The notes beneath the pieces were generated by a model that saw nothing but the letters and a program-made list of their open reading frames with translations, made no database searches and had not been told where the DNA came from. This document shows, piece by piece, positions 1 through 64,000 of a stretch of 64,000 nucleotides of DNA (position 1 is its first letter; the number at the start of each line of letters is the position of its first letter). The stretch covers positions 256,001 through 320,000 of the forward strand of contig CAXXVO010000008.1 in assembly GCA_963422645.2 (NCBI GenBank), in the 5' to 3' direction. The position numbers were made by a program, and so were the translations under genes. This DNA is from Alphaproteobacteria bacterium (lineage in GTDB: Bacteria > Pseudomonadota > Alphaproteobacteria > UBA828).

Positions 1-1
1 G

Positions 2-139
2 TGGCGCCACTGCGACACCGGCCAGTGGTACCGGACATTCGGAAACGAGCACTGGGAGTTCGACCCGGACGGATTGCAGAGCGTGCTCGATCTCTCCGCC
101 AACGACATCCCGATCGAGGAGTCCGAGCGGACGCTCTGA
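2..139 (+). CDS. DUF1348 / SnoaL-like protein, C-terminal part (runs off window start)
   Basis: Frame 2 reads WRHCDTGQWYRTFGNEHWEFDPDGLQSVLDLSANDIPIEESERTL*, resembling the DUF1348 W.R.YGNE.WEFD..G motif; not in the ORF track. Confidence 0.75.
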   Translation, partial: WRHCDTGQWYRTFGNEHWEFDPDGLQSVLDLSANDIPIEESERTL

Positions 140-480
140 CTACCAGCCCAGCGCGCGGCTCATGCGCCGGGGGTCGGCGGCGCCTTCGATCGCTCCGGAC
201 TCAAGGTCCTTGCGGACCGCGCAGACGCCACCGGTCCAGTGCGACCAGTCGTCCAGACGCTCGATGCGGTGCCCGCGCGCGGCGAGCCGGCCGCTCGTCG
301 CCTCGTCGATGCGCCCTTCGAGGGTGACGAGGCCGGGATGGGCGGCGTGGGGCGCGAAGGAATCCGGATGGCTGTGGGTGACGAGGCGAGGGGCCTCCAC
401 TGCATCCTGCAGGTCCATGCCGAAGGCCAGGTGATTCAGGAGCGTTTGCAGGTTGGCCTGGATCTGGGTGTCGCCGCCGG
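140..480 (-). pseudogene. ggt: gamma-glutamyltransferase family, C-terminal fragment
   Basis: GGDTQIQANLQ...MDLQDAVEAPR...GAADPRR motifs of the GGT small subunit; 5' part replaced by a transposon end at ~480. Confidence 0.8.
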
Positions 481-593
481 CCCATGCACAGGCCGGTTTT
501 TCCAGCCCGATTCAGCCCCGAAAACCAGACGATTTTCCAGGCCATTCGCAAAGACTTCCGGCCGCGATTCGCAAAGACTTTCGTCCGGCTACA
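478..593 (-). mobile_element. Tn7-like transposon end, copy 1 (isolated ~115 bp)
   Basis: Minus strand reads TGTAGCCGGACGAAAGTCTTTGCGAATCGCGGCCGGAAGTCTTTGCGAAT; near-identical to 17861-17976 and 37241-37355. Confidence 0.7.
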
Positions 594-729
594 ACCGCGG
601 GCGAGGGGAACGACGGACATGAGAACCTGCTCGTGCGTTGGGGCGGGATGGGCTGGCCCGGTGGAGTATAGACTGTAACGTAGCGTCGGCGTTTCGCCTT
701 TGACTCAAGCTCAGGGAGGCCAGGACTCA

Positions 730-1494
730 ATGCAACCTGTATGTCTCGTTATCGGAGCCGGTGCAGGCATCGGGAGCAACGTGGCAAGCCGCTTCGCCCG
801 CGAGGGATACCACGCGGTGCTCTGCCGGCGGTCGGACGAGGAGGGGCTGAAGCGCTCGGTCGCTCGCATTGCCGAGGATGGCGGCGCCGCGTCCGGCTTC
901 CTGCTCAATGCCGTGGCGCCCGGTGCCATCGAGGAGCGGATCGCCGCGGTCGAGGCGGACATCGGCCCGATCGAGGTGGCGGTCTACAACCTTGGCGCGC
1001 AAATCGGCGACCGGTCGCTCGCGGAGACCAGCCACAAGATCTTCGAGCTGGGCTGGCGGCTGGGGACCTTCGGCCTGTTCAGGATGGCGTCCGCCCTCTG
1101 CCCGTTGATGGAGCAGCGCGGACGGGGCACGCTCCTCGTCACGTCGTCCACCGCAGCGATGCGCGGCAACGAGGGCCAGCATTCCCATGCGGCCGCCATG
1201 GGCGGGCGGCGCATGCTCTGCCAGAGCCTCAATGCGGAGTTCGGCCCCAGGGGCATTCACGTCGCGCACATCATCATCGACGGCATGGTGGATGCGCCGG
1301 ACACGCTCGGCAAGATGCTCGGCGCAGACGCGTTTCATAGGCTAAGGCAAGAGCGTGGGCTGGAGCGTGACGGCTTGCTGCTGCCCGCCGAGATCGCCGA
1401 CACCTACTTCCATCTTGCCCAGCAGCACCGCTCCGCGTGGACGCACGAGATCGACTTGCGCGCGTTCTCCGACACGCCGTGGTGGAATCGCTGA
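730..1494 (+). CDS. short-chain dehydrogenase/reductase
   Basis: VIGAGAGIG Rossmann motif, AVYNLG, GIHVAHIIIDG typical of this SDR subfamily. Confidence 0.9.
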   Translation: MQPVCLVIGAGAGIGSNVASRFAREGYHAVLCRRSDEEGLKRSVARIAEDGGAASGFLLNAVAPGAIEERIAAVEADIGPIEVAVYNLGAQIGDRSLAETSHKIFELGWRLGTFGLFRMASALCPLMEQRGRGTLLVTSSTAAMRGNEGQHSHAAAMGGRRMLCQSLNAEFGPRGIHVAHIIIDGMVDAPDTLGKMLGADAFHRLRQERGLERDGLLLPAEIADTYFHLAQQHRSAWTHEIDLRAFSDTPWWNR

Positions 1495-1547
1495 CGGCGC
1501 TCTGAACGAAGATTCGCCGTAACCGGTTGATGCGATTGGGGTGTGGG

Positions 1548-1624
1548 TGGCGCGCTCGGGAGGATTCGAACCCCCGACCCCCAGATTCGTAGTCTGGTGC
1601 TCTATCCAGCTGAGCTACGAGCGC
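1548..1624 (-). tRNA. tRNA-Arg (ACG)
   Basis: GCGCTCG acceptor stem, AGCTCAGCTGGATAGAGC D-arm, CT-ACG-AA anticodon loop, GGTTCGAATCC T-arm, encoded CCA. Confidence 0.97.
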
Positions 1625-1727
1625 GCAAGGGCGCGGCGCCCGGCGCCGGCCACGCGGCGGACCCTATCCAAATCGCCCCATGGTCGCAAGAGTGCCGCAA
1701 GGGCAGCGGGGGATGGCGGGTCCCCGC

Positions 1728-2603
1728 TCAACTACGATCCAGCTTTGCGAAGAGCAGCCAGAAGAAGCCGCCGAGGATCGGCAGGGTAACGGCCAGGATG
1801 ATCGTCGAGAGCGAGAAGATGATCGGCACCTGCGACTGGTGCGAGGCCGTCATGGTCCAGTTGTAGATCGGCATCGTCGTCTCCGAGCCGCGCAGGAAGA
1901 TCGAGCGCAGGAGCTCGTTGAAGGAGAGCAGGAAGCCGAAGATGCCCGCCCCGATGATGCCGGGGCGCAGAATCGGGAACTCGATGTCCCAGAAGCGGCG
2001 CCAGCCGGAGGCGCCCAGGTCTTGGGCGGCCTCCAGCAAGCGGTGATCGAAGCGGGTCGCGATGATCAGCACGAGCAGGAGGGAGAAGGGCAGCGACCAG
2101 ACCAGATGGCCGAGGAAGATCGACCAGAGCCCGAGCCGAAGATCGAGGAGGGAGCGGACGGAGATGAAGAGCGCTGCCCCCATGGTAAGCCCCGGCACGA
2201 AGAGGGGAATGAGGGCGACCAGGATCACGCCGCCGGGCCGCCGCATCCGGGGCATGGCGCGGCCCACGGCGGTCGCCACGATCATGCAGACGATGCCGAC
2301 GACGACCCCCATGGCGACGCTTTCGTAGAGTGGCTCTCCCCACTTGTTGAACGCGCCCATGAGCTCGTCGTAGTGCTCCATGGTGAGCGGGTAGGGGATG
2401 CCGGAGAGGGGCCGGCCGCTGAACGACATCACCGCGAGCCAGACCAGCGGGATGTACATCAGCAGGATGACGACCAGCCCGAGCCACTTGGCGATCGCGG
2501 TCCAGAGCCGCCAGGCCGAGACGCGGCGCCAGAAGAGCGCACCGCCGTGGCCGATCTGGCCATCGATGGTCGCCGCGAGCCGGTGTTGCGCCCGATCGCT
2601 CAT
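1728..2603 (-). CDS. ABC transporter permease (PotC-like)
   Basis: Multiple TM helices, EAAQDLGA (EAA) motif. Confidence 0.9.
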   Translation of the reverse strand: MSDRAQHRLAATIDGQIGHGGALFWRRVSAWRLWTAIAKWLGLVVILLMYIPLVWLAVMSFSGRPLSGIPYPLTMEHYDELMGAFNKWGEPLYESVAMGVVVGIVCMIVATAVGRAMPRMRRPGGVILVALIPLFVPGLTMGAALFISVRSLLDLRLGLWSIFLGHLVWSLPFSLLLVLIIATRFDHRLLEAAQDLGASGWRRFWDIEFPILRPGIIGAGIFGFLLSFNELLRSIFLRGSETTMPIYNWTMTASHQSQVPIIFSLSTIILAVTLPILGGFFWLLFAKLDRS

Positions 2604-2607
2604 CGCC

Positions 2608-3528
2608 TCACCGCCTCAGCGTCTGGAAGACGTCGCCGATGGAGCCGAGGCGCCGCGTCGCCAGGATCAGCAAGGTCAGCAGGAGCGCCAGCACGATGAC
2701 GACGAAGACCGAGAGCGCGGCCGCGGTCGGGTACTTCAAATTTCGAATTGCCGCCTCGACCGATGGCCCGAGCAGGTTGACGAAGCCGCCGCCCAGCATC
2801 TCGGGCTCCACCCAGGTCGCCATGAGCGGCACCATGGTGAAGACGGCACCGGCGACGATACCCGGCAGCGAGAGCGGCAGGATGATGTAGAAGAGCGTGT
2901 GCAGCTTGCTCGCGCCGAGGTCGCGGCTCGCCTCCAGGTAGTGGTCGTCGATCAGGCTCACGACCAGGAAGATGGGAAACACCATCGTCGGGAAGTAGGG
3001 CGCGAGCATTCCGAAATGGACGGCGAATTCCGAGAAGAGCATCCACTCCATCGGCTCGCTGATGATGCCGAGCTCCATGAGCACGGTGTTGATGATGCCG
3101 TTCTTGCCCAGGATGGCGCGCCAGATGATGGTGCGCGACGAGGGGTCGAGGAAGAAGGGGATGGTGAGCAGGGTGATGATGACCGCCTTGGTCACCTTCG
3201 ACTTGCAGGTCTTGGCGAGCCACAGCGCGAAAGGGAAGGCGATCAGGAACTCGACCACGGTCATTACCAGCACGACGCGGAGCGTGCGCACCGCCGCGAT
3301 CCAACGCCCGGAGTCGATCAGCGAGTTCCAGGTCTTGAACGAGGCGTCGTAGGACACCTGGTAGTTCTTCATCTCGAAGAAGCTGTAGGAGATCATGATG
3401 AGGAGCGGCAGGATGACGATGACCACCCACGTCGCGACGAACACCGGCACGACCCAGTTGCCCGAAAAGAGCCGGGTGTAGCCGACGCGGAGGTCGTTGA
3501 CGAAGCCGCTTCCCGCCGAGTCAGACAT
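2608..3528 (-). CDS. ABC transporter permease (PotB-like)
   Basis: TM helices, EASRDLGA motif, LPLSLPGI. Confidence 0.9.
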   Translation of the reverse strand: MSDSAGSGFVNDLRVGYTRLFSGNWVVPVFVATWVVIVILPLLIMISYSFFEMKNYQVSYDASFKTWNSLIDSGRWIAAVRTLRVVLVMTVVEFLIAFPFALWLAKTCKSKVTKAVIITLLTIPFFLDPSSRTIIWRAILGKNGIINTVLMELGIISEPMEWMLFSEFAVHFGMLAPYFPTMVFPIFLVVSLIDDHYLEASRDLGASKLHTLFYIILPLSLPGIVAGAVFTMVPLMATWVEPEMLGGGFVNLLGPSVEAAIRNLKYPTAAALSVFVVIVLALLLTLLILATRRLGSIGDVFQTLRR

Positions 3529-3546
3529 CGCTCGCCGACAAATAAA

Positions 3547-3594
3547 GAGCCCCGGCGCGCCGTGCGAAGGTGTTCGCGGGGCGCACCGGGGCTG
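3547..3594 (-). terminator. stem-loop downstream of the binding-protein gene (terminator or mRNA stabiliser)
   Basis: AGCCCCGG..CCGGGGCT GC-rich inverted repeat followed on the minus strand by CTTTATTT. Confidence 0.55.
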
Positions 3595-3617
3595 TCGTCA
3601 CATCGCGGATGGCGCGG

Positions 3618-4811
3618 TCAGGCGTTCAGGAAGCGCTGCCACTCCTCTTCCATGACATCGGCGTTCGGCGCCGCCGGCTTGCCGAAGAAGGGCTTCTCGA
3701 ACTTCTTGTTGACCTTGACCTCGGTCCACTTGAGCTCGTCGACCTGCTCCTGCGGCCAGCCCTGCTCCTCCGCGAACTTGACGCCGAGGTCCATGTTGGG
3801 CCCGGCGTAGCCGCGTTGGATCGCCTGGTAGGCGCGGTACTCGCCCGTCAAGTAGTAGTTGAGCACATTGTAGATGTTGTCGACATTGTCGCGCTCGCCG
3901 GCCTTGGTGTGCATGTAGGCGCCGTGGCCCCACTTGTAATAGCCCTCGACCGTGAAGGCGTAGATCACCGTGCCGGGGCCGAGGATGTTGTTGGCCTCCT
4001 TGGTCGCCGGCTCCCAGCAGTTGATCAGGTCGATCTCGCGGTTGCTGAGGAGCTGCACCTGCTCCTCGAAGGCCGCGTGGAGCGAGCGGAACTGGCCTGC
4101 GCGCTTGCGGTCCGCCGCGAAGTCCGCGACCACGCGGGCCTCCTCGCCGGTCATGTTGGCGACGTCCTCGATCTCGGCCCGGCCGTTGGCCTTGAGGTAG
4201 AGGGCAACCTCGGGGCTCGAGAGCAGCCAGCTGCGGTCGAGCGAGACGCGGCCCTTGGTGTCGTCGTCCTCGAGCATCTTGCTCCAGGGGATCTCGTCGA
4301 GACCCTCCGGACTGGCGCCGATTGATTCGGGGAAGTAGCCGAAGCTGTCGGCATTGCCAATGACCGGCACGCCGTACTGGTTGCCGTCGTAATCCTGCAG
4401 CAGGTCGGTGCGCTTCCAGTCGTCGGAGGTCCGCTCCCAGAGCGAGAGGTTCGGATGGTCCTCCATGACGGTGGCGTAATAGCCCTGCGGCCCCAGGATG
4501 TCCTCGGTCCCGCCGTCGAAGATGAAGATGTCGTGCGTCTCACCGAGGTCGTTCGAGATCACGTCACGCATGTAGGTGCCGATGTCGGCGTTGGTCCCGG
4601 TGAACTCCATCGTGATGCCGATGGCCTTCTCCATGATGGACCAGTCCTTGAGCTGCGACGTGGTGACGCCGTAGCCCTTGACCGTCGTCGATGCCGCCTG
4701 CGCCACGCGTGTCGTGGCCAGCGATCCAGCCGCGGCCAACGTCGCGGCGGCCGCCGTGCCCTTAAGCACGTCACGGCGCGATATGTCCGGTGTTCCCCAC
4801 TTCTCGCTCAT
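3618..4811 (-). CDS. Tat-exported ABC substrate-binding protein (PotD/PotF-like)
   Basis: SRRDVLK twin-arginine signal after MSEKW start; YGVP motif; precedes two permeases. Confidence 0.85.
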   Translation of the reverse strand: MSEKWGTPDISRRDVLKGTAAAATLAAAGSLATTRVAQAASTTVKGYGVTTSQLKDWSIMEKAIGITMEFTGTNADIGTYMRDVISNDLGETHDIFIFDGGTEDILGPQGYYATVMEDHPNLSLWERTSDDWKRTDLLQDYDGNQYGVPVIGNADSFGYFPESIGASPEGLDEIPWSKMLEDDDTKGRVSLDRSWLLSSPEVALYLKANGRAEIEDVANMTGEEARVVADFAADRKRAGQFRSLHAAFEEQVQLLSNREIDLINCWEPATKEANNILGPGTVIYAFTVEGYYKWGHGAYMHTKAGERDNVDNIYNVLNYYLTGEYRAYQAIQRGYAGPNMDLGVKFAEEQGWPQEQVDELKWTEVKVNKKFEKPFFGKPAAPNADVMEEEWQRFLNA

Positions 4812-5029
4812 GCTCGGCCTCCCCTTGCCGTCCCACGTTGAGTCCCTGCGCGTCGGGCCGCCCCTTGTTTCCGCGAAGCGGCCCGCGCGATCGCCTCGCG
4901 TCTCACTATACACGATTGGCGCATGCCGGTGCCACGGGCGGATGCAGGGGCCAACCTGCAACGATGCCTGTCGCCGTCGTCCCCTGATTGCGTATCCTGC
5001 CGGCTGCCCGAACCCGGAAGGAGCATCCC

Positions 5030-5659
5030 ATGCGCAAGCCCGCCTCCATGAAGGCCCTCGAAAAACTCGGCCGGGTCCGCTTGTCCGAGCACTTCTTCAT
5101 GCGTGAGATGCTCTATAGCGAGATCGCGAACTTCCACGGGATCCCGAACATTCCGGACGATCCCGACCTCGCCGTCGCGGCCGGCACCCGGCTCTGCGAA
5201 GAGCTGCTTGAGCCGCTCCATGCCACCTTCGGCCACGTCTCGATCCGCTCCGCCTTCCGCTCCGTCGAGGTCAACACTTACGGCCATGAGCGGTCGGACA
5301 GGGGCTACAACTGCGGCGAGACCACCTGGAACCATGCCCGCCACGTCTGGGACCGGCGCGATATCGAGGGCCACATGGGGGCGACCGCGTGCATCGTGAT
5401 CCCCTGGTTCATCCCGCGCTACGAGGCCGGCACGCCCTGGCAGGCCCTGGCCTGGTGGGTGCACGACAACCTGCCCTACTCCGACATGGCGTTCTTCCAG
5501 CACTACGCCGCATTCAACCTGCGCTGGTGCAAGACGCCGGCCCGGCGCATCGAGAGTTTCGCACCGCCGAGAGGATGCCTCACCAAGCCCGGCATGGCGA
5601 ACCACGACGGCGATCACGCCTCGGAATACCCCGGCTTCCCGGCGCTCAAGCGCCGCTGA
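5030..5659 (+). CDS. peptidase M15-like conserved protein
   Basis: RLSEHFFMRE..SE, LCEELLEPL, IRSAFRS pattern resembling peptidase M15; RBS AAGGAG upstream. Confidence 0.6.
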   Translation: MRKPASMKALEKLGRVRLSEHFFMREMLYSEIANFHGIPNIPDDPDLAVAAGTRLCEELLEPLHATFGHVSIRSAFRSVEVNTYGHERSDRGYNCGETTWNHARHVWDRRDIEGHMGATACIVIPWFIPRYEAGTPWQALAWWVHDNLPYSDMAFFQHYAAFNLRWCKTPARRIESFAPPRGCLTKPGMANHDGDHASEYPGFPALKRR

Positions 5660-5762
5660 CGCCGAAATCGCACCGAAATCGCACCGGCATTGCGACGCGC
5701 GTTCCTCGGGCCGTGGCGCCCACTCGGGTGTGTTATCATCGATGCGAGATAGGGGGGATAAA

Positions 5763-6263
5763 ATGACCGAAACCACCGTGTTTAGCGCCTGTCCGCACGA
5801 TTGCCCCGACACCTGCGCCATGCTCACCACCGTCGAGGACGGCAAGGTGACCGGTGTGCGCGGCAATCCCGATCATCCCTTCACCCGGGGCGGTCTCTGC
5901 GTCAAGGTCAACGACTACCAGAACCGGGTCCATAGCGAGGACCGGGTGCTGCACCCCCTGCGCCGCACCGGCGCCAAAGGGGCGGGCGCATTCGAGCGTA
6001 TCGGCTGGGAGGACGCGCTCGGTGAGATTTCGAGCCGCTGGAACGCGATCATCGACGAGGACGGCCCGAGCACCATCCTTCCCTACAGCTATCTCGGCAC
6101 CGAGGGCATTCTCAACGGCCTCAACGTCGGCGATGCGTTCTTCAACAAGCTCGGTGCCGCGGTCTCGGAGCGCACCTTCTGCGATTCCGGCGCGATCACC
6201 GCATTCTTCATGACCTGCGGGCCGACCGCGGCGGTGGATCCCGAGAGCTTCGTTCATTCGAAG
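5763..6263 (+). pseudogene. molybdopterin oxidoreductase, N-terminal fragment truncated by IS66
   Basis: CPHDCPDTC Fe-S motif, GNPDHPFTRGGLC; homology stops at the IS66 IR at 6264. Confidence 0.9.
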
Positions 6264-7313
6264 GTAACTGCCCAGGTCTGATTCTGCCGAGCACTCGGAC
6301 GTGATGGATTGATGGTTCTGACCAGCCAGGGGTCAGGCGGCGCTTTCCCGGAGCAGCGCAGGATTTCAGAAGCGCAATACGGGGATCAGCTGGATTGGAT
6401 CGGGGTGCGCCAGGGTTTCGAGGACATTCCAGCGCTGTTTTCGAGCGGTGGCGATGACGGATCGCAGGTTTGCGAAGTCGCGGGCGCCTTGTATCGAGCG
6501 GAAGCCGCCTGAGATTTTCTGGCGCAGCTTGCCCATTCGGAGGTCGCGCTCGGCCTCGTTGTTGGAGAAGGGGGTTCGCGGATCGGTGAGGAAGCGCAGG
6601 CACCCCTCCTTGTACTTCTGGAGTCGGAGGGCGAGGTTGTGACCGATGCGGCGCTTTTGTCGTCCGCGCTTTCCGGTCTGGAGCGGTGGCATTTCTTCGT
6701 GAGAGGCGATGGCACGTTCGAGGATGCGGTCCCAGGCTCGCGAGATGCGGGCCACCAGTGAGGCGGGCACGTCGCGGTCGTTCTTGTGGGCGAAGCGGGC
6801 GGCTCTGTTGGCACGGATGAGGAGCCGGTGCGTGCTCGTTGCCCAGTCTTCCTTCTCGATCTCGATGAGGGCTTGGAGCTCGCGCAGGTGATGGGCGTTG
6901 CAGGCCCCGTGGCGCACGCCCTCGAGAGCGAAGTAGGTGGCGTAGTCGTCATGGATGACGATGCCGTTGAGCTTCTCGTCGATGTGGCTGCGCCCGGTGG
7001 CGACGCGCAGGATGGTGAGCAACGGGGTGCACAGCACATGGAGCCAATGGGTCCGGGCGGCGATGCGGATGCCGGTCTCGTCGAGGTGTTTGACTGGGGC
7101 TGCGGTGCGGATGATCTCCGCGAGGCGATCGAGGAAGCCCTCGAAGCGCCGGGCGGTGCGCCTTCCCATGGCGACGATGGTGGCTGTTGAGAGCTTGACC
7201 GCGAAGAGGTCGCTCATGACCTCGGCGACCCGCTTCTCGGGAATGAACTGAGCGTGCAGCAGGTAGGTCACCCACGCGGTGATGCGCGGCCCGTATTGGA
7301 CCGGTGCGCTCAC

Positions 7314-9472
7314 CCCAAGTTGGCACTTTTTCCGTTTGTTCGGGGCCGAATTGGCCAGGTTTTTCCGGCTGACACACCAGATATAGCGTTGACGAGAAGG
7401 GCACGCCCCTACATTTGCGATTGCCGTCTCGAACTCCCTTTGTAGTGCCAGGGAATGGTGGGTTTGCAGGATTTCCCTTGACCCCACCACCAAAGCCGAC
7501 ATATCTGAACCCGCCACGACCAAAACGTGCCGGGCGACATGTTCATCAGGGCAACCAAGACCCACACTACCGAAGGCAAGCCGGTCCGCAGCCATCGCCT
7601 CGTGCTCTCGCAGCGCATCGGCGACAAGGTCAGGCAGCGCACGCTTCTCAACCTCGGCACCGACTATCCGGTGCCGAAGGAGAAATGGCGCGAAGTTGCC
7701 GGACTCGCCGAGGCGCTGCTCAACGGCCGCCCGCCGCTGCTCGAAGCCGCGCCGGACGTGCAGGCCGCAGCCGAGGACATCGTCGCCAAGCTCAGGGCCA
7801 GGGGGTTCCGCCCCGAGGCGATACAGGAAGAGGCGCGCAAGCCCGACATCGCCACCGTCGACCTCGATACCCTGGAGCACGAGAACCCGCGCACGGTCGG
7901 CTGCGAGCGCCTGTGCCTCAAGGCCCTCGACGACCTCGGCTTCGCCGACATCCTCCACGGCCTCGATATCAAGGGCCGCGACGGGCGCATCGCCAGCGCG
8001 CTGATCGTCGCCAGGATGGTCCATCCCGCCAGCGAGCGTGACACCAGCCGCTGGCTGCGCCGCGACAGCGCGACCGCCGAGCTCCTGGGGCTGGAGGGCG
8101 ACCGCAAGGCGCTGCGGCGCAAGACGCTCTACCGCATCGGCGACCTGCTCTGGCGCCACCGGGCCGCCATTCAGCGGGAGCTGTTCAACCGCGAGCGCGC
8201 GCTGCTCGACCTGCCCGAAACGATCGCCTTTTACGATCTCACCAATGTCCACTACCACGGCCACACCCACGGCCAGCTTCCCAGGTTCGGGCGCTCCAAG
8301 CAGAAGCGCGACGACTGTCCGCTGATCACGCTGGCGCTGGCGCTCGACGGCGCAGGCTTCCCGCGCAGTTGCGAGATCCTGCCGGGCAACGTGAGCGAGC
8401 CGGGCACGCTGGAGGACGCGCTGGTCAGGCTCGAGGCGGTGTGCGGCGGCACGGCGCCGAAGCCCACGGTGGTCATGGACGCGGGCATCGCCACCGAGGA
8501 GAACGTCGCGTGGCTGGGCGAGCAGGGCTACGACTGGATCGCGGTCAGCCGCGGCGCCAGGCCGCCGCTGCCCGAGGGCGGGCCCGAGGCTCTGCTGATC
8601 ACCAGCGCGCGGCACGAGGTGCGCGCCTGGCGGCTTGCCAGCGAGGACGGCGAGGCGCGGCTCTACGTCGTCAGCGAGGGCAAGAAGAAGGCCGAGAACG
8701 CGATCATCGGCCTCAGGCGGAACCGCTTCGAGGCGGCGCTGGAAAGGCTCCATAGCGGCCTGCCGGTCAAGGGCCGCCTCAAGCGCTACGACAGGGTGCT
8801 GGAGAGCATTGGCCGTCTCAAGCAGCGCTTCTCCACCGTCGCCAGACACTACGAGGTCACGGTCGAGAAGGCGAAAACCGGCCCCAACGCCGCCGCCGTG
8901 CGCTTCAAGCGCAGGCCGCAATACGACGAGGCCGACGAGGGCGCCGGCGCCTATGTGCTGCGCACCAGCCACGTCGACTGGGATATCGAGACGATCCTGC
9001 GGACCTACTGGCGCATCACCGACATCGAGGCCACCTTCCGCAGCCTGAAATCCGAGCTCGGCCTTCGCCCGATCTGGCACCAGCTCGACCGTCGCATCGC
9101 GGCCCACCTGCTGATCGCCGTGCTGGCCTATCACGCCGTGCATCTGATCCGTACCCGACTGGCCGCGCGGGGCATCCACAAGTGCTGGGCATCGATCCGC
9201 GAGGGCATGCGGACCTGGGTGCGGATCACCACGCGACTGCGCCAGACCGACGGCACCTTGATCGTCAACCGCCAGGACACGCGCCCGGCCGCCGAGGTCG
9301 CCCAAATCTCCTCGGCGGCGGGTGTTGACCCCGCCATCCACCGCACGAGGACCCGCCTGACGAGCTGACAGAATCTCACAAAATGTAGTGCCATGTTGGA
9401 ATCGGCAGAGAAAAATATTGCGCCATATCAAAGCGATAAACGACAGCAGAACACAAAAAGTGCCAACCTGGG
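7314..9472 (+). mobile_element. IS1634-family insertion sequence
   Basis: IRs CCCAAGTTGGCACTTTT / AAAAGTGCCAACCTGGG, 4-bp TSD TCAC (7310-7313, 9473-9476). Confidence 0.9.
7527..9368 (+). CDS. IS1634-family transposase
   Basis: MFIR..., RQRTLLNLG, FYDLTN, FGRSKQKRDD, VVMDAG, IEATFRSLKSELGLRPIWH. Confidence 0.9.
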   Translation: MPGDMFIRATKTHTTEGKPVRSHRLVLSQRIGDKVRQRTLLNLGTDYPVPKEKWREVAGLAEALLNGRPPLLEAAPDVQAAAEDIVAKLRARGFRPEAIQEEARKPDIATVDLDTLEHENPRTVGCERLCLKALDDLGFADILHGLDIKGRDGRIASALIVARMVHPASERDTSRWLRRDSATAELLGLEGDRKALRRKTLYRIGDLLWRHRAAIQRELFNRERALLDLPETIAFYDLTNVHYHGHTHGQLPRFGRSKQKRDDCPLITLALALDGAGFPRSCEILPGNVSEPGTLEDALVRLEAVCGGTAPKPTVVMDAGIATEENVAWLGEQGYDWIAVSRGARPPLPEGGPEALLITSARHEVRAWRLASEDGEARLYVVSEGKKKAENAIIGLRRNRFEAALERLHSGLPVKGRLKRYDRVLESIGRLKQRFSTVARHYEVTVEKAKTGPNAAAVRFKRRPQYDEADEGAGAYVLRTSHVDWDIETILRTYWRITDIEATFRSLKSELGLRPIWHQLDRRIAAHLLIAVLAYHAVHLIRTRLAARGIHKCWASIREGMRTWVRITTRLRQTDGTLIVNRQDTRPAAEVAQISSAAGVDPAIHRTRTRLTS

Positions 9473-10066
9473 TCACGCCGTTCGGGAAGACGGCTGTCGT
9501 CACGGTGCCGCAGGCAGCGCAGAGGCAACGATGGCCGCGATGTTCGGTGACCTCGAGGGGCTGCGGCTCGGGCACATCGAAGACCTGCCGGCAGACGGGG
9601 GCTCCGTGACGGTCAGCGTCCGACAGCGGCGCGCCGCAGCCCTCACAGGCGGACGGATCATGATCGACGACATGGTCGGGCGTCGCGGTCCGCTCCAGGG
9701 TAGTTCCCTTGTGGCCCGGCTGGCCGCCACTGGGCCTGTCGGACTTGCCGCGCTGGCTCCGGGTGCGCTTCTCCCGGTCACCGCTCTTCTTCTTCAGACC
9801 GTCGCTGGCCGGCGGCTTGGAGCTGGTGGTGCTGTCGAGCGCGGCGCTGCGCTCGAGTTCGGCGATCCGCTCGCGCAAGCGGGCGTTCTCCCGCTCCAGC
9901 GCGTCGTTCTCCTTGACCAGGGCCGCGCTCAGGCGCAGCAACCTCTGGCCCCATTCCCGAATGGCTTTGACGGCGGTCATTGCGAAGGATTGTGGGGTGA
10001 AAAGGTCCTGCAGGCACGCGAAGGCCTCGTCGTGGGCAGCGAGGTCCTCGTGCCAGCGCGACACTG

Positions 10067-10735
10067 TCACGAACCCTCGTCGGCCTCGACGGCCATGATC
10101 GCGGCCAGCACCGCCAGGCGTTCGCCCGCCGGCATGGCCTCGTAGCGCCGGCCCCAGTTGGCCGCCTTGCGCTTGATGCACTGGCGCTCGGTGAAGTTCC
10201 GGCCGGCGAAGCTCGCCCAGTGCACCCGGTCAGGCGCGAAGTTGAACCACACGACCTCGGTCCGCACCTGGGCCTGGGTCGTCACCTGCAGCGCCAGCCG
10301 GCGCCAGCCCGCCAGCAGCTCGTCATAGAGCGCAGACGGGTGGCCCGAGACCATCACCTGGCAGGGCAGACCCTTGAGCAGTTCGAGGAGCGCGACGTGG
10401 TCGGCCTCCTCGTACTCGAAGCGGTAGCGCTGCGACGAACGCCGGGTCGCGTGCAGATAGGGCGGATCGCTGTAGACCAGCTCCGGGCCCAGAAACGGGA
10501 ACGAGGCCAGGAAGGAATGGGCGCAGCCGTGCACCAACTCCACCGGGTAGTCGCAGCCAAAGGCCTCAAGCGCCCGCTCGTCGCGGTCGATCCCGATCGA
10601 GCGCATGGCCGCAGGCTTGCGCTTCATCAGCGCCCCGCCCCCAAGATGGCTCTCGATATAGACAGAGTGCGGCGGCATCAGCGCAATCAGCGCCTAGCTC
10701 AGACCGGTCGTCGCCTTCGACCCGAAATACCCCAC
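10067..10735 (-). pseudogene. Dam/D12-class DNA adenine methyltransferase with premature TAG
   Basis: GYFGSK...S*ALIALMPPH, YIESHLGGGA (motif I), YSDPPY (motif IV); RBS GAGAGGAG; in-frame TAG at 10694-10696. Confidence 0.8.
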
Positions 10736-10781
10736 CGGCTGCTCCTCTCATGCGAGAGTGCAACCCATAGGCGAGAGAACC

Positions 10782-13141
10782 TCAGACTTCCTGACCTCTG
10801 CTGATTTTAGGTGACACGAGCCGCGCGGATTCCGAGGCCCCGTCGATGTCGTAGACTATGCGCAGACGGGTGCCGGGGAAGACCGTTTCGGTGGCGTTCA
10901 GGTCGCTCAGAACCGCATCGATCCAACGGTCGCAGGCGTCGTTTGCGAGGCCAAGAATGTGGACCCGCAGGAGGCCATTGCCAGGATCCGGCAGGATGTC
11001 GGCATCGGCGGTGAGCAGCGCTTGAAGCAGTTTCCGGGGATGGGGCTTGTGGCCCTGCGCCTGCATGACGGGAATCATCATGCGGGTTTCGGCGCGGTAG
11101 GCGATCATCCGGATGACGTCGAGGAGGAGGCGCTCGCGCGCGGGCAAGGCATCGAGCTGCTCGGCTTCGTCGAGGTCGCCGGCCCGGCAGTGCTTGGGCG
11201 TCTCCCTGCGGCTGGCCCTGACGATGTCGCGGACATCCTGGAGGTCCCTGACTTCCCTCCTGAGTTCCGCCGTCGGCTGCTTCTTCCGGGCCGTGTCGGC
11301 GATGCGGTTGCGCAGGCGGCCAAGCTGGCGGTCGAGGCGATGGATTGCCTTGTCATAGGCCCGCCGCAGCGGGTTGACGACCATGGCGGCGGGATCGAGA
11401 GGCTCGAGCTCGTGGGTCGGCAGGGCGTCGAGATTGAACTCGTCACGCATGTACTTGAAGAAGTTCTCCTGCGACCAGCGCGAGAACATGGCGCCCGCAA
11501 CCTCAGCCATCGGCTTGTGCGGATCGGTGGTGATCAGCGGCACCTGACGGCCGTTGTCGAGCAGGCGGCGGATCTGGCGCACCCTGAAGCCGTTCGGCAA
11601 CGTCACCGGCTTCTCAGCCAGCCGCATGGTGGCGCTGCCGTCCGCCGCCGGTCCGTGAATGGGAACGGTCATCGCGCCGAAGTCCTCGGCCGGCCAGTCC
11701 TCGCCCCTGAAGTTCTTGTGCCAGGTCAGGCAGGCGACGCCGCGCCTCGCCAGCCGGCGGAACAGATCCGGGCTCCAGCCCTCGCGGTCGAAGACCAGGG
11801 TGAGCGCCGGCTGGCCGGGATGCTCGGCGGTCAGGTCCGGCGCCCCGGCGCCAACGATCCCAAGCTCCTGCAGCGCCGGCACCACGTCGGCTTCGATGGC
11901 CGCGACCATCTTCGGGTCCAGCGGCTTGTGCAGACAGAGCAGCGGCTTGCCGCCCAGAGCGTTGATCCAGTAGCTGGCGCTCGCCGGCAGGCACAGCTTC
12001 TCGCGCGAGACGAAGTGCTTGGGCAAGCGCCCCTTGCGGCCGGAGTAGACCTTGACGTGCCCGTCGATGGCCAGCGTCGCCCAGAGCTCCGGCTCGTCGG
12101 CGCCTGCCAGCGCCTGGCAAGGGCGAGCTGCCACGCCCGCACGCCGGCCTCGTCGTCGGCGATGAGAGCGATCTTGCGGCGCAGCGTCTTGACCTCGGGG
12201 CAGCGATCGAGGCCGAGAATGGCGCCCCATTCGCCCGGCGCCTGGTAGCGCAGGCTCTCGGGGTTGCGCACCCGCGCCAAGGTCATGAAGGCCAGGAAGA
12301 GCAGGATCGTAGGCAAGCCGTAATAGCCCTTCGGCAGCAATGGCAGGAGACCGGTCTCGGAGAGAAGACCTTCCTTCAGCAGGGCCGGCAGGGCGGCGAG
12401 CACGCCGCCGAAGCGGACACCGCGGGCGGCGGCGGCGAACTGCGGTTCGACCGGCCCCGCCTGTCCACAACTGGCCAGAACCCGAGCCGGAACATCGCAA
12501 GTCGCACGCCCCATCGGCGCCTGCCGGTCCCGCCGATCGCGCGCGCTGCGATCCGTTTGCGGCTGCGCTTCCAGCCCCGGCGCCGTCTCCGGCCCCGGGG
12601 CACCGGTACTCTCTTCATCGACACGGCCTTCAGGAGCCGCACCCGCGTCAGGCGGCGCAGCCAGCGCTGAGCGTCCGGGCTCCCCATCCGCCTCCGTGTT
12701 GCCGATCAGTCCCTGACGGCGCCACTTGTTGACCGATGGCGCTGACACGCCGAGAACCCGGGCCGCCGCAGAGCCGCTCAGGCCCGATGCCAGCAACGCC
12801 GTCGCCTTCTCCGCCAACTCCGGAGTGAACACCGACGGCCCGCGACCGCGCCGGGGCTTCATGAACCCCGCTTCGCCCTCGGCCAGGTAGCGCCGTCGTG
12901 CGCGCTGCACCGTCGCGCGCGAGACAGCGAAAGCGTCAGCCAGTTCCTGCGGCGAGACCGCGCTGATCGCCGCGAGGCGGCCGATCCGCAAGAGCATGGC
13001 CGTGCGGTCATCGGCGGCGTGGCTGTCAAAGGGAATGAGGTTGGAAAAGTAGGTGAAGGTGTCGTCCGAGATCAGGACGGCGAAGCAGCTGTTGCCGATC
13101 GAGACCGCCTCTGGAGGGCACATTGGGAGGGTACTGGGCAT
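10782..13141 (-). pseudogene. HTH-containing DDE transposase, frameshifted near 12105
   Basis: Two N-terminal HTH-like segments, then IDGH / FDREG / RWSQENFFK triad in a second frame; a 2-bp excess (CAG-GC-GCC-GAC) explains the shift; stop codon is the last 3 nt of the IR. Confidence 0.8.
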
Positions 13142-13296
13142 GGTTGAGACCGTGCAATTGGTATCAAATTATAATATCAGACCTCGGGCGCGACACCCAG
13201 CGAAAAACCGCCTGAAACAACCGAAATGTATCAGAATTCAAGGAGTTCCCGGCACGCTGCCCAGAACAGCCAGCATCACGAGGTCAGGAAGTCTGA
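10782..13296 (-). mobile_element. unclassified DDE insertion sequence, copy 1
   Basis: Perfect 17-bp IRs TCAGACTTCCTGACCTC, 3-bp TSD ACC; same ends at 47651-50747. Confidence 0.9.
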
Positions 13297-13647
13297 ACCT
13301 ATACAGTCAAGCGGGGATCAACGACGCGCCGACGGCGAAACGGCACCGACGGCAAGCAACATCAGCACGCACTCAGAACTGGCGGCGGGGTACCTGGGTA
13401 GTTACGACAATCTCGTAATTGATATCGGTAAGGTCTTGAAACAAGCCGAGATCGTCACGCAACAGGTTGACCACTTCGTTGCCTTGCCGTGAAACAGATT
13501 CTGGCGAGGGACGCGCGGTGACGCTCCAACCCCGAGGTCACGGCGTTGGCTGAGACCGCCAGGGTCGGCGCGGCGGAGACGAGCGGTGGACTTCCCCGAT
13601 GTGGTCCGAAGCGGTCCCGCGTAGCCGGCTGACGAGATGCGGGCCGC

Positions 13648-14928
13648 TCAGGCGGCCTTGAGTTCCGCGCCTACGGGCTCGATGTAGCCGTAGCGGCGGA
13701 GCATGCGGATCCACCGAGGAGCGTTGCGCTTGACCATCAGAGCGTCGTAGTCGGCCGTGCGGTCGTAGTAGGGCCTGCCGGTCTTGAGCACCACATAGAT
13801 GATGCGCAGCATCTTGTGAGCGCCGGCGACGATGGCGCGCTTGTAGCCGCGCCGGGCGGCGAGGGCGCGGTGATGAGCCTCGAACTGGCACCCCTTGGTT
13901 CGGGCCGCGCCGTGGGCACACTCGACGAGGCAGGCGCGCAGGGTCTTGGAGCCCATGCGGGTGCGTGCGTTGCGGCGCTTGCCCCCGCTCTCGTTGTTGC
14001 CGGGGCAGAGCCCGGCCCAGGCGGCGAAGTGCTCCTTGGAGGCGAACACGCCGATGTCGGGGCCGATCTCGATGAGGATGGTCGAGGCGGCGGTGCGGTC
14101 GATGCCGGGGATGGTGGTCAGCAGACGGAGCTGCTCCTCCCACGGTGTCATCTGCCCGTCGATCTTCCTGGTGTAGGACGCGATGCGCGCCTCAAGCGCG
14201 TCATGCTCCTCCAGCAGGTCGTTGAGCATGAAGCGGTCGTTGTCGCCCAGGCTCAGGGTGAGCGCCTCGCCGAGCCCCTCCAGCTTGTTCGCAACGTGGC
14301 TGGTGAGCGAGGCGAGGATGACCTCGCGCGCCGTCCCCTGCGCCAGGCCGTCGAGGATCTTCCGGCCGTTGACGCCGAAGACGTCGGAGAGGATGCCGCC
14401 GATGCGCGCACCGGCGCGGTCGATGATCTTCTGCACGCGGTTGCGCACGGCGGAGCGCTGCCTGACCAGGACGCGGCGCTGGCGGCTCAGTGCGCGCAGC
14501 TCCCGGAACGGCTCAGGCGGAACGTGGGAAGGCGTGCAGAGCCCGAACTGGCACACGCAGGCCAGCCACACGCTGTCCGCCACGTCGGTCTTGCGCCCCT
14601 TCAACTGCTTCACCTGACGCGCATGCACCAGGATCGCCTCGAGCCCGGCCGCCTCCAGGGCCGCGAAGGGCGCCTGCCAGTAGACCCCGGTCCCTTCCAT
14701 CACCGCAGCCTCGACGCCGTGACCGGTCAGCCACGCGACCATCTCCTCCAGACCGCTCGGCAGCGTGCCGAAGCAGCGCGTCTCCACCACCGGCTCACCC
14801 TCGCCCTCACAGAGGCGAACCGTCGCGGTGATCTCCATCTTGTGCACGTCCAGACCCGCCGCGCGCGGCCGGACGACGTGCAAGCCTTCCGTCTTCATCG
14901 CCTTCCTCCTCATTTGCGCTCTCGCCAC
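13648..14928 (-). CDS. IS110-family DEDD recombinase
   Basis: GLDVHK, MEGTGVYW, KTDVADS, IPGID, GLCPGNNESGG (catalytic Ser); the true start may be MKTEG slightly downstream. Confidence 0.95.
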   Translation of the reverse strand: MARAQMRRKAMKTEGLHVVRPRAAGLDVHKMEITATVRLCEGEGEPVVETRCFGTLPSGLEEMVAWLTGHGVEAAVMEGTGVYWQAPFAALEAAGLEAILVHARQVKQLKGRKTDVADSVWLACVCQFGLCTPSHVPPEPFRELRALSRQRRVLVRQRSAVRNRVQKIIDRAGARIGGILSDVFGVNGRKILDGLAQGTAREVILASLTSHVANKLEGLGEALTLSLGDNDRFMLNDLLEEHDALEARIASYTRKIDGQMTPWEEQLRLLTTIPGIDRTAASTILIEIGPDIGVFASKEHFAAWAGLCPGNNESGGKRRNARTRMGSKTLRACLVECAHGAARTKGCQFEAHHRALAARRGYKRAIVAGAHKMLRIIYVVLKTGRPYYDRTADYDALMVKRNAPRWIRMLRRYGYIEPVGAELKAA

Positions 14929-14929
14929 G

Positions 14930-15200
14930 GCGGCGTACGATCACGCCGTGGCATCGCCACGGTGGAGGCGGGGACAGCGGTCGGAAGAACACGCATCCGA
15001 CGAGCGGGTGCGGTGCAATTTGCCGCGCGTCCACGGCCACGGGCCGGGTACAATACGGGGTGCGGAGCCGGCCGCCGGAAGCAGTTTTGTCATCGGGAAC
15101 TACGTCACCGATATAACGACGCTCACACGTCCCCACCTCCGCCAATACCCATCCTGACACGGCAAATGGGTGCAAGCGCAAGGAAAACGTCAGCCGAACC
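14930..15200 (-). ncRNA. candidate IS110 bridge RNA (5' non-coding end)
   Basis: Long structured non-coding end with a donor-matching segment GCGCGGCAA...hairpin...TGTT; boundaries approximate. Confidence 0.5.
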
Positions 15201-15490
15201 GCTCCTGTTTCATGCCACGGGGTGGCTCAGAACCGCGGGGACCATGACTGTTTTGTTGGGAAAGCCCACTGGCAGCCTTGCCGGCGCCTTGACCCAGAGA
15301 TCGATGTCGGCGTCGCGATCGGCCGCCCACAGCAGCTCAATGATTACGTTGCCGGGATCGCTGATCCCTTCGGCATCGTTCTCGGCCTCGGCGCTTGGAT
15401 TGAGAAAGGGCAGCAGCATGAGCACCATTGCGACGAAGGCTGCCAGCGCGAGCAGCGTGACGTCGCGGAAGATCGTGCCGCTGTCGTCGT

Positions 15491-16085
15491 CAAACTCGTC
15501 CATCGGCCGCGAGAAGCTCGCTGTAGAGTGTGGAGGTGCCCGTCGCCAGCATACGGTAGTTATAACGGTAAGCCACAGGCCCAGCACAGCCCCTTCCAGG
15601 GTGGTGTAGAGAGCGACCGACATGCCGCTGATGAGGGTGGAGATCATCGGCTGCACGGCGGCAAGCGTGCCGGCGTCTTCCGCCGAGACGCCGGAGAGCG
15701 CGATGATGAATCCCGCCACCGTGCCGATCAGTCCGAGCACGACCAGCGCAGCGGCGATCTGCCTTACCACGGCAATGCGACTGAAGAGCCGCGCCTTGAG
15801 GGCCTCGGCCATGAACTCAGGGCGGACGGGCGCGCGGGTCCACTTGTCGGGAAGGTCCACCGTCCCGCTCTCTTCCAGCCGGTTGAGAGCCGCGCTGGTC
15901 TTGAACAGGCGGTAGCCGCATAGCGCCAGGCCCACCGCGAAGACGCCGAAAATGACGAAGACGAGGCCGGTGGGGTCCGCCTCGGCAATCCGCGCGATCC
16001 AGCCCTGCGCGCCGGCGAGCCCGAGCAGGGCCGCGCCCACGATATTGACGATCAGGAACCGGTAGAGGAGCAGATAGCGGCGCAA
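15491..16085 (-). pseudogene. MotA/TolQ/ExbB proton channel family protein, frameshifted near 15560
   Basis: LGLIGTVAGFI and GMSVALYTTL motifs; the natural C-terminus NYRMLATGTSTLYSELL lies in another frame after GTTATAAC. Confidence 0.75.
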
Positions 16086-16227
16086 CCGGTCGCCTCCCGG
16101 GTCGTGGCGGCGGCACGCGCGGGCGCAATGCACCCGGACCACTGTCCCCGACCGTCTATCGAACGTCGGCGCCTGTCAATGGTGATGTCCTCGTCCGACA
16201 GACGACGAATAAAGGTGTGCCCGGCTG

Positions 16228-16515
16228 TCAGGCCGCAGCAAAGCGCTCCACCTTAATCCGCTGAGCGCGGTCGCGGGCCTGCCAAAGATCATAGGCCATC
16301 TGCATTCCAAGCCAGGTCTCAGGCGTCGAACCGAAGGCTTTTGACAGCCTTATTGCCATGTCGATCGAAACGCCCGTGCGCTCGTTAATGAGTTCGGAGA
16401 GTGCTTGGCGCGTGACCCCAAGTCCCCGAGCAGCCCGTGTCACGGTAAGTCCCAGGGGCTCCAGGCATTGCCGCTTCACGATCCCACCCGGATGCGGCGG
16501 ATTGTGCATCGCCAT
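16228..16515 (-). CDS. higA: HigA antitoxin
   Basis: MHNPPHPG, LGVTRQALS HTH, AIRLSKAFG..W. Confidence 0.92.
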   Translation of the reverse strand: MAMHNPPHPGGIVKRQCLEPLGLTVTRAARGLGVTRQALSELINERTGVSIDMAIRLSKAFGSTPETWLGMQMAYDLWQARDRAQRIKVERFAAA

Positions 16516-16526
16516 GTCCCGTCTCC

Positions 16527-16805
16527 TCAGTGATAGTCGACGTAATCTACATCGACCGCCGATCCGTCTTCGAAACGAAAGGTCACACGCCAGTTGCTGG
16601 AGACCGAAACCGCATAGTGGCCGTTCAGCCTTCCCTTCAACTCATGCAAACGGAACCCGGGCAGGTTCATAGCGTCCGGTCCATGACTGCTGTCGAGAGC
16701 CGCCAGAATGTCTCTCAATCTTTGGACGTGGTTTGGTGCTACCCATCGGGCCGTCCTGCCATCGTAGAGTGCCTTCAGGCCCCGATGCCTGAACGACGCA
16801 ATCAT
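16527..16805 (-). CDS. higB: HigB/RelE toxin (plasmid maintenance killer type)
   Basis: MIASFRHRGL, PGFRLHELKG, VSSNWRVTFRF, DYVDYH; toxin-first order. Confidence 0.92.
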   Translation of the reverse strand: MIASFRHRGLKALYDGRTARWVAPNHVQRLRDILAALDSSHGPDAMNLPGFRLHELKGRLNGHYAVSVSSNWRVTFRFEDGSAVDVDYVDYH

Positions 16806-16919
16806 TACTACACGGTAGAATGGCGCCTGACAGTTGACAAGCGACACACAGCCAAATTTCCATGTTTGCCGCCCGCCTGTGCCTCCAGGCTATATCGTCA
16901 TCGAGTGGGGCTGATCGCG

Positions 16920-17804
16920 ATGCGCCGCACCCTCGTCCCCGCAGGCGGCGGCATCGACAGCACCGCCCTCGCCCTCCTCGTCCTGCGCGAGACCGAAGAC
17001 GAGGTCGTCCTCTCCTACTACCGCGAACCGGCCCGCGAGCTGCCGGAGCGCATCGCCCGCGAGCAGGCCGCAAGCGAGGCCGTCGCAGACTGGCTCTCCC
17101 GCAACGTCCGGCCCGTGCGCCACGTCAGCCGCGACGCCCTGCGCGTGGAGACCGGCCCCCGCGCAAGATGGCCAATTCGGGACGGGAGAGGATGGGAGGG
17201 CGTCTGCGACCCCACATTTGAGCGCGCCTGGGGCATCGACCGATACGCAACCCACGCCGACGAGGCCGAGCGCCACCGCGCCGACCGGGTGATGCCCGGC
17301 ATCACCTCGTGGGACACCGCCGACGACATGCACCGCATGTACTGGCATCCGGCCTACCGCGCGCGCACCGCCGTCCCCATGGAACTCCCCTTCTTCCCCG
17401 GCTGGGAGGACGGCGCGCAGTGGCCGCCGTCGCGGGACGACCCCTTCGGACCCGTCGCCGGGCGCTTCATGCTCCAGGCCCTGCTCCCGCCCGGGCTGGA
17501 GGCGCTCACCTGGCGATGCACCGTCGCGGCAGAGCCCTGCGGACGCTGCCCCCGATGCCGCCTCAACGCCTTCTTCGAGCGCTTCTGCCGGGGACGCCCG
17601 GCGGACCAGGTCGCCCGCATCGACGACGCCCTCGAGCGACACCGCGGCGCAGGCCGATGGTACGCCGACGCCGACCCCGGAAGATGGACCGGTCACGACG
17701 GATACGACGCCGCAGAACGCGCCGTCGAAGACCCCGAATGGTGGAAGGCCGAACTCGAACGCCCGTGCCGCCCCGGCGCCCGCCCCGGTCCCGACCGCGC
17801 CTGA
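16920..17804 (+). CDS. QueC-like PP-loop ATPase with Cys4 zinc motif
   Basis: LVPAGGGIDST (variant of SGGxDS) and WRCTVAAEPCGRCPRC. Confidence 0.65.
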   Translation: MRRTLVPAGGGIDSTALALLVLRETEDEVVLSYYREPARELPERIAREQAASEAVADWLSRNVRPVRHVSRDALRVETGPRARWPIRDGRGWEGVCDPTFERAWGIDRYATHADEAERHRADRVMPGITSWDTADDMHRMYWHPAYRARTAVPMELPFFPGWEDGAQWPPSRDDPFGPVAGRFMLQALLPPGLEALTWRCTVAAEPCGRCPRCRLNAFFERFCRGRPADQVARIDDALERHRGAGRWYADADPGRWTGHDGYDAAERAVEDPEWWKAELERPCRPGARPGPDRA

Positions 17805-17860
17805 AACCCTCACGCACCGCCCGTGCACGGGCCCTGAACCCCCCGCGCAGCGCTCCTTCA

Positions 17861-17976
17861 CGGCCCATGCACAGGCCGGTTTTTCCAGCCCGGTTCAGCC
17901 CCGAAAACCAGCCGATTTTCCAGGCCATTCGCAAAGACTTCCGGCCGCGATTCGCAAAGACTTCCGGCCGGCTACA
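17861..17976 (-). mobile_element. Tn7-like transposon end, copy 2
   Basis: Terminal ...CCGGCTACA with two ATTCGCAAAGACTT repeats; abuts a 5'-truncated IS1595 transposase. Confidence 0.7.
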
Positions 17977-18621
17977 GGCGAGACGATCAAGGAGTCCGCC
18001 GAGCGCTGCGGGATTGCGCCGAGCACGGCGCATCGCTGGCGCCACCGCTTCCTGGCGGCGGTTCGGCAAGCGCCGGACCGGCTTGCCGGGATTGTCGAGG
18101 CCGACGAGACCTTCGTTCTCGAGAGCCGCAAGGGGGAGCGGAAGCTGGATCGCAAGCCGCGCCGTCGCGGCGGCAAGGCCCGCAAACGCGGCCTCTCGCG
18201 CGAGCAGGTGCCGATCCTGGTCGCCGCCGACCGTGCGGGCGAGACCCTCAGCCATAGCCTGCCTGCGCTGAACGCAGACAACGTGAAGGAGGTGCTGGAG
18301 CCGGTCGTCGCAGCGGATGCGCTGCTCGTCTCCGACGCCAAGCGCTGCTATCCGCCCGTCGCGGCGGCGCTCGACATACCTCACGAGAGCATCAACGCTT
18401 CTGCTGGCGAACGGGTCCGGGGCGCGCTGCACATCCAGACGGTCAATAGCCGCCACAGCCAGATCAAGGGCTTCCTGCGCGGCTTCCGCGGCATCGCCAC
18501 CAAGTACCTGGACAGCTATCTGAGGTGGTTCCATCTCATCGAACTCGGCGATCAGCCATCGCCCAGAGCGTGCCTCGAGGCGGCGATGGCCAGACCGCGC
18601 CTACGCTTTGCGAATTGAGCC
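17977..18621 (+). mobile_element. IS1595-family element remnant (5'-truncated transposase and right IR)
   Basis: AHRWRHRFL, GIVEADET, LVSDA, HIQTVNSRH, GIATKYLDSYLRWF; stop at 18618, end ...GAATTGAGCC. Confidence 0.88.
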
Positions 18622-18792
18622 ATAGTCATTTGACGCGGCAGAGGGGCGCCGGGCAACTCAGCGCAATATTCTCTCTCCCTCTCTTGCTCACTGTAGCCGG
18701 CTATCCCCCGGCCCTACGAGCGACGGGCACCGCCGATGTCTCAGCGTCGCGCGTCCACACGCGTGCGCGCCGGTGATTTGACCGTCAGCCAA

Positions 18793-21700
18793 CTATTCCG
18801 CGGCGCTGGCCTGGGCGGCGGGCGCGCGGAAGGCGGCCAACAGCTCAGCCTCGCGCTCCTTCGCGCAGTCGATGTTGGCTTCCTTCACGTGGCCGAAGCC
18901 CCGCATGGCGAGCGGCACCTCCGCGATCTCCACGGCGAGCGCGTGGTTGTCGGAGTCCAGGCCGGCGATCAGCGTCTCCACCGAGGCTTCGTACTCGCCG
19001 ATCAGCGCGCGCTCCCGGCGCCGCTCGGCGCTGTAGCCGAAGAGGTCGAGCGGGGTCCCGCGCAAGCCCTTGAACTTCGCGAGCAAGCTGAAGGCAGAGA
19101 GCATCCAGGGGCCGTAGAGGCGCTTTTTCAAGTGGCCGGTCGAAGGATCGCGCCCGGCGAAGAGCGGCGGCGCCATACTGAAGCGCAGCCCGACCGATCC
19201 CTCGAACTCCGCCTTTACCTGCTGGCGGAAGCGGCCGTCGGTGTAGAGCCGGGCGACCTCGTACTCGTCCTTGTATGCGAGCAGCTTGTGATAGGCCCGG
19301 GCGACCGCCTCGCCGAACCCCTCGCGGCCCGGTGCCCGCGCCCGCTCGGCCTCCCGCGCGCGGCTCACCAGGGCGCGGTAGCGGGTGGCAAGCGCGGTGT
19401 TCTGATAGGCCCTGAGGTCCGAGGCGCGGCGCTCGATCAGCGCGTCCAGCCCTTGCGCCTGCGGCTCCTGGGGCAGGGTGCCGGTCTCGGCCGCCGCGGC
19501 GGCGACGGCGTCGGTATCGTGCGCTGCGGCGCGGCCCCAGCGGAATGCGCGCAGGTTGGCCTCGACCGCGACGGCGTTCAGCGCGATCGCCCGCTCCAGG
19601 GCGTCTGCGCCGAGCGGGACCAGGCCGCGCTGGTAGGCGAACCCTAAGAGGAAGAGGTTGGTGTAGACGGCATCGCCGATCAGCGCCGTGGCGAGCCGGG
19701 TCGCGTCCACGACATCGAGCGAGCGCGCCGCGGCCCCGATTACGCCTTCGAGCCGAGCGCCGGGGAACTCGAGATCGGGCGTGCGGGTGAAATCGCCGGT
19801 CGTGATCGGGCCGCCGTTGACCACGGCGTGGGAGGCGCTCTTGTCGAGCCGCGTCACCGCCTCTCGGCTCGCCGCCACCACCCGGTCGATCCCCAGCAGC
19901 AGCCTGGCGCCGCCGACGGCGATGCGGACGGCATGCAGATCCTCGGACCGCTCGGCGATGCGGATATGGCTGGTGACGGCGCCGTATTTCTGGGCGAGGC
20001 CGGCCTTGTCGAGCACGGTGGCCCCCTTGCCCTCAAGCCGCGCCGCCGTGCCCAGCAGGGCGGCGAGGGTGACGATCCCGGTGCCGCCCACGCCCGCCAG
20101 CAGGATGCCGTAGGGCTCGGTGAGCGCGGGGCGGGCGGGCTCGGGCAGCGCAGCAATGGGCCGCTCGGAGACGCCGTCGGAAGCGCCCGCGCGCCGACGA
20201 CCGCCCTTGACCAGCACGAAGCTCGGGCAGAAGCCCTTGATGCAGGAGAAATCCTTGTTGCAGGCCGATTGATCGATCGCCCTCTTGCGTCCGAACTCGG
20301 TCTCCAGCGGCACCACTGAGAGGCAGTTCGACTGCACGCCGCAGTCACCGCAGCCCTCGCACACGTCCGGGTTGATGATGACCCGCCAGTCCGGGTCCTC
20401 CAGCAGCCCGCGCTTGCGCCTGCGCCGCTTCTCGGTGGCGCACATCTGGTCGTAGACGATGGCCGAGACCCCCTCCCATTGGCGCAGGTCGCGCTGCACC
20501 TGGTCGAGCTCGTCCCGGTGGTGGATCGTCACACCCTCCGCGAACTGCCCGTCGAAGGGGTACTTCTCGGGCTGGTCCGTAACCACCGCGATGCGGCCGA
20601 CGCCTTCCGCGTGGATCTGGCGGGTTACGCGCTGGACCGAGAGCGGCCCGTCCATGGGCTGGCCGCCGGTCATCGCCACCGCGTCGTTGTAGAGAATCTT
20701 GTAGGTCATGTTGACGTTGGCGGCGACCGCGGCCCGGATCGCCAGGATGCCGGAGTGGAAGTAGGTGCCGTCGCCGATGTTCTGGAAGATGTGCTCGGTC
20801 TTGGTGAAGGGCGCCTGCCCGATCCAGTTGGCGCCTTCGCCGCCCATGTGGGTGTAGGTATCGGTCTCGCGGTCCATCCACTGCGCCATGTAGTGGCAGC
20901 CGATGCCGGAGAGCGCGCGGCTCCCTTCCGGCACCTTGGTCGAGCTGTTGTGCGGGCAGCCCGAGCAGAAATAGGGCACCCGCTCCATCGCCGCGGGTTC
21001 CCCGGCGGCGCTCTCGGCCCACCGGGCGCGCAGGCGGGCGAGGCGTGCCTCGATACCCTCGTCCGCGCCTAAGCGCAGCAGTCGGGTGGCCATCGTCTGC
21101 GCGACCCCGCCGGGGTCGAGCTCGCCCGAGGCGCGGAGCAGCGGGCGCCCCTCCTCGTCGCACTTGCCGATGACGCGGGGCCGCGCGCTCGCAGGCAGGT
21201 TGTAGAGGATCTCCTTGATCTGGTCCTCGATGAAGCCCCGCTTCTCTTCGACCACCAGGATCTCGTCGAGCCCGCCGGCGAAGCGCCTGATGCCCTCGGG
21301 CTCCAGCGGCCAGCTCATGCCGACCTTGTAGAGCGCGAGCCCGAGCCGCCGCGCCGTGCCCTCGTCGATGCCGAGATCGTCCAGTGCCTGGCGTACGTCG
21401 AGATATGACTTGCCGGTGGTCACGATGCCGAGCCTGCGCCCCGGCCCGTCGATCACCGCGCGGTCGAGCCCGTTCGCGCGGGCATAGGCGCGCGCGGCAT
21501 CGAGCTTGTGCTCGAGCAGGCGCTCCTCCTGGTCGAGCGGCGTGTCCGGCCAGCGGATGTTGAGCCCGCCTGCGGGCAGCCCATGGTCTTCGGACGTGAC
21601 GACGGTAACCCGGTGCGGGTCTACGGAGACGATGGCCGAGCTGTCCACCGTCTCGGCGATGCAGATGAAGCCGACCCAGAGGCCGGCGTAGCGCGAGAGC

Positions 21701-22263
21701 CCCCAGCCGTGCAGCCCGTAGTCCAGGAACTCCTGCACGCCGGCCGGGTTGATCACCGGCATGGTGGCGCTCACGAAGTTGAACTCGCTCTGGTGCGCTG
21801 TCGTGGAGGAGGCGCAGACGTGATCGTCGCCGGCCAGCGCGAGCACGCCGCCGTGGGCCGACGTGCCGGCGAGATTGGCGTGCTTGAAGACGTCGATCGT
21901 GCGGTCGACGCCCGGCCCCTTGCCGTACCAGATGGCGTAGACGCCGTCGTGCTTCGCGCCGGGGAAGAGCCCGACCTGCTGCGTGCCCCAGAGCGCGGTG
22001 GCCGCCGTGTCCTCGTTGACCCCCGGCTGGAAGTGCACGCCGTGCTTCTCGACGAAGGGCCGCGCCTGCCAGAGCGCCCGGTCGAAGTTGCCGAGCGGCG
22101 AGCCGCGATAGCCCGAGATCATGCAGGCGGTATCGAGACCGGCGGCCTTGTCGCGCAATTGCTGCATCATCGGCAGCCTGACCAACGCCTGGGTGCCGGT
22201 CATGTAGACCTCGCCCGACCAGGCGGCGTACTTGTCGTCGAGTGAGACTGCGGCGAGCGTCAT
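18793..22263 (-). CDS. indolepyruvate ferredoxin oxidoreductase family protein (fused subunits)
   Basis: SLDDKY, SGYRGSPLG, FCSGCPHN, CEGCGDC, GVGGTG, AYKDEYEVARL. Confidence 0.95.
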   Translation of the reverse strand: MTLAAVSLDDKYAAWSGEVYMTGTQALVRLPMMQQLRDKAAGLDTACMISGYRGSPLGNFDRALWQARPFVEKHGVHFQPGVNEDTAATALWGTQQVGLFPGAKHDGVYAIWYGKGPGVDRTIDVFKHANLAGTSAHGGVLALAGDDHVCASSTTAHQSEFNFVSATMPVINPAGVQEFLDYGLHGWGLSRYAGLWVGFICIAETVDSSAIVSVDPHRVTVVTSEDHGLPAGGLNIRWPDTPLDQEERLLEHKLDAARAYARANGLDRAVIDGPGRRLGIVTTGKSYLDVRQALDDLGIDEGTARRLGLALYKVGMSWPLEPEGIRRFAGGLDEILVVEEKRGFIEDQIKEILYNLPASARPRVIGKCDEEGRPLLRASGELDPGGVAQTMATRLLRLGADEGIEARLARLRARWAESAAGEPAAMERVPYFCSGCPHNSSTKVPEGSRALSGIGCHYMAQWMDRETDTYTHMGGEGANWIGQAPFTKTEHIFQNIGDGTYFHSGILAIRAAVAANVNMTYKILYNDAVAMTGGQPMDGPLSVQRVTRQIHAEGVGRIAVVTDQPEKYPFDGQFAEGVTIHHRDELDQVQRDLRQWEGVSAIVYDQMCATEKRRRRKRGLLEDPDWRVIINPDVCEGCGDCGVQSNCLSVVPLETEFGRKRAIDQSACNKDFSCIKGFCPSFVLVKGGRRRAGASDGVSERPIAALPEPARPALTEPYGILLAGVGGTGIVTLAALLGTAARLEGKGATVLDKAGLAQKYGAVTSHIRIAERSEDLHAVRIAVGGARLLLGIDRVVAASREAVTRLDKSASHAVVNGGPITTGDFTRTPDLEFPGARLEGVIGAAARSLDVVDATRLATALIGDAVYTNLFLLGFAYQRGLVPLGADALERAIALNAVAVEANLRAFRWGRAAAHDTDAVAAAAAETGTLPQEPQAQGLDALIERRASDLRAYQNTALATRYRALVSRAREAERARAPGREGFGEAVARAYHKLLAYKDEYEVARLYTDGRFRQQVKAEFEGSVGLRFSMAPPLFAGRDPSTGHLKKRLYGPWMLSAFSLLAKFKGLRGTPLDLFGYSAERRRERALIGEYEASVETLIAGLDSDNHALAVEIAEVPLAMRGFGHVKEANIDCAKEREAELLAAFRAPAAQASAAE

Positions 22264-22572
22264 CGCTATTCCTGTCCTCAGCGTCCGAATGTTCTTGGGG
22301 CTAGGCCGCAAGCGACGGCCGGGGCATACCCGGTCGCTGCGTCATCATACCCCATGGCGCCCCGTCGGCGCGAAGCGCGGAAGCCAGCCCGCATTAGGTC
22401 TCGTTCGCCGCGCCGTATCGTCAGGCTAGGCAACTCTTGATCGTCATGCGCGCGGGCTCCAGCGCGGACACCTCACGACGGTCCTGGTCTGTGCGATGCA
22501 TCCGCCGAGACTGCCTCCGCCGATGCCCGCCATGCACCGCACCATGGTGCGGGTTGGCCGCACCGGTACGAG

Positions 22573-23358
22573 TCAGTGCGCCGAGAGAAACGACTTGAGG
22601 GCGGCCGTGAACGCTGGCGCCTGCTCGATGTTGGAGAGATGGGCGGCATCGAGTTCGAGATACTGGGACCCGCCGATTCGCTCGTGCATCAGGCGCATGC
22701 CGGCCGGCGGCGTGCCGGGGTCCTGCGAGCCCGCGATCAGCAGGACGGGATGGTCGAGCGAGCCCAGCCGGTCGAGATTCGCGAGCGTCTGGATGGCGCG
22801 CGCACAGCCCGTGTAGCCTGCGACCGAGGTCGTGCGGATCATGTGCCGCACGTCGTCGATGCGCGCGGCGCCGCTCGCCCGGTAGCCTTCGGAGAACCAG
22901 CGCTCGATGGTCGACTCGACGACCGCCTCCATGCCCCCGTCCGCAACCGCCGCCACACGCTGGTCGAACGCCGCCACGAATGCCTCGCCGCTGTGCGCCG
23001 AGGTATTCGCCATGACCGTGGCGGTGACCCGGTCAGCATGGCCGAGCAGGAGCCCCTGCGCGGTCATCCCCCCGATCGAGAGACCCACGAAATGGCTCTT
23101 GCCAATACCCAGGTGATCCCAGAGGCCCACGACATCGCCGACCAGATCGCCGAACGAGTACGGCCCTTCTACCGGCGCCGACTTGCCGTGCCCGCGCTTG
23201 TCGTAGCGCAGGATATGGAAGTCGTCCGCGAGCGCGGCCTCCTGCTCGTCCCACATGTGCAGGTTCGTGGCCAGCGAGTTGGAAAAGGTCAGCCACGGCC
23301 CGCTCTCGTTTCCCGAAATCTCGTAGTTGATCGTCACACCCCGAATGTCGGCGAGCAT
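22573..23358 (-). CDS. pcaD: 3-oxoadipate enol-lactonase-like alpha/beta hydrolase
   Basis: FSNSLAT, RYDKRGHG, GLSIGG, AAHLSNIEQ. Confidence 0.8.
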   Translation of the reverse strand: MLADIRGVTINYEISGNESGPWLTFSNSLATNLHMWDEQEAALADDFHILRYDKRGHGKSAPVEGPYSFGDLVGDVVGLWDHLGIGKSHFVGLSIGGMTAQGLLLGHADRVTATVMANTSAHSGEAFVAAFDQRVAAVADGGMEAVVESTIERWFSEGYRASGAARIDDVRHMIRTTSVAGYTGCARAIQTLANLDRLGSLDHPVLLIAGSQDPGTPPAGMRLMHERIGGSQYLELDAAHLSNIEQAPAFTAALKSFLSAH

Positions 23359-23572
23359 TCACCACCTCCCTCTTCGCATGCCCCGGTCCCGGTGCGGCAC
23401 GGGTCAAGACGTCGCGCCGGCGATCGAGCGATCCGGCGCGGGCTCATTCCAATAGCACGTTGGCCCTATCTCCGCCCGCGCTTGACCGCCTCCGCGAACG
23501 CTGCGAAAACCGCCGGGCGGCGCGGCTCGACGCCGTCCGCCTCCGCATCATCGTCGGAATTTGGGGGAAGTC

Positions 23573-24742
23573 GTGGGGCGAGGAGACTACCTGTTCACCA
23601 GCGAATCGGTGTCCGAAGGACATCCCGACAAGGTCTGCGACCGCATCTCCGATGCCGTGGTCGATGCGTTCCTGGCGGTCGATTCCAACGCCCGTGTGGC
23701 CTGCGAGACCCTGGTCACCACCAATCGGATGGTGCTTGCCGGCGAGGTGCGCGGTCCCGAGTCGATCACCGCCGAGGCCCTTGAGTCCATCGCGCGGACC
23801 TGCGTCCGCGAGATCGGCTACGAGCAGGAGGGCTTCCACTGGGCCAAGGCCGCCGTGGAGGTCCATGTTCACTCCCAATCGGCCGACATTGCGCTTGGCG
23901 TGGACCAGGCCGGCAACAAGGACCAGGGCGCGGGCGACCAGGGCATCATGTTCGGCTACGCCTGCCGCGAGACCGACGCGCTCATGCCGGCGCCGATCCA
24001 CTATGCCCACGCGATCTTGGCTGCGCTGGCCGAGGCGAGGCACGCCGGCGATGCGCCCGGCCTCGGGCCGGATTCCAAGAGCCAGGTCACACTGCGCTAT
24101 GAGGAGGGCGTGCCGGTGGGCGCCACCTCCGTCGTCGTCTCGACACAGCATGCCGCCGAGCTCTCCCAGGACGATGTGCGCAAGATCGTGCGCCCCTATG
24201 TCGTGGACGCGCTCCCCGACGGGTGGATGTGCGAGGAGGACTGGTTCTACGTCAATCCGACCGGCCGCTTCGTCATCGGCGGGCCGGATGGCGACGCCGG
24301 AGTGACCGGCCGTAAGATCATCGTCGACACCTACGGCGGCGCTGCGCCCCACGGCGGCGGCGCCTTCTCGGGCAAGGACCCGAGCAAGGTCGACCGCTCG
24401 GCGGCCTATGCAGCGCGCTACCTGGCGAAGAATGTCGTCGCCGCCAACCTCGCGTCGCGCTGCACGATCCAGCTCGCCTATGCGATCGGCGTCGCCCATC
24501 CGCTCGCGGTCTACGTCGATACCCACCGCACCGGCCAGGTCGACGAATCCAGGCTTGCCGAGGCGCTCAACTCTGTCATGGACCTTTCACCACGCGGGAT
24601 CGGTGAGCACCTCGACCTCGCTCGCCCGATTTTCGAGCGGACTGCGGCTTACGGCCACTTCGGGCGCGAGCCCGAGGCCGACGGCGGCTTCTCCTGGGAG
24701 CGGACGAACCTCGTCGACCCGCTTCTCTCCGCCGTCGGGTGA
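23573..24742 (+). CDS. metK: S-adenosylmethionine synthetase
   Basis: [28 protein letters not shown]. Confidence 0.98.
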
Positions 24743-24776
24743 CGGCGCATCGGGACGGCTCCCGTCTCGGCATGCG

Positions 24777-25475
24777 ATGGAGGATCGTCGGCGCCGCGTC
24801 TACGGGCGGAGGCTCGGCTACCGGCTTCGCCCCGGCCGTCAGGCGCTGTTGGAACGCGCCCTGCCGGCGCTCAGGATCGATCTCCCGGAGGACGCGCAGG
24901 CGCCAATCGACCTGAGCGGGCTGTTCCCGGCGCCGGTCCAGGACCTCTGGCTCGAGATCGGTTTCGGTGCCGGCGAGCACCTCGCCCATCAGGTGCGCGC
25001 AAATCCGGCCGTGGGGTTCATCGGCTGCGAGCCCTTCGTCCAGGGAGTCGCCGGCCTCCTGCGCCATCTGGAGGCCGACGGCACCGCTGGCCGGGTCCGC
25101 ATCTTCCCCGACGACGCGCGACTCCTGCTCGATCGCTTGCCCGAGGCCTGCATCGGCCGACTGTTCGTGCTGTTTTCCGACCCCTGGCCCAAAAAACGCC
25201 ACCACAAGCGGCGCCTGATCGATGCCGAGACCCTCGCGGGCTTTGCGCGCATCTTGAAGGACGGCGCCGAGTTCCGCTGGGCGTCCGACGACGGCGGCTA
25301 TGTGGAGTGGACTCTCGAGCACGTCGCCGGCAACGAGGCGTTTGCTCTGACCGATCGGACTTCCGGCGATTGGCCGTCCCGGCCGGCCGACTGGCCAGAG
25401 ACCCGCTACGAGCAGAAGGCCCGCGCCCATGGACGTGCGCCTGTCTTCCTGCGCTACGTCCGCAGCCCGCGATAA
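24777..25475 (+). CDS. trmB: tRNA (guanine-N7)-methyltransferase
   Basis: LEIGFGAGEHL, DPWPKKRHHKRR, TRYEQKA. Confidence 0.95.
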   Translation: MEDRRRRVYGRRLGYRLRPGRQALLERALPALRIDLPEDAQAPIDLSGLFPAPVQDLWLEIGFGAGEHLAHQVRANPAVGFIGCEPFVQGVAGLLRHLEADGTAGRVRIFPDDARLLLDRLPEACIGRLFVLFSDPWPKKRHHKRRLIDAETLAGFARILKDGAEFRWASDDGGYVEWTLEHVAGNEAFALTDRTSGDWPSRPADWPETRYEQKARAHGRAPVFLRYVRSPR

Positions 25476-25630
25476 TCGGCGGCGTCGTGCAATTCTAGGG
25501 GGTCTGCGTGGGCGTGGTGGGGAGAAACACCTTGAAGAGAATGCACTAAACGCGATAGGTTGGCGTCGCTGCGCTCTTCGGGGGTGTGAGGAGCGCGGCA
25601 AAGAGCATGCCCAGGGTTTAAGACATTATG

Positions 25631-25656
25631 GTGGGCAGTGGTGGCCCGCCTTTTTT
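25631..25656 (+). promoter_or_regulatory. rimP leader hairpin (attenuator-like)
   Basis: GTGGGC...GCCCGC followed by TTTTTT directly upstream of rimP. Confidence 0.6.
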
Positions 25657-25668
25657 CTGTTCTGCGGT

Positions 25669-26178
25669 ATGACGAAGACGAGAGACGTGGACTCAGAACG
25701 GCAGATCGAACATGCGATTGCACCGGTGCTGGCGGCGATGGGCTATGAGGTCGTTCGAATCCGCCTCGGCGGGGGCAGGCAGGCGGTGCTCCAAGTGATG
25801 ATCGAGCGGGCCGACCGCGTGCCGCTGACCGTGGACGACTGCGCCGCCGCAAGCCGCGCCATCTCCGCGCAATTCGAAAACGACAACCTGCCGGCGGCCG
25901 ACTTTGCGCTGGAAGTGAGCTCGCCGGGGATCGACCGGCCGCTGGTGCGGCTCGCCGACTTCGCCCGCTTTGTCGGATTCGAGGCCAAGGTGGAGATGAA
26001 CGAGCCGATTGAGGGCCGGCGGCGCTTTCGCGGCCGGCTGCAGGGCGCCGGCGACGGATGCGTACGCATGACCGTTGACGATCGGGACGTCACGCTGCCC
26101 TTCGACGGGATTCGCGCGGCGAAGCTCGTGCTGACCGACGAGTTGATCGCGGCCAGCCAGGCGGCGGAGCGAGTGTGA
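25669..26178 (+). CDS. rimP: ribosome maturation factor RimP
   Basis: LQVMIER, LEVSSPGIDRPL, AKLVLTDELI. Confidence 0.95.
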   Translation: MTKTRDVDSERQIEHAIAPVLAAMGYEVVRIRLGGGRQAVLQVMIERADRVPLTVDDCAAASRAISAQFENDNLPAADFALEVSSPGIDRPLVRLADFARFVGFEAKVEMNEPIEGRRRFRGRLQGAGDGCVRMTVDDRDVTLPFDGIRAAKLVLTDELIAASQAAERV

Positions 26179-27782
26179 TGGCGGATAGCGACACTGCGGG
26201 CCTCGCCCGCCTCGAGCTTCTCCAGGTGGCCGATGCCGTGGCCAGGGAGAAGGGGATCGAGCGCGAGCTCGTGCTGGAGGCTATGGAGCAGGCTATCACC
26301 CACGCTGGCAAGCGGAAGTACGGGCAAGAACACGACATCCGCACGGACATCGACCGGGAGACAGGCGAGATCAAGCTGATGCGTTATCTCGAGGTGGCCG
26401 AGGAGATCGAGAACGAGGCCACCCAGATCGCACTGAGCGAGGCGCAGGAGCGCAACCCCGCCGCGCAGGTCGGCGACTATCTGGCGGACCCGCTGCCGCC
26501 CATCGACTTCGGCCGTATCGCGGCGCAGACGGCGAAGCAGGTGATTGTCCAGAAGGTGCGCGAGGCCGAGCGCGCGCGGCAGTACGAGGAATACAAGGAC
26601 CGCGTGCAGGAGATCGCCAACGGCCTCGTCAAGCGCACCGAGTACGGCGGAATCACCGTCGACCTGGGGCGGGCCGAGGCCGTGATCCGGCGGGAGGACC
26701 TGCTGCCGCGCGAGTCATTCCGCAATGGCGACCGGGTGCGCGCCTACATCTACGACGTCCGCCGGGAGCCGCGCGGGCCCCAAATCTTCATGTCCCGCAC
26801 GCACCCGAACTTCATGTCCAAGCTCTTCGCCCAGGAGGTGCCGGAGATCTACGACGGCATCATCGAGATCGATGCCGTGGCCCGCGACCCCGGCAGCCGC
26901 GCAAAGATCGCCGTGCACTCCAACGACAGCAGCATCGACCCCGTCGGCGCTTGCGTCGGCATGCGCGGCTCACGCGTGCAGGCCGTGGTCGGCGAGCTTC
27001 AGGGCGAAAAGATCGACATCATCCAGTGGTCGCCCGATCCGGCGGCGTTCATCGTCAACGCGCTGGCCCCGGCCGAGGTGACCAAGGTGGTGCTCGACGA
27101 GGAAGCGAAGCGCATCGAGGTGGTCGTGCCGGACGAGCAGCTCTCGCTCGCTATCGGCCGGCGCGGGCAGAACGTACGGCTCGCGTCCAACCTCACGGGC
27201 TGGGACATCGACATCCTGACCGAAGCTGAGGAATCCGAGCGCCGTCAGGAGGAGTTCCGCACGCGCTCCGAGATGTTCATGGAAGCGCTCGACGTCGACG
27301 ACGTGATCGCCCATCTGCTGGTCACGGAGGGGTTCTCTACCGTGGACGAGGTGGCCTACGCTCCGATCGAGGAGCTGGCCATGATCGAGGGCTTCGAGGA
27401 GGAGCTGGCGGTCGAGCTTTCGAGCCGCGCCGCGGCTTACGTCGAAGCGAAGAACAAGGAGCTCAACGAGCGCCGGATCGAGCTCGGCGTCAGCGACGAG
27501 GTGGCCGCAATCGAGGGTCTGGACCCGGCGATCCTCGTGGCCCTCGGCGAGAACGAGGTCAAGACGCTGGACGATCTTGGCGATCTCGCCGGCGACGAAC
27601 TCATCGAGATTCTGGGTAACCTGGCACCGTCGATCGAGGAGGCCAACGCCGTCATCATGATGGCGCGGGCCCACTGGTTCGACGACGAGGAGCCGGCAGA
27701 TGGGGCGGAGGCAGACGAGGCCAGCGCGGCCGACGAGCCTGCAGAGTCCGTCGCCGAGGAGCACGAGAGACCCAACGTTTGA
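26178..27782 (+). CDS. nusA: transcription factor NusA
   Basis: FGRIAAQTAKQVI, ARDPGSRAK, GRRGQNVRLA. Confidence 0.98.
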   Translation: MADSDTAGLARLELLQVADAVAREKGIERELVLEAMEQAITHAGKRKYGQEHDIRTDIDRETGEIKLMRYLEVAEEIENEATQIALSEAQERNPAAQVGDYLADPLPPIDFGRIAAQTAKQVIVQKVREAERARQYEEYKDRVQEIANGLVKRTEYGGITVDLGRAEAVIRREDLLPRESFRNGDRVRAYIYDVRREPRGPQIFMSRTHPNFMSKLFAQEVPEIYDGIIEIDAVARDPGSRAKIAVHSNDSSIDPVGACVGMRGSRVQAVVGELQGEKIDIIQWSPDPAAFIVNALAPAEVTKVVLDEEAKRIEVVVPDEQLSLAIGRRGQNVRLASNLTGWDIDILTEAEESERRQEEFRTRSEMFMEALDVDDVIAHLLVTEGFSTVDEVAYAPIEELAMIEGFEEELAVELSSRAAAYVEAKNKELNERRIELGVSDEVAAIEGLDPAILVALGENEVKTLDDLGDLAGDELIEILGNLAPSIEEANAVIMMARAHWFDDEEPADGAEADEASAADEPAESVAEEHERPNV

Positions 27783-28408
27783 ACGCATCGGCACACATGC
27801 GCAATCGCCCGGCCTCGCCGGACGCCGGCTCCCGGCGCTGCATCGCGAGCGGTGCCAGCAAGCCGCGCGAGTCGTTGCTGCGCTTCGTGGTCGACCCGGC
27901 TGGCGCGTTGGTGCCGGACCTGAGCGAGGCGCTGCCGGGCCGGGGGCTCTGGGTCTCTGCCGAACGAGCCGCGTTGGAGACGGCCTGCGCGCGCGGCCTG
28001 TTCGCCCGCGCCGCGCGACGGCCGATCGCTGTGGCGCCCGACTTGATCGACGAGGTGGAGCGGCAGTTGACCGCAAGGGTGCTGGATATTCTCGGGCTGG
28101 CACGGCGCGCCGGTGCGCTGGTCACGGGTTTCGACAAGGTGCAGCGCGCGCTCACCGAGCGCCGCGTGGCCGTCCTGGTCGAGGCGAGCGACGGTGCGCG
28201 GCACGGGCGCGCGCGCCTCGGTGCGCTGGCGCGGGACATTCCCGTGATTGCGCAGTTCGATGGCGCTGCGTTGAGCCGCAGCCTGGGCCGTGAGAATGTG
28301 GTGCACGCCGCACTGGCGCCAGGCCGGCTTGCTGATCGGTTCCTTCAGGAATCCGCGCGGCTTGCCGGCGTGCGCGCGGAGCCCGGCGACCGGGATATGG
28401 CAAAATGA
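27779..28408 (+). CDS. YlxR/DUF448 + L7Ae RNA-binding protein
   Basis: RRCIASG, LLRFVV, PGRGLWV, LARRAG; between nusA and infB. Confidence 0.9.
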
Positions 28409-31044
28409 GTGACGAAATCGAAGCCGGTGATCAAGAGCGGCGCAAGCCTCTGTCGTTGAAGCGGCCGGGGCGGCTCGAGCTCAAGGAGACGGTCGATGCC
28501 GGCCAGGTTCGGCAGAGCTTCTCGCATGGCCGCAGCCGAGCCGTCGCGGTCGAGGTTCGCAAGAAGCGGACTCTGAAGCGAAGCCCCGGCGCGGAAGCAG
28601 TAGCGGCGCCCAAGGCGAAGGCGCCAGCGCCTAAGGTGCCGCCACCCGAGCCTGTCGCTGAGCAGGCGCCACCGCCTCAGGAGGACGTGCATCAGACCTC
28701 CAGGGCTCCACGCTCGCGGGTCGTCCTCCGCACACTGACGACTGACGAGAAGGCTGCGCGTGCGCGTGCCGTCGAGGACGCGGTGCGCGCCGAGCGTCAG
28801 GAGCGGGCGCGGGCGCAGGAGGAATCTCGCCGCCGCGCTGTGGAGGAGGAGCGCCAGGCTGCCGAACACGCCCAAGCCGAGCGTCGGAAGAGCGAGGAGG
28901 ACGCCCGCCGCAAGGCCGATGAAGATGCGCGCAAGCGGGCGGAGGAGGATGCCGCACGCAGGCTTCCCCAGCCGGAGGAACCCAAGCCGGAAGAAGCCGC
29001 CGCTCCGGAGGCGGCGAGTGCGGCGCGACCCAAACCCGCCGCCGCCCCGGCGGAGGAGGAACGCGGCAGGCCTCGCCGCCGCGGCGAGCAGCGCCGCCCG
29101 GCGAGCCCCTCGCGGCGCGACCAGCCGCGCCGGCGCGGCGGCAAGATCACGCTTTCGGAAGCCCTCGACGGCACCGTCGGCGAGCAGCGCGGGCGCAGCC
29201 TCGCGTCGCTGCGTCGTCAGCGCGAGCGCGAGAAGCGCCTTGCGCGGGAGGCGATGCGCGCGGACGAGCTCAAGCCGGTGGTGCGCGAGGTCGTGGTTCC
29301 AGAGGCGATCACGGTGCAGGAGCTCGCGAGCCGCATGGCCGTGCGCGGCGCCGAGGTCGTGAAGCGTCTGATGGAGATGGGCACGGTCGTCACCATCACC
29401 CAGTCGATCGATGCCGACACGGCGCAGCTCGTGGTCGAGGAGTTCGGCCACAAGGTGAGGCGCGTCAGCGAGGCAGATGTCGAAATCGGGCTCAAGGGCG
29501 AGGACGACACCGCCGAGGCTCTGCTTACCCGCTCGCCCGTGGTTACGGTCATGGGCCATGTCGATCACGGCAAGACCTCGCTGCTCGATGCCATCCGCTC
29601 CAGCGATGTGGTGTCCGGCGAGGCAGGTAGCATCACCCAGCACATCGGCGCCTACCAGGTAGAGACGCCCAGGGGTTCCCGCATCACCTTCATCGACACG
29701 CCCGGCCACGCTGCCTTCACCGAGATGCGTGCGCGGGGTGCGAGCGTGACCGATATCGTCGTTCTCGTGGTCGCAGCGGACGATGGCGTCATGCCCCAGA
29801 CTGCCGAGGCGATCAATCATGCGCGCGCAGCAGGCGTCCCGATCCTGATCGCCATCAACAAGATGGACCGGCCGGACGCCGATCCCAACCGGGTGCGCCA
29901 GGACCTGCTCCAGCACGAGCTCGTGACCGAGGAGATGGGTGGCGACGTGCTCGCGGTCGAGATTTCAGCAATCAAGAAGCAGAATCTCGACCGGCTGGAA
30001 GAGGCGATCTTGCTGCAGGCGGAGCTCTTGGAGCTCACCGCCAACCCCGAGCGCGCCGCTGAGGGTATCGTGATCGAGGCCAAGGTCGATCGCGGGCGCG
30101 GTGCGGTGGCTACCGTTCTGGTCCAGCGCGGTACGCTCCACGTCGGCGATATCGTGGTCGCCGGCGCGCAGTGGGGCCGGGTGCGGGCGATGTACGACGA
30201 CCGCGGCGACGGCGCCAAATCGGCTGGGCCGGCAGTGCCGGTCGAGATTCTCGGGCTCAGCGGCGCGCCCTTGGCGGGCGATGAGGTCGTGGTGGTCGAC
30301 AACGAACGCCGCGCACGGGAAGTTTCCGAGTTCCGCCAGGCACGCGCCAGGGAGAAGGAGGTCGCGCGCGGCGCGCCGCTCAACCTGGAGCAGCTCTTCT
30401 CCGAGATCAAAGAGAGGGAAGACAAGAGCGAGCTTCCGCTCGTCATCAAGGCCGACGTCCAGGGCTCGGTGGAGGCGCTGGTCGGCGCGCTCGGCAGGCT
30501 TGGCACGGACGAAGTGGCGGTGCGCGTGCTCCATTCGGGCGTCGGCGGCATTATCGAATCGGATGTGACACTCGCTGCCGCGTCGGACGCGACCATCATT
30601 GGCTTCAATGTGCGCGCCAACGCTCAGGCGCGCGAGCTCGCGGCGCGCTGCGCCATCGAGCTTCGCTATCACGCCGTCATCTATGACGTCGTCGACCAAG
30701 TCAGGGCCAATCTCGAAGGTATGCTGCGCCCGGAGGCGCGCGAGCGGACTATGGGCAACGCCCAGATCCTCCAGGTGTTCGAAGTGGGCCGCGTCGGCAG
30801 GGTCGCGGGCTGCCGGGTCACCAACGGCCTCGTGCGCCGGGGTTCTAAGGCGCGGCTGCTGCGCGCCGATGTCGTCATCCACGACGGCTCGCTCAAGACG
30901 CTTCGTCGCTTCAAGGACGACGTGCGCGAGGTGAAGGAAGGGTACGAGTGCGGCATGTCTTTCGAGAACCACTCCGATCTGCGCGAGGGCGACGTCATCG
31001 AGCTCTATGAGATTGAGGAGATCGCTCGTACGCTCGACGCGTAG
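28405..31044 (+). CDS. infB: translation initiation factor IF-2
   Basis: [25 protein letters not shown]. Confidence 0.98.
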
Positions 31045-31065
31045 CGCGCGCCCGCCTGACGGTCG

Positions 31066-31449
31066 ATGACGAGACGGAGTGGCCGCGCCGGCGCGCCGAG
31101 CCAGCGGCAACGGCGGGTTGGCGAACTCATCAGGGGAGCGCTGTCAGAGGCGCTCGCCCGCGGCGAGTTTCGGGATCCCGTCCTGAGCGATGTGCGTTTC
31201 ACCGTGACGGAGGTTCGGCCGGCGCCGGACCTGCGCTCCGCCAAGGTCTATGTGATGCCCCTCGGCGGTGAGCGGGAGGCCGAGGCGCTCGACGCCCTGC
31301 AGCGCGCCGCCGGCTACCTGCGCGGCGAGGTGAACCGCCGAGTCCAGCTCAAGTTCTCACCGTCGCTAAGCTTTGAAATCGACCGCAGCTTCGAGGACGT
31401 GGAGCGAATCGAGAGACTGCTCGATGTGGGCGGCGGCTCCGATGAGTGA
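31066..31449 (+). CDS. rbfA: ribosome-binding factor A
   Basis: [24 protein letters not shown]. Confidence 0.95.
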
Positions 31450-32338
31450 CGACACGCCCGCGCGCGGCCCCCACGGCTGGCTGGTGGTGGACAAGCCGCG
31501 CGGGATCACCTCTGCGGCCACCGTGGCGCGGATCAAGTCCTTGGTCGGGAGCGGCTCGAAGGTGGGGCACGCCGGCACGCTCGACCCGATGGCCACGGGC
31601 GTGCTGCCGGTGGCGATCGGCGAGGCCACCAAGACGGTCTCGTTCATGATGGATGCGCCCAAGCGCTACCGCTTCGGCGTGCGCTGGGGCGAGCAGCGCG
31701 ATACCGACGACGCCGAGGGCTCGGTGATCGAGACGAGCGACCAGCGCCCGTCCGAATCCGATACCGAGAACGTGCTCCCTGCCTTCGTCGGCCCCATCGA
31801 GCAGGTGCCGCCGGCGTTCTCCGCCCTCAAGGTCGGCGGCGAGCGTGCCTATGCGCTCGCACGCCAAGGTCGGCCACCGCAGCTTGCGCCGCGCACCGTC
31901 TATATCAAGAGCCTGACGCTAACTGAGGCCAACGACGAGGGCGCCGTCTTCGTTGTCGAGTGCGGCAAAGGGACCTACGTTCGGGCGCTGGCCCGCGACA
32001 TCGCGCGCGCCGCGGGAACGGTCGGCTACGTGAGCTGGCTGCATCGCGCCGCGGTCGGGCTGTTCACCGACGACGATGCGAATCCGCTGGATAAACTGGT
32101 CGCGCTCGGGCATAGTCTGGCCCTCGCCGAACGCCTGCTACCGGTCGATGCAGTGCTGGCCGACATCCCGGCTCTGCCGCTGACCGCTCGCGAGGCAGAT
32201 CGTCTGCGCCACGGCCAGCCCGTGCCCGCGCCCGGCGCCGCACCCGGAAGGGTCCGTGCCGTTGCCGGGTCACGACTCGTGGCGCTGGCCGAAGTCGGCG
32301 CGGGCCGGGCCCGCCCGTTGCGGGTCTTCAACATGTGA
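31442..32338 (+). CDS. truB: tRNA pseudouridine(55) synthase
   Basis: [27 protein letters not shown]. Confidence 0.97.
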
Positions 32339-32354
32339 CAAGCGGAGTAGCCAG

Positions 32355-32624
32355 ATGTCGATCACCGCGGTGCGGAAGACCGAGCTGATATCGGAGTACG
32401 CAACCAAGACCCACGATACCGGCTCGCCGGAGGTCCAGGTCGCGATCCTGACTGAGCGGATCAACAACCTGACCGAGCACTTTCGGAGCCACAAGAAAGA
32501 TCTCCATTCGAGGCAGGGCCTCCTGAAGATGGTCAGCCGCAGGCGCCGCCTGCTCGACTATCTGAAGCGCAACGATCAGGAGCGCTACACCACCGTGATT
32601 CAGCGGTTGGGTTTGCGCAAATAG
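32355..32624 (+). CDS. rpsO: 30S ribosomal protein S15
   Basis: [23 protein letters not shown]. Confidence 0.98.
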
Positions 32625-32770
32625 CATTGGCAATCGCGTGGTCCGCCGGGATGCGGCACGCGGGTCAAGAGGGCACGGCGGGAGGCGCGGCATGGGCCGC
32701 CGCCACCGCCGTTGCGCCTGTGTAGGGGCGAGCCGAATGGGTGGCTCGCCATCGGAACGAAGGAAACAGC

Positions 32771-34897
32771 ATGTTCGATATCACACGTCGTGAGGTTATG
32801 TGGGGTGGGCGCAAGCTCGTCCTCGAAACCGGGCGCATCGCCCGCCAGGCGGATGGCGCCGTCCTCGCGAGCTACGGCGAAACGGTGGTGCTCTGCACCG
32901 TCGTCGGCCAACGTACAGCGAGGGAAGGGCAAGATTTCTTCCCGCTGACCGTCAACTACGAGGAAAAAGCATCCGCCGCCGGCAAGATTCCGGGCGGCTT
33001 CTTCAAGCGCGAGGGGCGCCCGAGCGAGAAGGAGACCCTGGTCTCCCGTCTCATCGACCGGCCGCTTCGGCCCCTCTTCGTCAAGTCGTTTCGCAACGAG
33101 ACCCAGGTCATCTGCACGGTGCTCTCGCACGACCTGATCAACGATTCCGACATCGTGGCCATGGTCGGCGCGTCGGCCGCGCTCACGATCTCGGGTCTCC
33201 CCTTCATGGGGCCGATCGGGGGGTGCCGGGTCGGCTTCGCGGACGGCGGCTATGTTCTGAACCCGACCTACGAGCAGCGCGCGGCCTCCGACCTCGATCT
33301 GGTCATGGCCGGCACTCAGGAGGGTGTGCTCATGGTCGAATCGGAGGCGTCCGAGCTCGCCGAGGATCAGATGCTGGGCGCAGTCACGTTCGGTCACCAG
33401 GCGATCACGCCTGTGATCGACGCGATCATCAGCCTCGCCGAGGCGTGCGCGAAGGAGCCCTGGGAGCTGCCCAAGGAAGAGGTGGACACGGCGCTGGTCG
33501 AGCGGATCCGCGCGAGCGCCGAGGCCCAGCTCCGCGCAGCCTACGCCATCGCCGGCAAGACCGAGCGGTTGGAGAAGGCGGCGGCGGCCAAGGCCGACAC
33601 CGCGGCGCAGTTCCGCGAGGACGGCGGCGCCGCCGGCATTCTCGACGGCACGCTGAGAGGGCTCGAGAAGGAGATCGTGCGCGGCCAGATTCTCGACAGC
33701 GGCGTGCGCATCGACGGCCGCACGACCAGCGATGTTCGCGCCATCGAGTGCGAAGTGGGCGTGCTGCCGCGCAGCCACGGCTCCGCGCTCTTCACGCGCG
33801 GCGAGACCCAGGCGCTGGCCACAGCGACCCTCGGCACCGGCCAGGACGAGCAGATCATGGACATGCTCGAGGGCGAGTATCGCGAGCGCTTCATGCTGCA
33901 CTACAACTTCCCGCCCTATTCGGTGGGCGAGGCGCGCTTCCTGCGTGGCCCCGGCCGGCGCGAGATCGGCCACGGCAAGCTCGCGTGGCGGGCGCTTCAT
34001 CCGCTCATGCCCGATGCCGAGGCGTTCCCCTACACCATCCGCGTGGTCTCGGAGATCACGGAGTCCAACGGCTCGTCGTCGATGGCGACGGTCTGCGGGG
34101 CCTCGCTCTCGCTGATGGATGCGGGCGTTCCCCTGACCCGGCCGGTCGCCGGTATCGCCATGGGGTTGATCAAGGACGAAGAACGCTTCGCCGTGCTCTC
34201 CGACATCCTCGGCGACGAGGATCACCTCGGAGACATGGACTTCAAGGTCGCGGGCACGGAGCAGGGCATCACTTCCCTGCAGATGGACATCAAGATCACC
34301 AGCATTACCGAGGAGATCATGCGCACCGCGCTCGCCCAGGCGCGCGATGGCCGGCTGCACATCCTCGGCGAGATGGCGAAGGCGCTTACGCGCGCGCGCG
34401 ACAGCGTGAGCGACAATGCCCCCCGCATCACCACCTTCTCGATCCCGAAGGACCGCATCCGCGAGATCATCGGCCCCGGCGGCAAGGTCATTCGCGAGAT
34501 TTGCGAAACCACGGGGACCAAGATCGACATCGAGGACGACGGCACCATCAAGGTGGCAGCGGTCGAGGCCGAGGCGGCCGAGGCAGCGATCAACATGATC
34601 CGCGACATCGTGGCCGAGCCCGAGGTCGGCGTGATCTACGACGGCAAGGTGGTCAAGATCGTCGACTTCGGCGCCTTCGTGAACTTCATCGGCAAGCGCG
34701 ACGGCCTGGTCCATATCAGCGAGATCGCGCCGCGCCGGATCAAGAGCGTGAGCGATGTGCTGAGCGAAGGTGATAATGTCAAAGTGAAGGTGCTCGGCAT
34801 CGACGACCGCGGTAAGGTCAAGCTGAGCATGAGGGCCGTGAATCAGGAGAGTGGAGAGGACCTGAGCGCGGCCGAGGAGACGGCGCAGGCCGGGTAG
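32771..34897 (+). CDS. pnp: polynucleotide phosphorylase
   Basis: [26 protein letters not shown] and S1 domains. Confidence 0.98.
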
Positions 34898-35036
34898 GGA
34901 ACGCCGCCGAGAGAAGCGACACCTTGCAAACGGCGTCCCCGTCGCCCACATCGTGGCGTGGCGGGGGCGTAGGCCCACTGCCCTGCGCTGCTGCGTTGGG
35001 CGGATCGAGCCAGGCGCAACGGTGGACGGACCGACC

Positions 35037-36434
35037 ATGAAGGCGTTGAACGCAATCAGGTTATCGGGTCGCGAGGTCCTGCCCTTGATCGAGGGCGGCA
35101 AGGGCATCGGCGTGACCAACGGCCTGAGCTCCGGCGCCTGGGCCGCCGCTGGCGGTGTCGGCACATTCTCCGGCGTCAATGCCGACTACTACGACGAGCA
35201 CGGCCGCGCAATTCCGCAGACCTACCGCGGCCGCACCCGCAAGGAGCGGCACGAGGAGCTGGTCGACTACGCGATCAGGGGCGGCATCGCCCAGGCGCGC
35301 ATCGCCTACGAGACTTCGGGCGGCGACGGGCGGCTCCACATGAACGTGCTGTGGGAGATGGCTGCCGCCGAGCGCATCCTCCACGGCATCCTCGACGCCA
35401 CGCGCGGCATCATTCATGGCGTGACCTGCGGCGCCGGCATGCCCTACCGCCTGGCCGAGGTGGCCGCACAGTACGATGTCCAGTATTACCCGATCATTTC
35501 GTCGGCGCGGGCCTTCCGCGCGCTCTGGAAGCGCGCCTACCATCGATTCTCTGACTGGATGGGCGGCGTCGTCTACGAGGACCCCTGGCGTGCCGGCGGC
35601 CATAACGGCCTCTCCAACAGCGAAGACCCCGAACAGCCCGAGCCCGCCTATCCGCGGGTCATGGCGCTGCGCCAGCAGATGCGCGAGTACGGCCTCGACG
35701 ACGTTCCGATCGTGATGGCGGGCGGGGTCTGGTACCTGCGCGACTGGGAGGACTGGATCGACAACCCCGAGCTCGGCCCTGTGGTGTTCCAGTTCGGCAC
35801 CCGCCCGCTGGTGACCGAGGAGAGCCCCATCTCCGAGCAGTGGAAGCGTAAGCTACTATGCATGAGGGAGGGGGACGTGAAGCTCAACCGCTTCAGCCCC
35901 ACCGGCTTCTACTCCTCGGCGGTGCGCAACCACTTCATCAGGGAGCTCGCCGAGCGCGAGCATCGGCAGGTCGCCTACACCGCAGAGCCCATCGGCGACC
36001 ATAACCAGATCTTCACGCCGGGGCCGCGCGGACGCTCTTTCTATCTGACCAAGGGCGATCTGGGGCGGACCGAGGCGTGGATGGACGAGGGCTTTAACGC
36101 CGTGTTGAAGACCCCCGACACCACGATCATCTTCGTCACGGACGAGAAGGCGCGCGAGATCAGGGCCGACCAGGCGGCCTGCATGGGCTGCCTCAGCGTC
36201 TGCCGCTTCAGCAACTGGGCGACCAACGAGCTGGGCTCGACCGGCAAGAAGACCGATCCCCGCAGCTACTGCATCCAGAAGACGCTGCAGGAGATCATCC
36301 ACGGCGAAGACATCGACGACCAGCTCATGTTCGCTGGCCACGCGGCCTTCCGGTTCGCGAACGATCCCTTCTACTCGAACCGCTTCATTCCCACCGTGCG
36401 CCAGCTGGTGGAGCGCCTGCTCACCGGCGACTGA
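35037..36434 (+). CDS. nitronate monooxygenase / 2-nitropropane dioxygenase family flavoprotein
   Basis: LIEGGKG, VTCGAGMP, AGGHNG, FQFGTRP. Confidence 0.85.
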   Translation: MKALNAIRLSGREVLPLIEGGKGIGVTNGLSSGAWAAAGGVGTFSGVNADYYDEHGRAIPQTYRGRTRKERHEELVDYAIRGGIAQARIAYETSGGDGRLHMNVLWEMAAAERILHGILDATRGIIHGVTCGAGMPYRLAEVAAQYDVQYYPIISSARAFRALWKRAYHRFSDWMGGVVYEDPWRAGGHNGLSNSEDPEQPEPAYPRVMALRQQMREYGLDDVPIVMAGGVWYLRDWEDWIDNPELGPVVFQFGTRPLVTEESPISEQWKRKLLCMREGDVKLNRFSPTGFYSSAVRNHFIRELAEREHRQVAYTAEPIGDHNQIFTPGPRGRSFYLTKGDLGRTEAWMDEGFNAVLKTPDTTIIFVTDEKAREIRADQAACMGCLSVCRFSNWATNELGSTGKKTDPRSYCIQKTLQEIIHGEDIDDQLMFAGHAAFRFANDPFYSNRFIPTVRQLVERLLTGD

Positions 36435-36464
36435 CCGCCGCCGCCCCGCCTGCCGCCGTCTGCT

Positions 36465-37240
36465 TCACCGCTCCTTCACATAGGGAACGCCGCTCGCCTT
36501 GCCTTGGGCGGCACCGCCTTGCCCACGAAGCCTGCGAGCAGCAGCACGGTTAGCAGGTAGGGCAGCGCCTGGATTGCTTGCACGGGGATCACGCCGACGC
36601 CGGGGATATCCACGCCTTGCAGCCTGGCCTGCACGGCATCGGCGAAGGCGAAGAGGAAGCAGGCGAAGAGGGTCGGCACCGGGCGCCACTTGCCGAAGAT
36701 GAGCGCGGCGAGGGCGAGGTAGCCCATTCCTGCGCTCATGTCGCGCACGAAGAGCGCGTTCTGGGCGATCGAGAGCGACGTGCCGGCAACGCCGCAGAGG
36801 ATGCCGCAGACGATCATCGCCCGGTAGCGCATGCCGGCGACCGAGATGCCCGCCGTGTCCACCGCCTCCGGCGCCTCGCCGACCGCGCGAAGCCTCAGCC
36901 CGAAGCGGGTCTTGTAGATGAACCACGCCGCGAGCGGGACCATGCCGAGCGCGATATAGACGATCAGATTATGGCCGCTCGCCATCTCCGAATAGATCTG
37001 GCCGATGAAGGGCACGTCGCTCAGCCGGTCGGCGAAGGGGAAGTGAATCGGGCGGAAGCGCGCGCCATCCCCCACCAAGGGCGTATGCCCCCCCTGGCCG
37101 AACCAGGCGAGTGAGAGCACCGGCCCGAGCCCCGCCACCAGGATATTCAGCGCCATGCCCGAGACCACCTGATCGCCCCGGTGGGTGACGCAGGCGAAGG
37201 CGTGAACCATCGCGAGCGCGACCGAGGCGCCCACGCCGGC
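36465..37240 (-). pseudogene. nucleoside/sugar ABC permease, 5'-truncated and frameshifted
   Basis: GDQVVSGMALN, GLRLRAVGE, GYLALAALIFGKW; cut by a transposon end at 37241; GCCTT duplication at 36496-36505 shifts off KASGVPYVKER. Confidence 0.85.
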
Positions 37241-37984
37241 TGTAGCCGGCCGGAAGTCTTTGCGAATCGCGGCCGGAAGTCTTTGCGAATGGCCTGGAAA
37301 ATCGGCTGGTTTTCGGGGCTGAACCGGGCTGGAAAAACCGGCCTGTGCATGGGCCATGAAGGAGCGCTGCGCGGGGGGTTCAGGGCCCGTGCACGGGCGG
37401 TGCGTGGGGGTTTCAGGCGCGGTCGGGACCGGGGCGGGCGCCGGGGCGGCACGGGCGTTCGAGTTCGGCCTTCCACCATTCGGGGTCTTCGACGGCGCGT
37501 TCTGCGGCGTCGTATCCGTCGTGACCGGTCCATCTTCCGGGGTCGGCGTCGGCGTACCACCGGCCTGCGCCGCGGTGTCGCTCGAGGGCGTCGTCGATGC
37601 GGGCGACCTGGTCCGCCGGGCGTCCCCGGCAGAAGCGCTCGAAGAAGGCGTTGAGGCGGCATCGGGGGCAGCGTCCGCAGGGCTCTGCCGCAACGGTGCA
37701 TCGCCAGGTGAGCGCCTCCAGCCCGGGCGGGAGCAGGGCCTGGAGCATGAAGCGCCCGGCGACGGGTCCGAAGGGGGCGTCCCGCGACGGCGGCCACTGC
37801 GCGCCGTCCTCCCAGCCGGGGAAGAAGGGGAGTTCCGTGGGGACGGCGGTGCGCGCGCGGTAGGCCGGATGCCAGTACATGCGGTGCATGTCGTCGGCGG
37901 TGTCCCACGAGGTGATGCCGGGCATCACCCGGTCGGCGCGGTGGCGCTCGGCCTCGTCGGCGTGGGTTGCGTACCGGTCGATGC
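37241..37984 (+). mobile_element. Tn7-like transposon end, copy 3, with the 3' part of the QueC-like gene
   Basis: Inverted near-identical copy of ~17233-17976. Confidence 0.75.
37413..37984 (-). pseudogene. QueC-like gene, 5'-truncated second copy
   Basis: IDRYATHAD...CGRCPRC...PDRA nearly identical to 16920-17804; PP-loop half missing. Confidence 0.8.
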
Positions 37985-38066
37985 GGATTGATGCCACGTT
38001 CGAGGAAGCGATACAGGCGCTCGTGCGGTCCGTGCGCGTCCGCTAAATTCCGCGTCGGAAGCCTCG

Positions 38067-38291
38067 ATGATGAAAGGCAGGTGCACCTTCACTCAAACTG
38101 AAGCCCATGCCATCCGGGCCATGATCGCACGACTCAGAGATTCAGACTCAAGCGAACAGAAGCGGATACGTAACAAGCTCCGGAGCGAGCATGGATTCTG
38201 GATCACTGATTTCGGTCGCAGGGGAACAAATGGCTTCACGGTCGCCGACTTCGATGCGTTGATCGAGAGTGGACGAATCCACATACATTGA
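38067..38291 (+). CDS. small hypothetical protein
   Basis: 74 aa, lower GC, protein-like composition (QKRIRNKLR..GFWITDF..GFTVADFD). Confidence 0.6.
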   Translation: MMKGRCTFTQTEAHAIRAMIARLRDSDSSEQKRIRNKLRSEHGFWITDFGRRGTNGFTVADFDALIESGRIHIH

Positions 38292-38319
38292 TTTCGGCAC
38301 TTTCCTACATAATCCCCAA

Positions 38320-39348
38320 ATGAAAGATACCGCCTACTACTACCCGGCTCCCTACTGGCTGGCGAAGGAAGGGGACTGGATCAAGTCGTTACTGCTCTTC
38401 TTCGACGAGGTGGCCATCCTGCTGCCCGACTACATGCGGGGGCACCATAGAGACGCGGATCCGTCCCTCGCCGGACCGTTGGAAGATCAGGGGCTCCTTC
38501 GCGTTCTGGAACCGAATGAGTGGATAGACGCAGAAGTGGCCGAGACGCTGGCGAAGATCATGGTGGAATTCCTTGCGGAAGGAGTCTTCGACGGGTTGCC
38601 GGAGGAACGCTACTTTGCGGAACTGTCTCAGTCGCGGATCGGCTACGGGGCGGACGCAGAGCTGGCGGGGTTCCTGGTGGACGAACTGCGGCAGAGAGGG
38701 CTGGCGCGCCCCAGCAAGGACGGCGTGTCGATCCCGCTCCATCCGGTGGTCCGCACGACAATTCTGGTAATCCTGGGCCAACTGGCGCGCCGCGCAGGAG
38801 ACCGTCGCGGGATGGCAGTGCATCCGGCGACGGACTGCCCAAAGGCGACTACGGACCTGGTGGACGCATTGTCTAGGGAGTCGATGCCGTCCTGTGAAGG
38901 CGTGATCAGGCTGGACCTGGAGCCGGTCACGCTGGACCTGTCGTCGATCCCGCTCGAGGAGGTGCTCCAACTCCGGGAGGACCACCGGGAAGCGCACAGA
39001 GCCTACATGAGCAGTCTCCGGGGCTTTCTCGTCGAACTCGGCCGGCTCAGCGACCCCGTGGAGCGGGAGGCGGCGATATTGGAAAGGGGGCAGGAGATCG
39101 CGGACATGGCTCACGACAACCGGCGTTCGGTCAGACGATCCGTGGGCAAGAGCCTTACGTCATGGTCTATGGGAATCGCCGGAGGGGTTTGGTCAGCGGC
39201 GACCGGCGACGTCCTGGGCGCAGCAGTGGGTGGTCTAGGGCTTGGCGCGGGCCTGATTCCAGGGTCGGCGGACACGGTGGGCGCGGTGGGCGCGTACTCG
39301 TATCTCTTTGCTGTAACCAGTGCCTTCGGACAAAGGGCGGAGTGGTGA
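38320..39348 (+). CDS. hypothetical protein with C-terminal Gly-rich hydrophobic hairpin
   Basis: AYYYP..W..WIKSLLLFFDEVAILLP N-terminus; GIAGGVWS..GAAVGGLGLGAGL tail. Confidence 0.75.
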   Translation: MKDTAYYYPAPYWLAKEGDWIKSLLLFFDEVAILLPDYMRGHHRDADPSLAGPLEDQGLLRVLEPNEWIDAEVAETLAKIMVEFLAEGVFDGLPEERYFAELSQSRIGYGADAELAGFLVDELRQRGLARPSKDGVSIPLHPVVRTTILVILGQLARRAGDRRGMAVHPATDCPKATTDLVDALSRESMPSCEGVIRLDLEPVTLDLSSIPLEEVLQLREDHREAHRAYMSSLRGFLVELGRLSDPVEREAAILERGQEIADMAHDNRRSVRRSVGKSLTSWSMGIAGGVWSAATGDVLGAAVGGLGLGAGLIPGSADTVGAVGAYSYLFAVTSAFGQRAEW

Positions 39349-39357
39349 AGGAGCCCA

Positions 39358-40008
39358 GTGCGGGCGTTCCTGGATTACCCGCGCCCGCAAGCGCGACATC
39401 GACCGGGCGGAACTGCGCGGCATCTGGGCGGCGAGAGTGCTCTCGACCTGGCCGGCTACACGCATTATCTGAGCCTCGGAGGCAAGCCGCGCGTCCACTT
39501 CTACGGCGAAGTGCCGTCCTGGCTGAAACGGCTGCCGATGCAGACCCACGTCGTCGTGCACCGGCGCCCGCTTTTTGGCGACGACTCGACCGGCATCGGA
39601 GAGGTCGGTCTCGGGGCCGGGGCCGGCGGGCCGGCGGTCGATGTGTGGCGCTGGCCCATCGAGGCGTCGTCGCCGGAACGTGCCATCCTCGAGGCGCTCG
39701 ACGAGTTGCCGCGCCATGCCAACTTCGAAAACCTGGACAAGGTCTTCGAGGGGCTGGTGTCGCGGCGGCCGAGGCAGCTCGTGGCGCTGCTGGCAGCCTG
39801 CCGCAGCGTGAAGGTGCGCAGGCTGTTCTGCGTCTTCGCGGACCGGCACCGGCATGGCTGGCGCAGGCACCTGGACACCTCGACGATCGACTTCGGGTCC
39901 GGTCCGCGGGCTCTCGCGGCGGGCGGAAGGCTGCATCCGACGTACCGCATCTATGTGCCGAAGGCGTTGGCGTCGGAGCAAGCCACCGCGCGGTACAGCG
40001 ATGCTTGA
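39358..40008 (+). pseudogene. AbiEi antitoxin (type IV TA), probably N-terminally truncated
   Basis: GGESALDLAGYTHYL, SSPERAILEAL, CRSVKVRRLF; the usual N-terminal domain is absent. Confidence 0.75.
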
Positions 40009-40923
40009 CCGCTATGTCGCCCAAGTCCGCCTGCTGCTGAGCACGCTGCCGGTCATCGCGGGGGAAACCGCGTTCGCGCTCAAGGGCGGCACGGCCATCA
40101 ACCTGTTCTACCGGGACATGCCGCGGCTGTCCGTCGACATCGATCTCACCTGGCTGCCGGTGGGAGACCGCCGGTCGTCGCTCCGGGACATCGACGAAGC
40201 ACTCGACCGCATAGCGGGCATGATCGCCAGCCGCAACAGACGGGTCGCGGCACGCCGCATTGCGGGCGGCGGGTGGCGGCGACACGCGCATCCTGGTGAG
40301 CGACGGCCGGGCGCGCATCAAGATCGAGACCTCCCCGATGATGCGGGGAGCGGTGTATCCGGCGAGGACGATGGACGCTTCGCAGACGGTGACGGAGCGT
40401 TTCGGGTTCGTCGAGATGAACGTGCTGGCCTTTGAGGACCTGTACGCCGGCAAGCTCCATGCGGCGCTCGACCGCCAGCATCCGCGCGACCTGTTCGACG
40501 TGAAGCTCCTGTACGAAAACGAGGGTCTGACCGACGGCCTCTTCCGCGTGTTCATGGTCTATGTCGCGGGCTCCGGCCGCCCGATGCACGAGCTCCTGGC
40601 GTCGGCGGCGCCGCTCAGGGAAGACCTGTATGACGAAGAGTTTGCCGGGATGACCCACGATGCCTTGACCAGGGATGCGCTCGCCGAAACGCGCCGGCGC
40701 CTGTACGCTGTACGCCGACATCAGGTCACGACTGGAGGGCAGGATCGCCGCGTTCCTGCTTTCGCTGCACGACGCCGAGCCCGACTTCGGACTTATCGGT
40801 CTGCCCGAAGCCGCGAAGCTGCCGGCGGTTCGCTGGAAGTTGCTCAATCTGGAGAAGCTCAGGCAGGCCAATCCCCGGAAGCATGACGCGCAGCGGACCG
40901 CGCTCGAAAACCTGTTCCGGTGA
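40001..40923 (+). pseudogene. AbiEii nucleotidyltransferase toxin with two frameshifts
   Basis: FALKGGTAINLF..RLSVDID, GKLHAALDRQHPRDLFD, LPAVRWKLLNL; +1 G near 40271 and CTGTACG duplication at 40701-40714. Confidence 0.88.
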
Positions 40924-41058
40924 CGGTGGGAGCCGAATTCGCGAGTCCCCGCAGGATGATGGCATAGTGTTGATTTCGGTGCTTGGAGCGTTCCTGCGAT
41001 CAGCGTAACGTATCTGAATCATGGTACAATTTCCCGCGTTTCGCCACGAGCAGCTCAA

Positions 41059-41137
41059 TCCGGCCGACAGAGTGGGAGCGGCGCGCAGCGCGATGTGGTG
41101 CATCGGGCAAGCGTCGCGACGCACGCTGTCGGCCGGA
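41059..41137. repeat. long inverted repeat / hairpin
   Basis: TCCGGCCGACAGAGTG ... CACGCTGTCGGCCGGA (15/16 match) with inner stems. Confidence 0.7.
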
Positions 41138-41322
41138 GAGCGCCGCCCTTCGGGTCGCGCCCAGGCGCCCGACCACGGCGTCGCGGGCCTCAACCGTATT
41201 CCCCGATACGCTTTTCGTCCCGCTCCTTGTGGATCGAACGCCTGGGTGCGACGCAGGCCGTGACCGTGGTGAGAAATGCGGGCTAGACGGGAGATCGGCG
41301 GGCGCGGCGGCCCCTCAGCCGG

Positions 41323-41763
41323 CTAAACCGCCGGCGCTGCCCGTGCTGACCGAAGAGGATCGTCACCGGCGGGTTCAGGCCCGCCCGGCCTCGGAGGATC
41401 CCTCGGCGCGGTGCCGTCGCCCTCACCGAGTACGATGGAGACCAGCTGCATCTCGCGGCCGGTCACGACCTCGGGCGTTGCCCGGCCGCAGTCGGGACAG
41501 CGGAAGTTGTAGGGTCCGCTCGGCGTCTTCACACCGTCGCAGACGCGGCAGTACACGGTGAGCGGAAGCTCTTCGATGTCGAGCACCGCTCCCTCGCAGG
41601 TCGTCCCTCGCGAAGCGGACCGAAAGCTCACGTGGAGCGCGCGGGTCAGTGCCGACAGCACGCCGAGCCGCACGTGAATCCGCGTGACCCGGCGCGCGCC
41701 ATGCGCGAGCGCGTAGTCGTCAACCATTTCGATGAGGCTCCGGGCGAGAGCAAGCTCATGCAT
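41323..41763 (-). CDS. hypA: nickel metallochaperone HypA
   Basis: MHELA, CRVC, CPDCG, TGREM. Confidence 0.93.
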
Positions 41764-42664
41764 GAGCAGAGGCGTGACGTGCGGGAGGACTTGGATCTAA
41801 CCCCTTCGCCGTCGCTGCCTCCCGGACCTGGGCGCGAATCCAATCCAGCCATGCCGCCATTCCCTCTCCGCTCCGGGCGGAGAGACGGATCTCGGCGATG
41901 GCCGGGTTCACCCTCCGGGCGTACTCGAGCGCCCGGTCCGGGTCGAAGTCCACGTGCGTCAGGAGATCTGTCTTGCTGAGCAGCATCAAATCGGCCGCTG
42001 CGAACATATCGGGATACTTGATCGGCTTGTCCTCGCCCTCGGTCACCGAAAGGATGACCACCTTGCATGCTTCGCCGAGGTCGAAGGCCGCCGGGCACAC
42101 CAGATTGCCCACGTTCTCGATGAAGACGACGCCGCCCGGAGCGAGCGGCAGGTCATCCAGCGCGTGCCCGACCATGTGCGCATCCAGATGGCAGCCCCGG
42201 CCGGTGTTGATCTGCACCGCCGGCACGGCACACGCTCTGATGCGCTCCGCGTCGTTGCTGGTCTCCTGGTCTCCTTCCACCACCCCGATCGGCAGCGTGC
42301 CCTCTAGTGCCGTGATGGTCTCGACCAGTAGAGTGGTCTTGCCCCCGCCTGGGCTCGACATCAGGTTGAGCGCCAGCACCCCCTGCTCGGAGAGCCGGCG
42401 CCGGTTGGCGGCAGCATCCGCGTCGTTGCGGGAGAGGATGTCCCGCTCGATCTCGACGAGGCGCTCCTGGGAGAATCCCGGTACGGAGAGCCCGGCTTCT
42501 CCCGCCCCGTAATGGTCGTGAGCGTGACCGTGGCGGTGTCCGTCACCGGATCCGTCGTGGGAGTGATGGTGATGGGTGTGGGTGTGATGGTGGCCCGAAC
42601 GCTCACCGTGAGCGTGACCCTGGTCGCCCGCAGTAACATCGCCGCATCCGCATACCGAGCACAT
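41756..42664 (-). CDS. hypB: nickel insertion GTPase HypB
   Basis: MCSVCGC, His-rich linker, [24 protein letters not shown]. Confidence 0.95.
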
Positions 42665-42932
42665 GAGCGCCTCCGCACGAAGGGTCCGTCAGAGTCCTGA
42701 CGGGGGATCGAAGAACTGATGGAGTTGAAGGGGCAGGTTACTTGGCAGGCAATGCGTGAATCAAGCGAACCTCGGTCGGGCTGACGTGGCCGATCACGTG
42801 CGCCGCGGCACGTGTGCACGAGGGGATGGCGTGTGCTATTCAGCCTGGGGCCTCCGTCGGCGGACGGCGGCCTCGAACTGGGTGCCTTGCGTCCCGCCGC
42901 ACTCGCTCTAGTCGCGCAGAGGGCCACCATTC

Positions 42933-44000
42933 ATGACCGAATCCCGCACCTCCGCTTGGGAGTTCGTGCCCCACCAGCATCGGGGCCCGAAGCAACAGGC
43001 GGGCGACGACGACCATATCCGCTCGCCCAAGCTGCACAACGGCTCCTTCAAGTCGAGCGGTATCGCGACCTTCCTCGGCGCCCCCTACTGTCCGCCGGAC
43101 CGTCATGCGATCCGCGCCATGGGGGCCAAGATCTGCTTCCTCGGCGTTCCCTGGGATCAGGGACAGATGGTGCGCGCCGGCACCTCGCAAGGCCCGGCCG
43201 GCCTGCGCGAAGCCTCGACCCAGTATTTTCCCTACATGTTCGAGTACGACGTCGACCTGGTCAGCGTCTTCCAGCCGGTCGACTGCGGCGACGTTCCGAT
43301 CGTGCCGGGCAACAACGACCTCTCCCACGAGTACATCCACCAGTACATCACCGAATGCCTGGAAGGCGGCGCCAAGGTCATCTTCTGTGGCGGCGACCAC
43401 TCTGCGCCGATCCCGGGCTCCCGTGCGCTTTCGGATTTCCACCGGGAGGGCCGCATCGGCTATCTGCACATCGATTGCCATCTCGACTCCGCGCCGGATT
43501 GGGGCGGCATCGACAACACCAACTGCTCGGGCCCTTCGCGCGCGTTCGATCTGCCCAACTGCGACGGCGCCAACATGGCCCACATGGGCTCGCGCAACGG
43601 GCTCAACCCGAAGGACTGGTACGACTTCTACGTCGACAACGACGTCCGCCTCATCCCCATGATGGAGGTGGTCGAGCGCGGCGTCGAAAGCTGCACCCGG
43701 GAGATTTTCGAGCTCGCCTGGAAGGGCACGGATGCCGTCTATTGCTCCTGGGACACCGACTCGCTGGACGCCGGCTGCATGCCCGGCACGACAGCGCCGG
43801 AATGCTTCGGCATCAAGTCCCGGGAGGCGATTCAGCTCGCCCGTATCGCCGGCACCTACGGCGCCGACGTCCTGGAGATTTCCGAGCTCTGTCCCCAGTT
43901 CGACGTGAGCCAGATGAGCACCAAGCTCGCGTGCTGCATGATCTACCACTACCTCGGCAGCCGGGCCCAAACACTCCGGGAGCAGGGGATCGCGCCATGA
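42933..44000 (+). CDS. ureohydrolase (agmatinase-like), metal ligands intact
   Basis: GVPWD, GGDHS, IDCHLD, WDTDSLD, PGTTAPE. Confidence 0.9.
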   Translation: MTESRTSAWEFVPHQHRGPKQQAGDDDHIRSPKLHNGSFKSSGIATFLGAPYCPPDRHAIRAMGAKICFLGVPWDQGQMVRAGTSQGPAGLREASTQYFPYMFEYDVDLVSVFQPVDCGDVPIVPGNNDLSHEYIHQYITECLEGGAKVIFCGGDHSAPIPGSRALSDFHREGRIGYLHIDCHLDSAPDWGGIDNTNCSGPSRAFDLPNCDGANMAHMGSRNGLNPKDWYDFYVDNDVRLIPMMEVVERGVESCTREIFELAWKGTDAVYCSWDTDSLDAGCMPGTTAPECFGIKSREAIQLARIAGTYGADVLEISELCPQFDVSQMSTKLACCMIYHYLGSRAQTLREQGIAP

Positions 44001-44040
44001 ACGCACCGACCTCGAATCACGAAGAGAAGGGGACAGAGGA

Positions 44041-45075
44041 ATGAACCCCGCCAAGGCCTACGCACACCTCTTCTCGCCTCTGGGAGGCGACGAGGCCGAC
44101 AACTACCGTGCCCCGGGGCAGATCACCTTCCTGCGTTCCGAGCACGTCGCGCTGGAGGCGGAGAAGCTGCGCGAGGTCAGCGCCCGCTATGCATTCGTCG
44201 GCGTGCCCTTCGACGAGGGCAATATCGGCAAGCCCGGCTCCGAAGAGGGACCGCGGGAGTTTCGGCTGGCCTCCCAGGAGTACTTCCCCTACTGGTTCGA
44301 GTATCAGGTCGATCTTAACGGTAGCAGCGTCGACTGCGGCGACGTGCAGATGCCCAAGGTCAACCCGGAGCTCTCGCGCCAACGCATCTACAAGGCGGTG
44401 CGAGAGATCCTCGCCGCGGGCCTGACCCCCATCATCTGCGGCGGCGATCGCTCGCTTTCCATCCCCGCGACCCAGGCGCTTTCGGATCACATCGGCGCCG
44501 ACAAGAAGATGGGCTACCTGCATTTCGGTGCTCACCTGGATCTTGCCGACACCTGGGCCGGCGAGAGGAACCTCAGCACCTGCGCGCTCTCCCGCATCAC
44601 TGAGCTCCCCAACCTGGCGAGCGACAACGTGAGCCACTTCGGCGCGCGCAACTCGCTCAACCCCAAGGACTGGATCGATCTGGCTCGGGAACGCGGGATT
44701 CGCTTCTTCCCCATGTTCGAGATCCTGGAGCGCGGGGTCGACGATGTGGCGGCGGAAGCCATCGGCCGGGCATGGGACGGCACCGACGCCCAATACGTGA
44801 GCTTCAACTTCAATGTGATGGACGCTTCGATGGCGCCGGGCGTGACGGCGGCGGAGCCGGGTGGCATCGAATCGCGAGAGATGATGCGGATCGCCGGCCT
44901 GCTCGGCGCCCGCGGCGGCGTTAGCGTCATCGATATCTCCGAGCTCTGCCCGATCTTCGACGTGAGCGGCACGACCTCCCGGCTCGCGGTCTGTGTCGTG
45001 CTGCGCACCCTGGCGGCGCTCGCCCAGTCGCGCGGCGAGCAGGTCGACCAGGCAATCAAACGGCCCAGCGACTAA
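44041..45075 (+). CDS. ureohydrolase homolog with degenerate metal site
   Basis: Paralog of the upstream gene; GGDRS, FGAHLD, FNFNVMD replace His/Asp ligands. Confidence 0.88.
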   Translation: MNPAKAYAHLFSPLGGDEADNYRAPGQITFLRSEHVALEAEKLREVSARYAFVGVPFDEGNIGKPGSEEGPREFRLASQEYFPYWFEYQVDLNGSSVDCGDVQMPKVNPELSRQRIYKAVREILAAGLTPIICGGDRSLSIPATQALSDHIGADKKMGYLHFGAHLDLADTWAGERNLSTCALSRITELPNLASDNVSHFGARNSLNPKDWIDLARERGIRFFPMFEILERGVDDVAAEAIGRAWDGTDAQYVSFNFNVMDASMAPGVTAAEPGGIESREMMRIAGLLGARGGVSVIDISELCPIFDVSGTTSRLAVCVVLRTLAALAQSRGEQVDQAIKRPSD

Positions 45076-45141
45076 CCCGTCGCATCGGCCGGCTGCAACT
45101 GTCCCGTCCAGGGGGCCCGCTCCAGGCCAAGGGGGACGGAC

Positions 45142-45975
45142 ATGCACATCGCCTGCCTGACCTTCGACTTCGATGCCGTCTCGGGCTTCATCGCCCAGGG
45201 CCTGCGCTCACCGACGCCGATCAGCCGGGGCGAGTTCGGCCTGGTCGGTGCCGATCGCATCCTGGACCTGCTCAGGCAGCACGACATTCCGACGACCTGG
45301 TTCATCCCCGGTCACACCATCGAGACCTATCCTGAGATGTCCGTCCGCATCACGATTGCAGGACATGAGATCGGCCATCACGGCTGGACCCACATGACTC
45401 CCGTCACCATGTCGCGCGACGAGGAGGAGGCGGGGCTCCAGCGCGGCACCGATGCCATCGTCAAGCTGTGCGGGCAGAAACCCAGAGGCTACCGCTCGCC
45501 CGCCTGGGACCTGAGCGAGAACACGATAGACCTGCTGGTCTCGCGCGGCTTCCTCTACGAGAGCAGCATGATGGGGAACGACTACACCCCCTATTTCGCA
45601 CGCTCGGGCGACGTGGTCGCGCTCGAAGAGCCCATGCAACTCGGGCCCGAGACCAGCCTGGTCGAGATGCCCATCAGCTGGACCCTGGACGACTACCCGC
45701 ACTTCGAATACGTGCGCAACGCACGCTACAGCATGCAGGGCCTGATGCCGGCCGGCGGCGTGCTGCAGAACTGGGTGGACGACTTCGACTACATGACCCG
45801 CACGATGGAATGGGGCGTGCTCACCTACACCTGCCATCCCTTCGTGATCGGCCGCGGCCACCGCATGATGATGCTGGAGCGGCTGATCGAGGCGCTCCGG
45901 GGGCTGGGCGCGGTCTTCATGACCATGGAGGACGCCGCGAACGCCTGGCTGGAGCGCACTAGGCCCTCAGGCTGA
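45142..45975 (+). CDS. polysaccharide deacetylase (CE4, PgdA/PuuE-like)
   Basis: LTFDFD, HEIGHHGWTH, GYRSP, HPFVIGR. Confidence 0.88.
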   Translation: MHIACLTFDFDAVSGFIAQGLRSPTPISRGEFGLVGADRILDLLRQHDIPTTWFIPGHTIETYPEMSVRITIAGHEIGHHGWTHMTPVTMSRDEEEAGLQRGTDAIVKLCGQKPRGYRSPAWDLSENTIDLLVSRGFLYESSMMGNDYTPYFARSGDVVALEEPMQLGPETSLVEMPISWTLDDYPHFEYVRNARYSMQGLMPAGGVLQNWVDDFDYMTRTMEWGVLTYTCHPFVIGRGHRMMMLERLIEALRGLGAVFMTMEDAANAWLERTRPSG

Positions 45976-47562
45976 TGCGCGGATCATCTCGGCCACTTTC
46001 TCGCCGATCATGACGCAGGTCGCGAGGGGATTGCCGCTGACGATGGTCGGCATGATCGAGGCGTCCGCGACAAGGAGGTTCTCGAGCCCCCGCACGCGCA
46101 GGCGGTGATCGACCACTGCTAGCTCGTCCCGGCCCATCTTGCAGGTGCCGACCGGGTGGTATCCGCTGAGCGAGTTCTCGCGCAGGTAGGCGCGCCACTC
46201 GTCGTCCGTTTGCACCTCGCTCGAAGGGCGGTAGTCGCCGGCGATGGACTTGGCGAGCGGCTCGGTCTGGAACAGTTTGCGCTGCAGCTTGGCGCCGGCG
46301 AGCAGTAGTTCGAGGTCGCGTTCGTCGGCGAAGAGGTTTGGTTGAATCGTCGAATGCGTGAGCGGGTCCGCGGAACGGAGCCCGACCCGCCCTCGGGAGA
46401 AGGGCCTGAGCAGGTTGATGAGGCCCGTGACCGCCGGCCGGTCGAAGAGGACCGGCCCGTCCGCCGACAAATCGTAGCCGGCGGGCGTGAACATGTATTG
46501 AAGGTCGGAGCGGCCCTCGCTCCCGTCAACTCGGAGGAACGCCGTGACCTGGGCGTGGGGCGAGGCCGCCGGGCCGGAGCCCGCAAGCAGCCATTGTGCG
46601 CCGTAGAGCAGCGCGCCCACGGGGCCCATCAGCGTGTTGTAGGTCGGCACGCTTGCAAAGCAGGTCTGCGCAAGGCCCGGGTGATCGTGCAGGTTCTCGC
46701 CCACGCCCGGCAGATCGTGAACCACCGGAATGTCGAACGTGGGCAAGTGCGCCGCCGGGCCTACGCCCGAGAGCATGAGGAGCTGCGGCGAAGCATACGT
46801 ACCGGCGCACATGATCACCGCGCGCGTCGCCGCCGCCCGCTCGGTGCGCTCCCGGCGCATGTATTCAACCCCGGTCGCGCGCTTGCCGTCGAAGAGCACG
46901 CGCCGGATGTGGGCGTGAGTCAGCACCCGCAGGTTGCGCCGCCGCATCGCCGGCCTGAGGTAGGCGCGCCCCGTGCTGTGCCGCCGCCCCCTGCGCTGGG
47001 TGGCGGGCACGTAGCCGACGCCGGCCTGCGGCGGCGTGTTGATATCGGCCACGCGCTTGATACCCAAGTTGACGCAGGCCTGGAGATAGTCGTCCGAGAG
47101 CGGGTGCAGGCTGCGGATGTTGGAGACCGAGAGCGGGCCGCCCGCTCCGTGATAGGCATCGGCGCCGTTCTCGTTGTTCTCCGAGCGCTTGAAGTAGGGC
47201 AGCACGCTCTCGAAGTCCCAGCCCTCGCACCCGAGCGCGGCCCAGCCGTCGTAGTCCTCCGGCTGACCCCTGACGTACGACATGCCGTTGATCGCGCTGG
47301 TGCCGCCCAGCACCTTGCCGCGCGGCATGTAGTCCTCGCGCCCGCCGCGCGTCGGATCGGGCTCGGCCTTGAAGCCCCAGTCGTAGCGCGGATTGGACAA
47401 TGCCAGGACAAGCCCTGCGGCGGGCATCGAGACGGCGATGCTCCGGTCCGAGCCGCCGGCCTCCAGTACCAGCACGCGGCTGCGCCCGTCCTCCGTCAAG
47501 CGGTTGGCGACGACGCTGCCGGTCGTCCCCGCACCCACGACGATGTAATCCCACGTCACCAT
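45967..47562 (-). CDS. GMC oxidoreductase (choline dehydrogenase-like)
   Basis: DYIVVGAG, RGKVLGGTSAING, VGENLHDH, HPVGTCKMG. Confidence 0.92.
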   Translation of the reverse strand: MVTWDYIVVGAGTTGSVVANRLTEDGRSRVLVLEAGGSDRSIAVSMPAAGLVLALSNPRYDWGFKAEPDPTRGGREDYMPRGKVLGGTSAINGMSYVRGQPEDYDGWAALGCEGWDFESVLPYFKRSENNENGADAYHGAGGPLSVSNIRSLHPLSDDYLQACVNLGIKRVADINTPPQAGVGYVPATQRRGRRHSTGRAYLRPAMRRRNLRVLTHAHIRRVLFDGKRATGVEYMRRERTERAAATRAVIMCAGTYASPQLLMLSGVGPAAHLPTFDIPVVHDLPGVGENLHDHPGLAQTCFASVPTYNTLMGPVGALLYGAQWLLAGSGPAASPHAQVTAFLRVDGSEGRSDLQYMFTPAGYDLSADGPVLFDRPAVTGLINLLRPFSRGRVGLRSADPLTHSTIQPNLFADERDLELLLAGAKLQRKLFQTEPLAKSIAGDYRPSSEVQTDDEWRAYLRENSLSGYHPVGTCKMGRDELAVVDHRLRVRGLENLLVADASIMPTIVSGNPLATCVMIGEKVAEMIRASA

Positions 47563-48236
47563 CGCCTCCCCGCGATCCCGCCCCGCGCCGGATTTGCGCG
47601 CACACCTCCCTGAAAATGGAGACTGCGGGCCCCGGCGTTTGGACATAGGGTCAGACTTCCTGACCTCGTGATGCTGGCTGTTCTGGGCAGCGTGCCGGGA
47701 ACTCCTTGAATTCTGATACATTTCGGTTGTTTCAGGCGGTTTTTCGCTGGGTGTCGCGCCCGAGGTCTGATAGTATAATTTGATACCAATTGCACGGTCT
47801 CAACCATGCCCAGTACCCTCCCAATGTGCCCTCCAGAGGCGGTCTCGATCGGCAACAGCTGCTTCGCCGTCCTGATCTCGGACGACACCTTCACCTACTT
47901 TTCCAACCTCATTCCCTTTGACAGCCACGCCGCCGATGACCGCACGGCCATGCTCTTGCGGATCGGCCGCCTCGCGGCGATCAGCGCGGTCTCGCCGCAG
48001 GAACTGGCTGACGCTTTCGCTGTCTCGCGCGCGACGGTGCAGCGCGCACGACGGCGCTACCTGGCCGAGGGCGAAGCGGGGTTCATGAAGCCCCGGCGCG
48101 GTCGCGGGCCGTCGGTGTGTTGTTAAGCGTGGAAAAGTGACCCCCTATTGGGGGTGATCGGCGTCCAAAATTGACCCCCTTGGATTTGTGTCCATGAACA
48201 CACCTCGTCGTTTGGACGGACGGGGTGGTGGGGGAG

Positions 48237-49751
48237 ATGCTGGTTGTGGAAACGATCGCGAAGATCCGTCGGGATCATCTGGTGAAGGGCGTTCCGATCA
48301 AGAAGCTCGCCCGGGATTTGAGGGTTTCCAAGAACACGATACGCAAGGTGGTGCGGGGCGATGCGACCTCGCACAGCTACGAGCGCAAGATCCAGCCGAT
48401 GCCGAAGCTTGGGCTGTGGGTGGAGGAGCTTGAGCGCCAGCTGAAGGCCAACGAGAAGAAGGCACGCAAGGATCGGCTGTCTCTTCTGCGGATTCATGAA
48501 GACCTTGTGTCGCTGGGCTACAAGGGCGGCTATGACGCGGTTCGCCGCTATGCCAGGGCCTGGCGGCGCCGGTGGCGGCTGTTGTCGCCGGCGCAGGCCT
48601 ATGTGCCGCTGATCTTCGATCCCGGCGAGGCCTACCAGTTCGACTGGAGCCACGAGTACGCGCGTCTGTCGGGCGCGACGACCAGGGTGAAGGCGGCGCA
48701 CATGCGGCTGTGCCACAGCCGGATGTATCTGGTCCAGATCTTTCCCCGCGAGAGCCAGGAGATGGTCTTCGAGGCGCACGAGCGTGCCTTCCGCTTCTTC
48801 GGCGGGGTCTGCCGGCGGGGCATCTACGACAACATGAAGACGGCGGTGAGCACGATCTTCGTGGGCAAGAAGCGGGACTACAACCGCCGCTTCCAGGAGC
48901 TGTGCTCGCACCATCTGGTGGAGCCTGTGGCGTGCACGCCAGGGGCTGGCTGGGAGAAGGGGCAGGTCGAGAAGCAGGTGGGTGACCTTCGCGGCCGCCT
49001 GTTCGTGCCCATCCCGCGGGGCCGCTCCTACGCCGAGATCAACGAGTGGCTGATGGATCGGTGCATCGAGGACGCCAAGAAGCATCCGCATCCGACAATC
49101 CCGGGCAAGACGGTGTGGCAGGTGTTCGAGGAGGAGCAGCCCTTCCTGATGGCGTATCGCGGCCCCTTCGACGGCTTCCATGCCAGCGAGGTGTCGGTCT
49201 CGAAGACCTGTCTGGTGCGCTTCGACAACAACCAGTACAGCGTCGCGGCCCGCGCCGTCGGCCGGCCGGTGGACGTGCGGGCCTATGCCGATCGGATCGT
49301 CATCCGCCAGGACGGCGAGACCGTTGCCGAGCACCCCCGCAGCTTCGGGCGCGGCCGGTTCGTCTACGATCCGTGGCATTACGTGCCGATCCTGACGCGG
49401 AAGCCCGGCGCGCTACGCAATGGCGCGCCCTTCAAGGACTGGCAGTTGCCCAACGCGCTCGGCCGCCTGCGAACCCGGCTCGCGGGCCACGACGACGGCG
49501 ACCGGCAGTTCGTCAAGGTGCTCGCGGCGGTGCTGGAGGACGGACTGGAGGCGGTTGAGGCGGCCTGTGCCGAGACGCTCGACTGCGGTGCCTGCAGCGC
49601 CGACGTGGTGCTCAACATCCTCGCCCGGCAGCGCCAGCCGGCACCGCCGGCAATCATCCCGACGCCCGAGGGCCTGCAGCTTCGCCACAAGCCGGTAGCC
49701 GACTGTCAGCGCTACGACAGCCTGAGGGAGGCCGGTCATGGAGCGTCATGA
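48237..49751 (+). CDS. istA: IS21 transposase IstA
   Basis: [32 protein letters not shown]. Confidence 0.95.
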
Positions 49752-50466
49752 TGTGCTGGAGATGATGACCCAGCTGAAGCTCGCAGGTATGCGCGCCGCT
49801 TACGACGACATCCTTGCCGACGGGCTCAAGCGCCGCCATCCGGTGCAACAGATCATCGGTACGCTGCTGCAGGTCGAGATCGCCGACAAGAGGGCCCGCT
49901 CGATCAAGTACCAGATGGCCTCCGCCAAGCTGCCGACGGTCAAGGAGCTGGCCGACTTCGACTTCGCCGCCTCGCCGGTCAACGAGCCCCTGATCCAGGA
50001 GCTCGCCGGCGGCGGCTTCCTCGAGGGCAAACGCAACATCGTGCTGGTCGGCGGCACCGGTACCGGCAAGACCCATCTCGCCGTCGCCATCGCGCGGTCC
50101 TGCATCCGCAAGGGCGCGCGCGGCCGGTGCTACAACGTCGTCGACCTGGTCAACCTCCTCGAGGCCGAGCTTCGCGCCGGACGCCAGGGCCGCACTGCAG
50201 ACCAGCTCGTCCGCCGCGACTTCGTCATCCTCGACGAGCTCGGCTACCTGCCCTTCGCCCAGGCCGGTGGGCAGCTGCTCTTCCATCTGATGAGCCGGCT
50301 CTACGAGCGCACCTCGATCGTCATCACCACAAACCTCGCCTTCGGCGAATGGCCATCCGTCTTCGGCGACCCCAAGATGACCACAGCGCTGCTCGATCGC
50401 CTCACCCATCATTGCGAGATCATCGAGACCGGCAACGAGAGCTGGCGCTTCAAGAACCGCTCCTGA
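49738..50466 (+). CDS. istB: IS21 AAA+ helper IstB
   Basis: [26 protein letters not shown]. Confidence 0.96.
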
Positions 50467-50838
50467 CCCGCCGCCGGCCTCCCTTGCGGCCCGGTTGCCC
50501 CGGTGGGCCAACAGGGACCCCCCACGCGGCTTCGCTCCGCGTAGCGCAGGGCGCCACACGAAGCCGCGCGGGTCCCCCCTATTGGCTACCGGGACAACCT
50601 CCGCCGTGCCACTCAGGGGGGTCAATTTTGCACGCCGATCGGGGGTCAGTATTGAAAGCCGATTGACACATAGTCTACGACATCGACGGGGCCTCGGAAT
50701 CCGCGCGGCTCGTGTCACCTAAAATCAGCAGAGGTCAGGAAGTCTGAGGGTACTCCGGTTGCGCCGCTCCACGCAGGCGAATCCGGCGATCGCGTCCGGC
50801 GGGGGCAGGCAGGGACATCGGGATGGCAGGGAACCGGT

Positions 50839-52422
50839 ATGGACGATCACACCGTCGCGGTTGATGCGGCACAGACGCCGACCGCGCTGACCTTCGCCAA
50901 CGTCTTCAACGTCGCAGTGCCCTTCATCGACCGGCACCTCGCCGAAGGGCGCAGCGCCAAGGTGGCGATCCGCGATGCGGCAGGCGACGTGACCTATGCC
51001 GAACTCGCCGCCAGCGTGAACCGGGCGGGAAACGCGCTCGCCGCCCTCGGGCTTGGCACCGGCGATCGCGTGCTGATGGTGGTGAAGGACTGCCCCGCGT
51101 TCTTCTATCTGTTCTGGGGCGCGATCAAGGCAGGGTTTGTGCCGGCCCCGCTCAATACGCTGCTGCGCGCGACCGACTACCGCTTCGTGATCGAGAACTC
51201 GCGCGCAGCCTGCATCGTCTGGTCGCCGGAGTTCGCTGGCGAGGTCGAGCCAGCGCTGGCCGAGGCCTCGCACCGGCCGGCGCACGTGTTCCCCGCAGAA
51301 GGCGAGGGCGATAGCTTCGCGGCCCGCCTCGCGGCGGCGTCCGATACACTGGCCCCGGCGCCCGCTGCCGCCGACGATCCCGCCTTCTGGCTCTACACGT
51401 CGGGTTCCACCGGTACGCCCAAGGGCGGCGTTCACCGTCACCGCGACATGGTGGTGACCAGCCAGTATTTCGGGGTCGACACGCTCGGCATCACCACCGA
51501 CGACACCCACTTCTCCGCCGCCAAGCTCTTCTTCGCCTACGGGCTCGGCAACGCCATGACGTTTCCGCTCTGGACCGGCGGCACGGCGGTGCTCCTCGAC
51601 GCCCGGCCGACGCCGGAGACCACGTTTGCCACCATCGAGGCGTTTCGGCCAACCATCTACTACGGCGTGCCGACGCTCTACGCCGCGCAGCGTCAGGCGC
51701 TGGAAAGCGCATCGCCGGATTTTTCCAGCGTGCGTCTTTGCGTCTCGGCGGGCGAACCGCTGCCGGCGGCGATCCTCGAACGCTGGCGCGCTGCCGCCGG
51801 GCTCGACATCGTCGACGGGATTGGCACGACCGAGACCCTGCATATCTTCATCTCCAACCGCCCCGGCAGGGTGGTGCCGGGCACCAGCGGCCGACCCGTG
51901 CCGGGTTACGAGGCGCGCCTGGTCGACGATGACGGGCGCGACGTGGCGCCGGGCGAGACCGGCCACCTGCTGATCCGCGGGCGCTCCCTCATCGCCGAGT
52001 ATTGGGGCGAGCCCGAGCGCACTGCGGCGGCCTTCGAGGGAGAGTGGCTCAGGACCGGCGACACCTACGCGGTCGATGAAGCCGGCTGCTACATCTGCTG
52101 CGGGCGTTCGGACGACATGCTCAAAGTCGGCGGTATCTGGGTCTCGCCCATCGAGATCGAGGCCCGCTTGATCGCCCATCCGGCGGTGCTGGAAGCCGCC
52201 GTTGTGGGCCGCACCGATGATGACGGACTAATCAAGCCCGAGGCCTGGATCGTGCTCGCCGAGGGTCACACCGCGAGCGAGCGCCTGAGCGAGGCGCTGG
52301 TGTCCCACTGCAAGGCCGGGCTCGCTCGCTACAAGTACCCGCGCTGGCTCCGCTACGTCGATCAGTTGCCCAAGACCGCGACCGGCAAGATCCAGCGCTA
52401 CAGGCTGCGCGACGGCGGTTAG
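50839..52422 (+). CDS. benzoate-CoA ligase family protein
   Basis: WLYTSGSTGTPKG, AKLFFAYGLGN, DGIGTTE, LPKTATGKIQR. Confidence 0.9.
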   Translation: MDDHTVAVDAAQTPTALTFANVFNVAVPFIDRHLAEGRSAKVAIRDAAGDVTYAELAASVNRAGNALAALGLGTGDRVLMVVKDCPAFFYLFWGAIKAGFVPAPLNTLLRATDYRFVIENSRAACIVWSPEFAGEVEPALAEASHRPAHVFPAEGEGDSFAARLAAASDTLAPAPAAADDPAFWLYTSGSTGTPKGGVHRHRDMVVTSQYFGVDTLGITTDDTHFSAAKLFFAYGLGNAMTFPLWTGGTAVLLDARPTPETTFATIEAFRPTIYYGVPTLYAAQRQALESASPDFSSVRLCVSAGEPLPAAILERWRAAAGLDIVDGIGTTETLHIFISNRPGRVVPGTSGRPVPGYEARLVDDDGRDVAPGETGHLLIRGRSLIAEYWGEPERTAAAFEGEWLRTGDTYAVDEAGCYICCGRSDDMLKVGGIWVSPIEIEARLIAHPAVLEAAVVGRTDDDGLIKPEAWIVLAEGHTASERLSEALVSHCKAGLARYKYPRWLRYVDQLPKTATGKIQRYRLRDGG

Positions 52423-52533
52423 CCCTGACATCCCGTTCCCGTCTTTCAGTATCCAACCAAACGTTTGTTTTATTTCTCTAGCCCGGATAGGATCGCCGAG
52501 ACGGGACGCGGCGAGCGGCGGGAGCGAGTTGCC

Positions 52534-53628
52534 ATGAGCGAGATCAAGTTCGGAACGGTTATTTCGGCGGTCGGCGAGCCCGGCGCGTCCGATTCGGAGC
52601 AGTACGTCGAGGCCCTGGTCGACGCGGACCATGTCGCGGGGCTCGGCTACGACGCGTTCTGGGTGATCGAGCACCATTTCTCGGACTACTTCCCGACGCC
52701 GAGCCCGCTGGTGATGCTGTCCCATCTCGCCGGACGCTATCCTGACATGGACCTTGGGACCTGCGTCCTGGTGCTGCCCTGGTACAGCCCGCTCAGGCTC
52801 GCAGGCGAGATTGCCATGCTGAGCCAGCTGAGCCGGGGCACGCTGCATATCGGCTTCGGGCGTGGCCTCGCGCGCCTCGAATACGATGCCTTCGGCGTTT
52901 CCATGAGCGAAACCCGCGCGCGCTTCCGCGAGTGCCGTGAGGTCATCGGCAAGGCGCTCGCCGGCGGCTCATTCACCCATGGCGGCGAGTTCTTCAACAT
53001 CGAGCGGTCGATCGAGCTCAGGCCGAAGTCCGTGCAGGAGCGCATCAACCTCTACGGCGCGACCAGCAGCCCCGAGAGCGCCGGAATCATGGCCGAGCTC
53101 GACCTCCCCATGATCCGGGTCTCGAACTTCCCAATGCATTTCCACGGAAACGACTTCGCGCGCTGGGACGAAGAGACCCGCCAGCGCGGCGGCTCCACCG
53201 ACGTCAGCCGGCCGATCCTGATCCACGCGGTGCTGGCGGACACCGACGAGGAGGCGGACGCGCTCGCCAAGGAGCATCTCTCGCGCTACTTCGTGAAGGT
53301 GGTCGAGCATTACGAGGCCGACGCCGACCCCTGGAAGGAGCTGGAAGAGTTCAAGGCCTTCAGCAAGTTCATGGCCACCTCCAAGAAGCTGACCAATCCC
53401 GACAATCTGGGGCCGTGGCTCGACCTGCAACTCGTCGGCCGGGCCGAGACCGTGTGCGAGAAGCTCCAGGCCTACGTCGACCTGGGGTTCGACCACTTCA
53501 TCCTGCAGAACGTGACCTACGGCATGCCGCGCGCTTACCGCCACGAGATGTGGGAGCGCTTCGCCCGCGACGTGGTGCCTCACTTCGCGGCCCAACCCGC
53601 GCCCATGCAGAGGGCGAGCGCCGGCTAA
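52534..53628 (+). CDS. LLM-class flavin-dependent monooxygenase
   Basis: WVIEHHF, PLRLAGE, GFGRG. Confidence 0.88.
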   Translation: MSEIKFGTVISAVGEPGASDSEQYVEALVDADHVAGLGYDAFWVIEHHFSDYFPTPSPLVMLSHLAGRYPDMDLGTCVLVLPWYSPLRLAGEIAMLSQLSRGTLHIGFGRGLARLEYDAFGVSMSETRARFRECREVIGKALAGGSFTHGGEFFNIERSIELRPKSVQERINLYGATSSPESAGIMAELDLPMIRVSNFPMHFHGNDFARWDEETRQRGGSTDVSRPILIHAVLADTDEEADALAKEHLSRYFVKVVEHYEADADPWKELEEFKAFSKFMATSKKLTNPDNLGPWLDLQLVGRAETVCEKLQAYVDLGFDHFILQNVTYGMPRAYRHEMWERFARDVVPHFAAQPAPMQRASAG

Positions 53629-53659
53629 CGACGAGCGCCGGGCTCCGCCGACGACACAG

Positions 53660-54472
53660 TCAGACCGGCCAGGCTTCCCGAAGCACGCCGCCCCGCCGCA
53701 GTACGCCGACGTGGCGGGTAAGCCCCGTCTTGTCGTCGGTCTCGACCAGGACGGCGCAGAGGGTGGCCTCGCCCTCGGCGGGCGCCGCCCGGGGACCGGG
53801 GCGTTTCCGCGTGAAGCGGGCGAGGGGGGCATCGACGGCGAGCCCGATGATCGACTCGTAGTTGCCGCACATGCCGACGTCCGAGATGTAGGCCGTCCCC
53901 TTGGGCAGGATGCGGTGGTCGGCGGTCGGCACGTGGGTGTGGGTGCCCGCCGCCAGCGACACCCGGCCGTCGGCGAGGTACGCGAGCGCCTGTTTCTCGC
54001 TCGTCGCCTCGCCGTGGATATCGAGCACGATCGCATCCACCGACTGTCCGAGCCGGTGCTCCTGCAGCGTCTCCTCGACGCAGGCGAAGGGCTCGCCGAT
54101 GGGGTCCATGAAGAGCTGGGTGAGCACCTGGAAGACGAAGACCGAGCGGCCGTCCCGCGTGCGCAGCAGCGCGCCGGCGCTGCCCGGCGTGCCTTTCGGG
54201 TAGTTGCGGGCGCGGACCAGCCGCCGGTCGGTCTCGATGTAGCTCTCGGTTCCGCGCTGGTCCCAGGCGTGGTTGCCCAGAGTGATCACGTCGGCGCCCA
54301 CCTGATAGAGGGCCTTGCAGATATCGGCGGTGATGCCGAAGCCGCCGGCGGCGTTCTCGCCATTCACGATCACCAGGTCGAGGGCGAGCTCCTCGCGCAA
54401 GCTCGGCAGGTGTTCCGTCAGGATGTCGCGGCCGGGGCGGCCGACGACATCGCCGCAGAACAGAATTCGCAC
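53660..54472 (-). CDS. YmdB/TIGR00282 metallophosphoesterase
   Basis: GDVVG, NGENAAGG, GNH, HGEATSEK, GTHTHV. Confidence 0.95.
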   Translation of the reverse strand: MRILFCGDVVGRPGRDILTEHLPSLREELALDLVIVNGENAAGGFGITADICKALYQVGADVITLGNHAWDQRGTESYIETDRRLVRARNYPKGTPGSAGALLRTRDGRSVFVFQVLTQLFMDPIGEPFACVEETLQEHRLGQSVDAIVLDIHGEATSEKQALAYLADGRVSLAAGTHTHVPTADHRILPKGTAYISDVGMCGNYESIIGLAVDAPLARFTRKRPGPRAAPAEGEATLCAVLVETDDKTGLTRHVGVLRRGGVLREAWPV

Positions 54473-54497
54473 CGTGCCGCTCCCTTCGCGCTCGCGA

Positions 54498-55097
54498 TCA
54501 GGCCGCGCGCGGAGCGATCGGCATGGCGCCCCGCTCGGTCACAATCCAGTCCAGCGGCTCGTCATGCACTTCGCGCGGCAGACCCTGCATGAGCTGCTCG
54601 GTATAGGCGAGGCCCACGGCGACGATCGGGCGCGTCCGGCGCAGCGCGCGCAGGGAGCGGTCATAGTAGCCGCCGCCGTAGCCCAGGCGGTATCCATCGC
54701 GGTCGTAGGCGAGCAGAGGCACCAGCAGGTGAGTCGGCTGGGCTGGCGCGGCGTCCTCCGTGGGTTCGGGAATGCGGAACGGCCCGCGCGAGAGCGCGGC
54801 GCCCGGCGTCCAGACGCGAAACTGGAGCGCCTCGCCCTTGCCGACCACGGCAGGCAGGCAGCAGACGAAGCCGGCGCCGACAAGCCGCGCCAACAGGGGC
54901 ATGGCGTCGATCTCTTCCCGGATCGCCCAATAGCCGGAGATCAACGCGCCCGCAGGCGTGGGAACTGCGGCCAGGTAGTGGTTGGCGGCCCTCACGCCCG
55001 CGCCCGGCCCCGCGGCCCGCTGTGCGGACCTGCGCCGCGCCAGCGCATACTCGCGCAGCGCCTGCTTGCGGTCGTGGATGGCAGCGCTGTGAGTCAC
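54498..55097 (-). CDS. ygfA: 5-formyltetrahydrofolate cyclo-ligase
   Basis: LVPLLAYD..GYRLGYGGGYYDR. Confidence 0.93.
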   Translation of the reverse strand: MTHSAAIHDRKQALREYALARRRSAQRAAGPGAGVRAANHYLAAVPTPAGALISGYWAIREEIDAMPLLARLVGAGFVCCLPAVVGKGEALQFRVWTPGAALSRGPFRIPEPTEDAAPAQPTHLLVPLLAYDRDGYRLGYGGGYYDRSLRALRRTRPIVAVGLAYTEQLMQGLPREVHDEPLDWIVTERGAMPIAPRAA

Positions 55098-55121
55098 GGC
55101 CGGTTCCCGTCGAAAGAAAAA

Positions 55122-55283
55122 GGACGGCACCGCCTGAACCGTCGCACCCAGAGCTTCCTCCAGGCCTAAGAGACCAGGTGGGCGCCGTGTTGCCAAGACC
55201 GCGGCCTCAGCAGGGACAGCTCCCGAGAAGCGAAAATTGACCGCGGGAAACAGTCGGTGCGACTAATCCGGCAGTAACCGTCC
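55122..55283 (-). ncRNA. ssrS: 6S RNA
   Basis: Between zapA and ygfA; GGGAGCTGTCCCTG...ACACGGCGCCCACCT alphaproteobacterial core; GGACGG/CCGTCC closing stem. Confidence 0.9.
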
Positions 55284-55293
55284 GAAAGGGAAT

Positions 55294-55647
55294 CTAGTCT
55301 TTCTCTAGTCGTCCGGCAATATTCTCGATGCGCTCGGCGAGAGCGCCCACGAGCGGCGCGAACTTGGCCTCGAGCGACGCCTCGGCGTCGACGCGGGCCC
55401 TGCGCTCCGCGATCCTCGCCCGCGATTGCAGCCGGTCGAGCTCGTCGTAGGCGTCGGCCAGCTCGTCGGCGACGACGAGGCTGGCCATGAGCAGGAGGCG
55501 GACTTCGCCGACCCGGCCCACGGTCTCCACCAGTTCCTGCGCTCGGCGATCGACATAGGCCGCGAGCTTGGCGACATGCTCTTCCTGGCCGTCGTCGCAG
55601 GAGACCGGATAGCGCCGCCCGCCGATGGTGACCGCAACTTCGCCCAT
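55294..55647 (-). CDS. zapA: cell division protein ZapA
   Basis: VTIGGRRY.VSCDDGQEEH, RLLLMASL.VADEL. Confidence 0.92.
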   Translation of the reverse strand: MGEVAVTIGGRRYPVSCDDGQEEHVAKLAAYVDRRAQELVETVGRVGEVRLLLMASLVVADELADAYDELDRLQSRARIAERRARVDAEASLEAKFAPLVGALAERIENIAGRLEKD

Positions 55648-55959
55648 CTAGACCCCCAGAATTGCGCGGAGCGACCCGATCGCGTCGTCGAGCCGTTCGG
55701 CCACCGCTTCGTTGGCCTGACGTGTGGTGGCCTGGCGCTCCCTGGTGTCCGTCAGCGCCCGCGCAAGCCGCGCCCGCTCCACCCTGAGGTTCTCGAGATC
55801 GCCGCGCAGCCCATCTCGTTCCCGCTCGACGGCGGAAATCGCGCTCGCCAACGCTGGCGCGTGCGCGTCCTCTCCCAATAGCTGTCCGTTTGCGAGCGCC
55901 TTGTCGAGCCGGTCCACGGCCTGCTCAAGCCGGTCGCTCGCCTTCTTCAACTCCGACAT
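55648..55959 (-). CDS. coiled-coil protein (DUF4164-like) upstream of zapA
   Basis: RLEQAVDRLD...RLDDAIGSLRAIL; conserved position. Confidence 0.7.
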   Translation of the reverse strand: MSELKKASDRLEQAVDRLDKALANGQLLGEDAHAPALASAISAVERERDGLRGDLENLRVERARLARALTDTRERQATTRQANEAVAERLDDAIGSLRAILGV

Positions 55960-56083
55960 GAAAAAGACGCTGTTGTTATTGTTGCGGGCTACAAAAATTC
56001 GATCCCCCGCCCGCGTCCGAAACACTAGAGCGCTCCCCGGCGAGCGTCAACTCGCCAAGCCTGGAGACCGGCGTTGGCGAGGC

Positions 56084-57565
56084 TCAGTTGAGGTAGCGCC
56101 GCTGCAGGTGGGCCTTGAAGACCCCGGTGCCGAGCGGCGCGCCGGTGGCGCGTTCGAGCAGAACCGGGCCCTCGTAGCGGGACGCGAGGCCGTGAACATT
56201 GGCCCGGAGCCACCCGAAGAGGGGCGAGAAATCGCCGCGCTCGATAGCCGGCCACAGCGCCGGCTCTTCACGCACCGCCGCATCGAAGAACTGCGCCGCC
56301 ATCAACGCACCGACGGTGTAGCTCGGGAAGTAGCCGAGCTCGCCCACGGACCAGTGGATATCCTGCAGGCAGCCTTGCGCGTCGTTTTCCGGCCTGAGCC
56401 CGAGAAGAGACTGGTGTATTTCAGCCCAGGCGCCGGGGATCTCGTCCACGGCGAGCTCATCCCCGATCAAGGCGCGCTCCAGCCGGTAGCGGAGCATGAT
56501 GTGGGCGGGGTAGGTGACTTCGTCGGCGTCAACCCGGATGGTGCCCGGCTTCACGCAGATCGCCTGCCGGTAAAGCGCCTCCGCGTCGGCAGAGTCTCCG
56601 CCGCTGAGATGTTGACCGAGCAGCGGTGCGAGGAAGCGCATGAAGGACTGGCTGCGGCAGGCCTGCATCTCGATCAACAGCGACTGGCTCTCGTGCAGCG
56701 CCATGCCGCCTGCCTGACCCACCGGCTGGTATCGCCATTCCTTAGGCAGCCCTGCCTCGTAGAGCGCGTGGCCGGTCTCGTGCAGCACCCCCATGAGGCC
56801 GGAAAGAACGTCCGCCTCGTCGTAGCGAGTGGTGATGCGGATGTCGCCGGCGCTGCCGCCGCAGAAGGGGTGGAGGCTGACATCGAGGCGGCCGTGGTCG
56901 AAGTCGAAACCCAGCGCCTTCATAAGGCGCTTGGCGAGCGCCTGCTGCGCGTCGGTGGGTGCGCTCACCGGCGGCGGCGCGTCCGCGCCCGCCTGCGCCT
57001 CCTGCACGCGGCTGAGGAACTCGGGGAGGAAGCTCGCAAGGTCGTCGAAGAGCGGATCAATGGTGGCACAGCTCAGCCCCGGCTCGTGGGAACCGACCAG
57101 CCCGTCGTAGGGCGCGCAGTCGAGCGCCTGGCCCAGTGCCGCCGCCTTCTCGCGCACGAGCCCGAGCAGCGGCGCGAAGGCCGCCGCAAAGGCCGGGAAG
57201 TCGCTCGCGGGCCGGGCCTCGCGCCACACCATCTCGCAGTGCGACGACGCCTCGCTCAGAGCCTGCACCAGGTCCGCCGGCAGCGCCGCCGCTTCGCGCC
57301 AGCGCCGCCACATTCGCGTCAGGTTGGCCCGCTGCCATTCGTCCAAGGTGTCCGCCTCTGCCTCTGCCTCGTCCAGCAGGTCGCAAACGCGGGCATCGGT
57401 CAGCAGCTCGTGGCGGATCAGCGCGAGCTCGGCGAGTTGCGCCGCGCGCGGCTCGGCGCCGCCCGGCGGCATCATCGTCGCCCAGTCCCAATGCAGCATC
57501 GCGGCCGCGCCGCCGAGCAGGCCGAGGCGGCGGAAGCGGGCCTCCAGCGTGCCGTAGGCGCTCAC
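56084..57565 (-). CDS. carboxypeptidase M32
   Basis: HPFC, DIRITTRY, HETGHALYE, HESQS, QDIHW. Confidence 0.95.
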   Translation of the reverse strand: MSAYGTLEARFRRLGLLGGAAAMLHWDWATMMPPGGAEPRAAQLAELALIRHELLTDARVCDLLDEAEAEADTLDEWQRANLTRMWRRWREAAALPADLVQALSEASSHCEMVWREARPASDFPAFAAAFAPLLGLVREKAAALGQALDCAPYDGLVGSHEPGLSCATIDPLFDDLASFLPEFLSRVQEAQAGADAPPPVSAPTDAQQALAKRLMKALGFDFDHGRLDVSLHPFCGGSAGDIRITTRYDEADVLSGLMGVLHETGHALYEAGLPKEWRYQPVGQAGGMALHESQSLLIEMQACRSQSFMRFLAPLLGQHLSGGDSADAEALYRQAICVKPGTIRVDADEVTYPAHIMLRYRLERALIGDELAVDEIPGAWAEIHQSLLGLRPENDAQGCLQDIHWSVGELGYFPSYTVGALMAAQFFDAAVREEPALWPAIERGDFSPLFGWLRANVHGLASRYEGPVLLERATGAPLGTGVFKAHLQRRYLN

Positions 57566-58314
57566 GCCTCGTCCTCGTCCTCGTCCGAGCGGCGGTCTCG
57601 GCGCATATAGATCGCGTAGATCACGGCCAGGCTGATCGCGAGCGCATACCAGATCACGATGTACTGCATGTGCTCGCTACGCAGCTCAATCTTGGTCTGC
57701 CCACCGATGGGCAGGCCGCCCGGGTTGGGGGCGTGGCCGGCGTCGACCAGATAGGACGGCGCGGGAATGCCCGCCTCGGCCGCGAGAGCTTCCGTGTCGG
57801 TCCAGAACCAGATGTTGTTCTCGGGCTCGTTGTCGGGCGTAAACCAGCCGGTGCGCCCGCTGGGCACGACGACGCCTTCGAGGCGATGCATGCCCTGGAT
57901 CTGGCCCCCGAGCCGGGTCTCGGGCTCCTTGTTATCAAGCGGTACCCAGCCGCGGTTGACCAGCACCGCCGGGCCGTCCGCGCGCTCGAAGGGGGTGATG
58001 ATCTGGTAGCCCACTCGGCGGTCGAAGGTGCGCGCGGCGAGGAACATCTCCGCCTCGTGGCGGAACTGTCCTTCCAGCCAGACCCGACGGTAGGTGAAGG
58101 GCGCCGGATCGGCGAGCTCGGCGGGGAGCATAACCGCCTCAGCCTGGAATTGGGCGCGGCGCTCGTCGTTGAGCTCGGTCTTCCACATCAGGCGATGCAC
58201 CTGCCAGGAGCCGAGCGCGAGGAGGATCATGATGCCCGGGATCGCGAACCAGGTCGCCCGGCGCCGGGCGCGTTCGCTGGTCACTTGTGGCCGGGCGCGG
58301 TCAGTCTTCGCCAA
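57562..58314 (-). CDS. surf1: SURF1 family protein
   Basis: LGSWQVHR, LVNRGWVP, HMQYIVIWY. Confidence 0.93.
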   Translation of the reverse strand: MAKTDRARPQVTSERARRRATWFAIPGIMILLALGSWQVHRLMWKTELNDERRAQFQAEAVMLPAELADPAPFTYRRVWLEGQFRHEAEMFLAARTFDRRVGYQIITPFERADGPAVLVNRGWVPLDNKEPETRLGGQIQGMHRLEGVVVPSGRTGWFTPDNEPENNIWFWTDTEALAAEAGIPAPSYLVDAGHAPNPGGLPIGGQTKIELRSEHMQYIVIWYALAISLAVIYAIYMRRDRRSDEDEDEA

Positions 58315-58675
58315 AGCCTGCCGCTCTGTGCCTGTATTGGAGCGCGATCAGGAGCGCCTTGGCGGGCCGCAGCAGGCCAAGGCTCAGGATGGTGATCGCA
58401 GGGAGCCAGAGCAGGGCGTGGAGCCAGTAGGGCGGCGCATGCGTGAACTCCAGCCAGAACGCGAGCGCGACGACCACCCCGCCGACGACGAACATCACGA
58501 AGACGGCCGGCCCGTCGGCGCTGTCATGCCGCGAAAGCTCGAACTGGCACGTACCGCAGCGCTCGGCGACCCGCAAGTAGCCTCTGAACAGCTTGCCGCG
58601 TCCGCACCGGGGGCAGCGGAAGAGCAGGCCGGCCTTCAGGACCGAGACCGGCGGATAGTAGGTCCCATCCGCCAT
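58301..58675 (-). CDS. DUF983 family membrane protein
   Basis: RCPRCGRGKLF, C..C, DGPAVF, LIALQY. Confidence 0.85.
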   Translation of the reverse strand: MADGTYYPPVSVLKAGLLFRCPRCGRGKLFRGYLRVAERCGTCQFELSRHDSADGPAVFVMFVVGGVVVALAFWLEFTHAPPYWLHALLWLPAITILSLGLLRPAKALLIALQYRHRAAGFGED

Positions 58676-58685
58676 GTCGTCTCGA

Positions 58686-59489
58686 TCAACCGCCCCACCA
58701 GTAGATCCAGATGAACAGGAACAGCCACACCACGTCGACGAAGTGCCAGTACCACGCCGCGGCTTCGAGCCCGATGTGCTGGTCCGGCTTGAACTGCCGC
58801 CTGATCGCCCGATAGAGGCAGACCGCGAGGAAGATGGCGCCGACGGTGACGTGGAAGCCGTGGAAACCCGTCGCCATGTAGAAGGTGGAAGGATAGATGC
58901 CATCGCGGAAACCGAAGGCCGCGTGGGCATACTCGTATCCTTGTACGCCGATGAAAGCGACGCCGAGCACCACGGTAAGCGCGAGCCCGAAGATCAGCTG
59001 CTGCTGATTGCCGTGGCGGAGCGCGTGATGCGCCCAGGTCACCGTCGCGCCCGAGGTCAGCAGCAGCAGCGTGTTCACGAAGGGAAGCCGCCAGGCAGGG
59101 ATGGTCTCGACCCCTGGCGGTGGCCACGTGTTGTCGATGACGTCGGTCGGCATGATCGAGGCGTTGAAGAAGGCCCAGAAGAACGCCGCGAAAAACATCA
59201 CCTCGGACGCGATGAAAAGCACCATGCCGAAGCGCAAACCGCGCTGAACCACCTGGGTGTGCTCGTTCTCCACGAGCGCTTCGCGGATCACGTCGCGCCA
59301 CCAGAAGTACATGGTGAGCAGGACCACAATCCCGCCGATGGTCATCAGCCAGATCTGGCCGGTGTGCATGAAGATGACCACGCCGCCGAGCCCCAGGCCG
59401 CCGCCGCCCAAGGCGCCGATAACCGGCCACGGGCTCGGCCTCACCATGTGGTACTCGTGGTTCGCGGTCCCGTGTGCGCTATCCGCCAT
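58686..59489 (-). CDS. coxC: cytochrome c oxidase subunit III
   Basis: PSPWP, FIASEVMFF, TGFHGFHV, YWHFVDVVW. Confidence 0.97.
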   Translation of the reverse strand: MADSAHGTANHEYHMVRPSPWPVIGALGGGGLGLGGVVIFMHTGQIWLMTIGGIVVLLTMYFWWRDVIREALVENEHTQVVQRGLRFGMVLFIASEVMFFAAFFWAFFNASIMPTDVIDNTWPPPGVETIPAWRLPFVNTLLLLTSGATVTWAHHALRHGNQQQLIFGLALTVVLGVAFIGVQGYEYAHAAFGFRDGIYPSTFYMATGFHGFHVTVGAIFLAVCLYRAIRRQFKPDQHIGLEAAAWYWHFVDVVWLFLFIWIYWWGG

Positions 59490-60135
59490 AACTAAGCTCG
59501 CTCCCTGGTCTGGGGCCCGCCGCTTCGGGGCTCGGGTCGCCGGCCGTATCGTCGGTCAGCGCGGCTTCCGTCACGCCCTCTCCGCGCGCGAAGAACGTGT
59601 AGGACAAGGTGATCGTGGTCACGTCGTCGAGCCTGCGATCCTCGACGATGTCGGGGTCTACGAAGAACGACACCGGAAAGTCGGCGCGCTCGCCCGGCGC
59701 CAGCGTCTGTTCTTCGAAGCAGAAACACTCGATCTTGTTGAAGTAGACGCCGGCCTTCACCGGTGTCACGTTGAAGGTCGAGGTGCCGACGAGCGCCTGG
59801 TCGGACTGGTTGACGGCGTTATAGACCGCCATCGCCATCTCGCCGACACGCACCTTGATCTCGCGTTGCTCGGGCTTGAAGTACCACGGCAGGTCGCGCG
59901 CCGTGTCCGCATTGAAGCGGACGGTGACGAGGCGTTCGCCAATCTCCACAGGCGCTTCCTCGGCCACCTGCGTGGTGCCGCCAAAGCCAGTGACCTGGCA
60001 AAAGAGCCGGTAGAGTGGCACCGCGGCGAAGGAGAGCCCGACCATGCTGCAGACCACGCCGCCCAGGATGAGCGCGGTCGCCGCGCGGCGCCGGCTCGCG
60101 CGCTTGCTGGCGGCGTCGGGCGAGCCGGTAGCCAT
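59479..60135 (-). CDS. ctaG: cytochrome c oxidase assembly protein CtaG/Cox11
   Basis: VPLYRLFCQVTG, KIECFCF, TLSYTF. Confidence 0.95.
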   Translation of the reverse strand: MATGSPDAASKRASRRRAATALILGGVVCSMVGLSFAAVPLYRLFCQVTGFGGTTQVAEEAPVEIGERLVTVRFNADTARDLPWYFKPEQREIKVRVGEMAMAVYNAVNQSDQALVGTSTFNVTPVKAGVYFNKIECFCFEEQTLAPGERADFPVSFFVDPDIVEDRRLDDVTTITLSYTFFARGEGVTEAALTDDTAGDPSPEAAGPRPGSELSYGG

Positions 60136-60136
60136 C

Positions 60137-60271
60137 CTACTCGCCCCCCATCCTGACAATGGTGATCAGGTAGAACAGGATCGCGAGCGCAAGCAGCGCG
60201 CCACCGAGGGCGAAGTTGCGAATCTTGCGCCGGCGCTCGCTGTCCCGGTCTTTCACGACACCATCCCTCAT
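60137..60271 (-). CDS. small membrane protein of the cox operon (CoxF-like)
   Basis: [32 protein letters not shown]; ATGA overlap with ctaB; not in the ORF track. Confidence 0.7.
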
Positions 60272-61185
60272 GGCACGATCGGGATCGGCCACGCGTGGTC
60301 TGCGAGCAGGAGCGCAAAGAGCGCGAAGAGGTAGATGATCGACGTGCCGAAGAGCCGCTTCGCTGCGGCCGGGCTGTGGTCAATGAGGACGCGGAAGGCG
60401 CCAGCCGCGAGCAGGACGCCCGCCACCAGCGCGCCGATGCCGTAGACCGCGCCGGCAGCCCCGGTCACGCAGGGCGCCAGGCTCACGGGCAAGAGGAGCA
60501 GCGTGTAAGCCACGATCTGACGCCGGGTGCTGCGAGCGCCCGCGACAACCGGCAGCATCGGCACGTCGGCGGCCTCGTAATCCGACGAGCGGACCAGCGC
60601 CAGCGCCCAAAAATGCGGCGGGGTCCAGAGGAAAATGATGCCGAAGAGCGCGACCGCCGTGAGGTCGATTCCGCCGGTCACCGCCGCCCAGCCGATCATC
60701 GGCGGGAAGGCGCCGGCGGCACCGCCGATCACGATGTTCTGCGGCGTGCGCCGTTTCAGCCACATCGTGTAGATGCAGATGTAGAAGAAGATCGTGAACG
60801 CCAGCAGGCCGGCCGCGACCCAGTTGACCGCGAGCCCCATCAGCGCGGTCGAGCCCACCGACAGCACGATGCCGAGGCCAAGCGCGGCGCCGGGTTCCAC
60901 CCGCCCGGCCGGGACCGGCCGCTCCCGGGTGCGCGTCATCACGGCGTCGATGTCGCGGTCGTACCACATGTTGATGGCCGCAGACCCGCCGGCGCCGATC
61001 GCGATGCAGAGCACCGCCACCGCCGCGATCACCGGATGAATGGTGCCGGGCGCGATGACGAGCCCGACCGCGCCGGTGAAGACCACCAGTGACATCACTC
61101 GCGGCTTCAGCAGCGCGAAGGTATCGGCGAGCGCGACCGGCGCCGCGCTTTCCGCGACCGCTACCCTCGCCGCCGGCTCACTCAT
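60268..61185 (-). CDS. ctaB: protoheme IX farnesyltransferase
   Basis: [30 protein letters not shown]. Confidence 0.96.
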
Positions 61186-61206
61186 CGTGCTAGCCCCCGC
61201 TCCGGC

Positions 61207-62805
61207 CTAGCGGACGCGAGGCAGCTCCTCGTGGGTGTGGAAGGGCGCCGGCGAAGGCACCGACCATTCGAGCGTGCGCGCACCCTCGCCCCAGGGGTTG
61301 GCAGGGCACGGCTTACCCCGGAAGAGCGTGTAGATGAGGATGTAGATGAACAGGATCAGCCCGGCCGCCGAGATGTAGGAGCCGATCGACGAGATCATGT
61401 TCCAGCCGGCGTAGGCGTCCGGATAGTCGGGGATACGGCGCGGCATGCCCGAGACGCCCGAGAAGTGCATCGGGAAGAAGGTGAGGTTCACGCCGACGAA
61501 GGTGATCCAGAAGTGGATCTTGCCGAGCGTCTCCGGATACTGCCGGCCACACATCTTGCCGATCCAGTAGTAGAAGGCGCCGAAGGCCATGAACACGGCG
61601 CCGAGCGAGAGCACGTAGTGGAAATGCCCGACCACGTAGTAGGTGTCGTGCAGCGCGTTATCGAGACCCGCGTTGGCGAGCACGACACCGGTCACGCCGC
61701 CTACGGTGAACAGGAAGATGAAGCCGAAGGCCCATAGCATGGGTGTCTTGAAGTCGATCGAGCCGCCCCACATGGTGGCGATCCAGCTGAAGATCTTGAT
61801 ACCCGTCGGCACTGCGATGACCATCGTCGCACCGATGAAATAGGCCCGCGTGTCGACGTCCATGCCCACCGTGAACATGTGGTGCGCCCACACCACGAAG
61901 CCGATGAAGCCGATGGCGATCATGGCGTAGGCCATGCCGAGATAGCCGAAGACCGGCTTGCTGGAGAAGGTGGAGACGATGTGGCTCACGATGCCGAAGG
62001 CCGGCAGGATCAGGATGTAGACCTCCGGATGCCCGAAGAACCAGAAGAGATGCTGGTAGAGGATCGGGTCGCCGCCGCCGGCAGCATCGAAGAAGGCGGT
62101 GCCGAAGTTGCGGTCCGTCAGCAGCATCGTAATGGCGCCCGCCAGCACCGGCAGCGAGAGCAGCAGCAGGAAGGCGGTCACCAGCACCGACCAGACGAAG
62201 AGCGGCAGCTTGTGCATCGTCATGCCCGGTGCGCGCATGTTGAGAATGGTGGTGATGAAATTGATGGCGCCGAGGATCGACGACGCGCCCGCGAGATGCA
62301 GCGCGAAGATGCCGAGGTCCATGGCCGGGCCCACGTGGCCCGAGGTCGATAAGGGCGCGTAGACCGTCCAGCCCGCTCCAACGCCCGGTCCAGGCCCGCC
62401 GTCCACGAACATCGAGGTCACAAGGAGGGCGCCGGACGGCACCAGCAGCCAGAAACTGATGTTGTTCATGCGTGGGAACGCCATGTCCGGCGCCCCGATC
62501 ATCAGCGGCACCATCCAGTTGCCGAAGCCGCCGATGAAGGCAGGCATGATCATGAAGAACACCATGATCAGCCCGTGGCCGGTCACGAAGACGTTGAATG
62601 TGTGAGAATCGGCAAAGATTTGCATGCCCGGCTCGGCCAGCTCTATCCGCATGAAGATGGAGAGCACCGCGCCGATGATGCCGAACACCATCGCGTAGGC
62701 GATGTACATCGTGCCGATGTCTTTGTGATTGGTGGAGTAGAGCCACCGCGTGATGCCCCGCGGCATGTGGTCGTGTGCTGCGTGGGCGTGGGCGTGGTCC
62801 GCCAT
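61207..62805 (-). CDS. coxA: cytochrome c oxidase subunit I
   Basis: [25 protein letters not shown]. Confidence 0.98.
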
Positions 62806-62820
62806 GGCCTCTCTCCTTCC

Positions 62821-63672
62821 TCAGCGCGCCAGCGGCGCGCTGGTGTCGAGCGCGGCAAGCTCGGTCGGGGTCTCGTTCGCCGCTGCGAACTCTTCCTGCG
62901 CTTCCTCGACCCAGGCGTCGAATTCCTCCTGCGACACCGCCTCGATCATGATCGGCATGAAGCCGTGCAACGTGCCGCAGAGCTCCGAGCATTGCCCGTA
63001 ATAGGTGCCCTCGCGGTTGATCTGGAACCAGGTCTCGTTAACGCGGCCGGGCACCGAATCCATCTTCACCCCGAGCGCCGGTATCGCCCAGGAGTGGATA
63101 ACGTCATCGGCCGTTGTCAGCAGCCTGATCTTGGCACCCACCGGCAGCACCACCGCTTCGTCGGTCGCCAGCAGGCGAGGCTGCCCCTCCTCGAGCTCGT
63201 CGTCTTCCAACATCAGCGCGTCGAAGGTGAAGTCGCCGTGATCGGGATACTCATAGGACCAGTACCATTGATGGCCGATTGCCTTGAGCGTCATATCGGC
63301 CTCTTCGACCCTGTCGGTGAAATAGAGGAGCCGGAACGAGGGCACCGAGATGACCAGCAAGATGATCACCGGCACCACGGTCCAGGCCACCTCCAGCATG
63401 GTGTTGTGCGTGGTCTTGGACGGCGTCGGGTTCCGCTTCTTGTTGTAGCGGATCACGATCCACGCCATCAGGCCGAACACGAAGGCCGTGATGATGACGA
63501 TGATGATCGTCACCATGAGGTTGAAATCGACGATGCGCTCCATGGAGGGCGAGAGGGCGGTCTGAAAGTCGACTTCCCAATCGGCCGGCTGCTGCGCCAC
63601 TGCCGATCCGGCAGCGCCGAGTGCGCCGCCAAGTCCGGCGACCAACGCGCCCAGTTTCGCGAGATGCCTCAC
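62821..63672 (-). CDS. coxB: cytochrome c oxidase subunit II
   Basis: GHQWYWSYEY, DVIHSW, CSELCG..HGFMP CuA site. Confidence 0.97.
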   Translation of the reverse strand: MRHLAKLGALVAGLGGALGAAGSAVAQQPADWEVDFQTALSPSMERIVDFNLMVTIIIVIITAFVFGLMAWIVIRYNKKRNPTPSKTTHNTMLEVAWTVVPVIILLVISVPSFRLLYFTDRVEEADMTLKAIGHQWYWSYEYPDHGDFTFDALMLEDDELEEGQPRLLATDEAVVLPVGAKIRLLTTADDVIHSWAIPALGVKMDSVPGRVNETWFQINREGTYYGQCSELCGTLHGFMPIMIEAVSQEEFDAWVEEAQEEFAAANETPTELAALDTSAPLAR

Positions 63673-64000
63673 TACACTCCTCCACTCGCTCGACAAAAAT
63701 CGCCCGACCGCCGCATTCCCGGCGCCACGCCTGCTGATCGCAGGCCTGGACCTCAGGCAGCCCGGACCCCACATACGAGACGAAACGACGCGGCCTTCGA
63801 CGCGCCGCTCACTGCGCACGAGACGCGAGGGTCCTACCATGCACCCCGCCGTTTTTGAAGCCCCTCGTTGACGGCGGGTGGGGCTCTCGCCGATCCTTGG
63901 GGCGTTCAGGATGGACGCCGGGACCCGGCAGCCCCATATGTCGTGTGCCGGACGCGTGACAGGATGCGCGCGCGGTGGCGCGCGACGAGAGAAGGACGAG

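Follow-up and report, generated by a model that had tools for sequence, protein, structure and literature searches.

Three repeat copies and the genes they break

The window, the 64,000-nucleotide stretch of an alphaproteobacterial contig (CAXXVO010000008.1) analysed here, contains three copies of a repeat of about 116 nt. Sequence comparison placed two of them at 478-593 and 17861-17976 (97% identical) and a third, inverted, at 37237-37355 (96%), in agreement with the original prediction, which had reported the same end of about 115 bp at these three sites. Judged on the alignment, an identity of 96-97% over 116 nt is far beyond chance. As also described there, each copy contains two ATTCGCAAAGACTT cores, 23 nt apart (Table 1), and two CTGGAAAA boxes. 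The terminus of all three copies reads ...GGCTACA, and their outer flanks (ACCGCG, GGCGAG and, on the other strand, GCCGGC for copies 1, 2 and 3) diverge from the very next base.

The genes on the outer flanks had been named as a ggt start, an IS1595 transposase and an ABC permease, and these identities are upheld by Pfam matches and, for the ggt start, by reading of the sequence. The bulk of ggt is gone between its C-terminal piece and its start codons, the IS1595 transposase gene is broken by copy 2, with its HTH_23 match beginning at profile position 17, and the ABC permease gene is broken by copy 3.

Table 1. Positions of the repeat copies and of the genes adjoining them in the window.
Feature	Position	Strand	Remarks
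ggt (gamma-glutamyltranspeptidase), C-terminal piece	140..477	-	Pfam G_glu_transpept positions 418-510 of 512; inner side of copy 1
Copy 1, solo 116-nt R (attR-type) end	478..593	-	Terminus 593; site cores 544-558, 567-581
ggt, first nine codons, ATG at 620	594..620	-	Outer flank of copy 1; read from sequence
Copy 2, 1089-nt R arm	16888..17976	-	Terminus 17976; site cores 17927-17941, 17950-17964
IS1595-family transposase gene without N-terminus	17977..18618 (domain match 17977-18615)	+	DDE_Tnp_IS1595, 3.3e-18
Branched-chain amino-acid ABC permease without N-terminus	36476..37240	-	BPD_transp_2, 1.2e-21, profile positions 61-250 of 269
Copy 3, 744-nt R arm, inverted	37241..37984	+	Terminus TGTAGCC... 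at 37241; site cores 37253-37267, 37276-37290

The description of the three copies as orphan ends holds in that a scan of the window revealed neither a partner end nor a matching 5-nt flank for any of them, and the complementary 5-mers were likewise absent among the orphan L ends (see below) listed genome-wide. Only copy 1, however, is a bare end, with phage DNA running inward for 1089 nt in copy 2 and 744 nt in copy 3. Copies 2 and 3 are alike over 748 nt at 99% identity (17233-17980 versus 37237-37984), and copy 2, which comprises the 3' portion of the final phage ORF, "y" (stop at 17804), and the 116-nt end, matches other copies in the genome back to 16888. On their inner sides, copy 1 is truncated at R-116 and fused to ggt, its inner flank being single-copy DNA, copy 2 is truncated against a duplicated 1.4-kb host segment, and copy 3 abuts single-copy DNA. 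Three insertions within 37 kb had been regarded as odd; the observed density of three copies per 37.5 kb amounts to a mild excess only (Poisson P ~0.002 per stretch of that size).

Two end types and their target duplications across the genome

A 120-nt query returned 40 matches in the 5.9-Mb genome (25 at 96-100%, 11 at 89-90% and 4 partial). Counting ends with up to three mismatches to 27-nt terminal cores yielded 41 right (R) ends and 44 ends of a second, left (L) type, the latter in two subtypes (24 L1 and 20 L2), for a total of 85. The original prediction had called for a genome-wide search for just such a second end type sharing the repeat. No inverted repeat of the R end was found at the left border of the one 5-kb copy in which it was sought, and the route to the L end was a shared 15-nt core only. 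Read inward, R ends present a TGT terminus, two tandem 23-nt sites with core GAAGTCTTTGCGAAT and then two CTGGAAAA/TTTTCGGGGC boxes. L ends begin with TGTAG, within a start of the form TGTAGGGGG or TGTAGACGG, and carry the GAAAGTCnTTGCGAAT site common to R ends; they have one site at the terminus, a second 96 nt inward and the same kind of box. As sequence, both end types hence carry several repeats, which may be regarded as putative transposase-binding sites.

The TGT terminus is present in all 85 ends (as TGTGG in a few L ends) and the boundary to host DNA is sharp throughout the genome, as had been noted for the window; in an alignment of L1 ends (n=22), the homology of each starts precisely at TGTAG. 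No outer flank recurs among the 85 ends, many of the flanks lie within genes, and no fixed att site is apparent, which extends to the whole genome the earlier proposal of insertion into coding DNA, with each window copy in a different gene.

An exact 5-bp target duplication was observed in 20 of 26 adjacent, facing (convergent) L/R pairs and was lacking in the other six. With flanks shifted 7 nt outward none of the 26 pairs matched, and flanks of 4 nt or of 6 nt gave no match in any pair either. Within the duplicated 5-mer, the central base is G or C in 20/20 cases (P ~4e-4 at 67% GC), position 2 is a pyrimidine in 13/20 and position 4 a purine in 15/20. These duplications bear out the assignment of the repeat to the class of transposon ends with TGT...ACA termini, multiple sites and 5-bp duplications. 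The bounded copies span 0.9-22.7 kb, short of a phage genome size of ~36-40 kb, as expected of remnants. Around half of all ends, including the three in the window, have no partner. Reading the flank list by hand, we noted two matches between orphan 5-mers on different contigs (C5:244783 R with C6:164266 L1, and C14:63015 R with C19:154904 L2); by our own estimate ~0.9 would be expected by chance, and they were not taken as evidence.

A 2551-bp IS21-family element (IstA 508 aa, IstB 242 aa) abuts several end copies, and IS21 has TG...CA ends with several subterminal repeats, so that the repeat might be the end of an ordinary insertion sequence of this kind. The ~65 copies of this element, however, have sharp boundaries of their own that are unrelated to the L and R ends, and they sit inside L/R elements, at L+198 and from R-113 to R-126, in both orientations. 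This nested structure, with its own 2551-bp borders, rules out IS21 as the owner of the ends and renders this reading scarcely credible.

Phage genes between the ends and the missing transposase

The DNA between L and R ends is organized in two arms. The L arm, transcribed toward L, encodes GemA (1.3e-24), an HNH endonuclease, an endolysin, a small terminase (phrog_426), a large terminase, a portal (phrog_10963, 3.4e-57) and Mu-F. On the R arm, where transcription runs toward R, lie a J-like central tail fibre gene (phrog_31, 9.4e-95; FNIII-A_GpJ; Phage-tail_3) and a pair of ORFs without an assigned Pfam or PHROG family. Further genes occur in a 22.7-kb L2 element, namely those for Portal_Mu (3.6e-78), a head protease (phrog_976), a major head protein (phrog_1005) and Mu gp36. 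In many copies, homology runs unbroken from both ends into genes that are hallmarks of Mu (GemA, small terminase, Portal_Mu, Mu-F and gp36). As the markers for finding transposable prophages, PMC8705779 names GemA, TnpA and TnpB. Scans of the interior ORFs detected no Mor or C families. Contig C1 (28 kb) and the region C16:160-195 kb were considered as intact prophages, and neither qualifies.

A TGT terminus, several ~22-nt subterminal sites and a 5-bp duplication are common to Tn7, Tn5053 and Mu. The 5-bp duplication observed here and the lack of an att site would hence also suit the ends of a Tn7-, Tn5053- or Tn552-type cellular transposon, with the phage genes as cargo or chance neighbours. 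This reading is at odds with the continuous homology that joins Mu-hallmark genes to both ends in many copies, with the Pfam scans of interior ORFs, which detected neither a tnsABC/tniQ set nor TnsA, TnsC, TniQ or TniR, and with the finding that the sequence relatives of these elements are Mu-like viral contigs of the same layout. It can be considered already largely refuted, and very improbable. Of the Tn7/Tn5053/Mu-type element put forward by the original prediction, the Mu-type part is sustained by the Mu phage genes between the ends, whereas its Tn7-like headline is not.

The portal is 55-56% identical to those of IMG/VR contigs, and the nearest near-complete relative found among these (IMGVR_UViG_3300029651_000002, here G429; 43.6 kb, CheckV 95%) encodes, on one arm, an HTH protein, A (phrog_310 transposase, 2.3e-80), B (AAA_22; phrog_296, 1.8e-50), Mu Gam, GemA, a lysozyme, Mu gp27, TerL, the portal and Mu-F, followed by a terminus, and on the opposite arm a capsid, a tape measure, a J-like protein and Dam, beyond which lies the second terminus. 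It shares with the elements described here the two-arm layout, with one terminus just past Mu-F and the other past the J-like protein and accessory genes. At 55% (portal), 45% (Mu-F) and 29% (J) identity it is a moderate relative, and it differs in being autonomous (A, B, Gam, capsid and tape measure) and in having GATAAAT-type end sites, with only a short GGAAGA...GGAAGAAG motif in common with the L end. A and B are both also present in a second related viral contig, G430.

L-end-like DNA adjoins Mu-F and portal in one other genome (G028). An L-end-like site in another (G012) is followed inward by 58 kb without an R site or a homologue of the element proteins, and was set aside as a solo or unrelated remnant. 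In alphaproteobacterial MAG loci with portals at 61-75% identity the L-end motif is absent within 3 kb, and the exact end motifs were absent from all 400 further genomes searched in the class, from the IMG/VR sequences and from the metagenome contigs. Because they occur in no other collection searched, no autonomous parent is in hand.

Contrary to the expectation of a TnsB-like gene linked to some copy, no cognate transposase A or ATPase B was detected between ends anywhere in the genome. Searches with tblastn for A, B, Gam, capsid and tape measure of G429 and G430 returned no genomic matches at E<=1e-4, and the putative A and B of phage Mae-JY22 (portal 52.5%) had no match in the genome either. 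Genomic matches to phrog_310 and phrog_296 were confined to a nested 5.2-kb transposon, other insertion sequences and weak background. The Mu-transposase families PF09299 and PF02914 gave no genomic match, the controls being equally silent, and the A protein of G429 had no match among PDB sequences.

The sole Mu-type A/B pair in the genome (rve and AAA_22) lies in this nested 5.2-kb transposon, here termed Tn-X, which has its own, different inverted repeats. Its A (536 aa; phrog_310, 6.7e-35) and B (292 aa; phrog_296, 7.1e-19) fall in the PHROG families of phage A and B, it appears young and active, with ~10 full copies at >=99.8% identity, and roughly half of its copies are located within or near L/R elements. 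A mini-Mu is stated in PMC3145075 to require just the L and R ends, with MuA and MuB supplied in trans. The Mu-like remnants might then be still mobile, as non-autonomous, mini-Mu-like elements moved in trans by Tn-X A and B. Against this, the Tn-X ends (TGAGCGYGCGC with ATTTGWTG-like repeats) bear no likeness to the L/R sites, its A protein has no tblastn or blastp match to phage A proteins, and the 20 bounded elements differ in all their internal junctions, no mini-element being seen twice at different loci. We consider such mobilisation distinctly unlikely.

A probable decayed Mu-like prophage family and its known counterparts

The observed features of this family are sharp ends of two types, 5-bp duplications, interiors made up of phage genes, and a near-complete viral relative of matching layout in which A, B and Gam are present. 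Because the interiors consist of phage DNA and that relative carries A, B and Gam, we interpret the 116-nt repeat, with a probability of roughly 0.88, as the tail-fibre-side, attR-type end of Mu-like transposable prophages belonging to a family that has decayed here, and not as a Tn7-like transposon end. By analogy, a Mu-type DDE transposase and its AAA+ partner would have brought one L and one R end together, made cuts at their CA-3' ends (the transferred strand) and linked these ends to the target with a stagger of 5 bp. Such joining would lead to insertion nearly anywhere, a 5-bp duplication with central G/C and gene disruption. The phages would then have decayed in this genome, every bounded copy being internally deleted, often at nested insertion sequences. 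In the window, phages would have entered ggt, the IS1595 transposase gene and the ABC permease gene, and later deletion or rearrangement would have stripped each copy of its L end and the bulk of its interior, and at copy 1 would have removed most of ggt as well. With a single end and no transposase, the three window copies are one-ended, immobile scars.

A bolder alternative is that, far from remaining a one-copy prophage, the phage has proliferated in this lineage in the manner of a genomic transposon, up to 85 ends in 5.9 Mb. The many bounded copies, each having both ends, an intact 5-bp duplication and an internal deletion of its own, would then stem from abortive replicative transposition (the copy being deleted while made) or be trans-mobilised natural mini-Mu, possibly driven by Tn-X A and B, instead of being 40-kb prophages decayed in place. 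We regard this as improbable; if true, the window's orphan ends would mark places where transposition has driven deletions and inversions, events that still reshape the chromosome.

The decayed-prophage interpretation settles the identity of the repeat as a phage Mu-type att end rather than a new Tn7-like system, and explains the three gene disruptions in the window through Mu-like phage ends. The kind of element is already known, and the unusual part is its copy number (85 ends). With 20 duplication-bounded remnants, no cognate transposase and a very heavy insertion-sequence load, this one genome offers a natural record of transposable-phage decay, and of how often copies seed deletions and rearrangements, that may interest workers on transposable phages.

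The elements resemble Tn7 in their TGT terminus, in having more than one subterminal site and in their 5-bp duplication; they differ in lacking tnsABCDE and attTn7 targeting and in having phage DNA as their interior. The bounded copies of 0.9-14 kb, which keep their 5-bp duplications, recall engineered mini-Mu in having L and R ends around a much-reduced, transposase-less interior. Unlike mini-Mu, they are of natural origin, their deletions differ from copy to copy, and they show no sign of having moved after shrinking.

The likeness to phage Mu itself (ends read from AF083977) encompasses the TG...CA terminus, several ~22-nt sites per end, arranged as site-gap-site on the left side and tandemly on the right, insertion nearly anywhere, and GemA, a gp27-type small terminase, Portal_Mu, Mu-F and gp36. 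It includes the 5-bp target duplication with its central G/C preference, which is also that of the Mu target consensus. In Mu, the left end lies next to the repressor and the tail is that of a myovirus; here the site sequences are unrelated, the copies lack A and B genes, the tail is of siphovirus type with a J-like tip protein, and two divergent arms are present, with the left end adjoining Mu-F.

In the literature, a 5-bp duplication is given for Mu, TG-CA ends as general and the left and right arms of B3/D3112-type phages as oppositely transcribed (PMC8705779), and genomes of the D3112 group are described as starting with TGT and ending with ACA (PMC5977238). The elements share with these Pseudomonas siphophages the TGT/ACA termini, the opposed arms (seen in the B3 annotation too) and a tail end that is the right end. 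In that annotation, the left arm carries early genes only (A, B, GemA and Mor), with lysis, packaging, head and tail all on the right arm, whereas the L arm here, which corresponds to the A/B arm of G429, also carries lysis, terminase, portal and Mu-F, leaving only capsid and tail to the other. Further genome organisations have reportedly been described by Toussaint and Van Gijsegem in 2018. The two-arm order with the left end beside Mu-F, unlike that of Mu and of the B3 annotation, also occurs in environmental viral contigs.

Phage ends in the window

The repeats in the window are attR-type ends, now orphaned, left by Mu-like transposable prophages that have decayed. The 116-nt repeat lies at 478-593 and 17861-17976 (97% identity) and, inverted, at 37237-37355 (96%). 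These copies 1, 2 and 3 all terminate in ...GGCTACA, with the flanking DNA diverging from the very next base, and each carries two ATTCGCAAAGACTT cores at 23-nt spacing and two CTGGAAAA boxes. A genuine repeat with a sharp TGT/ACA stop, as put forward in the original prediction, is therefore confirmed by three copies at 96-97% identity with dissimilar flanks. The further description of the copies as ends of about 115 bp holds for copy 1, which alone consists of 116 nt, but not for copies 2 and 3, in which phage DNA extends inward: these two have 748 nt in common at 99% identity, and copy 2 is matched by other genome copies over 1089 nt, back to 16888.

The sequences adjoining the three copies are compiled in the table, where R-n and L+n denote positions n nt inward from an R or L terminus. 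The split ggt gene around copy 1 can be explained by one deletion, which would have started at R-116, removed the interior of the element together with its L end and stopped within ggt. The host segment abutting the inner edge of copy 2 (15465-16887) matches C12:112971-114396 at 100% identity and carries a MotA/ExbB-family gene; the pair is a recent segmental duplication. The complementary 5-mer for copies 1-3 was absent from the orphan L ends of the genome.

Three R ends in 37.5 kb correspond to a Poisson P of 0.0024 per such stretch, with about 0.4 expected genome-wide, and their density in the window is a mild excess. Given that the copies are remnants in an IS-crowded region, target immunity need not be invoked for their clustering. 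Nested insertion-sequence piles occupy 6264-15257 and 47644-50749; they involve a family of about 1096 bp with more than 100 genome copies, another stretch present 47 times and a 2165-bp IS4-like element. An IS21-family element (2551 bp; IstA 508 aa, IstB 242 aa), present at 48114-50668, has around 65 copies genome-wide. The genome is in massive IS expansion.

Flanks of the window copies and gene content of the related elements (C, contig of this assembly; L followed by digits, locus)
Feature	Position	Strand	Content
Copy 1, outer side	594-620	minus	first nine codons of ggt, adjoining the terminus
Copy 1, inner side	140-477	minus	last 90-odd profile positions of ggt, adjoining the 116-nt end
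Copy 2, terminus	17976		adjoins IS1595 transposase gene without N-terminus
Copy 2, inner edge	R-1089		cut against 1.4-kb duplicated host segment
Copy 3, terminus	37241		adjoins permease gene without N-terminus
Copy 3, inner edge	R-744		cut against single-copy DNA
Longest L1 arm, first part	C6 (L035)		GemA (Pfam 1.3e-24), HNH endonuclease, endolysin, lipoprotein-like ORF, phrog_436
Longest L1 arm, rest	C6 (L035)		small terminase (phrog_426), large terminase, portal (phrog_10963, 3.4e-57), Mu-F head morphogenesis protein
22.7-kb L2 element	C8:85071-107742		target duplication GACCA
Transposon Tn-X (example)	C8:135589-140777 (L050 201-5389)		5189 bp; about 10 full and 15 partial copies
Viral contig G429, start		one	HTH regulator, A (616 aa; phrog_310 transposase, 2.3e-80), B (AAA_22; phrog_296 DNA transposition protein, 1.8e-50)
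Viral contig G429, rest		one	Mu Gam, GemA, lysozyme, Mu gp27, large terminase, portal, Mu-F
Viral contig G429		other	capsid fusion protein, tape measure, 1608-aa J-like protein, small ORFs, Dam, then other terminus

End types, target duplications and phage genes across the genome

Against the assembly (5.9 Mb, 23 contigs), of which the window covers C9:256001-320000, a 120-nt R query returned 40 matches, comprising 25 at 96-100%, 11 at 89-90% and 4 partial ones. A search with the shared 15-nt core identified a second type of cluster, in the opposite orientation and with two cores 96 nt apart; the alignment of 22 such L ends revealed a sharp start at TGTAGGGGGACGAAAGTCATTGCGAATCCGG and outer flanks that differ in 22/22. 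Allowing at most 3 mismatches to 27-nt terminal cores, 41 R, 24 L1 and 20 L2 (TGTAGACGGACGAAAGTCGTTGTGAAT) ends were counted across the genome. The partner end originally reported as missing is indeed absent from the window, but is present elsewhere in the genome in these L1 and L2 forms.

Identical 5-nt flanks were observed in 20 of the 26 adjacent convergent end pairs located on the same contig, versus 0/26 with flanks taken 7 nt further out and 0/26 at 4 or 6 nt. The 20 elements bounded by these duplications span 893 bp (C22:13199-14091) to 22.7 kb. G or C occupies the centre of the duplication in every one (about 4e-4 by chance at 67% GC), with a pyrimidine at position 2 in 13/20 and a purine at position 4 in 15/20. 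Mu preferentially targets N-Y-(G/C)-R-N, and the composition of the duplications fits this preference. Among the six pairs lacking a duplication are one R-R pair, one L2-L2 pair and one whose members are separated by 123 kb; two L2 ends without matching duplication face each other at C12:72306 and 72755, 450 bp apart. The R end at C8:107666-107743 presents three tandem 23-nt sites, not two, and directly adjoins a Tn-X copy that is truncated. Some 45 of the 85 ends are unpaired, and matching orphan 5-mers across contigs by hand yielded two pairs versus an estimated 0.9 or so expected, no more than chance.

Genes at R ends point toward R and include a J-like central tail fibre gene (phrog_31, 9.4e-95; Pfam FNIII-A_GpJ, Phage-tail_3), followed by ORFs of 277 and 414 aa without Pfam or PHROG family, which a 2OG-Fe(II) oxygenase replaces in the 90%-type R arm. 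Genes at L ends point toward L, and the longest L1 arm closes with 270 nt of non-coding L end after Mu-F. The 22.7-kb L2 element adds Portal_Mu (3.6e-78), Dam methylase, a head maturation protease (phrog_976, 4e-65), the major head protein (phrog_1005, 8e-74) and Mu gp36. The genes between L and R ends are transposable-phage hallmarks; GemA, TnpA, TnpB and Mor are named as search markers for transposable prophages (PMC8705779). Among the affiliations originally proposed, the Mu type is thus supported and the Tn7-like one is not.

Transposase search, decay and distribution

Using tblastn at E<=1e-4, the A, B, Gam, capsid and tape measure proteins of the viral contigs G429 and G430 found no match in the genome; their GemA, small and large terminase, portal, Mu-F, Dam and J proteins did. 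A six-frame genome scan with phrog_310 gave 78 matches, of which the best 20 or so (up to 122 bits) all fall in the 5.2-kb repeat Tn-X and the remainder in IS21 and other insertion sequences, and phrog_296 matched Tn-X and weak background only. By these searches, the genome appears to lack a cognate transposase for the L/R elements.

Tn-X encodes an HTH protein, a phrog_310-type A (536 aa), an AAA_22/phrog_296 B (292 aa) and a DUF3991-Toprim protein. Its full copies are at least 99.8% identical, about half of all copies lie inside or beside Mu-like remnants, and none is found in the window; a diverged paralogue is located near C22:64929-67722. Since its ends (TGAGCGCGCGCGG... and ...GGGCGCACGCTCA, with TGAGCGYGCGC inverted ends) do not resemble the L/R sites, Tn-X was treated as a separate Mu/Tn552-like transposon, which might cross-mobilise the L/R elements.

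Mapped on reference arms, the 20 bounded elements have 20 different structures, with L arms of 168 nt to 9.5 kb and R arms of about 50 nt to 5.8 kb. The arms are joined directly at C8:755146, C18:138849, C18:280709 and C22:13199, and elsewhere via inserts, IS21 and Tn-X among them. None of the internal junctions was shared by two loci among these 20 elements, and hence nothing indicates movement after shrinkage. Three elements have IS21 at L+198, where it occurs in both orientations, and three have it at R-113 to R-126, which suggests a hot spot for insertion next to the CTGGAAA/TTTTCGGGGC boxes. The inner cut of copy 1 falls at R-116 (window 478), the exact site of IS21 in other copies, with IS21 absent there, and four independent R arms (copy 3, C5:252171, C13:74329 and C18:138849) are cut within 60 nt, at R-743 to R-801. 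Both R-116 and R-743 to R-801 are recurrent breakpoints.

The L-end pattern, with 22 occurrences in this genome, was detected in 0/400 other genomes sampled from the class, and in 40 relatives the R arm gave nothing beyond short weak matches (best in G012, 69% over 157 nt). L-end-like DNA is found at two places in G028 (same order, other family), next to a truncated portal and Mu-F, and at one place in G012, where it stands alone. The exact end motifs are absent from IMG/VR and metagenome contigs, indicating that, within the collections searched, the expansion is restricted to this lineage; none of the genomes, IMG/VR and metagenome contigs searched contained an autonomous parent bounded by L/R ends. 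This kind of element is already known; the points for specialists are its copy number, its gene order and the apparently absent cognate transposase. None of the papers listed by literature searches outside subscription journals appeared to describe a comparable swarm of natural remnants of mini-Mu-like form.

Comparison with Mu and related phages

In the left end of Mu (AF083977), a single CGAAA-type site occupies the terminus and another follows about 100 nt inward, and the right end has its sites packed in the first 50 nt; the same asymmetry is seen here, with 96-nt spacing at L and 23-nt spacing at R. D3112-group phages start with TGT and end with ACA (PMC5977238). Mu generates a 5-bp duplication, and TG-CA termini are a general feature of phages of the Mu and B3 types (PMC8705779).

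The portal shares 52.5% identity with its counterpart in Microcystis phage Mae-JY22, for which Gam and DUF3486 genes are recorded, and 55-56% with those of IMG/VR contigs. The whole plan is visible in one of these contigs, G429 (IMGVR_UViG_3300029651_000002; 43.6 kb, CheckV 95%), with its Mu-F-side terminus some 245 nt from the contig end. Its layout equals the two-arm plan deduced from the remnants, with L beside Mu-F and R beside the J-like gene. By eye, the J/Dam-side terminus of G429 (TGAAGCCGCGCGCGATAAATG..., L071 1-250) resembles the Mu right end (TGAAGCGGCGCACGAAAAACG...CACGATAAATGCG, L081), and in both cases the final gene preceding the end encodes a DNA-modification function.

The more distant viral contig G431 carries terminase, portal, Mu-F and capsid genes in one direction. 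Mu genes run in a single direction, unlike the two-arm layout described here, which could have arisen from a Mu-type ancestor by one inversion of the block from the early genes to Mu-F. The layout also differs from that of the Pseudomonas transposable siphophage B3, in which the early arm contains only A, B, GemA and Mor, and every lysis, packaging and head gene lies on the other arm.

Follow-up and report, generated by a model that had tools for sequence, protein, structure and literature searches.

The dimethylguanidine hydrolases (DmgH), described in 2024, belong to a family of two-subunit ureohydrolases of which two dimethylguanidine-specific members have been tested. In Hyphomicrobium sp. 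SMAG_U6089 (our locus L046), an alpha gene is followed by a beta gene and accompanied by HypAB (Sinn et al. 2024, Nat Commun 15:8045), and passages of that paper (PMC11399263) report that the enzyme hydrolyses dimethylguanidine but not metformin. The enzyme of Aminobacter niigataensis DSM 7050 (our locus L053) has the same architecture and requires nickel and HypAB. Metformin hydrolase, called MfmAB, MefH or MetCaCb (PDB 8snf, 8ryi, 8x3g), is an alpha2beta4 nickel enzyme of the same fold encoded beside hypBA; its genes, which transposons and plasmids carry in wastewater bacteria, form a near-invariant set of recent origin. GdmH (Synechocystis Sll1077; PDB 7esr, 7oi1) is also a nickel ureohydrolase, which according to passages of Sinn et al. 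(PMC11399263) needs HypAB-type chaperones, but it is encoded by a single gene and works without a dead partner subunit.

We have analysed a stretch of 64,000 nucleotides (the window) that carries a four-gene cassette of this kind. On the minus strand lie hypA (41323-41763, 146 aa) and hypB (41756-42664, 302 aa). Divergent from them, on the plus strand, are two tandem paralogous ureohydrolase genes, a DmgH/MfmA-type catalytic alpha (42933-44000, 355 aa) and a DmgH/MfmB-type metal-free beta (44041-45075, 344 aa); both products match Pfam Arginase, and 40 bp separate the end of alpha from the start of beta. The 268-bp divergent region between hypB and alpha (42665-42932) is well conserved with the sister genomes G005 and G009, and presumably holds both divergent promoters. 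No match to the sigma-70 consensus was found within it, and an imperfect palindrome at 42794-42816 is not strictly conserved. No Rfam family matches this region and no riboswitch reaches the Rfam gathering score in the whole window, where the sole Rfam hit is one tRNA. A Pfam scan of the 46 window ORFs found no hydrogenase or urease genes. On all these points, the divergent arrangement, the lack of a guanidine riboswitch in the intergenic region and the lack of hydrogenase and urease genes in the window, the initial annotation agrees with what we find.

A third gene in the range covered by that annotation, which it did not mention, is a deacetylase ORF of the CE4 'polysaccharide deacetylase' family (45142-45975, plus strand, 277 aa), whose closest solved relative is HP0310/PgdA of H. 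pylori (3qbu, E 2.7e-59). Of 20 further genomes of the genus, 18 carry the deacetylase and three carry alpha. In genomes that have no alpha-beta pair, the deacetylase gene is paired with a GMC oxidoreductase gene at every locus (9/9). The cassette is inserted beside this genus-wide gene pair, and the deacetylase is therefore not part of it.

In alpha, all six metal ligands (H156, D181, H183, D185, D274, D276) and the substrate-binding glutamate (E318) are kept; they align with H159, D184, H186, D188, D277, D279 and E321 of MfmA, as these residues are given in passages of Tassoulas et al. The site of the proton-shuttle histidine of other ureohydrolases is occupied by N197-C198 (N200-C201 in the numbering of those passages), and the asparagine is found there in 79 of 79 alpha sequences of the family. 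Alpha matches MfmA (8snf_D, 8ryi_B, 8x3g_A) over its full length with E values of about 1e-181 to 3e-181; among solved structures the runners-up are 9fek and 7esr, entries for GdmH-type 'agmatinase 2', at no better than about 1e-41. It is 69.0% identical to MfmA, 68.5% to the Aminobacter DmgH-alpha and 74.6% to that of Hyphomicrobium, the last value exceeding the 69.2% that the two tested DmgH enzymes share. With 25% of its residues different from those of the nearest tested enzyme, it is not near-identical to a characterised one. There are 28 positions at which both tested DmgH enzymes agree and the window alpha differs, and among them A188S, A193G, N195I, L207F, F273C and S283G are in or near active-site loops. 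The specificity positions of alpha are C182 and T286-T287-A288. At the nine published pocket and specificity positions (Q81, C184/185, N200, C201, W232, 288-290, E321) the window equals the Hyphomicrobium enzyme throughout; at the specificity sites 184 and 288-290 both read C-T-T-A, which is more common in the family than any other state (41 of 79 alpha sequences), whereas metformin hydrolase reads C-N-S-A.

Beta has R137, G163, N256 and N258 at four of the six ligand positions and retains only H165 and D167 there. It matches MfmB (8ryi_C) over residues 1-341 with an E value of 1e-164, and its identity to the tested beta subunits is 66.6-70.6% (MfmB 66.6%, Aminobacter 67.4%, Hyphomicrobium SMAG_U6089 70.6%). 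A beta gene is conserved beside alpha in 76 complete related loci. The dN/dS values against G005, which average over both lineages, are 0.08 for alpha, 0.09 for beta, 0.21 for HypB and 0.27 for HypA; the value for beta shows that this subunit, although catalytically dead, is under purifying selection. The initial annotation had described the first ureohydrolase as keeping six ligands with NC in place of the catalytic HG, and the second as full length but without four ligands (H>R, D>G, D>N, D>N), and had likened the pair to the catalytic and metal-less subunits of MfmAB. The residues and the full-length matches to MfmA and MfmB confirm this description. Its further proposal of a new enzyme with an unknown substrate does not hold, the pair being orthologous to the published DmgH as presented in passages of Sinn et al. 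(2024; PMC11399263). Judged by its sequences, the cassette is a new example of the known DmgH/MfmAB-type family and not a new enzyme type.

The two Hyp proteins have the expected motifs. The hypA product, a nickel metallochaperone, has an N-terminal MHE nickel site and a CxxC...CxxC zinc site, matches Pfam HypA over residues 1-110 (E 3.8e-25), ends in a Pro/Gly/Ala-rich tail of about 33 aa and is 89% identical to its G005 orthologue across all 146 aa. HypB, the nickel-inserting GTPase, has an N-terminal MCSVCGC (CxxCGC) motif, a HypB_prefix_1 domain, a GTPase domain and a His-rich segment, and scores 278.9 bits against TIGR00073 (hypB; cut-off 121.2). The cassette hypA encodes the single HypA that a profile search finds in the whole genome, which is 99.58% complete and has no PF00374 match, that is, no NiFe-hydrogenase large subunit. 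A NiCoT-family nickel permease, three urease alpha genes, all outside the window, and a type III glutamine-synthetase/GmaS-type gene scoring above the curated cut-off are encoded in the genome. In related loci, hypA is just upstream of alpha on the same strand in 72 of 80 cases and divergent in none of the 80; here both hypA and hypB adjoin the hydrolase genes on the opposite strand, hypBA being inverted relative to those loci. The HypAB pair is dedicated to the hydrolase, since the genome offers no hydrogenase for it to serve, and from such a dedicated pair in a hydrogenase-free genome the alpha-beta enzyme would be expected to depend on nickel.

Relatives were found to be encoded in 98 of 114 candidate stretches from species-representative genomes, and 408 protein clusters match the family at E <= 1e-30. 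In the phylogenetic tree the window falls in a 68-row node with both tested DmgH enzymes (SH-aLRT 89); the tree does not settle the order within this node, and the four main clades form a polytomy. Given the polytomy, bracketing by the two tested enzymes agrees with a dimethylguanidine reading but does not prove it. The link to urease is ancestral. In the window's core clade, each of the eight loci has, in this order, a regulator, an ABC transporter whose binding protein is of the NMT1 type, alpha-beta and urease genes (ureAB-ureC-ureG-ureD); hypBA sits between transporter and alpha-beta in three of the eight, and the genes are on one strand in seven, the urease structural genes being on the opposite strand in L075. 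This layout recurs in the clade that contains the tested enzyme of Hyphomicrobium, where the binding protein is present in 13 of 16 loci and ureC within 8 kb in 10 of 16. Urease adjacency in the relatives fits a urea-releasing reaction.

Taken together, we consider it probable that the cassette encodes a nickel-dependent alpha2beta4 DmgH, loaded by HypAB, that releases urea and dimethylamine. The most likely substrate would be 1,1-dimethylguanidine, because the pair is orthologous to DmgH and its specificity positions are identical to those of a tested enzyme. The four genes would be a horizontally acquired cassette in which HypB, a His-rich GTPase, and HypA put two Ni2+ ions into alpha, and alpha would fold and act only when complexed with its metal-free paralogue beta. 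The identity of the pair to the solved MfmAB/MefH complexes (67-69%) suggests an alpha2-beta4 heterohexamer. The enzyme would convert 1,1-dimethylguanidine and water to dimethylamine and urea, and the urea would be a substrate for one of the genome's three ureases, whose genes lie outside the window.

Whether such a pathway serves this genome is a separate matter. Synteny with G005 and G009 ends at 41283, 40 bp beyond the hypA stop. Beyond this breakpoint the sisters carry ATPase, binding-protein and permease genes, and the best matches here to the three transporter proteins are 50-54% paralogues on contig C7. The ABC uptake system of the cassette has been lost from this IS-rich genome and kept in the two sister genomes. 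One IS21 element is present in 66 near-full copies of at least 99.6% mutual identity, and the left flank is now filled by repeat fragments and an AbiEii toxin gene with a frameshift. Because the transporter is missing and neither a urease nor a regulator gene adjoins the cassette, the pathway may not be operating here. The genes could then be an intact but stranded remnant, IS-driven rearrangement having removed the uptake system and separated urease and regulator, and the enzyme may no longer sustain growth on its substrate. We regard this as possible though rather unlikely: all four ORFs are full length, the dN/dS values are low, even if averaged over both lineages, the substrate could be imported by a different transporter, and the nickel permease and ureases are encoded elsewhere in the genome.

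Somewhat less likely still is that the same nickel alpha-beta/HypAB architecture acts on another small guanidine, such as methylguanidine or another N-alkyl- or N,N-dialkyl-guanidine. Six assemblies have two alpha-beta copies each, in different clades or sub-branches (L004/L059, L006/L026, L008/L076, L002/L079, L027/L036, L048/L062), which suggests non-redundancy and gives a hint of substrate differences between the clades. A type III glutamine-synthetase or gamma-glutamyl-amine ligase-like gene, which recurs in related operons, would also suit a primary amine product, and the discussion of Sinn et al. (PMC11399263) treats dimethylguanidine as not demonstrated to be a natural metabolite and its natural source as not known. 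The loop from DCHLD to N197 reads GGIDN in the window clade and AGNAY and AGNLI in the tested enzymes, but it varies even between two dimethylguanidine-specific enzymes. Against another substrate, a tested DmgH has the same residues at all nine named pocket and specificity positions, the operon layout is common to the tested Hyphomicrobium clade, and methylguanidine was untouched by the tested family enzymes in the passages of Sinn et al. (PMC11399263) that deal with it. A related idea, which we put forward only as a speculation of low probability, is that the window clade evolved for a natural guanidine still to be recognised, or that dimethylguanidine is itself an overlooked natural metabolite. 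In the relatives, the clade is in every case linked to an NMT1-type importer of the ABC class and to urease, often joined by a GmaS-like ligase, and several genomes have a further alpha-beta pair that belongs to a different clade. On this idea the cassette would be a portable unit for scavenging nitrogen that moves between Alpha- and Gammaproteobacteria, and the natural substrate could be sought directly through the binding protein of the linked importer.

A strict metformin hydrolase, releasing guanylurea and dimethylamine, is very improbable. MfmA and MfmB are the best solved-structure matches, and Cys at position 184 is as in MefH. However, the 288-290 loop is T-T-A and not N-S-A, and the identity of alpha to MfmA is far from the more than 97% that known metformin hydrolases share with one another (passages of Tassoulas et al.); on these two grounds the assignment was rejected. 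Also, the C-T-T-A enzyme of Hyphomicrobium did not hydrolyse metformin in the experiments that passages of Sinn et al. (PMC11399263) describe, and the enzyme linked to the relatives is urease rather than guanylurea hydrolase. The CodB/HupE/TetR context of mfmAB is missing here, as tblastn gave no match to any of these three proteins in the genome and PF04955 has no match there either. Metformin is thus probably not a substrate. It is scarcely credible that alpha is an ordinary SpeB, a homomeric agmatinase dependent on Mn, with beta as an unrelated decayed duplicate. The agmatinase model is the top-scoring NCBIfam family for alpha, but TIGR01230 gives 113.1 bits for alpha and 121.2 for beta against a cut-off of 174.3, Asn197 replaces the proton-shuttle His, beta is kept beside alpha in related loci and is under purifying selection, and MefH-alpha alone is inactive and mostly insoluble, DmgH-alpha alone being likewise inactive (passages of Sinn et al., PMC11399263).

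The predicted DmgH can be placed among the described systems as follows. GdmH was rejected as an identity for the locus: the match to 7esr has an E value of 1.6e-40 compared with 1e-181 for MfmA, the window has a two-gene alpha/beta arrangement, and GdmH retains the catalytic His (passages of Tassoulas et al.) where the window alpha has Asn. MfmAB is the best solved homologue of the window pair but differs in the loop N288-S289-A290, T-T-A here, and in releasing guanylurea rather than urea. The Aminobacter DmgH has S-S-T-S at the specificity sites, unlike the C-T-T-A of the window, and its context is TetR, a CodB-type permease and HupE, not an ABC transporter. Operons related to the SMAG_U6089 system and to that of the window share the order Lrp, ABC transporter, hypBA, alpha-beta and urease, whereas in the window itself hypBA is inverted and divergent, and transporter, regulator and urease are not adjacent. 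Within the enzyme itself the Hyphomicrobium DmgH is the closest parallel: alpha precedes beta and HypAB accompanies them in both, the two are the same at the six ligands, N200/C201, Q81, W232, E321 and C-T-T-A, and the metal site of beta is degenerate in the same manner.

The locus consists of divergent nickel chaperone genes and a pair of arginase-fold genes. On the minus strand lie hypA (41323-41763, 146 aa) and hypB (41756-42664, 302 aa), which overlap by 8 bp. Across a 268-bp spacer (between 42664 and 42933) follow, on the plus strand, the catalytic subunit gene alpha (42933-44000, 355 aa) and its metal-less paralogue beta (44041-45075, 344 aa). The ORF list and family scans agree with the initial annotation, which described hypB-hypA as divergent from two tandem ureohydrolases. 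Beyond beta are a CE4 deacetylase-family gene (45142-45975, plus strand, 277 aa) and, convergent with it and overlapping its end by 9 bp, a GMC oxidoreductase gene (45967-47721, minus strand). HypA carries a C-terminal tail of about 33 residues (window 41323-41430), rich in Pro, Gly and Ala, that extends past the 112-position Pfam model; its length is kept in the sister genomes G005 and G009 of the same genus (146 aa, 89% identity). The nusA-infB-rbfA-truB-rpsO-pnp housekeeping operon (26175-34897) lies just upstream of the accessory region and a cytochrome c oxidase cluster (58686-63840) downstream of the cassette, so that the setting is chromosomal and not plasmid-like.

Alpha and beta were aligned to MfmA, the catalytic subunit of metformin hydrolase (MfmAB, or MefH), using the residue list in the cited section of Tassoulas et al. 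(2024; PMC10927577). Alpha keeps six of the six metal ligands (H156, D181, H183, D185, D274, and D276) and also E318, and has N197-C198 at the proton-shuttle His position of arginase, agmatinase and GdmH. In beta, R137, G163, N256, and N258 occupy four ligand positions, and H165 and D167 are kept. Everything the first reading had stated about these residues (six ligands and NC in alpha, four ligands replaced in beta) was correct. Among solved structures, alpha matches MfmA chains 8snf_D, 8ryi_B, and 8x3g_A over its full length (E about 1e-181), and beta matches chain 8ryi_C of MfmB, the metal-less subunit, likewise (E 1e-164); the next solved relatives are GdmH-type entries, at merely 1e-41 to 1e-48. 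Global identity of alpha is 74.6% to the dimethylguanidine hydrolase (DmgH) of Hyphomicrobium, 68.5% to that of Aminobacter and 69.0% to MfmA; between the two tested DmgH alpha subunits it is 69.2%. The corresponding values for beta are 70.6%, 67.4%, and 66.6% (to MfmB).

As described in the sections of Sinn et al. (2024; PMC11399263) drawn on here, MefH is a Ni-dependent alpha2beta4 enzyme that requires co-expression of HypA and HypB and whose alpha subunit is inactive by itself. Its wider-spread relative DmgH is inactive on metformin and splits 1,1-dimethylguanidine into urea and dimethylamine, an activity demonstrated for Aminobacter niigataensis DSM 7050 and for the operon of the Hyphomicrobium sp. 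isolate SMAG_U6089. Full-text literature searches returned no characterised DmgH member past these two. By its sequence, the alpha-beta pair of the window is a further member of this already published DmgH/MefH family. The initial annotation had proposed a candidate new Ni-dependent heteromeric guanidino-hydrolase with dedicated HypAB; the full-length matches to MfmA and MfmB uphold a heteromeric enzyme of the MfmAB type, and the claim to a new type falls, DmgH having been published.

The family far exceeds the "few dozen" sequences known from the 2024 report. Relatives were present in 98 of 114 candidate stretches from species-representative genomes, and a protein search gave 408 clusters. 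The scan of these genomes recovered both tested DmgH operons (L053, Aminobacter; L046, Hyphomicrobium), and a plasmid search supplied the mfm cluster of P. mendocina MET-2 (L081). In a quick IQ-TREE phylogeny of 79 alpha sequences, rooted with six beta sequences, the window alpha forms a 4-row group (SH-aLRT 96) with three sequences from Gammaproteobacteria/Ectothiorhodospiraceae MAGs, 88-90% identical to it. This group is nested in a 9-row core clade (support 97). Other clades contain the tested Hyphomicrobium enzyme (16 rows, support 99), Aminobacter DmgH together with MfmA (16 rows, 97), and a fourth set of sequences (21 rows, 100), whose specificity residues are mostly C-T-S-C, alongside the changes Q81>T and C201>A. 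The core clade and these three meet in one 68-row node (support 89) that is a polytomy inside. The tree is compatible with a place for the window among the tested DmgH enzymes, in that it shares this node with both of them and with MfmA; the order of branching within the node is not settled, hence the two do not firmly bracket it.

The gene context of relatives was determined by Pfam annotation of eight core-clade loci and by a tblastn survey of 81 loci. The core-clade order is a regulator (Lrp/AsnC type or FIST), an ABC importer (permease, NMT1/THI5-type binding protein, and ATPase), hypB-hypA (in three of the eight), alpha-beta, and a urease operon with fused ureAB, ureC, ureG, ureD and sometimes ureE and ureF. 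Seven of the eight loci have everything on a single strand, the exception (L075) having the urease structural genes opposite. By tblastn, the same layout is found in the tested-Hyphomicrobium clade (binding protein in 13 of 16 loci, ureC within 8 kb in 10 of 16), where a type III glutamine-synthetase-like gene occurs in 10 of 16 loci, and a basal clade also has the importer-to-urease layout. The Aminobacter clade differs in having TetR; 8 of its 16 loci also have a CodB-type permease, and seven of those eight HupE as well. Of 80 related loci, 72 have a hypA match upstream of alpha and in the same orientation: L005 has it 3.5 kb away, the remaining 71 within 0.5 kb. A divergent hypA occurs in none of the 80. 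The general picture is of an ancestral operon comprising ABC importer, HypBA, alpha-beta, and urease, which speaks for a native role in releasing urea and scavenging nitrogen. The direct linkage of urease fits urea-releasing chemistry of the DmgH type, and not the guanylurea-releasing hydrolysis of metformin.

The history of the cassette can be followed in its own genus, where alpha is found in three of 20 other genomes (97%, 95%, and 86% identity), and in a neighbouring family, where five of five genomes have it. In one congener (G012), the order is canonical and co-directional: permease, binding protein, ATPase, hypB, hypA, alpha, beta. The inversion of hypBA is common to the window and the sister genomes G005 and G009, which have, in window orientation, permease, binding protein, ATPase, inverted hypA and hypB, alpha, beta, and the deacetylase, followed by the GMC gene (minus strand), AMP-ligase, luciferase-like monooxygenase, and YmdB. 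A search for inverted repeats that might explain the inversion gave short imperfect pairs only, none convincingly flanking the segment. The deacetylase is present in 18 of the 20 other genomes, and in all nine loci from genomes lacking alpha-beta the GMC gene remains its partner; the other flank of the deacetylase there is occupied by isochorismatase or EamA genes, which in G005 are found beyond the transporter. The pairing without alpha-beta indicates that about 6.7 kb, from the transporter through beta, was inserted as a module beside a conserved genus gene pair, the deacetylase being no part of the insertion.

The deacetylase and the GMC oxidoreductase were considered as members of the pathway and rejected, as they are a genus-wide pair present without alpha-beta. 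The pair is conserved in all 11 loci fetched from other genus genomes, and the closest solved relatives are H. pylori HP0310/PgdA (3qbu) for the deacetylase and a chloramphenicol-inactivating oxidoreductase (8b7s, E 1.7e-131) for the GMC gene. No orthologous match to either lies beside alpha-beta in the other 80 loci, where the GMC gene has one match (43%, in L078) and the deacetylase has weak ones (30-35%) in 10 loci. Six of these loci (L015, L016, L021, L022, L024, and L025), which make up one marine clade of Arenicellales, Poriferihabitaceae, and Acidiferrobacteraceae MAGs, have a CE4 homologue 30-32% identical on the opposite strand, 0.3-1.3 kb downstream of beta, which may be coincidence or a real association.

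DNA identity between the window and G005 is 94.4% over 41283-47651 and, after a gap, from 50747 on. The interruption (47652-50746) is a 3.1-kb IS insertion between the GMC and AMP-ligase genes, absent from G005 and G009, that carries istA (48225-49751) and istB (49738-50466) of an IS21 element. Near-full copies of this element number 66 in the genome, with a mutual identity of at least 99.6%; partial copies number 12, and a 218-bp end of another repeat is found 106 times, amounting to a massive recent IS expansion. Leftward, synteny with G005 stops at 41283, 40 bp past the hypA stop codon. In the place of the transporter are an ORF without family match, repeat fragments, and a type IV toxin-antitoxin module (39358-40886) of AbiEi (39358-40008) and an AbiEii toxin split over two overlapping frames (39854-40435 and 40260-40886). 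The second AbiEii ORF covers just profile positions 93-219 of 238, and the toxin gene is probably a frameshifted pseudogene. Further left, an ORF with a low-complexity N-terminus (36476-37693) matches the ABC permease family BPD_transp_2 at residues 152-359 only, and the stretch 37241-37984 recurs at window 16888-17976 and at 577.8-578.6k of contig C9, in copies 98.9% identical to it. Sequence to the left of the cassette is a patchwork. No orthologue of the cassette transporter was found anywhere in the genome, the best matches being 50-54% paralogues on contig C7, and the isochorismatase and EamA genes are now on contig C16. Within one genus, the module acts as an insertable cassette able to lose parts.

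In this genome (5.9 Mb in 23 contigs, 99.58% complete) no NiFe-hydrogenase large subunit was found, and the only HypA is that of the cassette. A Pfam scan of 46 window ORFs gave no hydrogenase or urease gene, as first noted from the sequence. The whole 64-kb window has no riboswitch, of the guanidine kind or any other, at the Rfam gathering score; the first reading had seen no guanidine riboswitch in the intergenic region. The genome has three urease alpha genes, all at sites beyond the window. On the same contig, 280 kb from alpha-beta, is a ureF-ureAB(fused)-ureC cluster (L091; C9:580268-583630) that has neither ureG nor ureD beside it and whose neighbours include IS21, IS4-type, and phage-tail genes. 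Its urease is 75% and 82% identical to the one directly after alpha-beta in the related locus L002, and the cluster may represent the urease half of the ancestral operon, now detached. Scanning 40800-48300 for consensus signals gave nothing promoter-like in the spacer between hypB and alpha and a single terminator-like site, on the minus strand within the alpha/beta junction, no more than in shuffled sequences; a palindrome at 42794-42816 is not strictly kept in G005 and G009. Contigs of one sponge metatranscriptome library (X20) include short stretches that resemble pieces of hypB, alpha, beta, and the GMC gene at roughly 85-96%, and runs labelled possible same-organism RNA (X22) contain next to nothing at the locus. 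Since the X20 contigs come from relatives and the library may contain DNA, they establish neither transcription nor habitat for the locus.

With importer, regulator, and urease linkage gone, the pathway might be a stranded remnant in this genome, whatever its substrate, which we consider doubtful though quite conceivable. All four cassette genes are intact despite the surrounding rearrangement, with dN/dS values against G005 from 0.08 to 0.27 (alpha 0.08, beta 0.09, hypB 0.21, hypA 0.27).

For a DmgH-type enzyme we infer the metal, stoichiometry, and substrate as follows. HypB and HypA would put two Ni2+ ions into alpha, with a NiCoT-family permease as a possible route of nickel entry, and beta would stabilise alpha within a complex whose expected form is an alpha2beta4 hexamer. 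Attack by a metal-bound hydroxide on the guanidinium carbon of 1,1-dimethylguanidine would give dimethylamine and urea, Asn197 standing in for the usual proton-shuttle His. Urea would pass to one of the three ureases of the genome, and a bona fide type III GS/GmaS-type gene is present that could serve methylated-amine assimilation.

That the natural substrate is a different small guanidine seems unlikely. In favor of it, the passages of Sinn et al. (2024; PMC11399263) cited here give no known natural source of dimethylguanidine, six assemblies have two alpha-beta copies in different clades or sub-branches (L004/L059, L006/L026, L008/L076, L002/L079, L027/L036, and L048/L062), and at 28 positions, some near the active site, both tested DmgH agree and the window differs. 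A metformin hydrolase in the strict sense is highly improbable, failing on loop sequence, level of identity, and gene context. An ordinary agmatinase is scarcely credible, the curated score being 113 against 174 bits and the catalytic His missing.

The DmgH reading can be compared with the tested enzymes at the sites in alpha where, according to the cited part of Sinn et al. (2024; PMC11399263), specificity resides, namely position 184 and positions 288-290. C-T-T-A, the state of the window alpha, is the commonest among 79 complete alpha sequences (41), followed by CTSC (18), SSTS (12), ASTS (3), CTTC (3), CTTL (1), and CNSA (1), the incomplete rows L007, L033, and L060 being left out. The analysis contributes the ancestral operon layout and the history of one cassette, and adds one somewhat rearranged member to the family that recently gave rise to metformin hydrolase. 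As reported in the same part of that paper, MefH has C at 184, like the window alpha, but N-S-A at 288-290, and Aminobacter DmgH has S and S-T-S. The tested Hyphomicrobium enzyme, in contrast, has the same C-T-T-A as the window alpha, and its pocket residues Q81, N200, C201, W232, and E321 are also identical.
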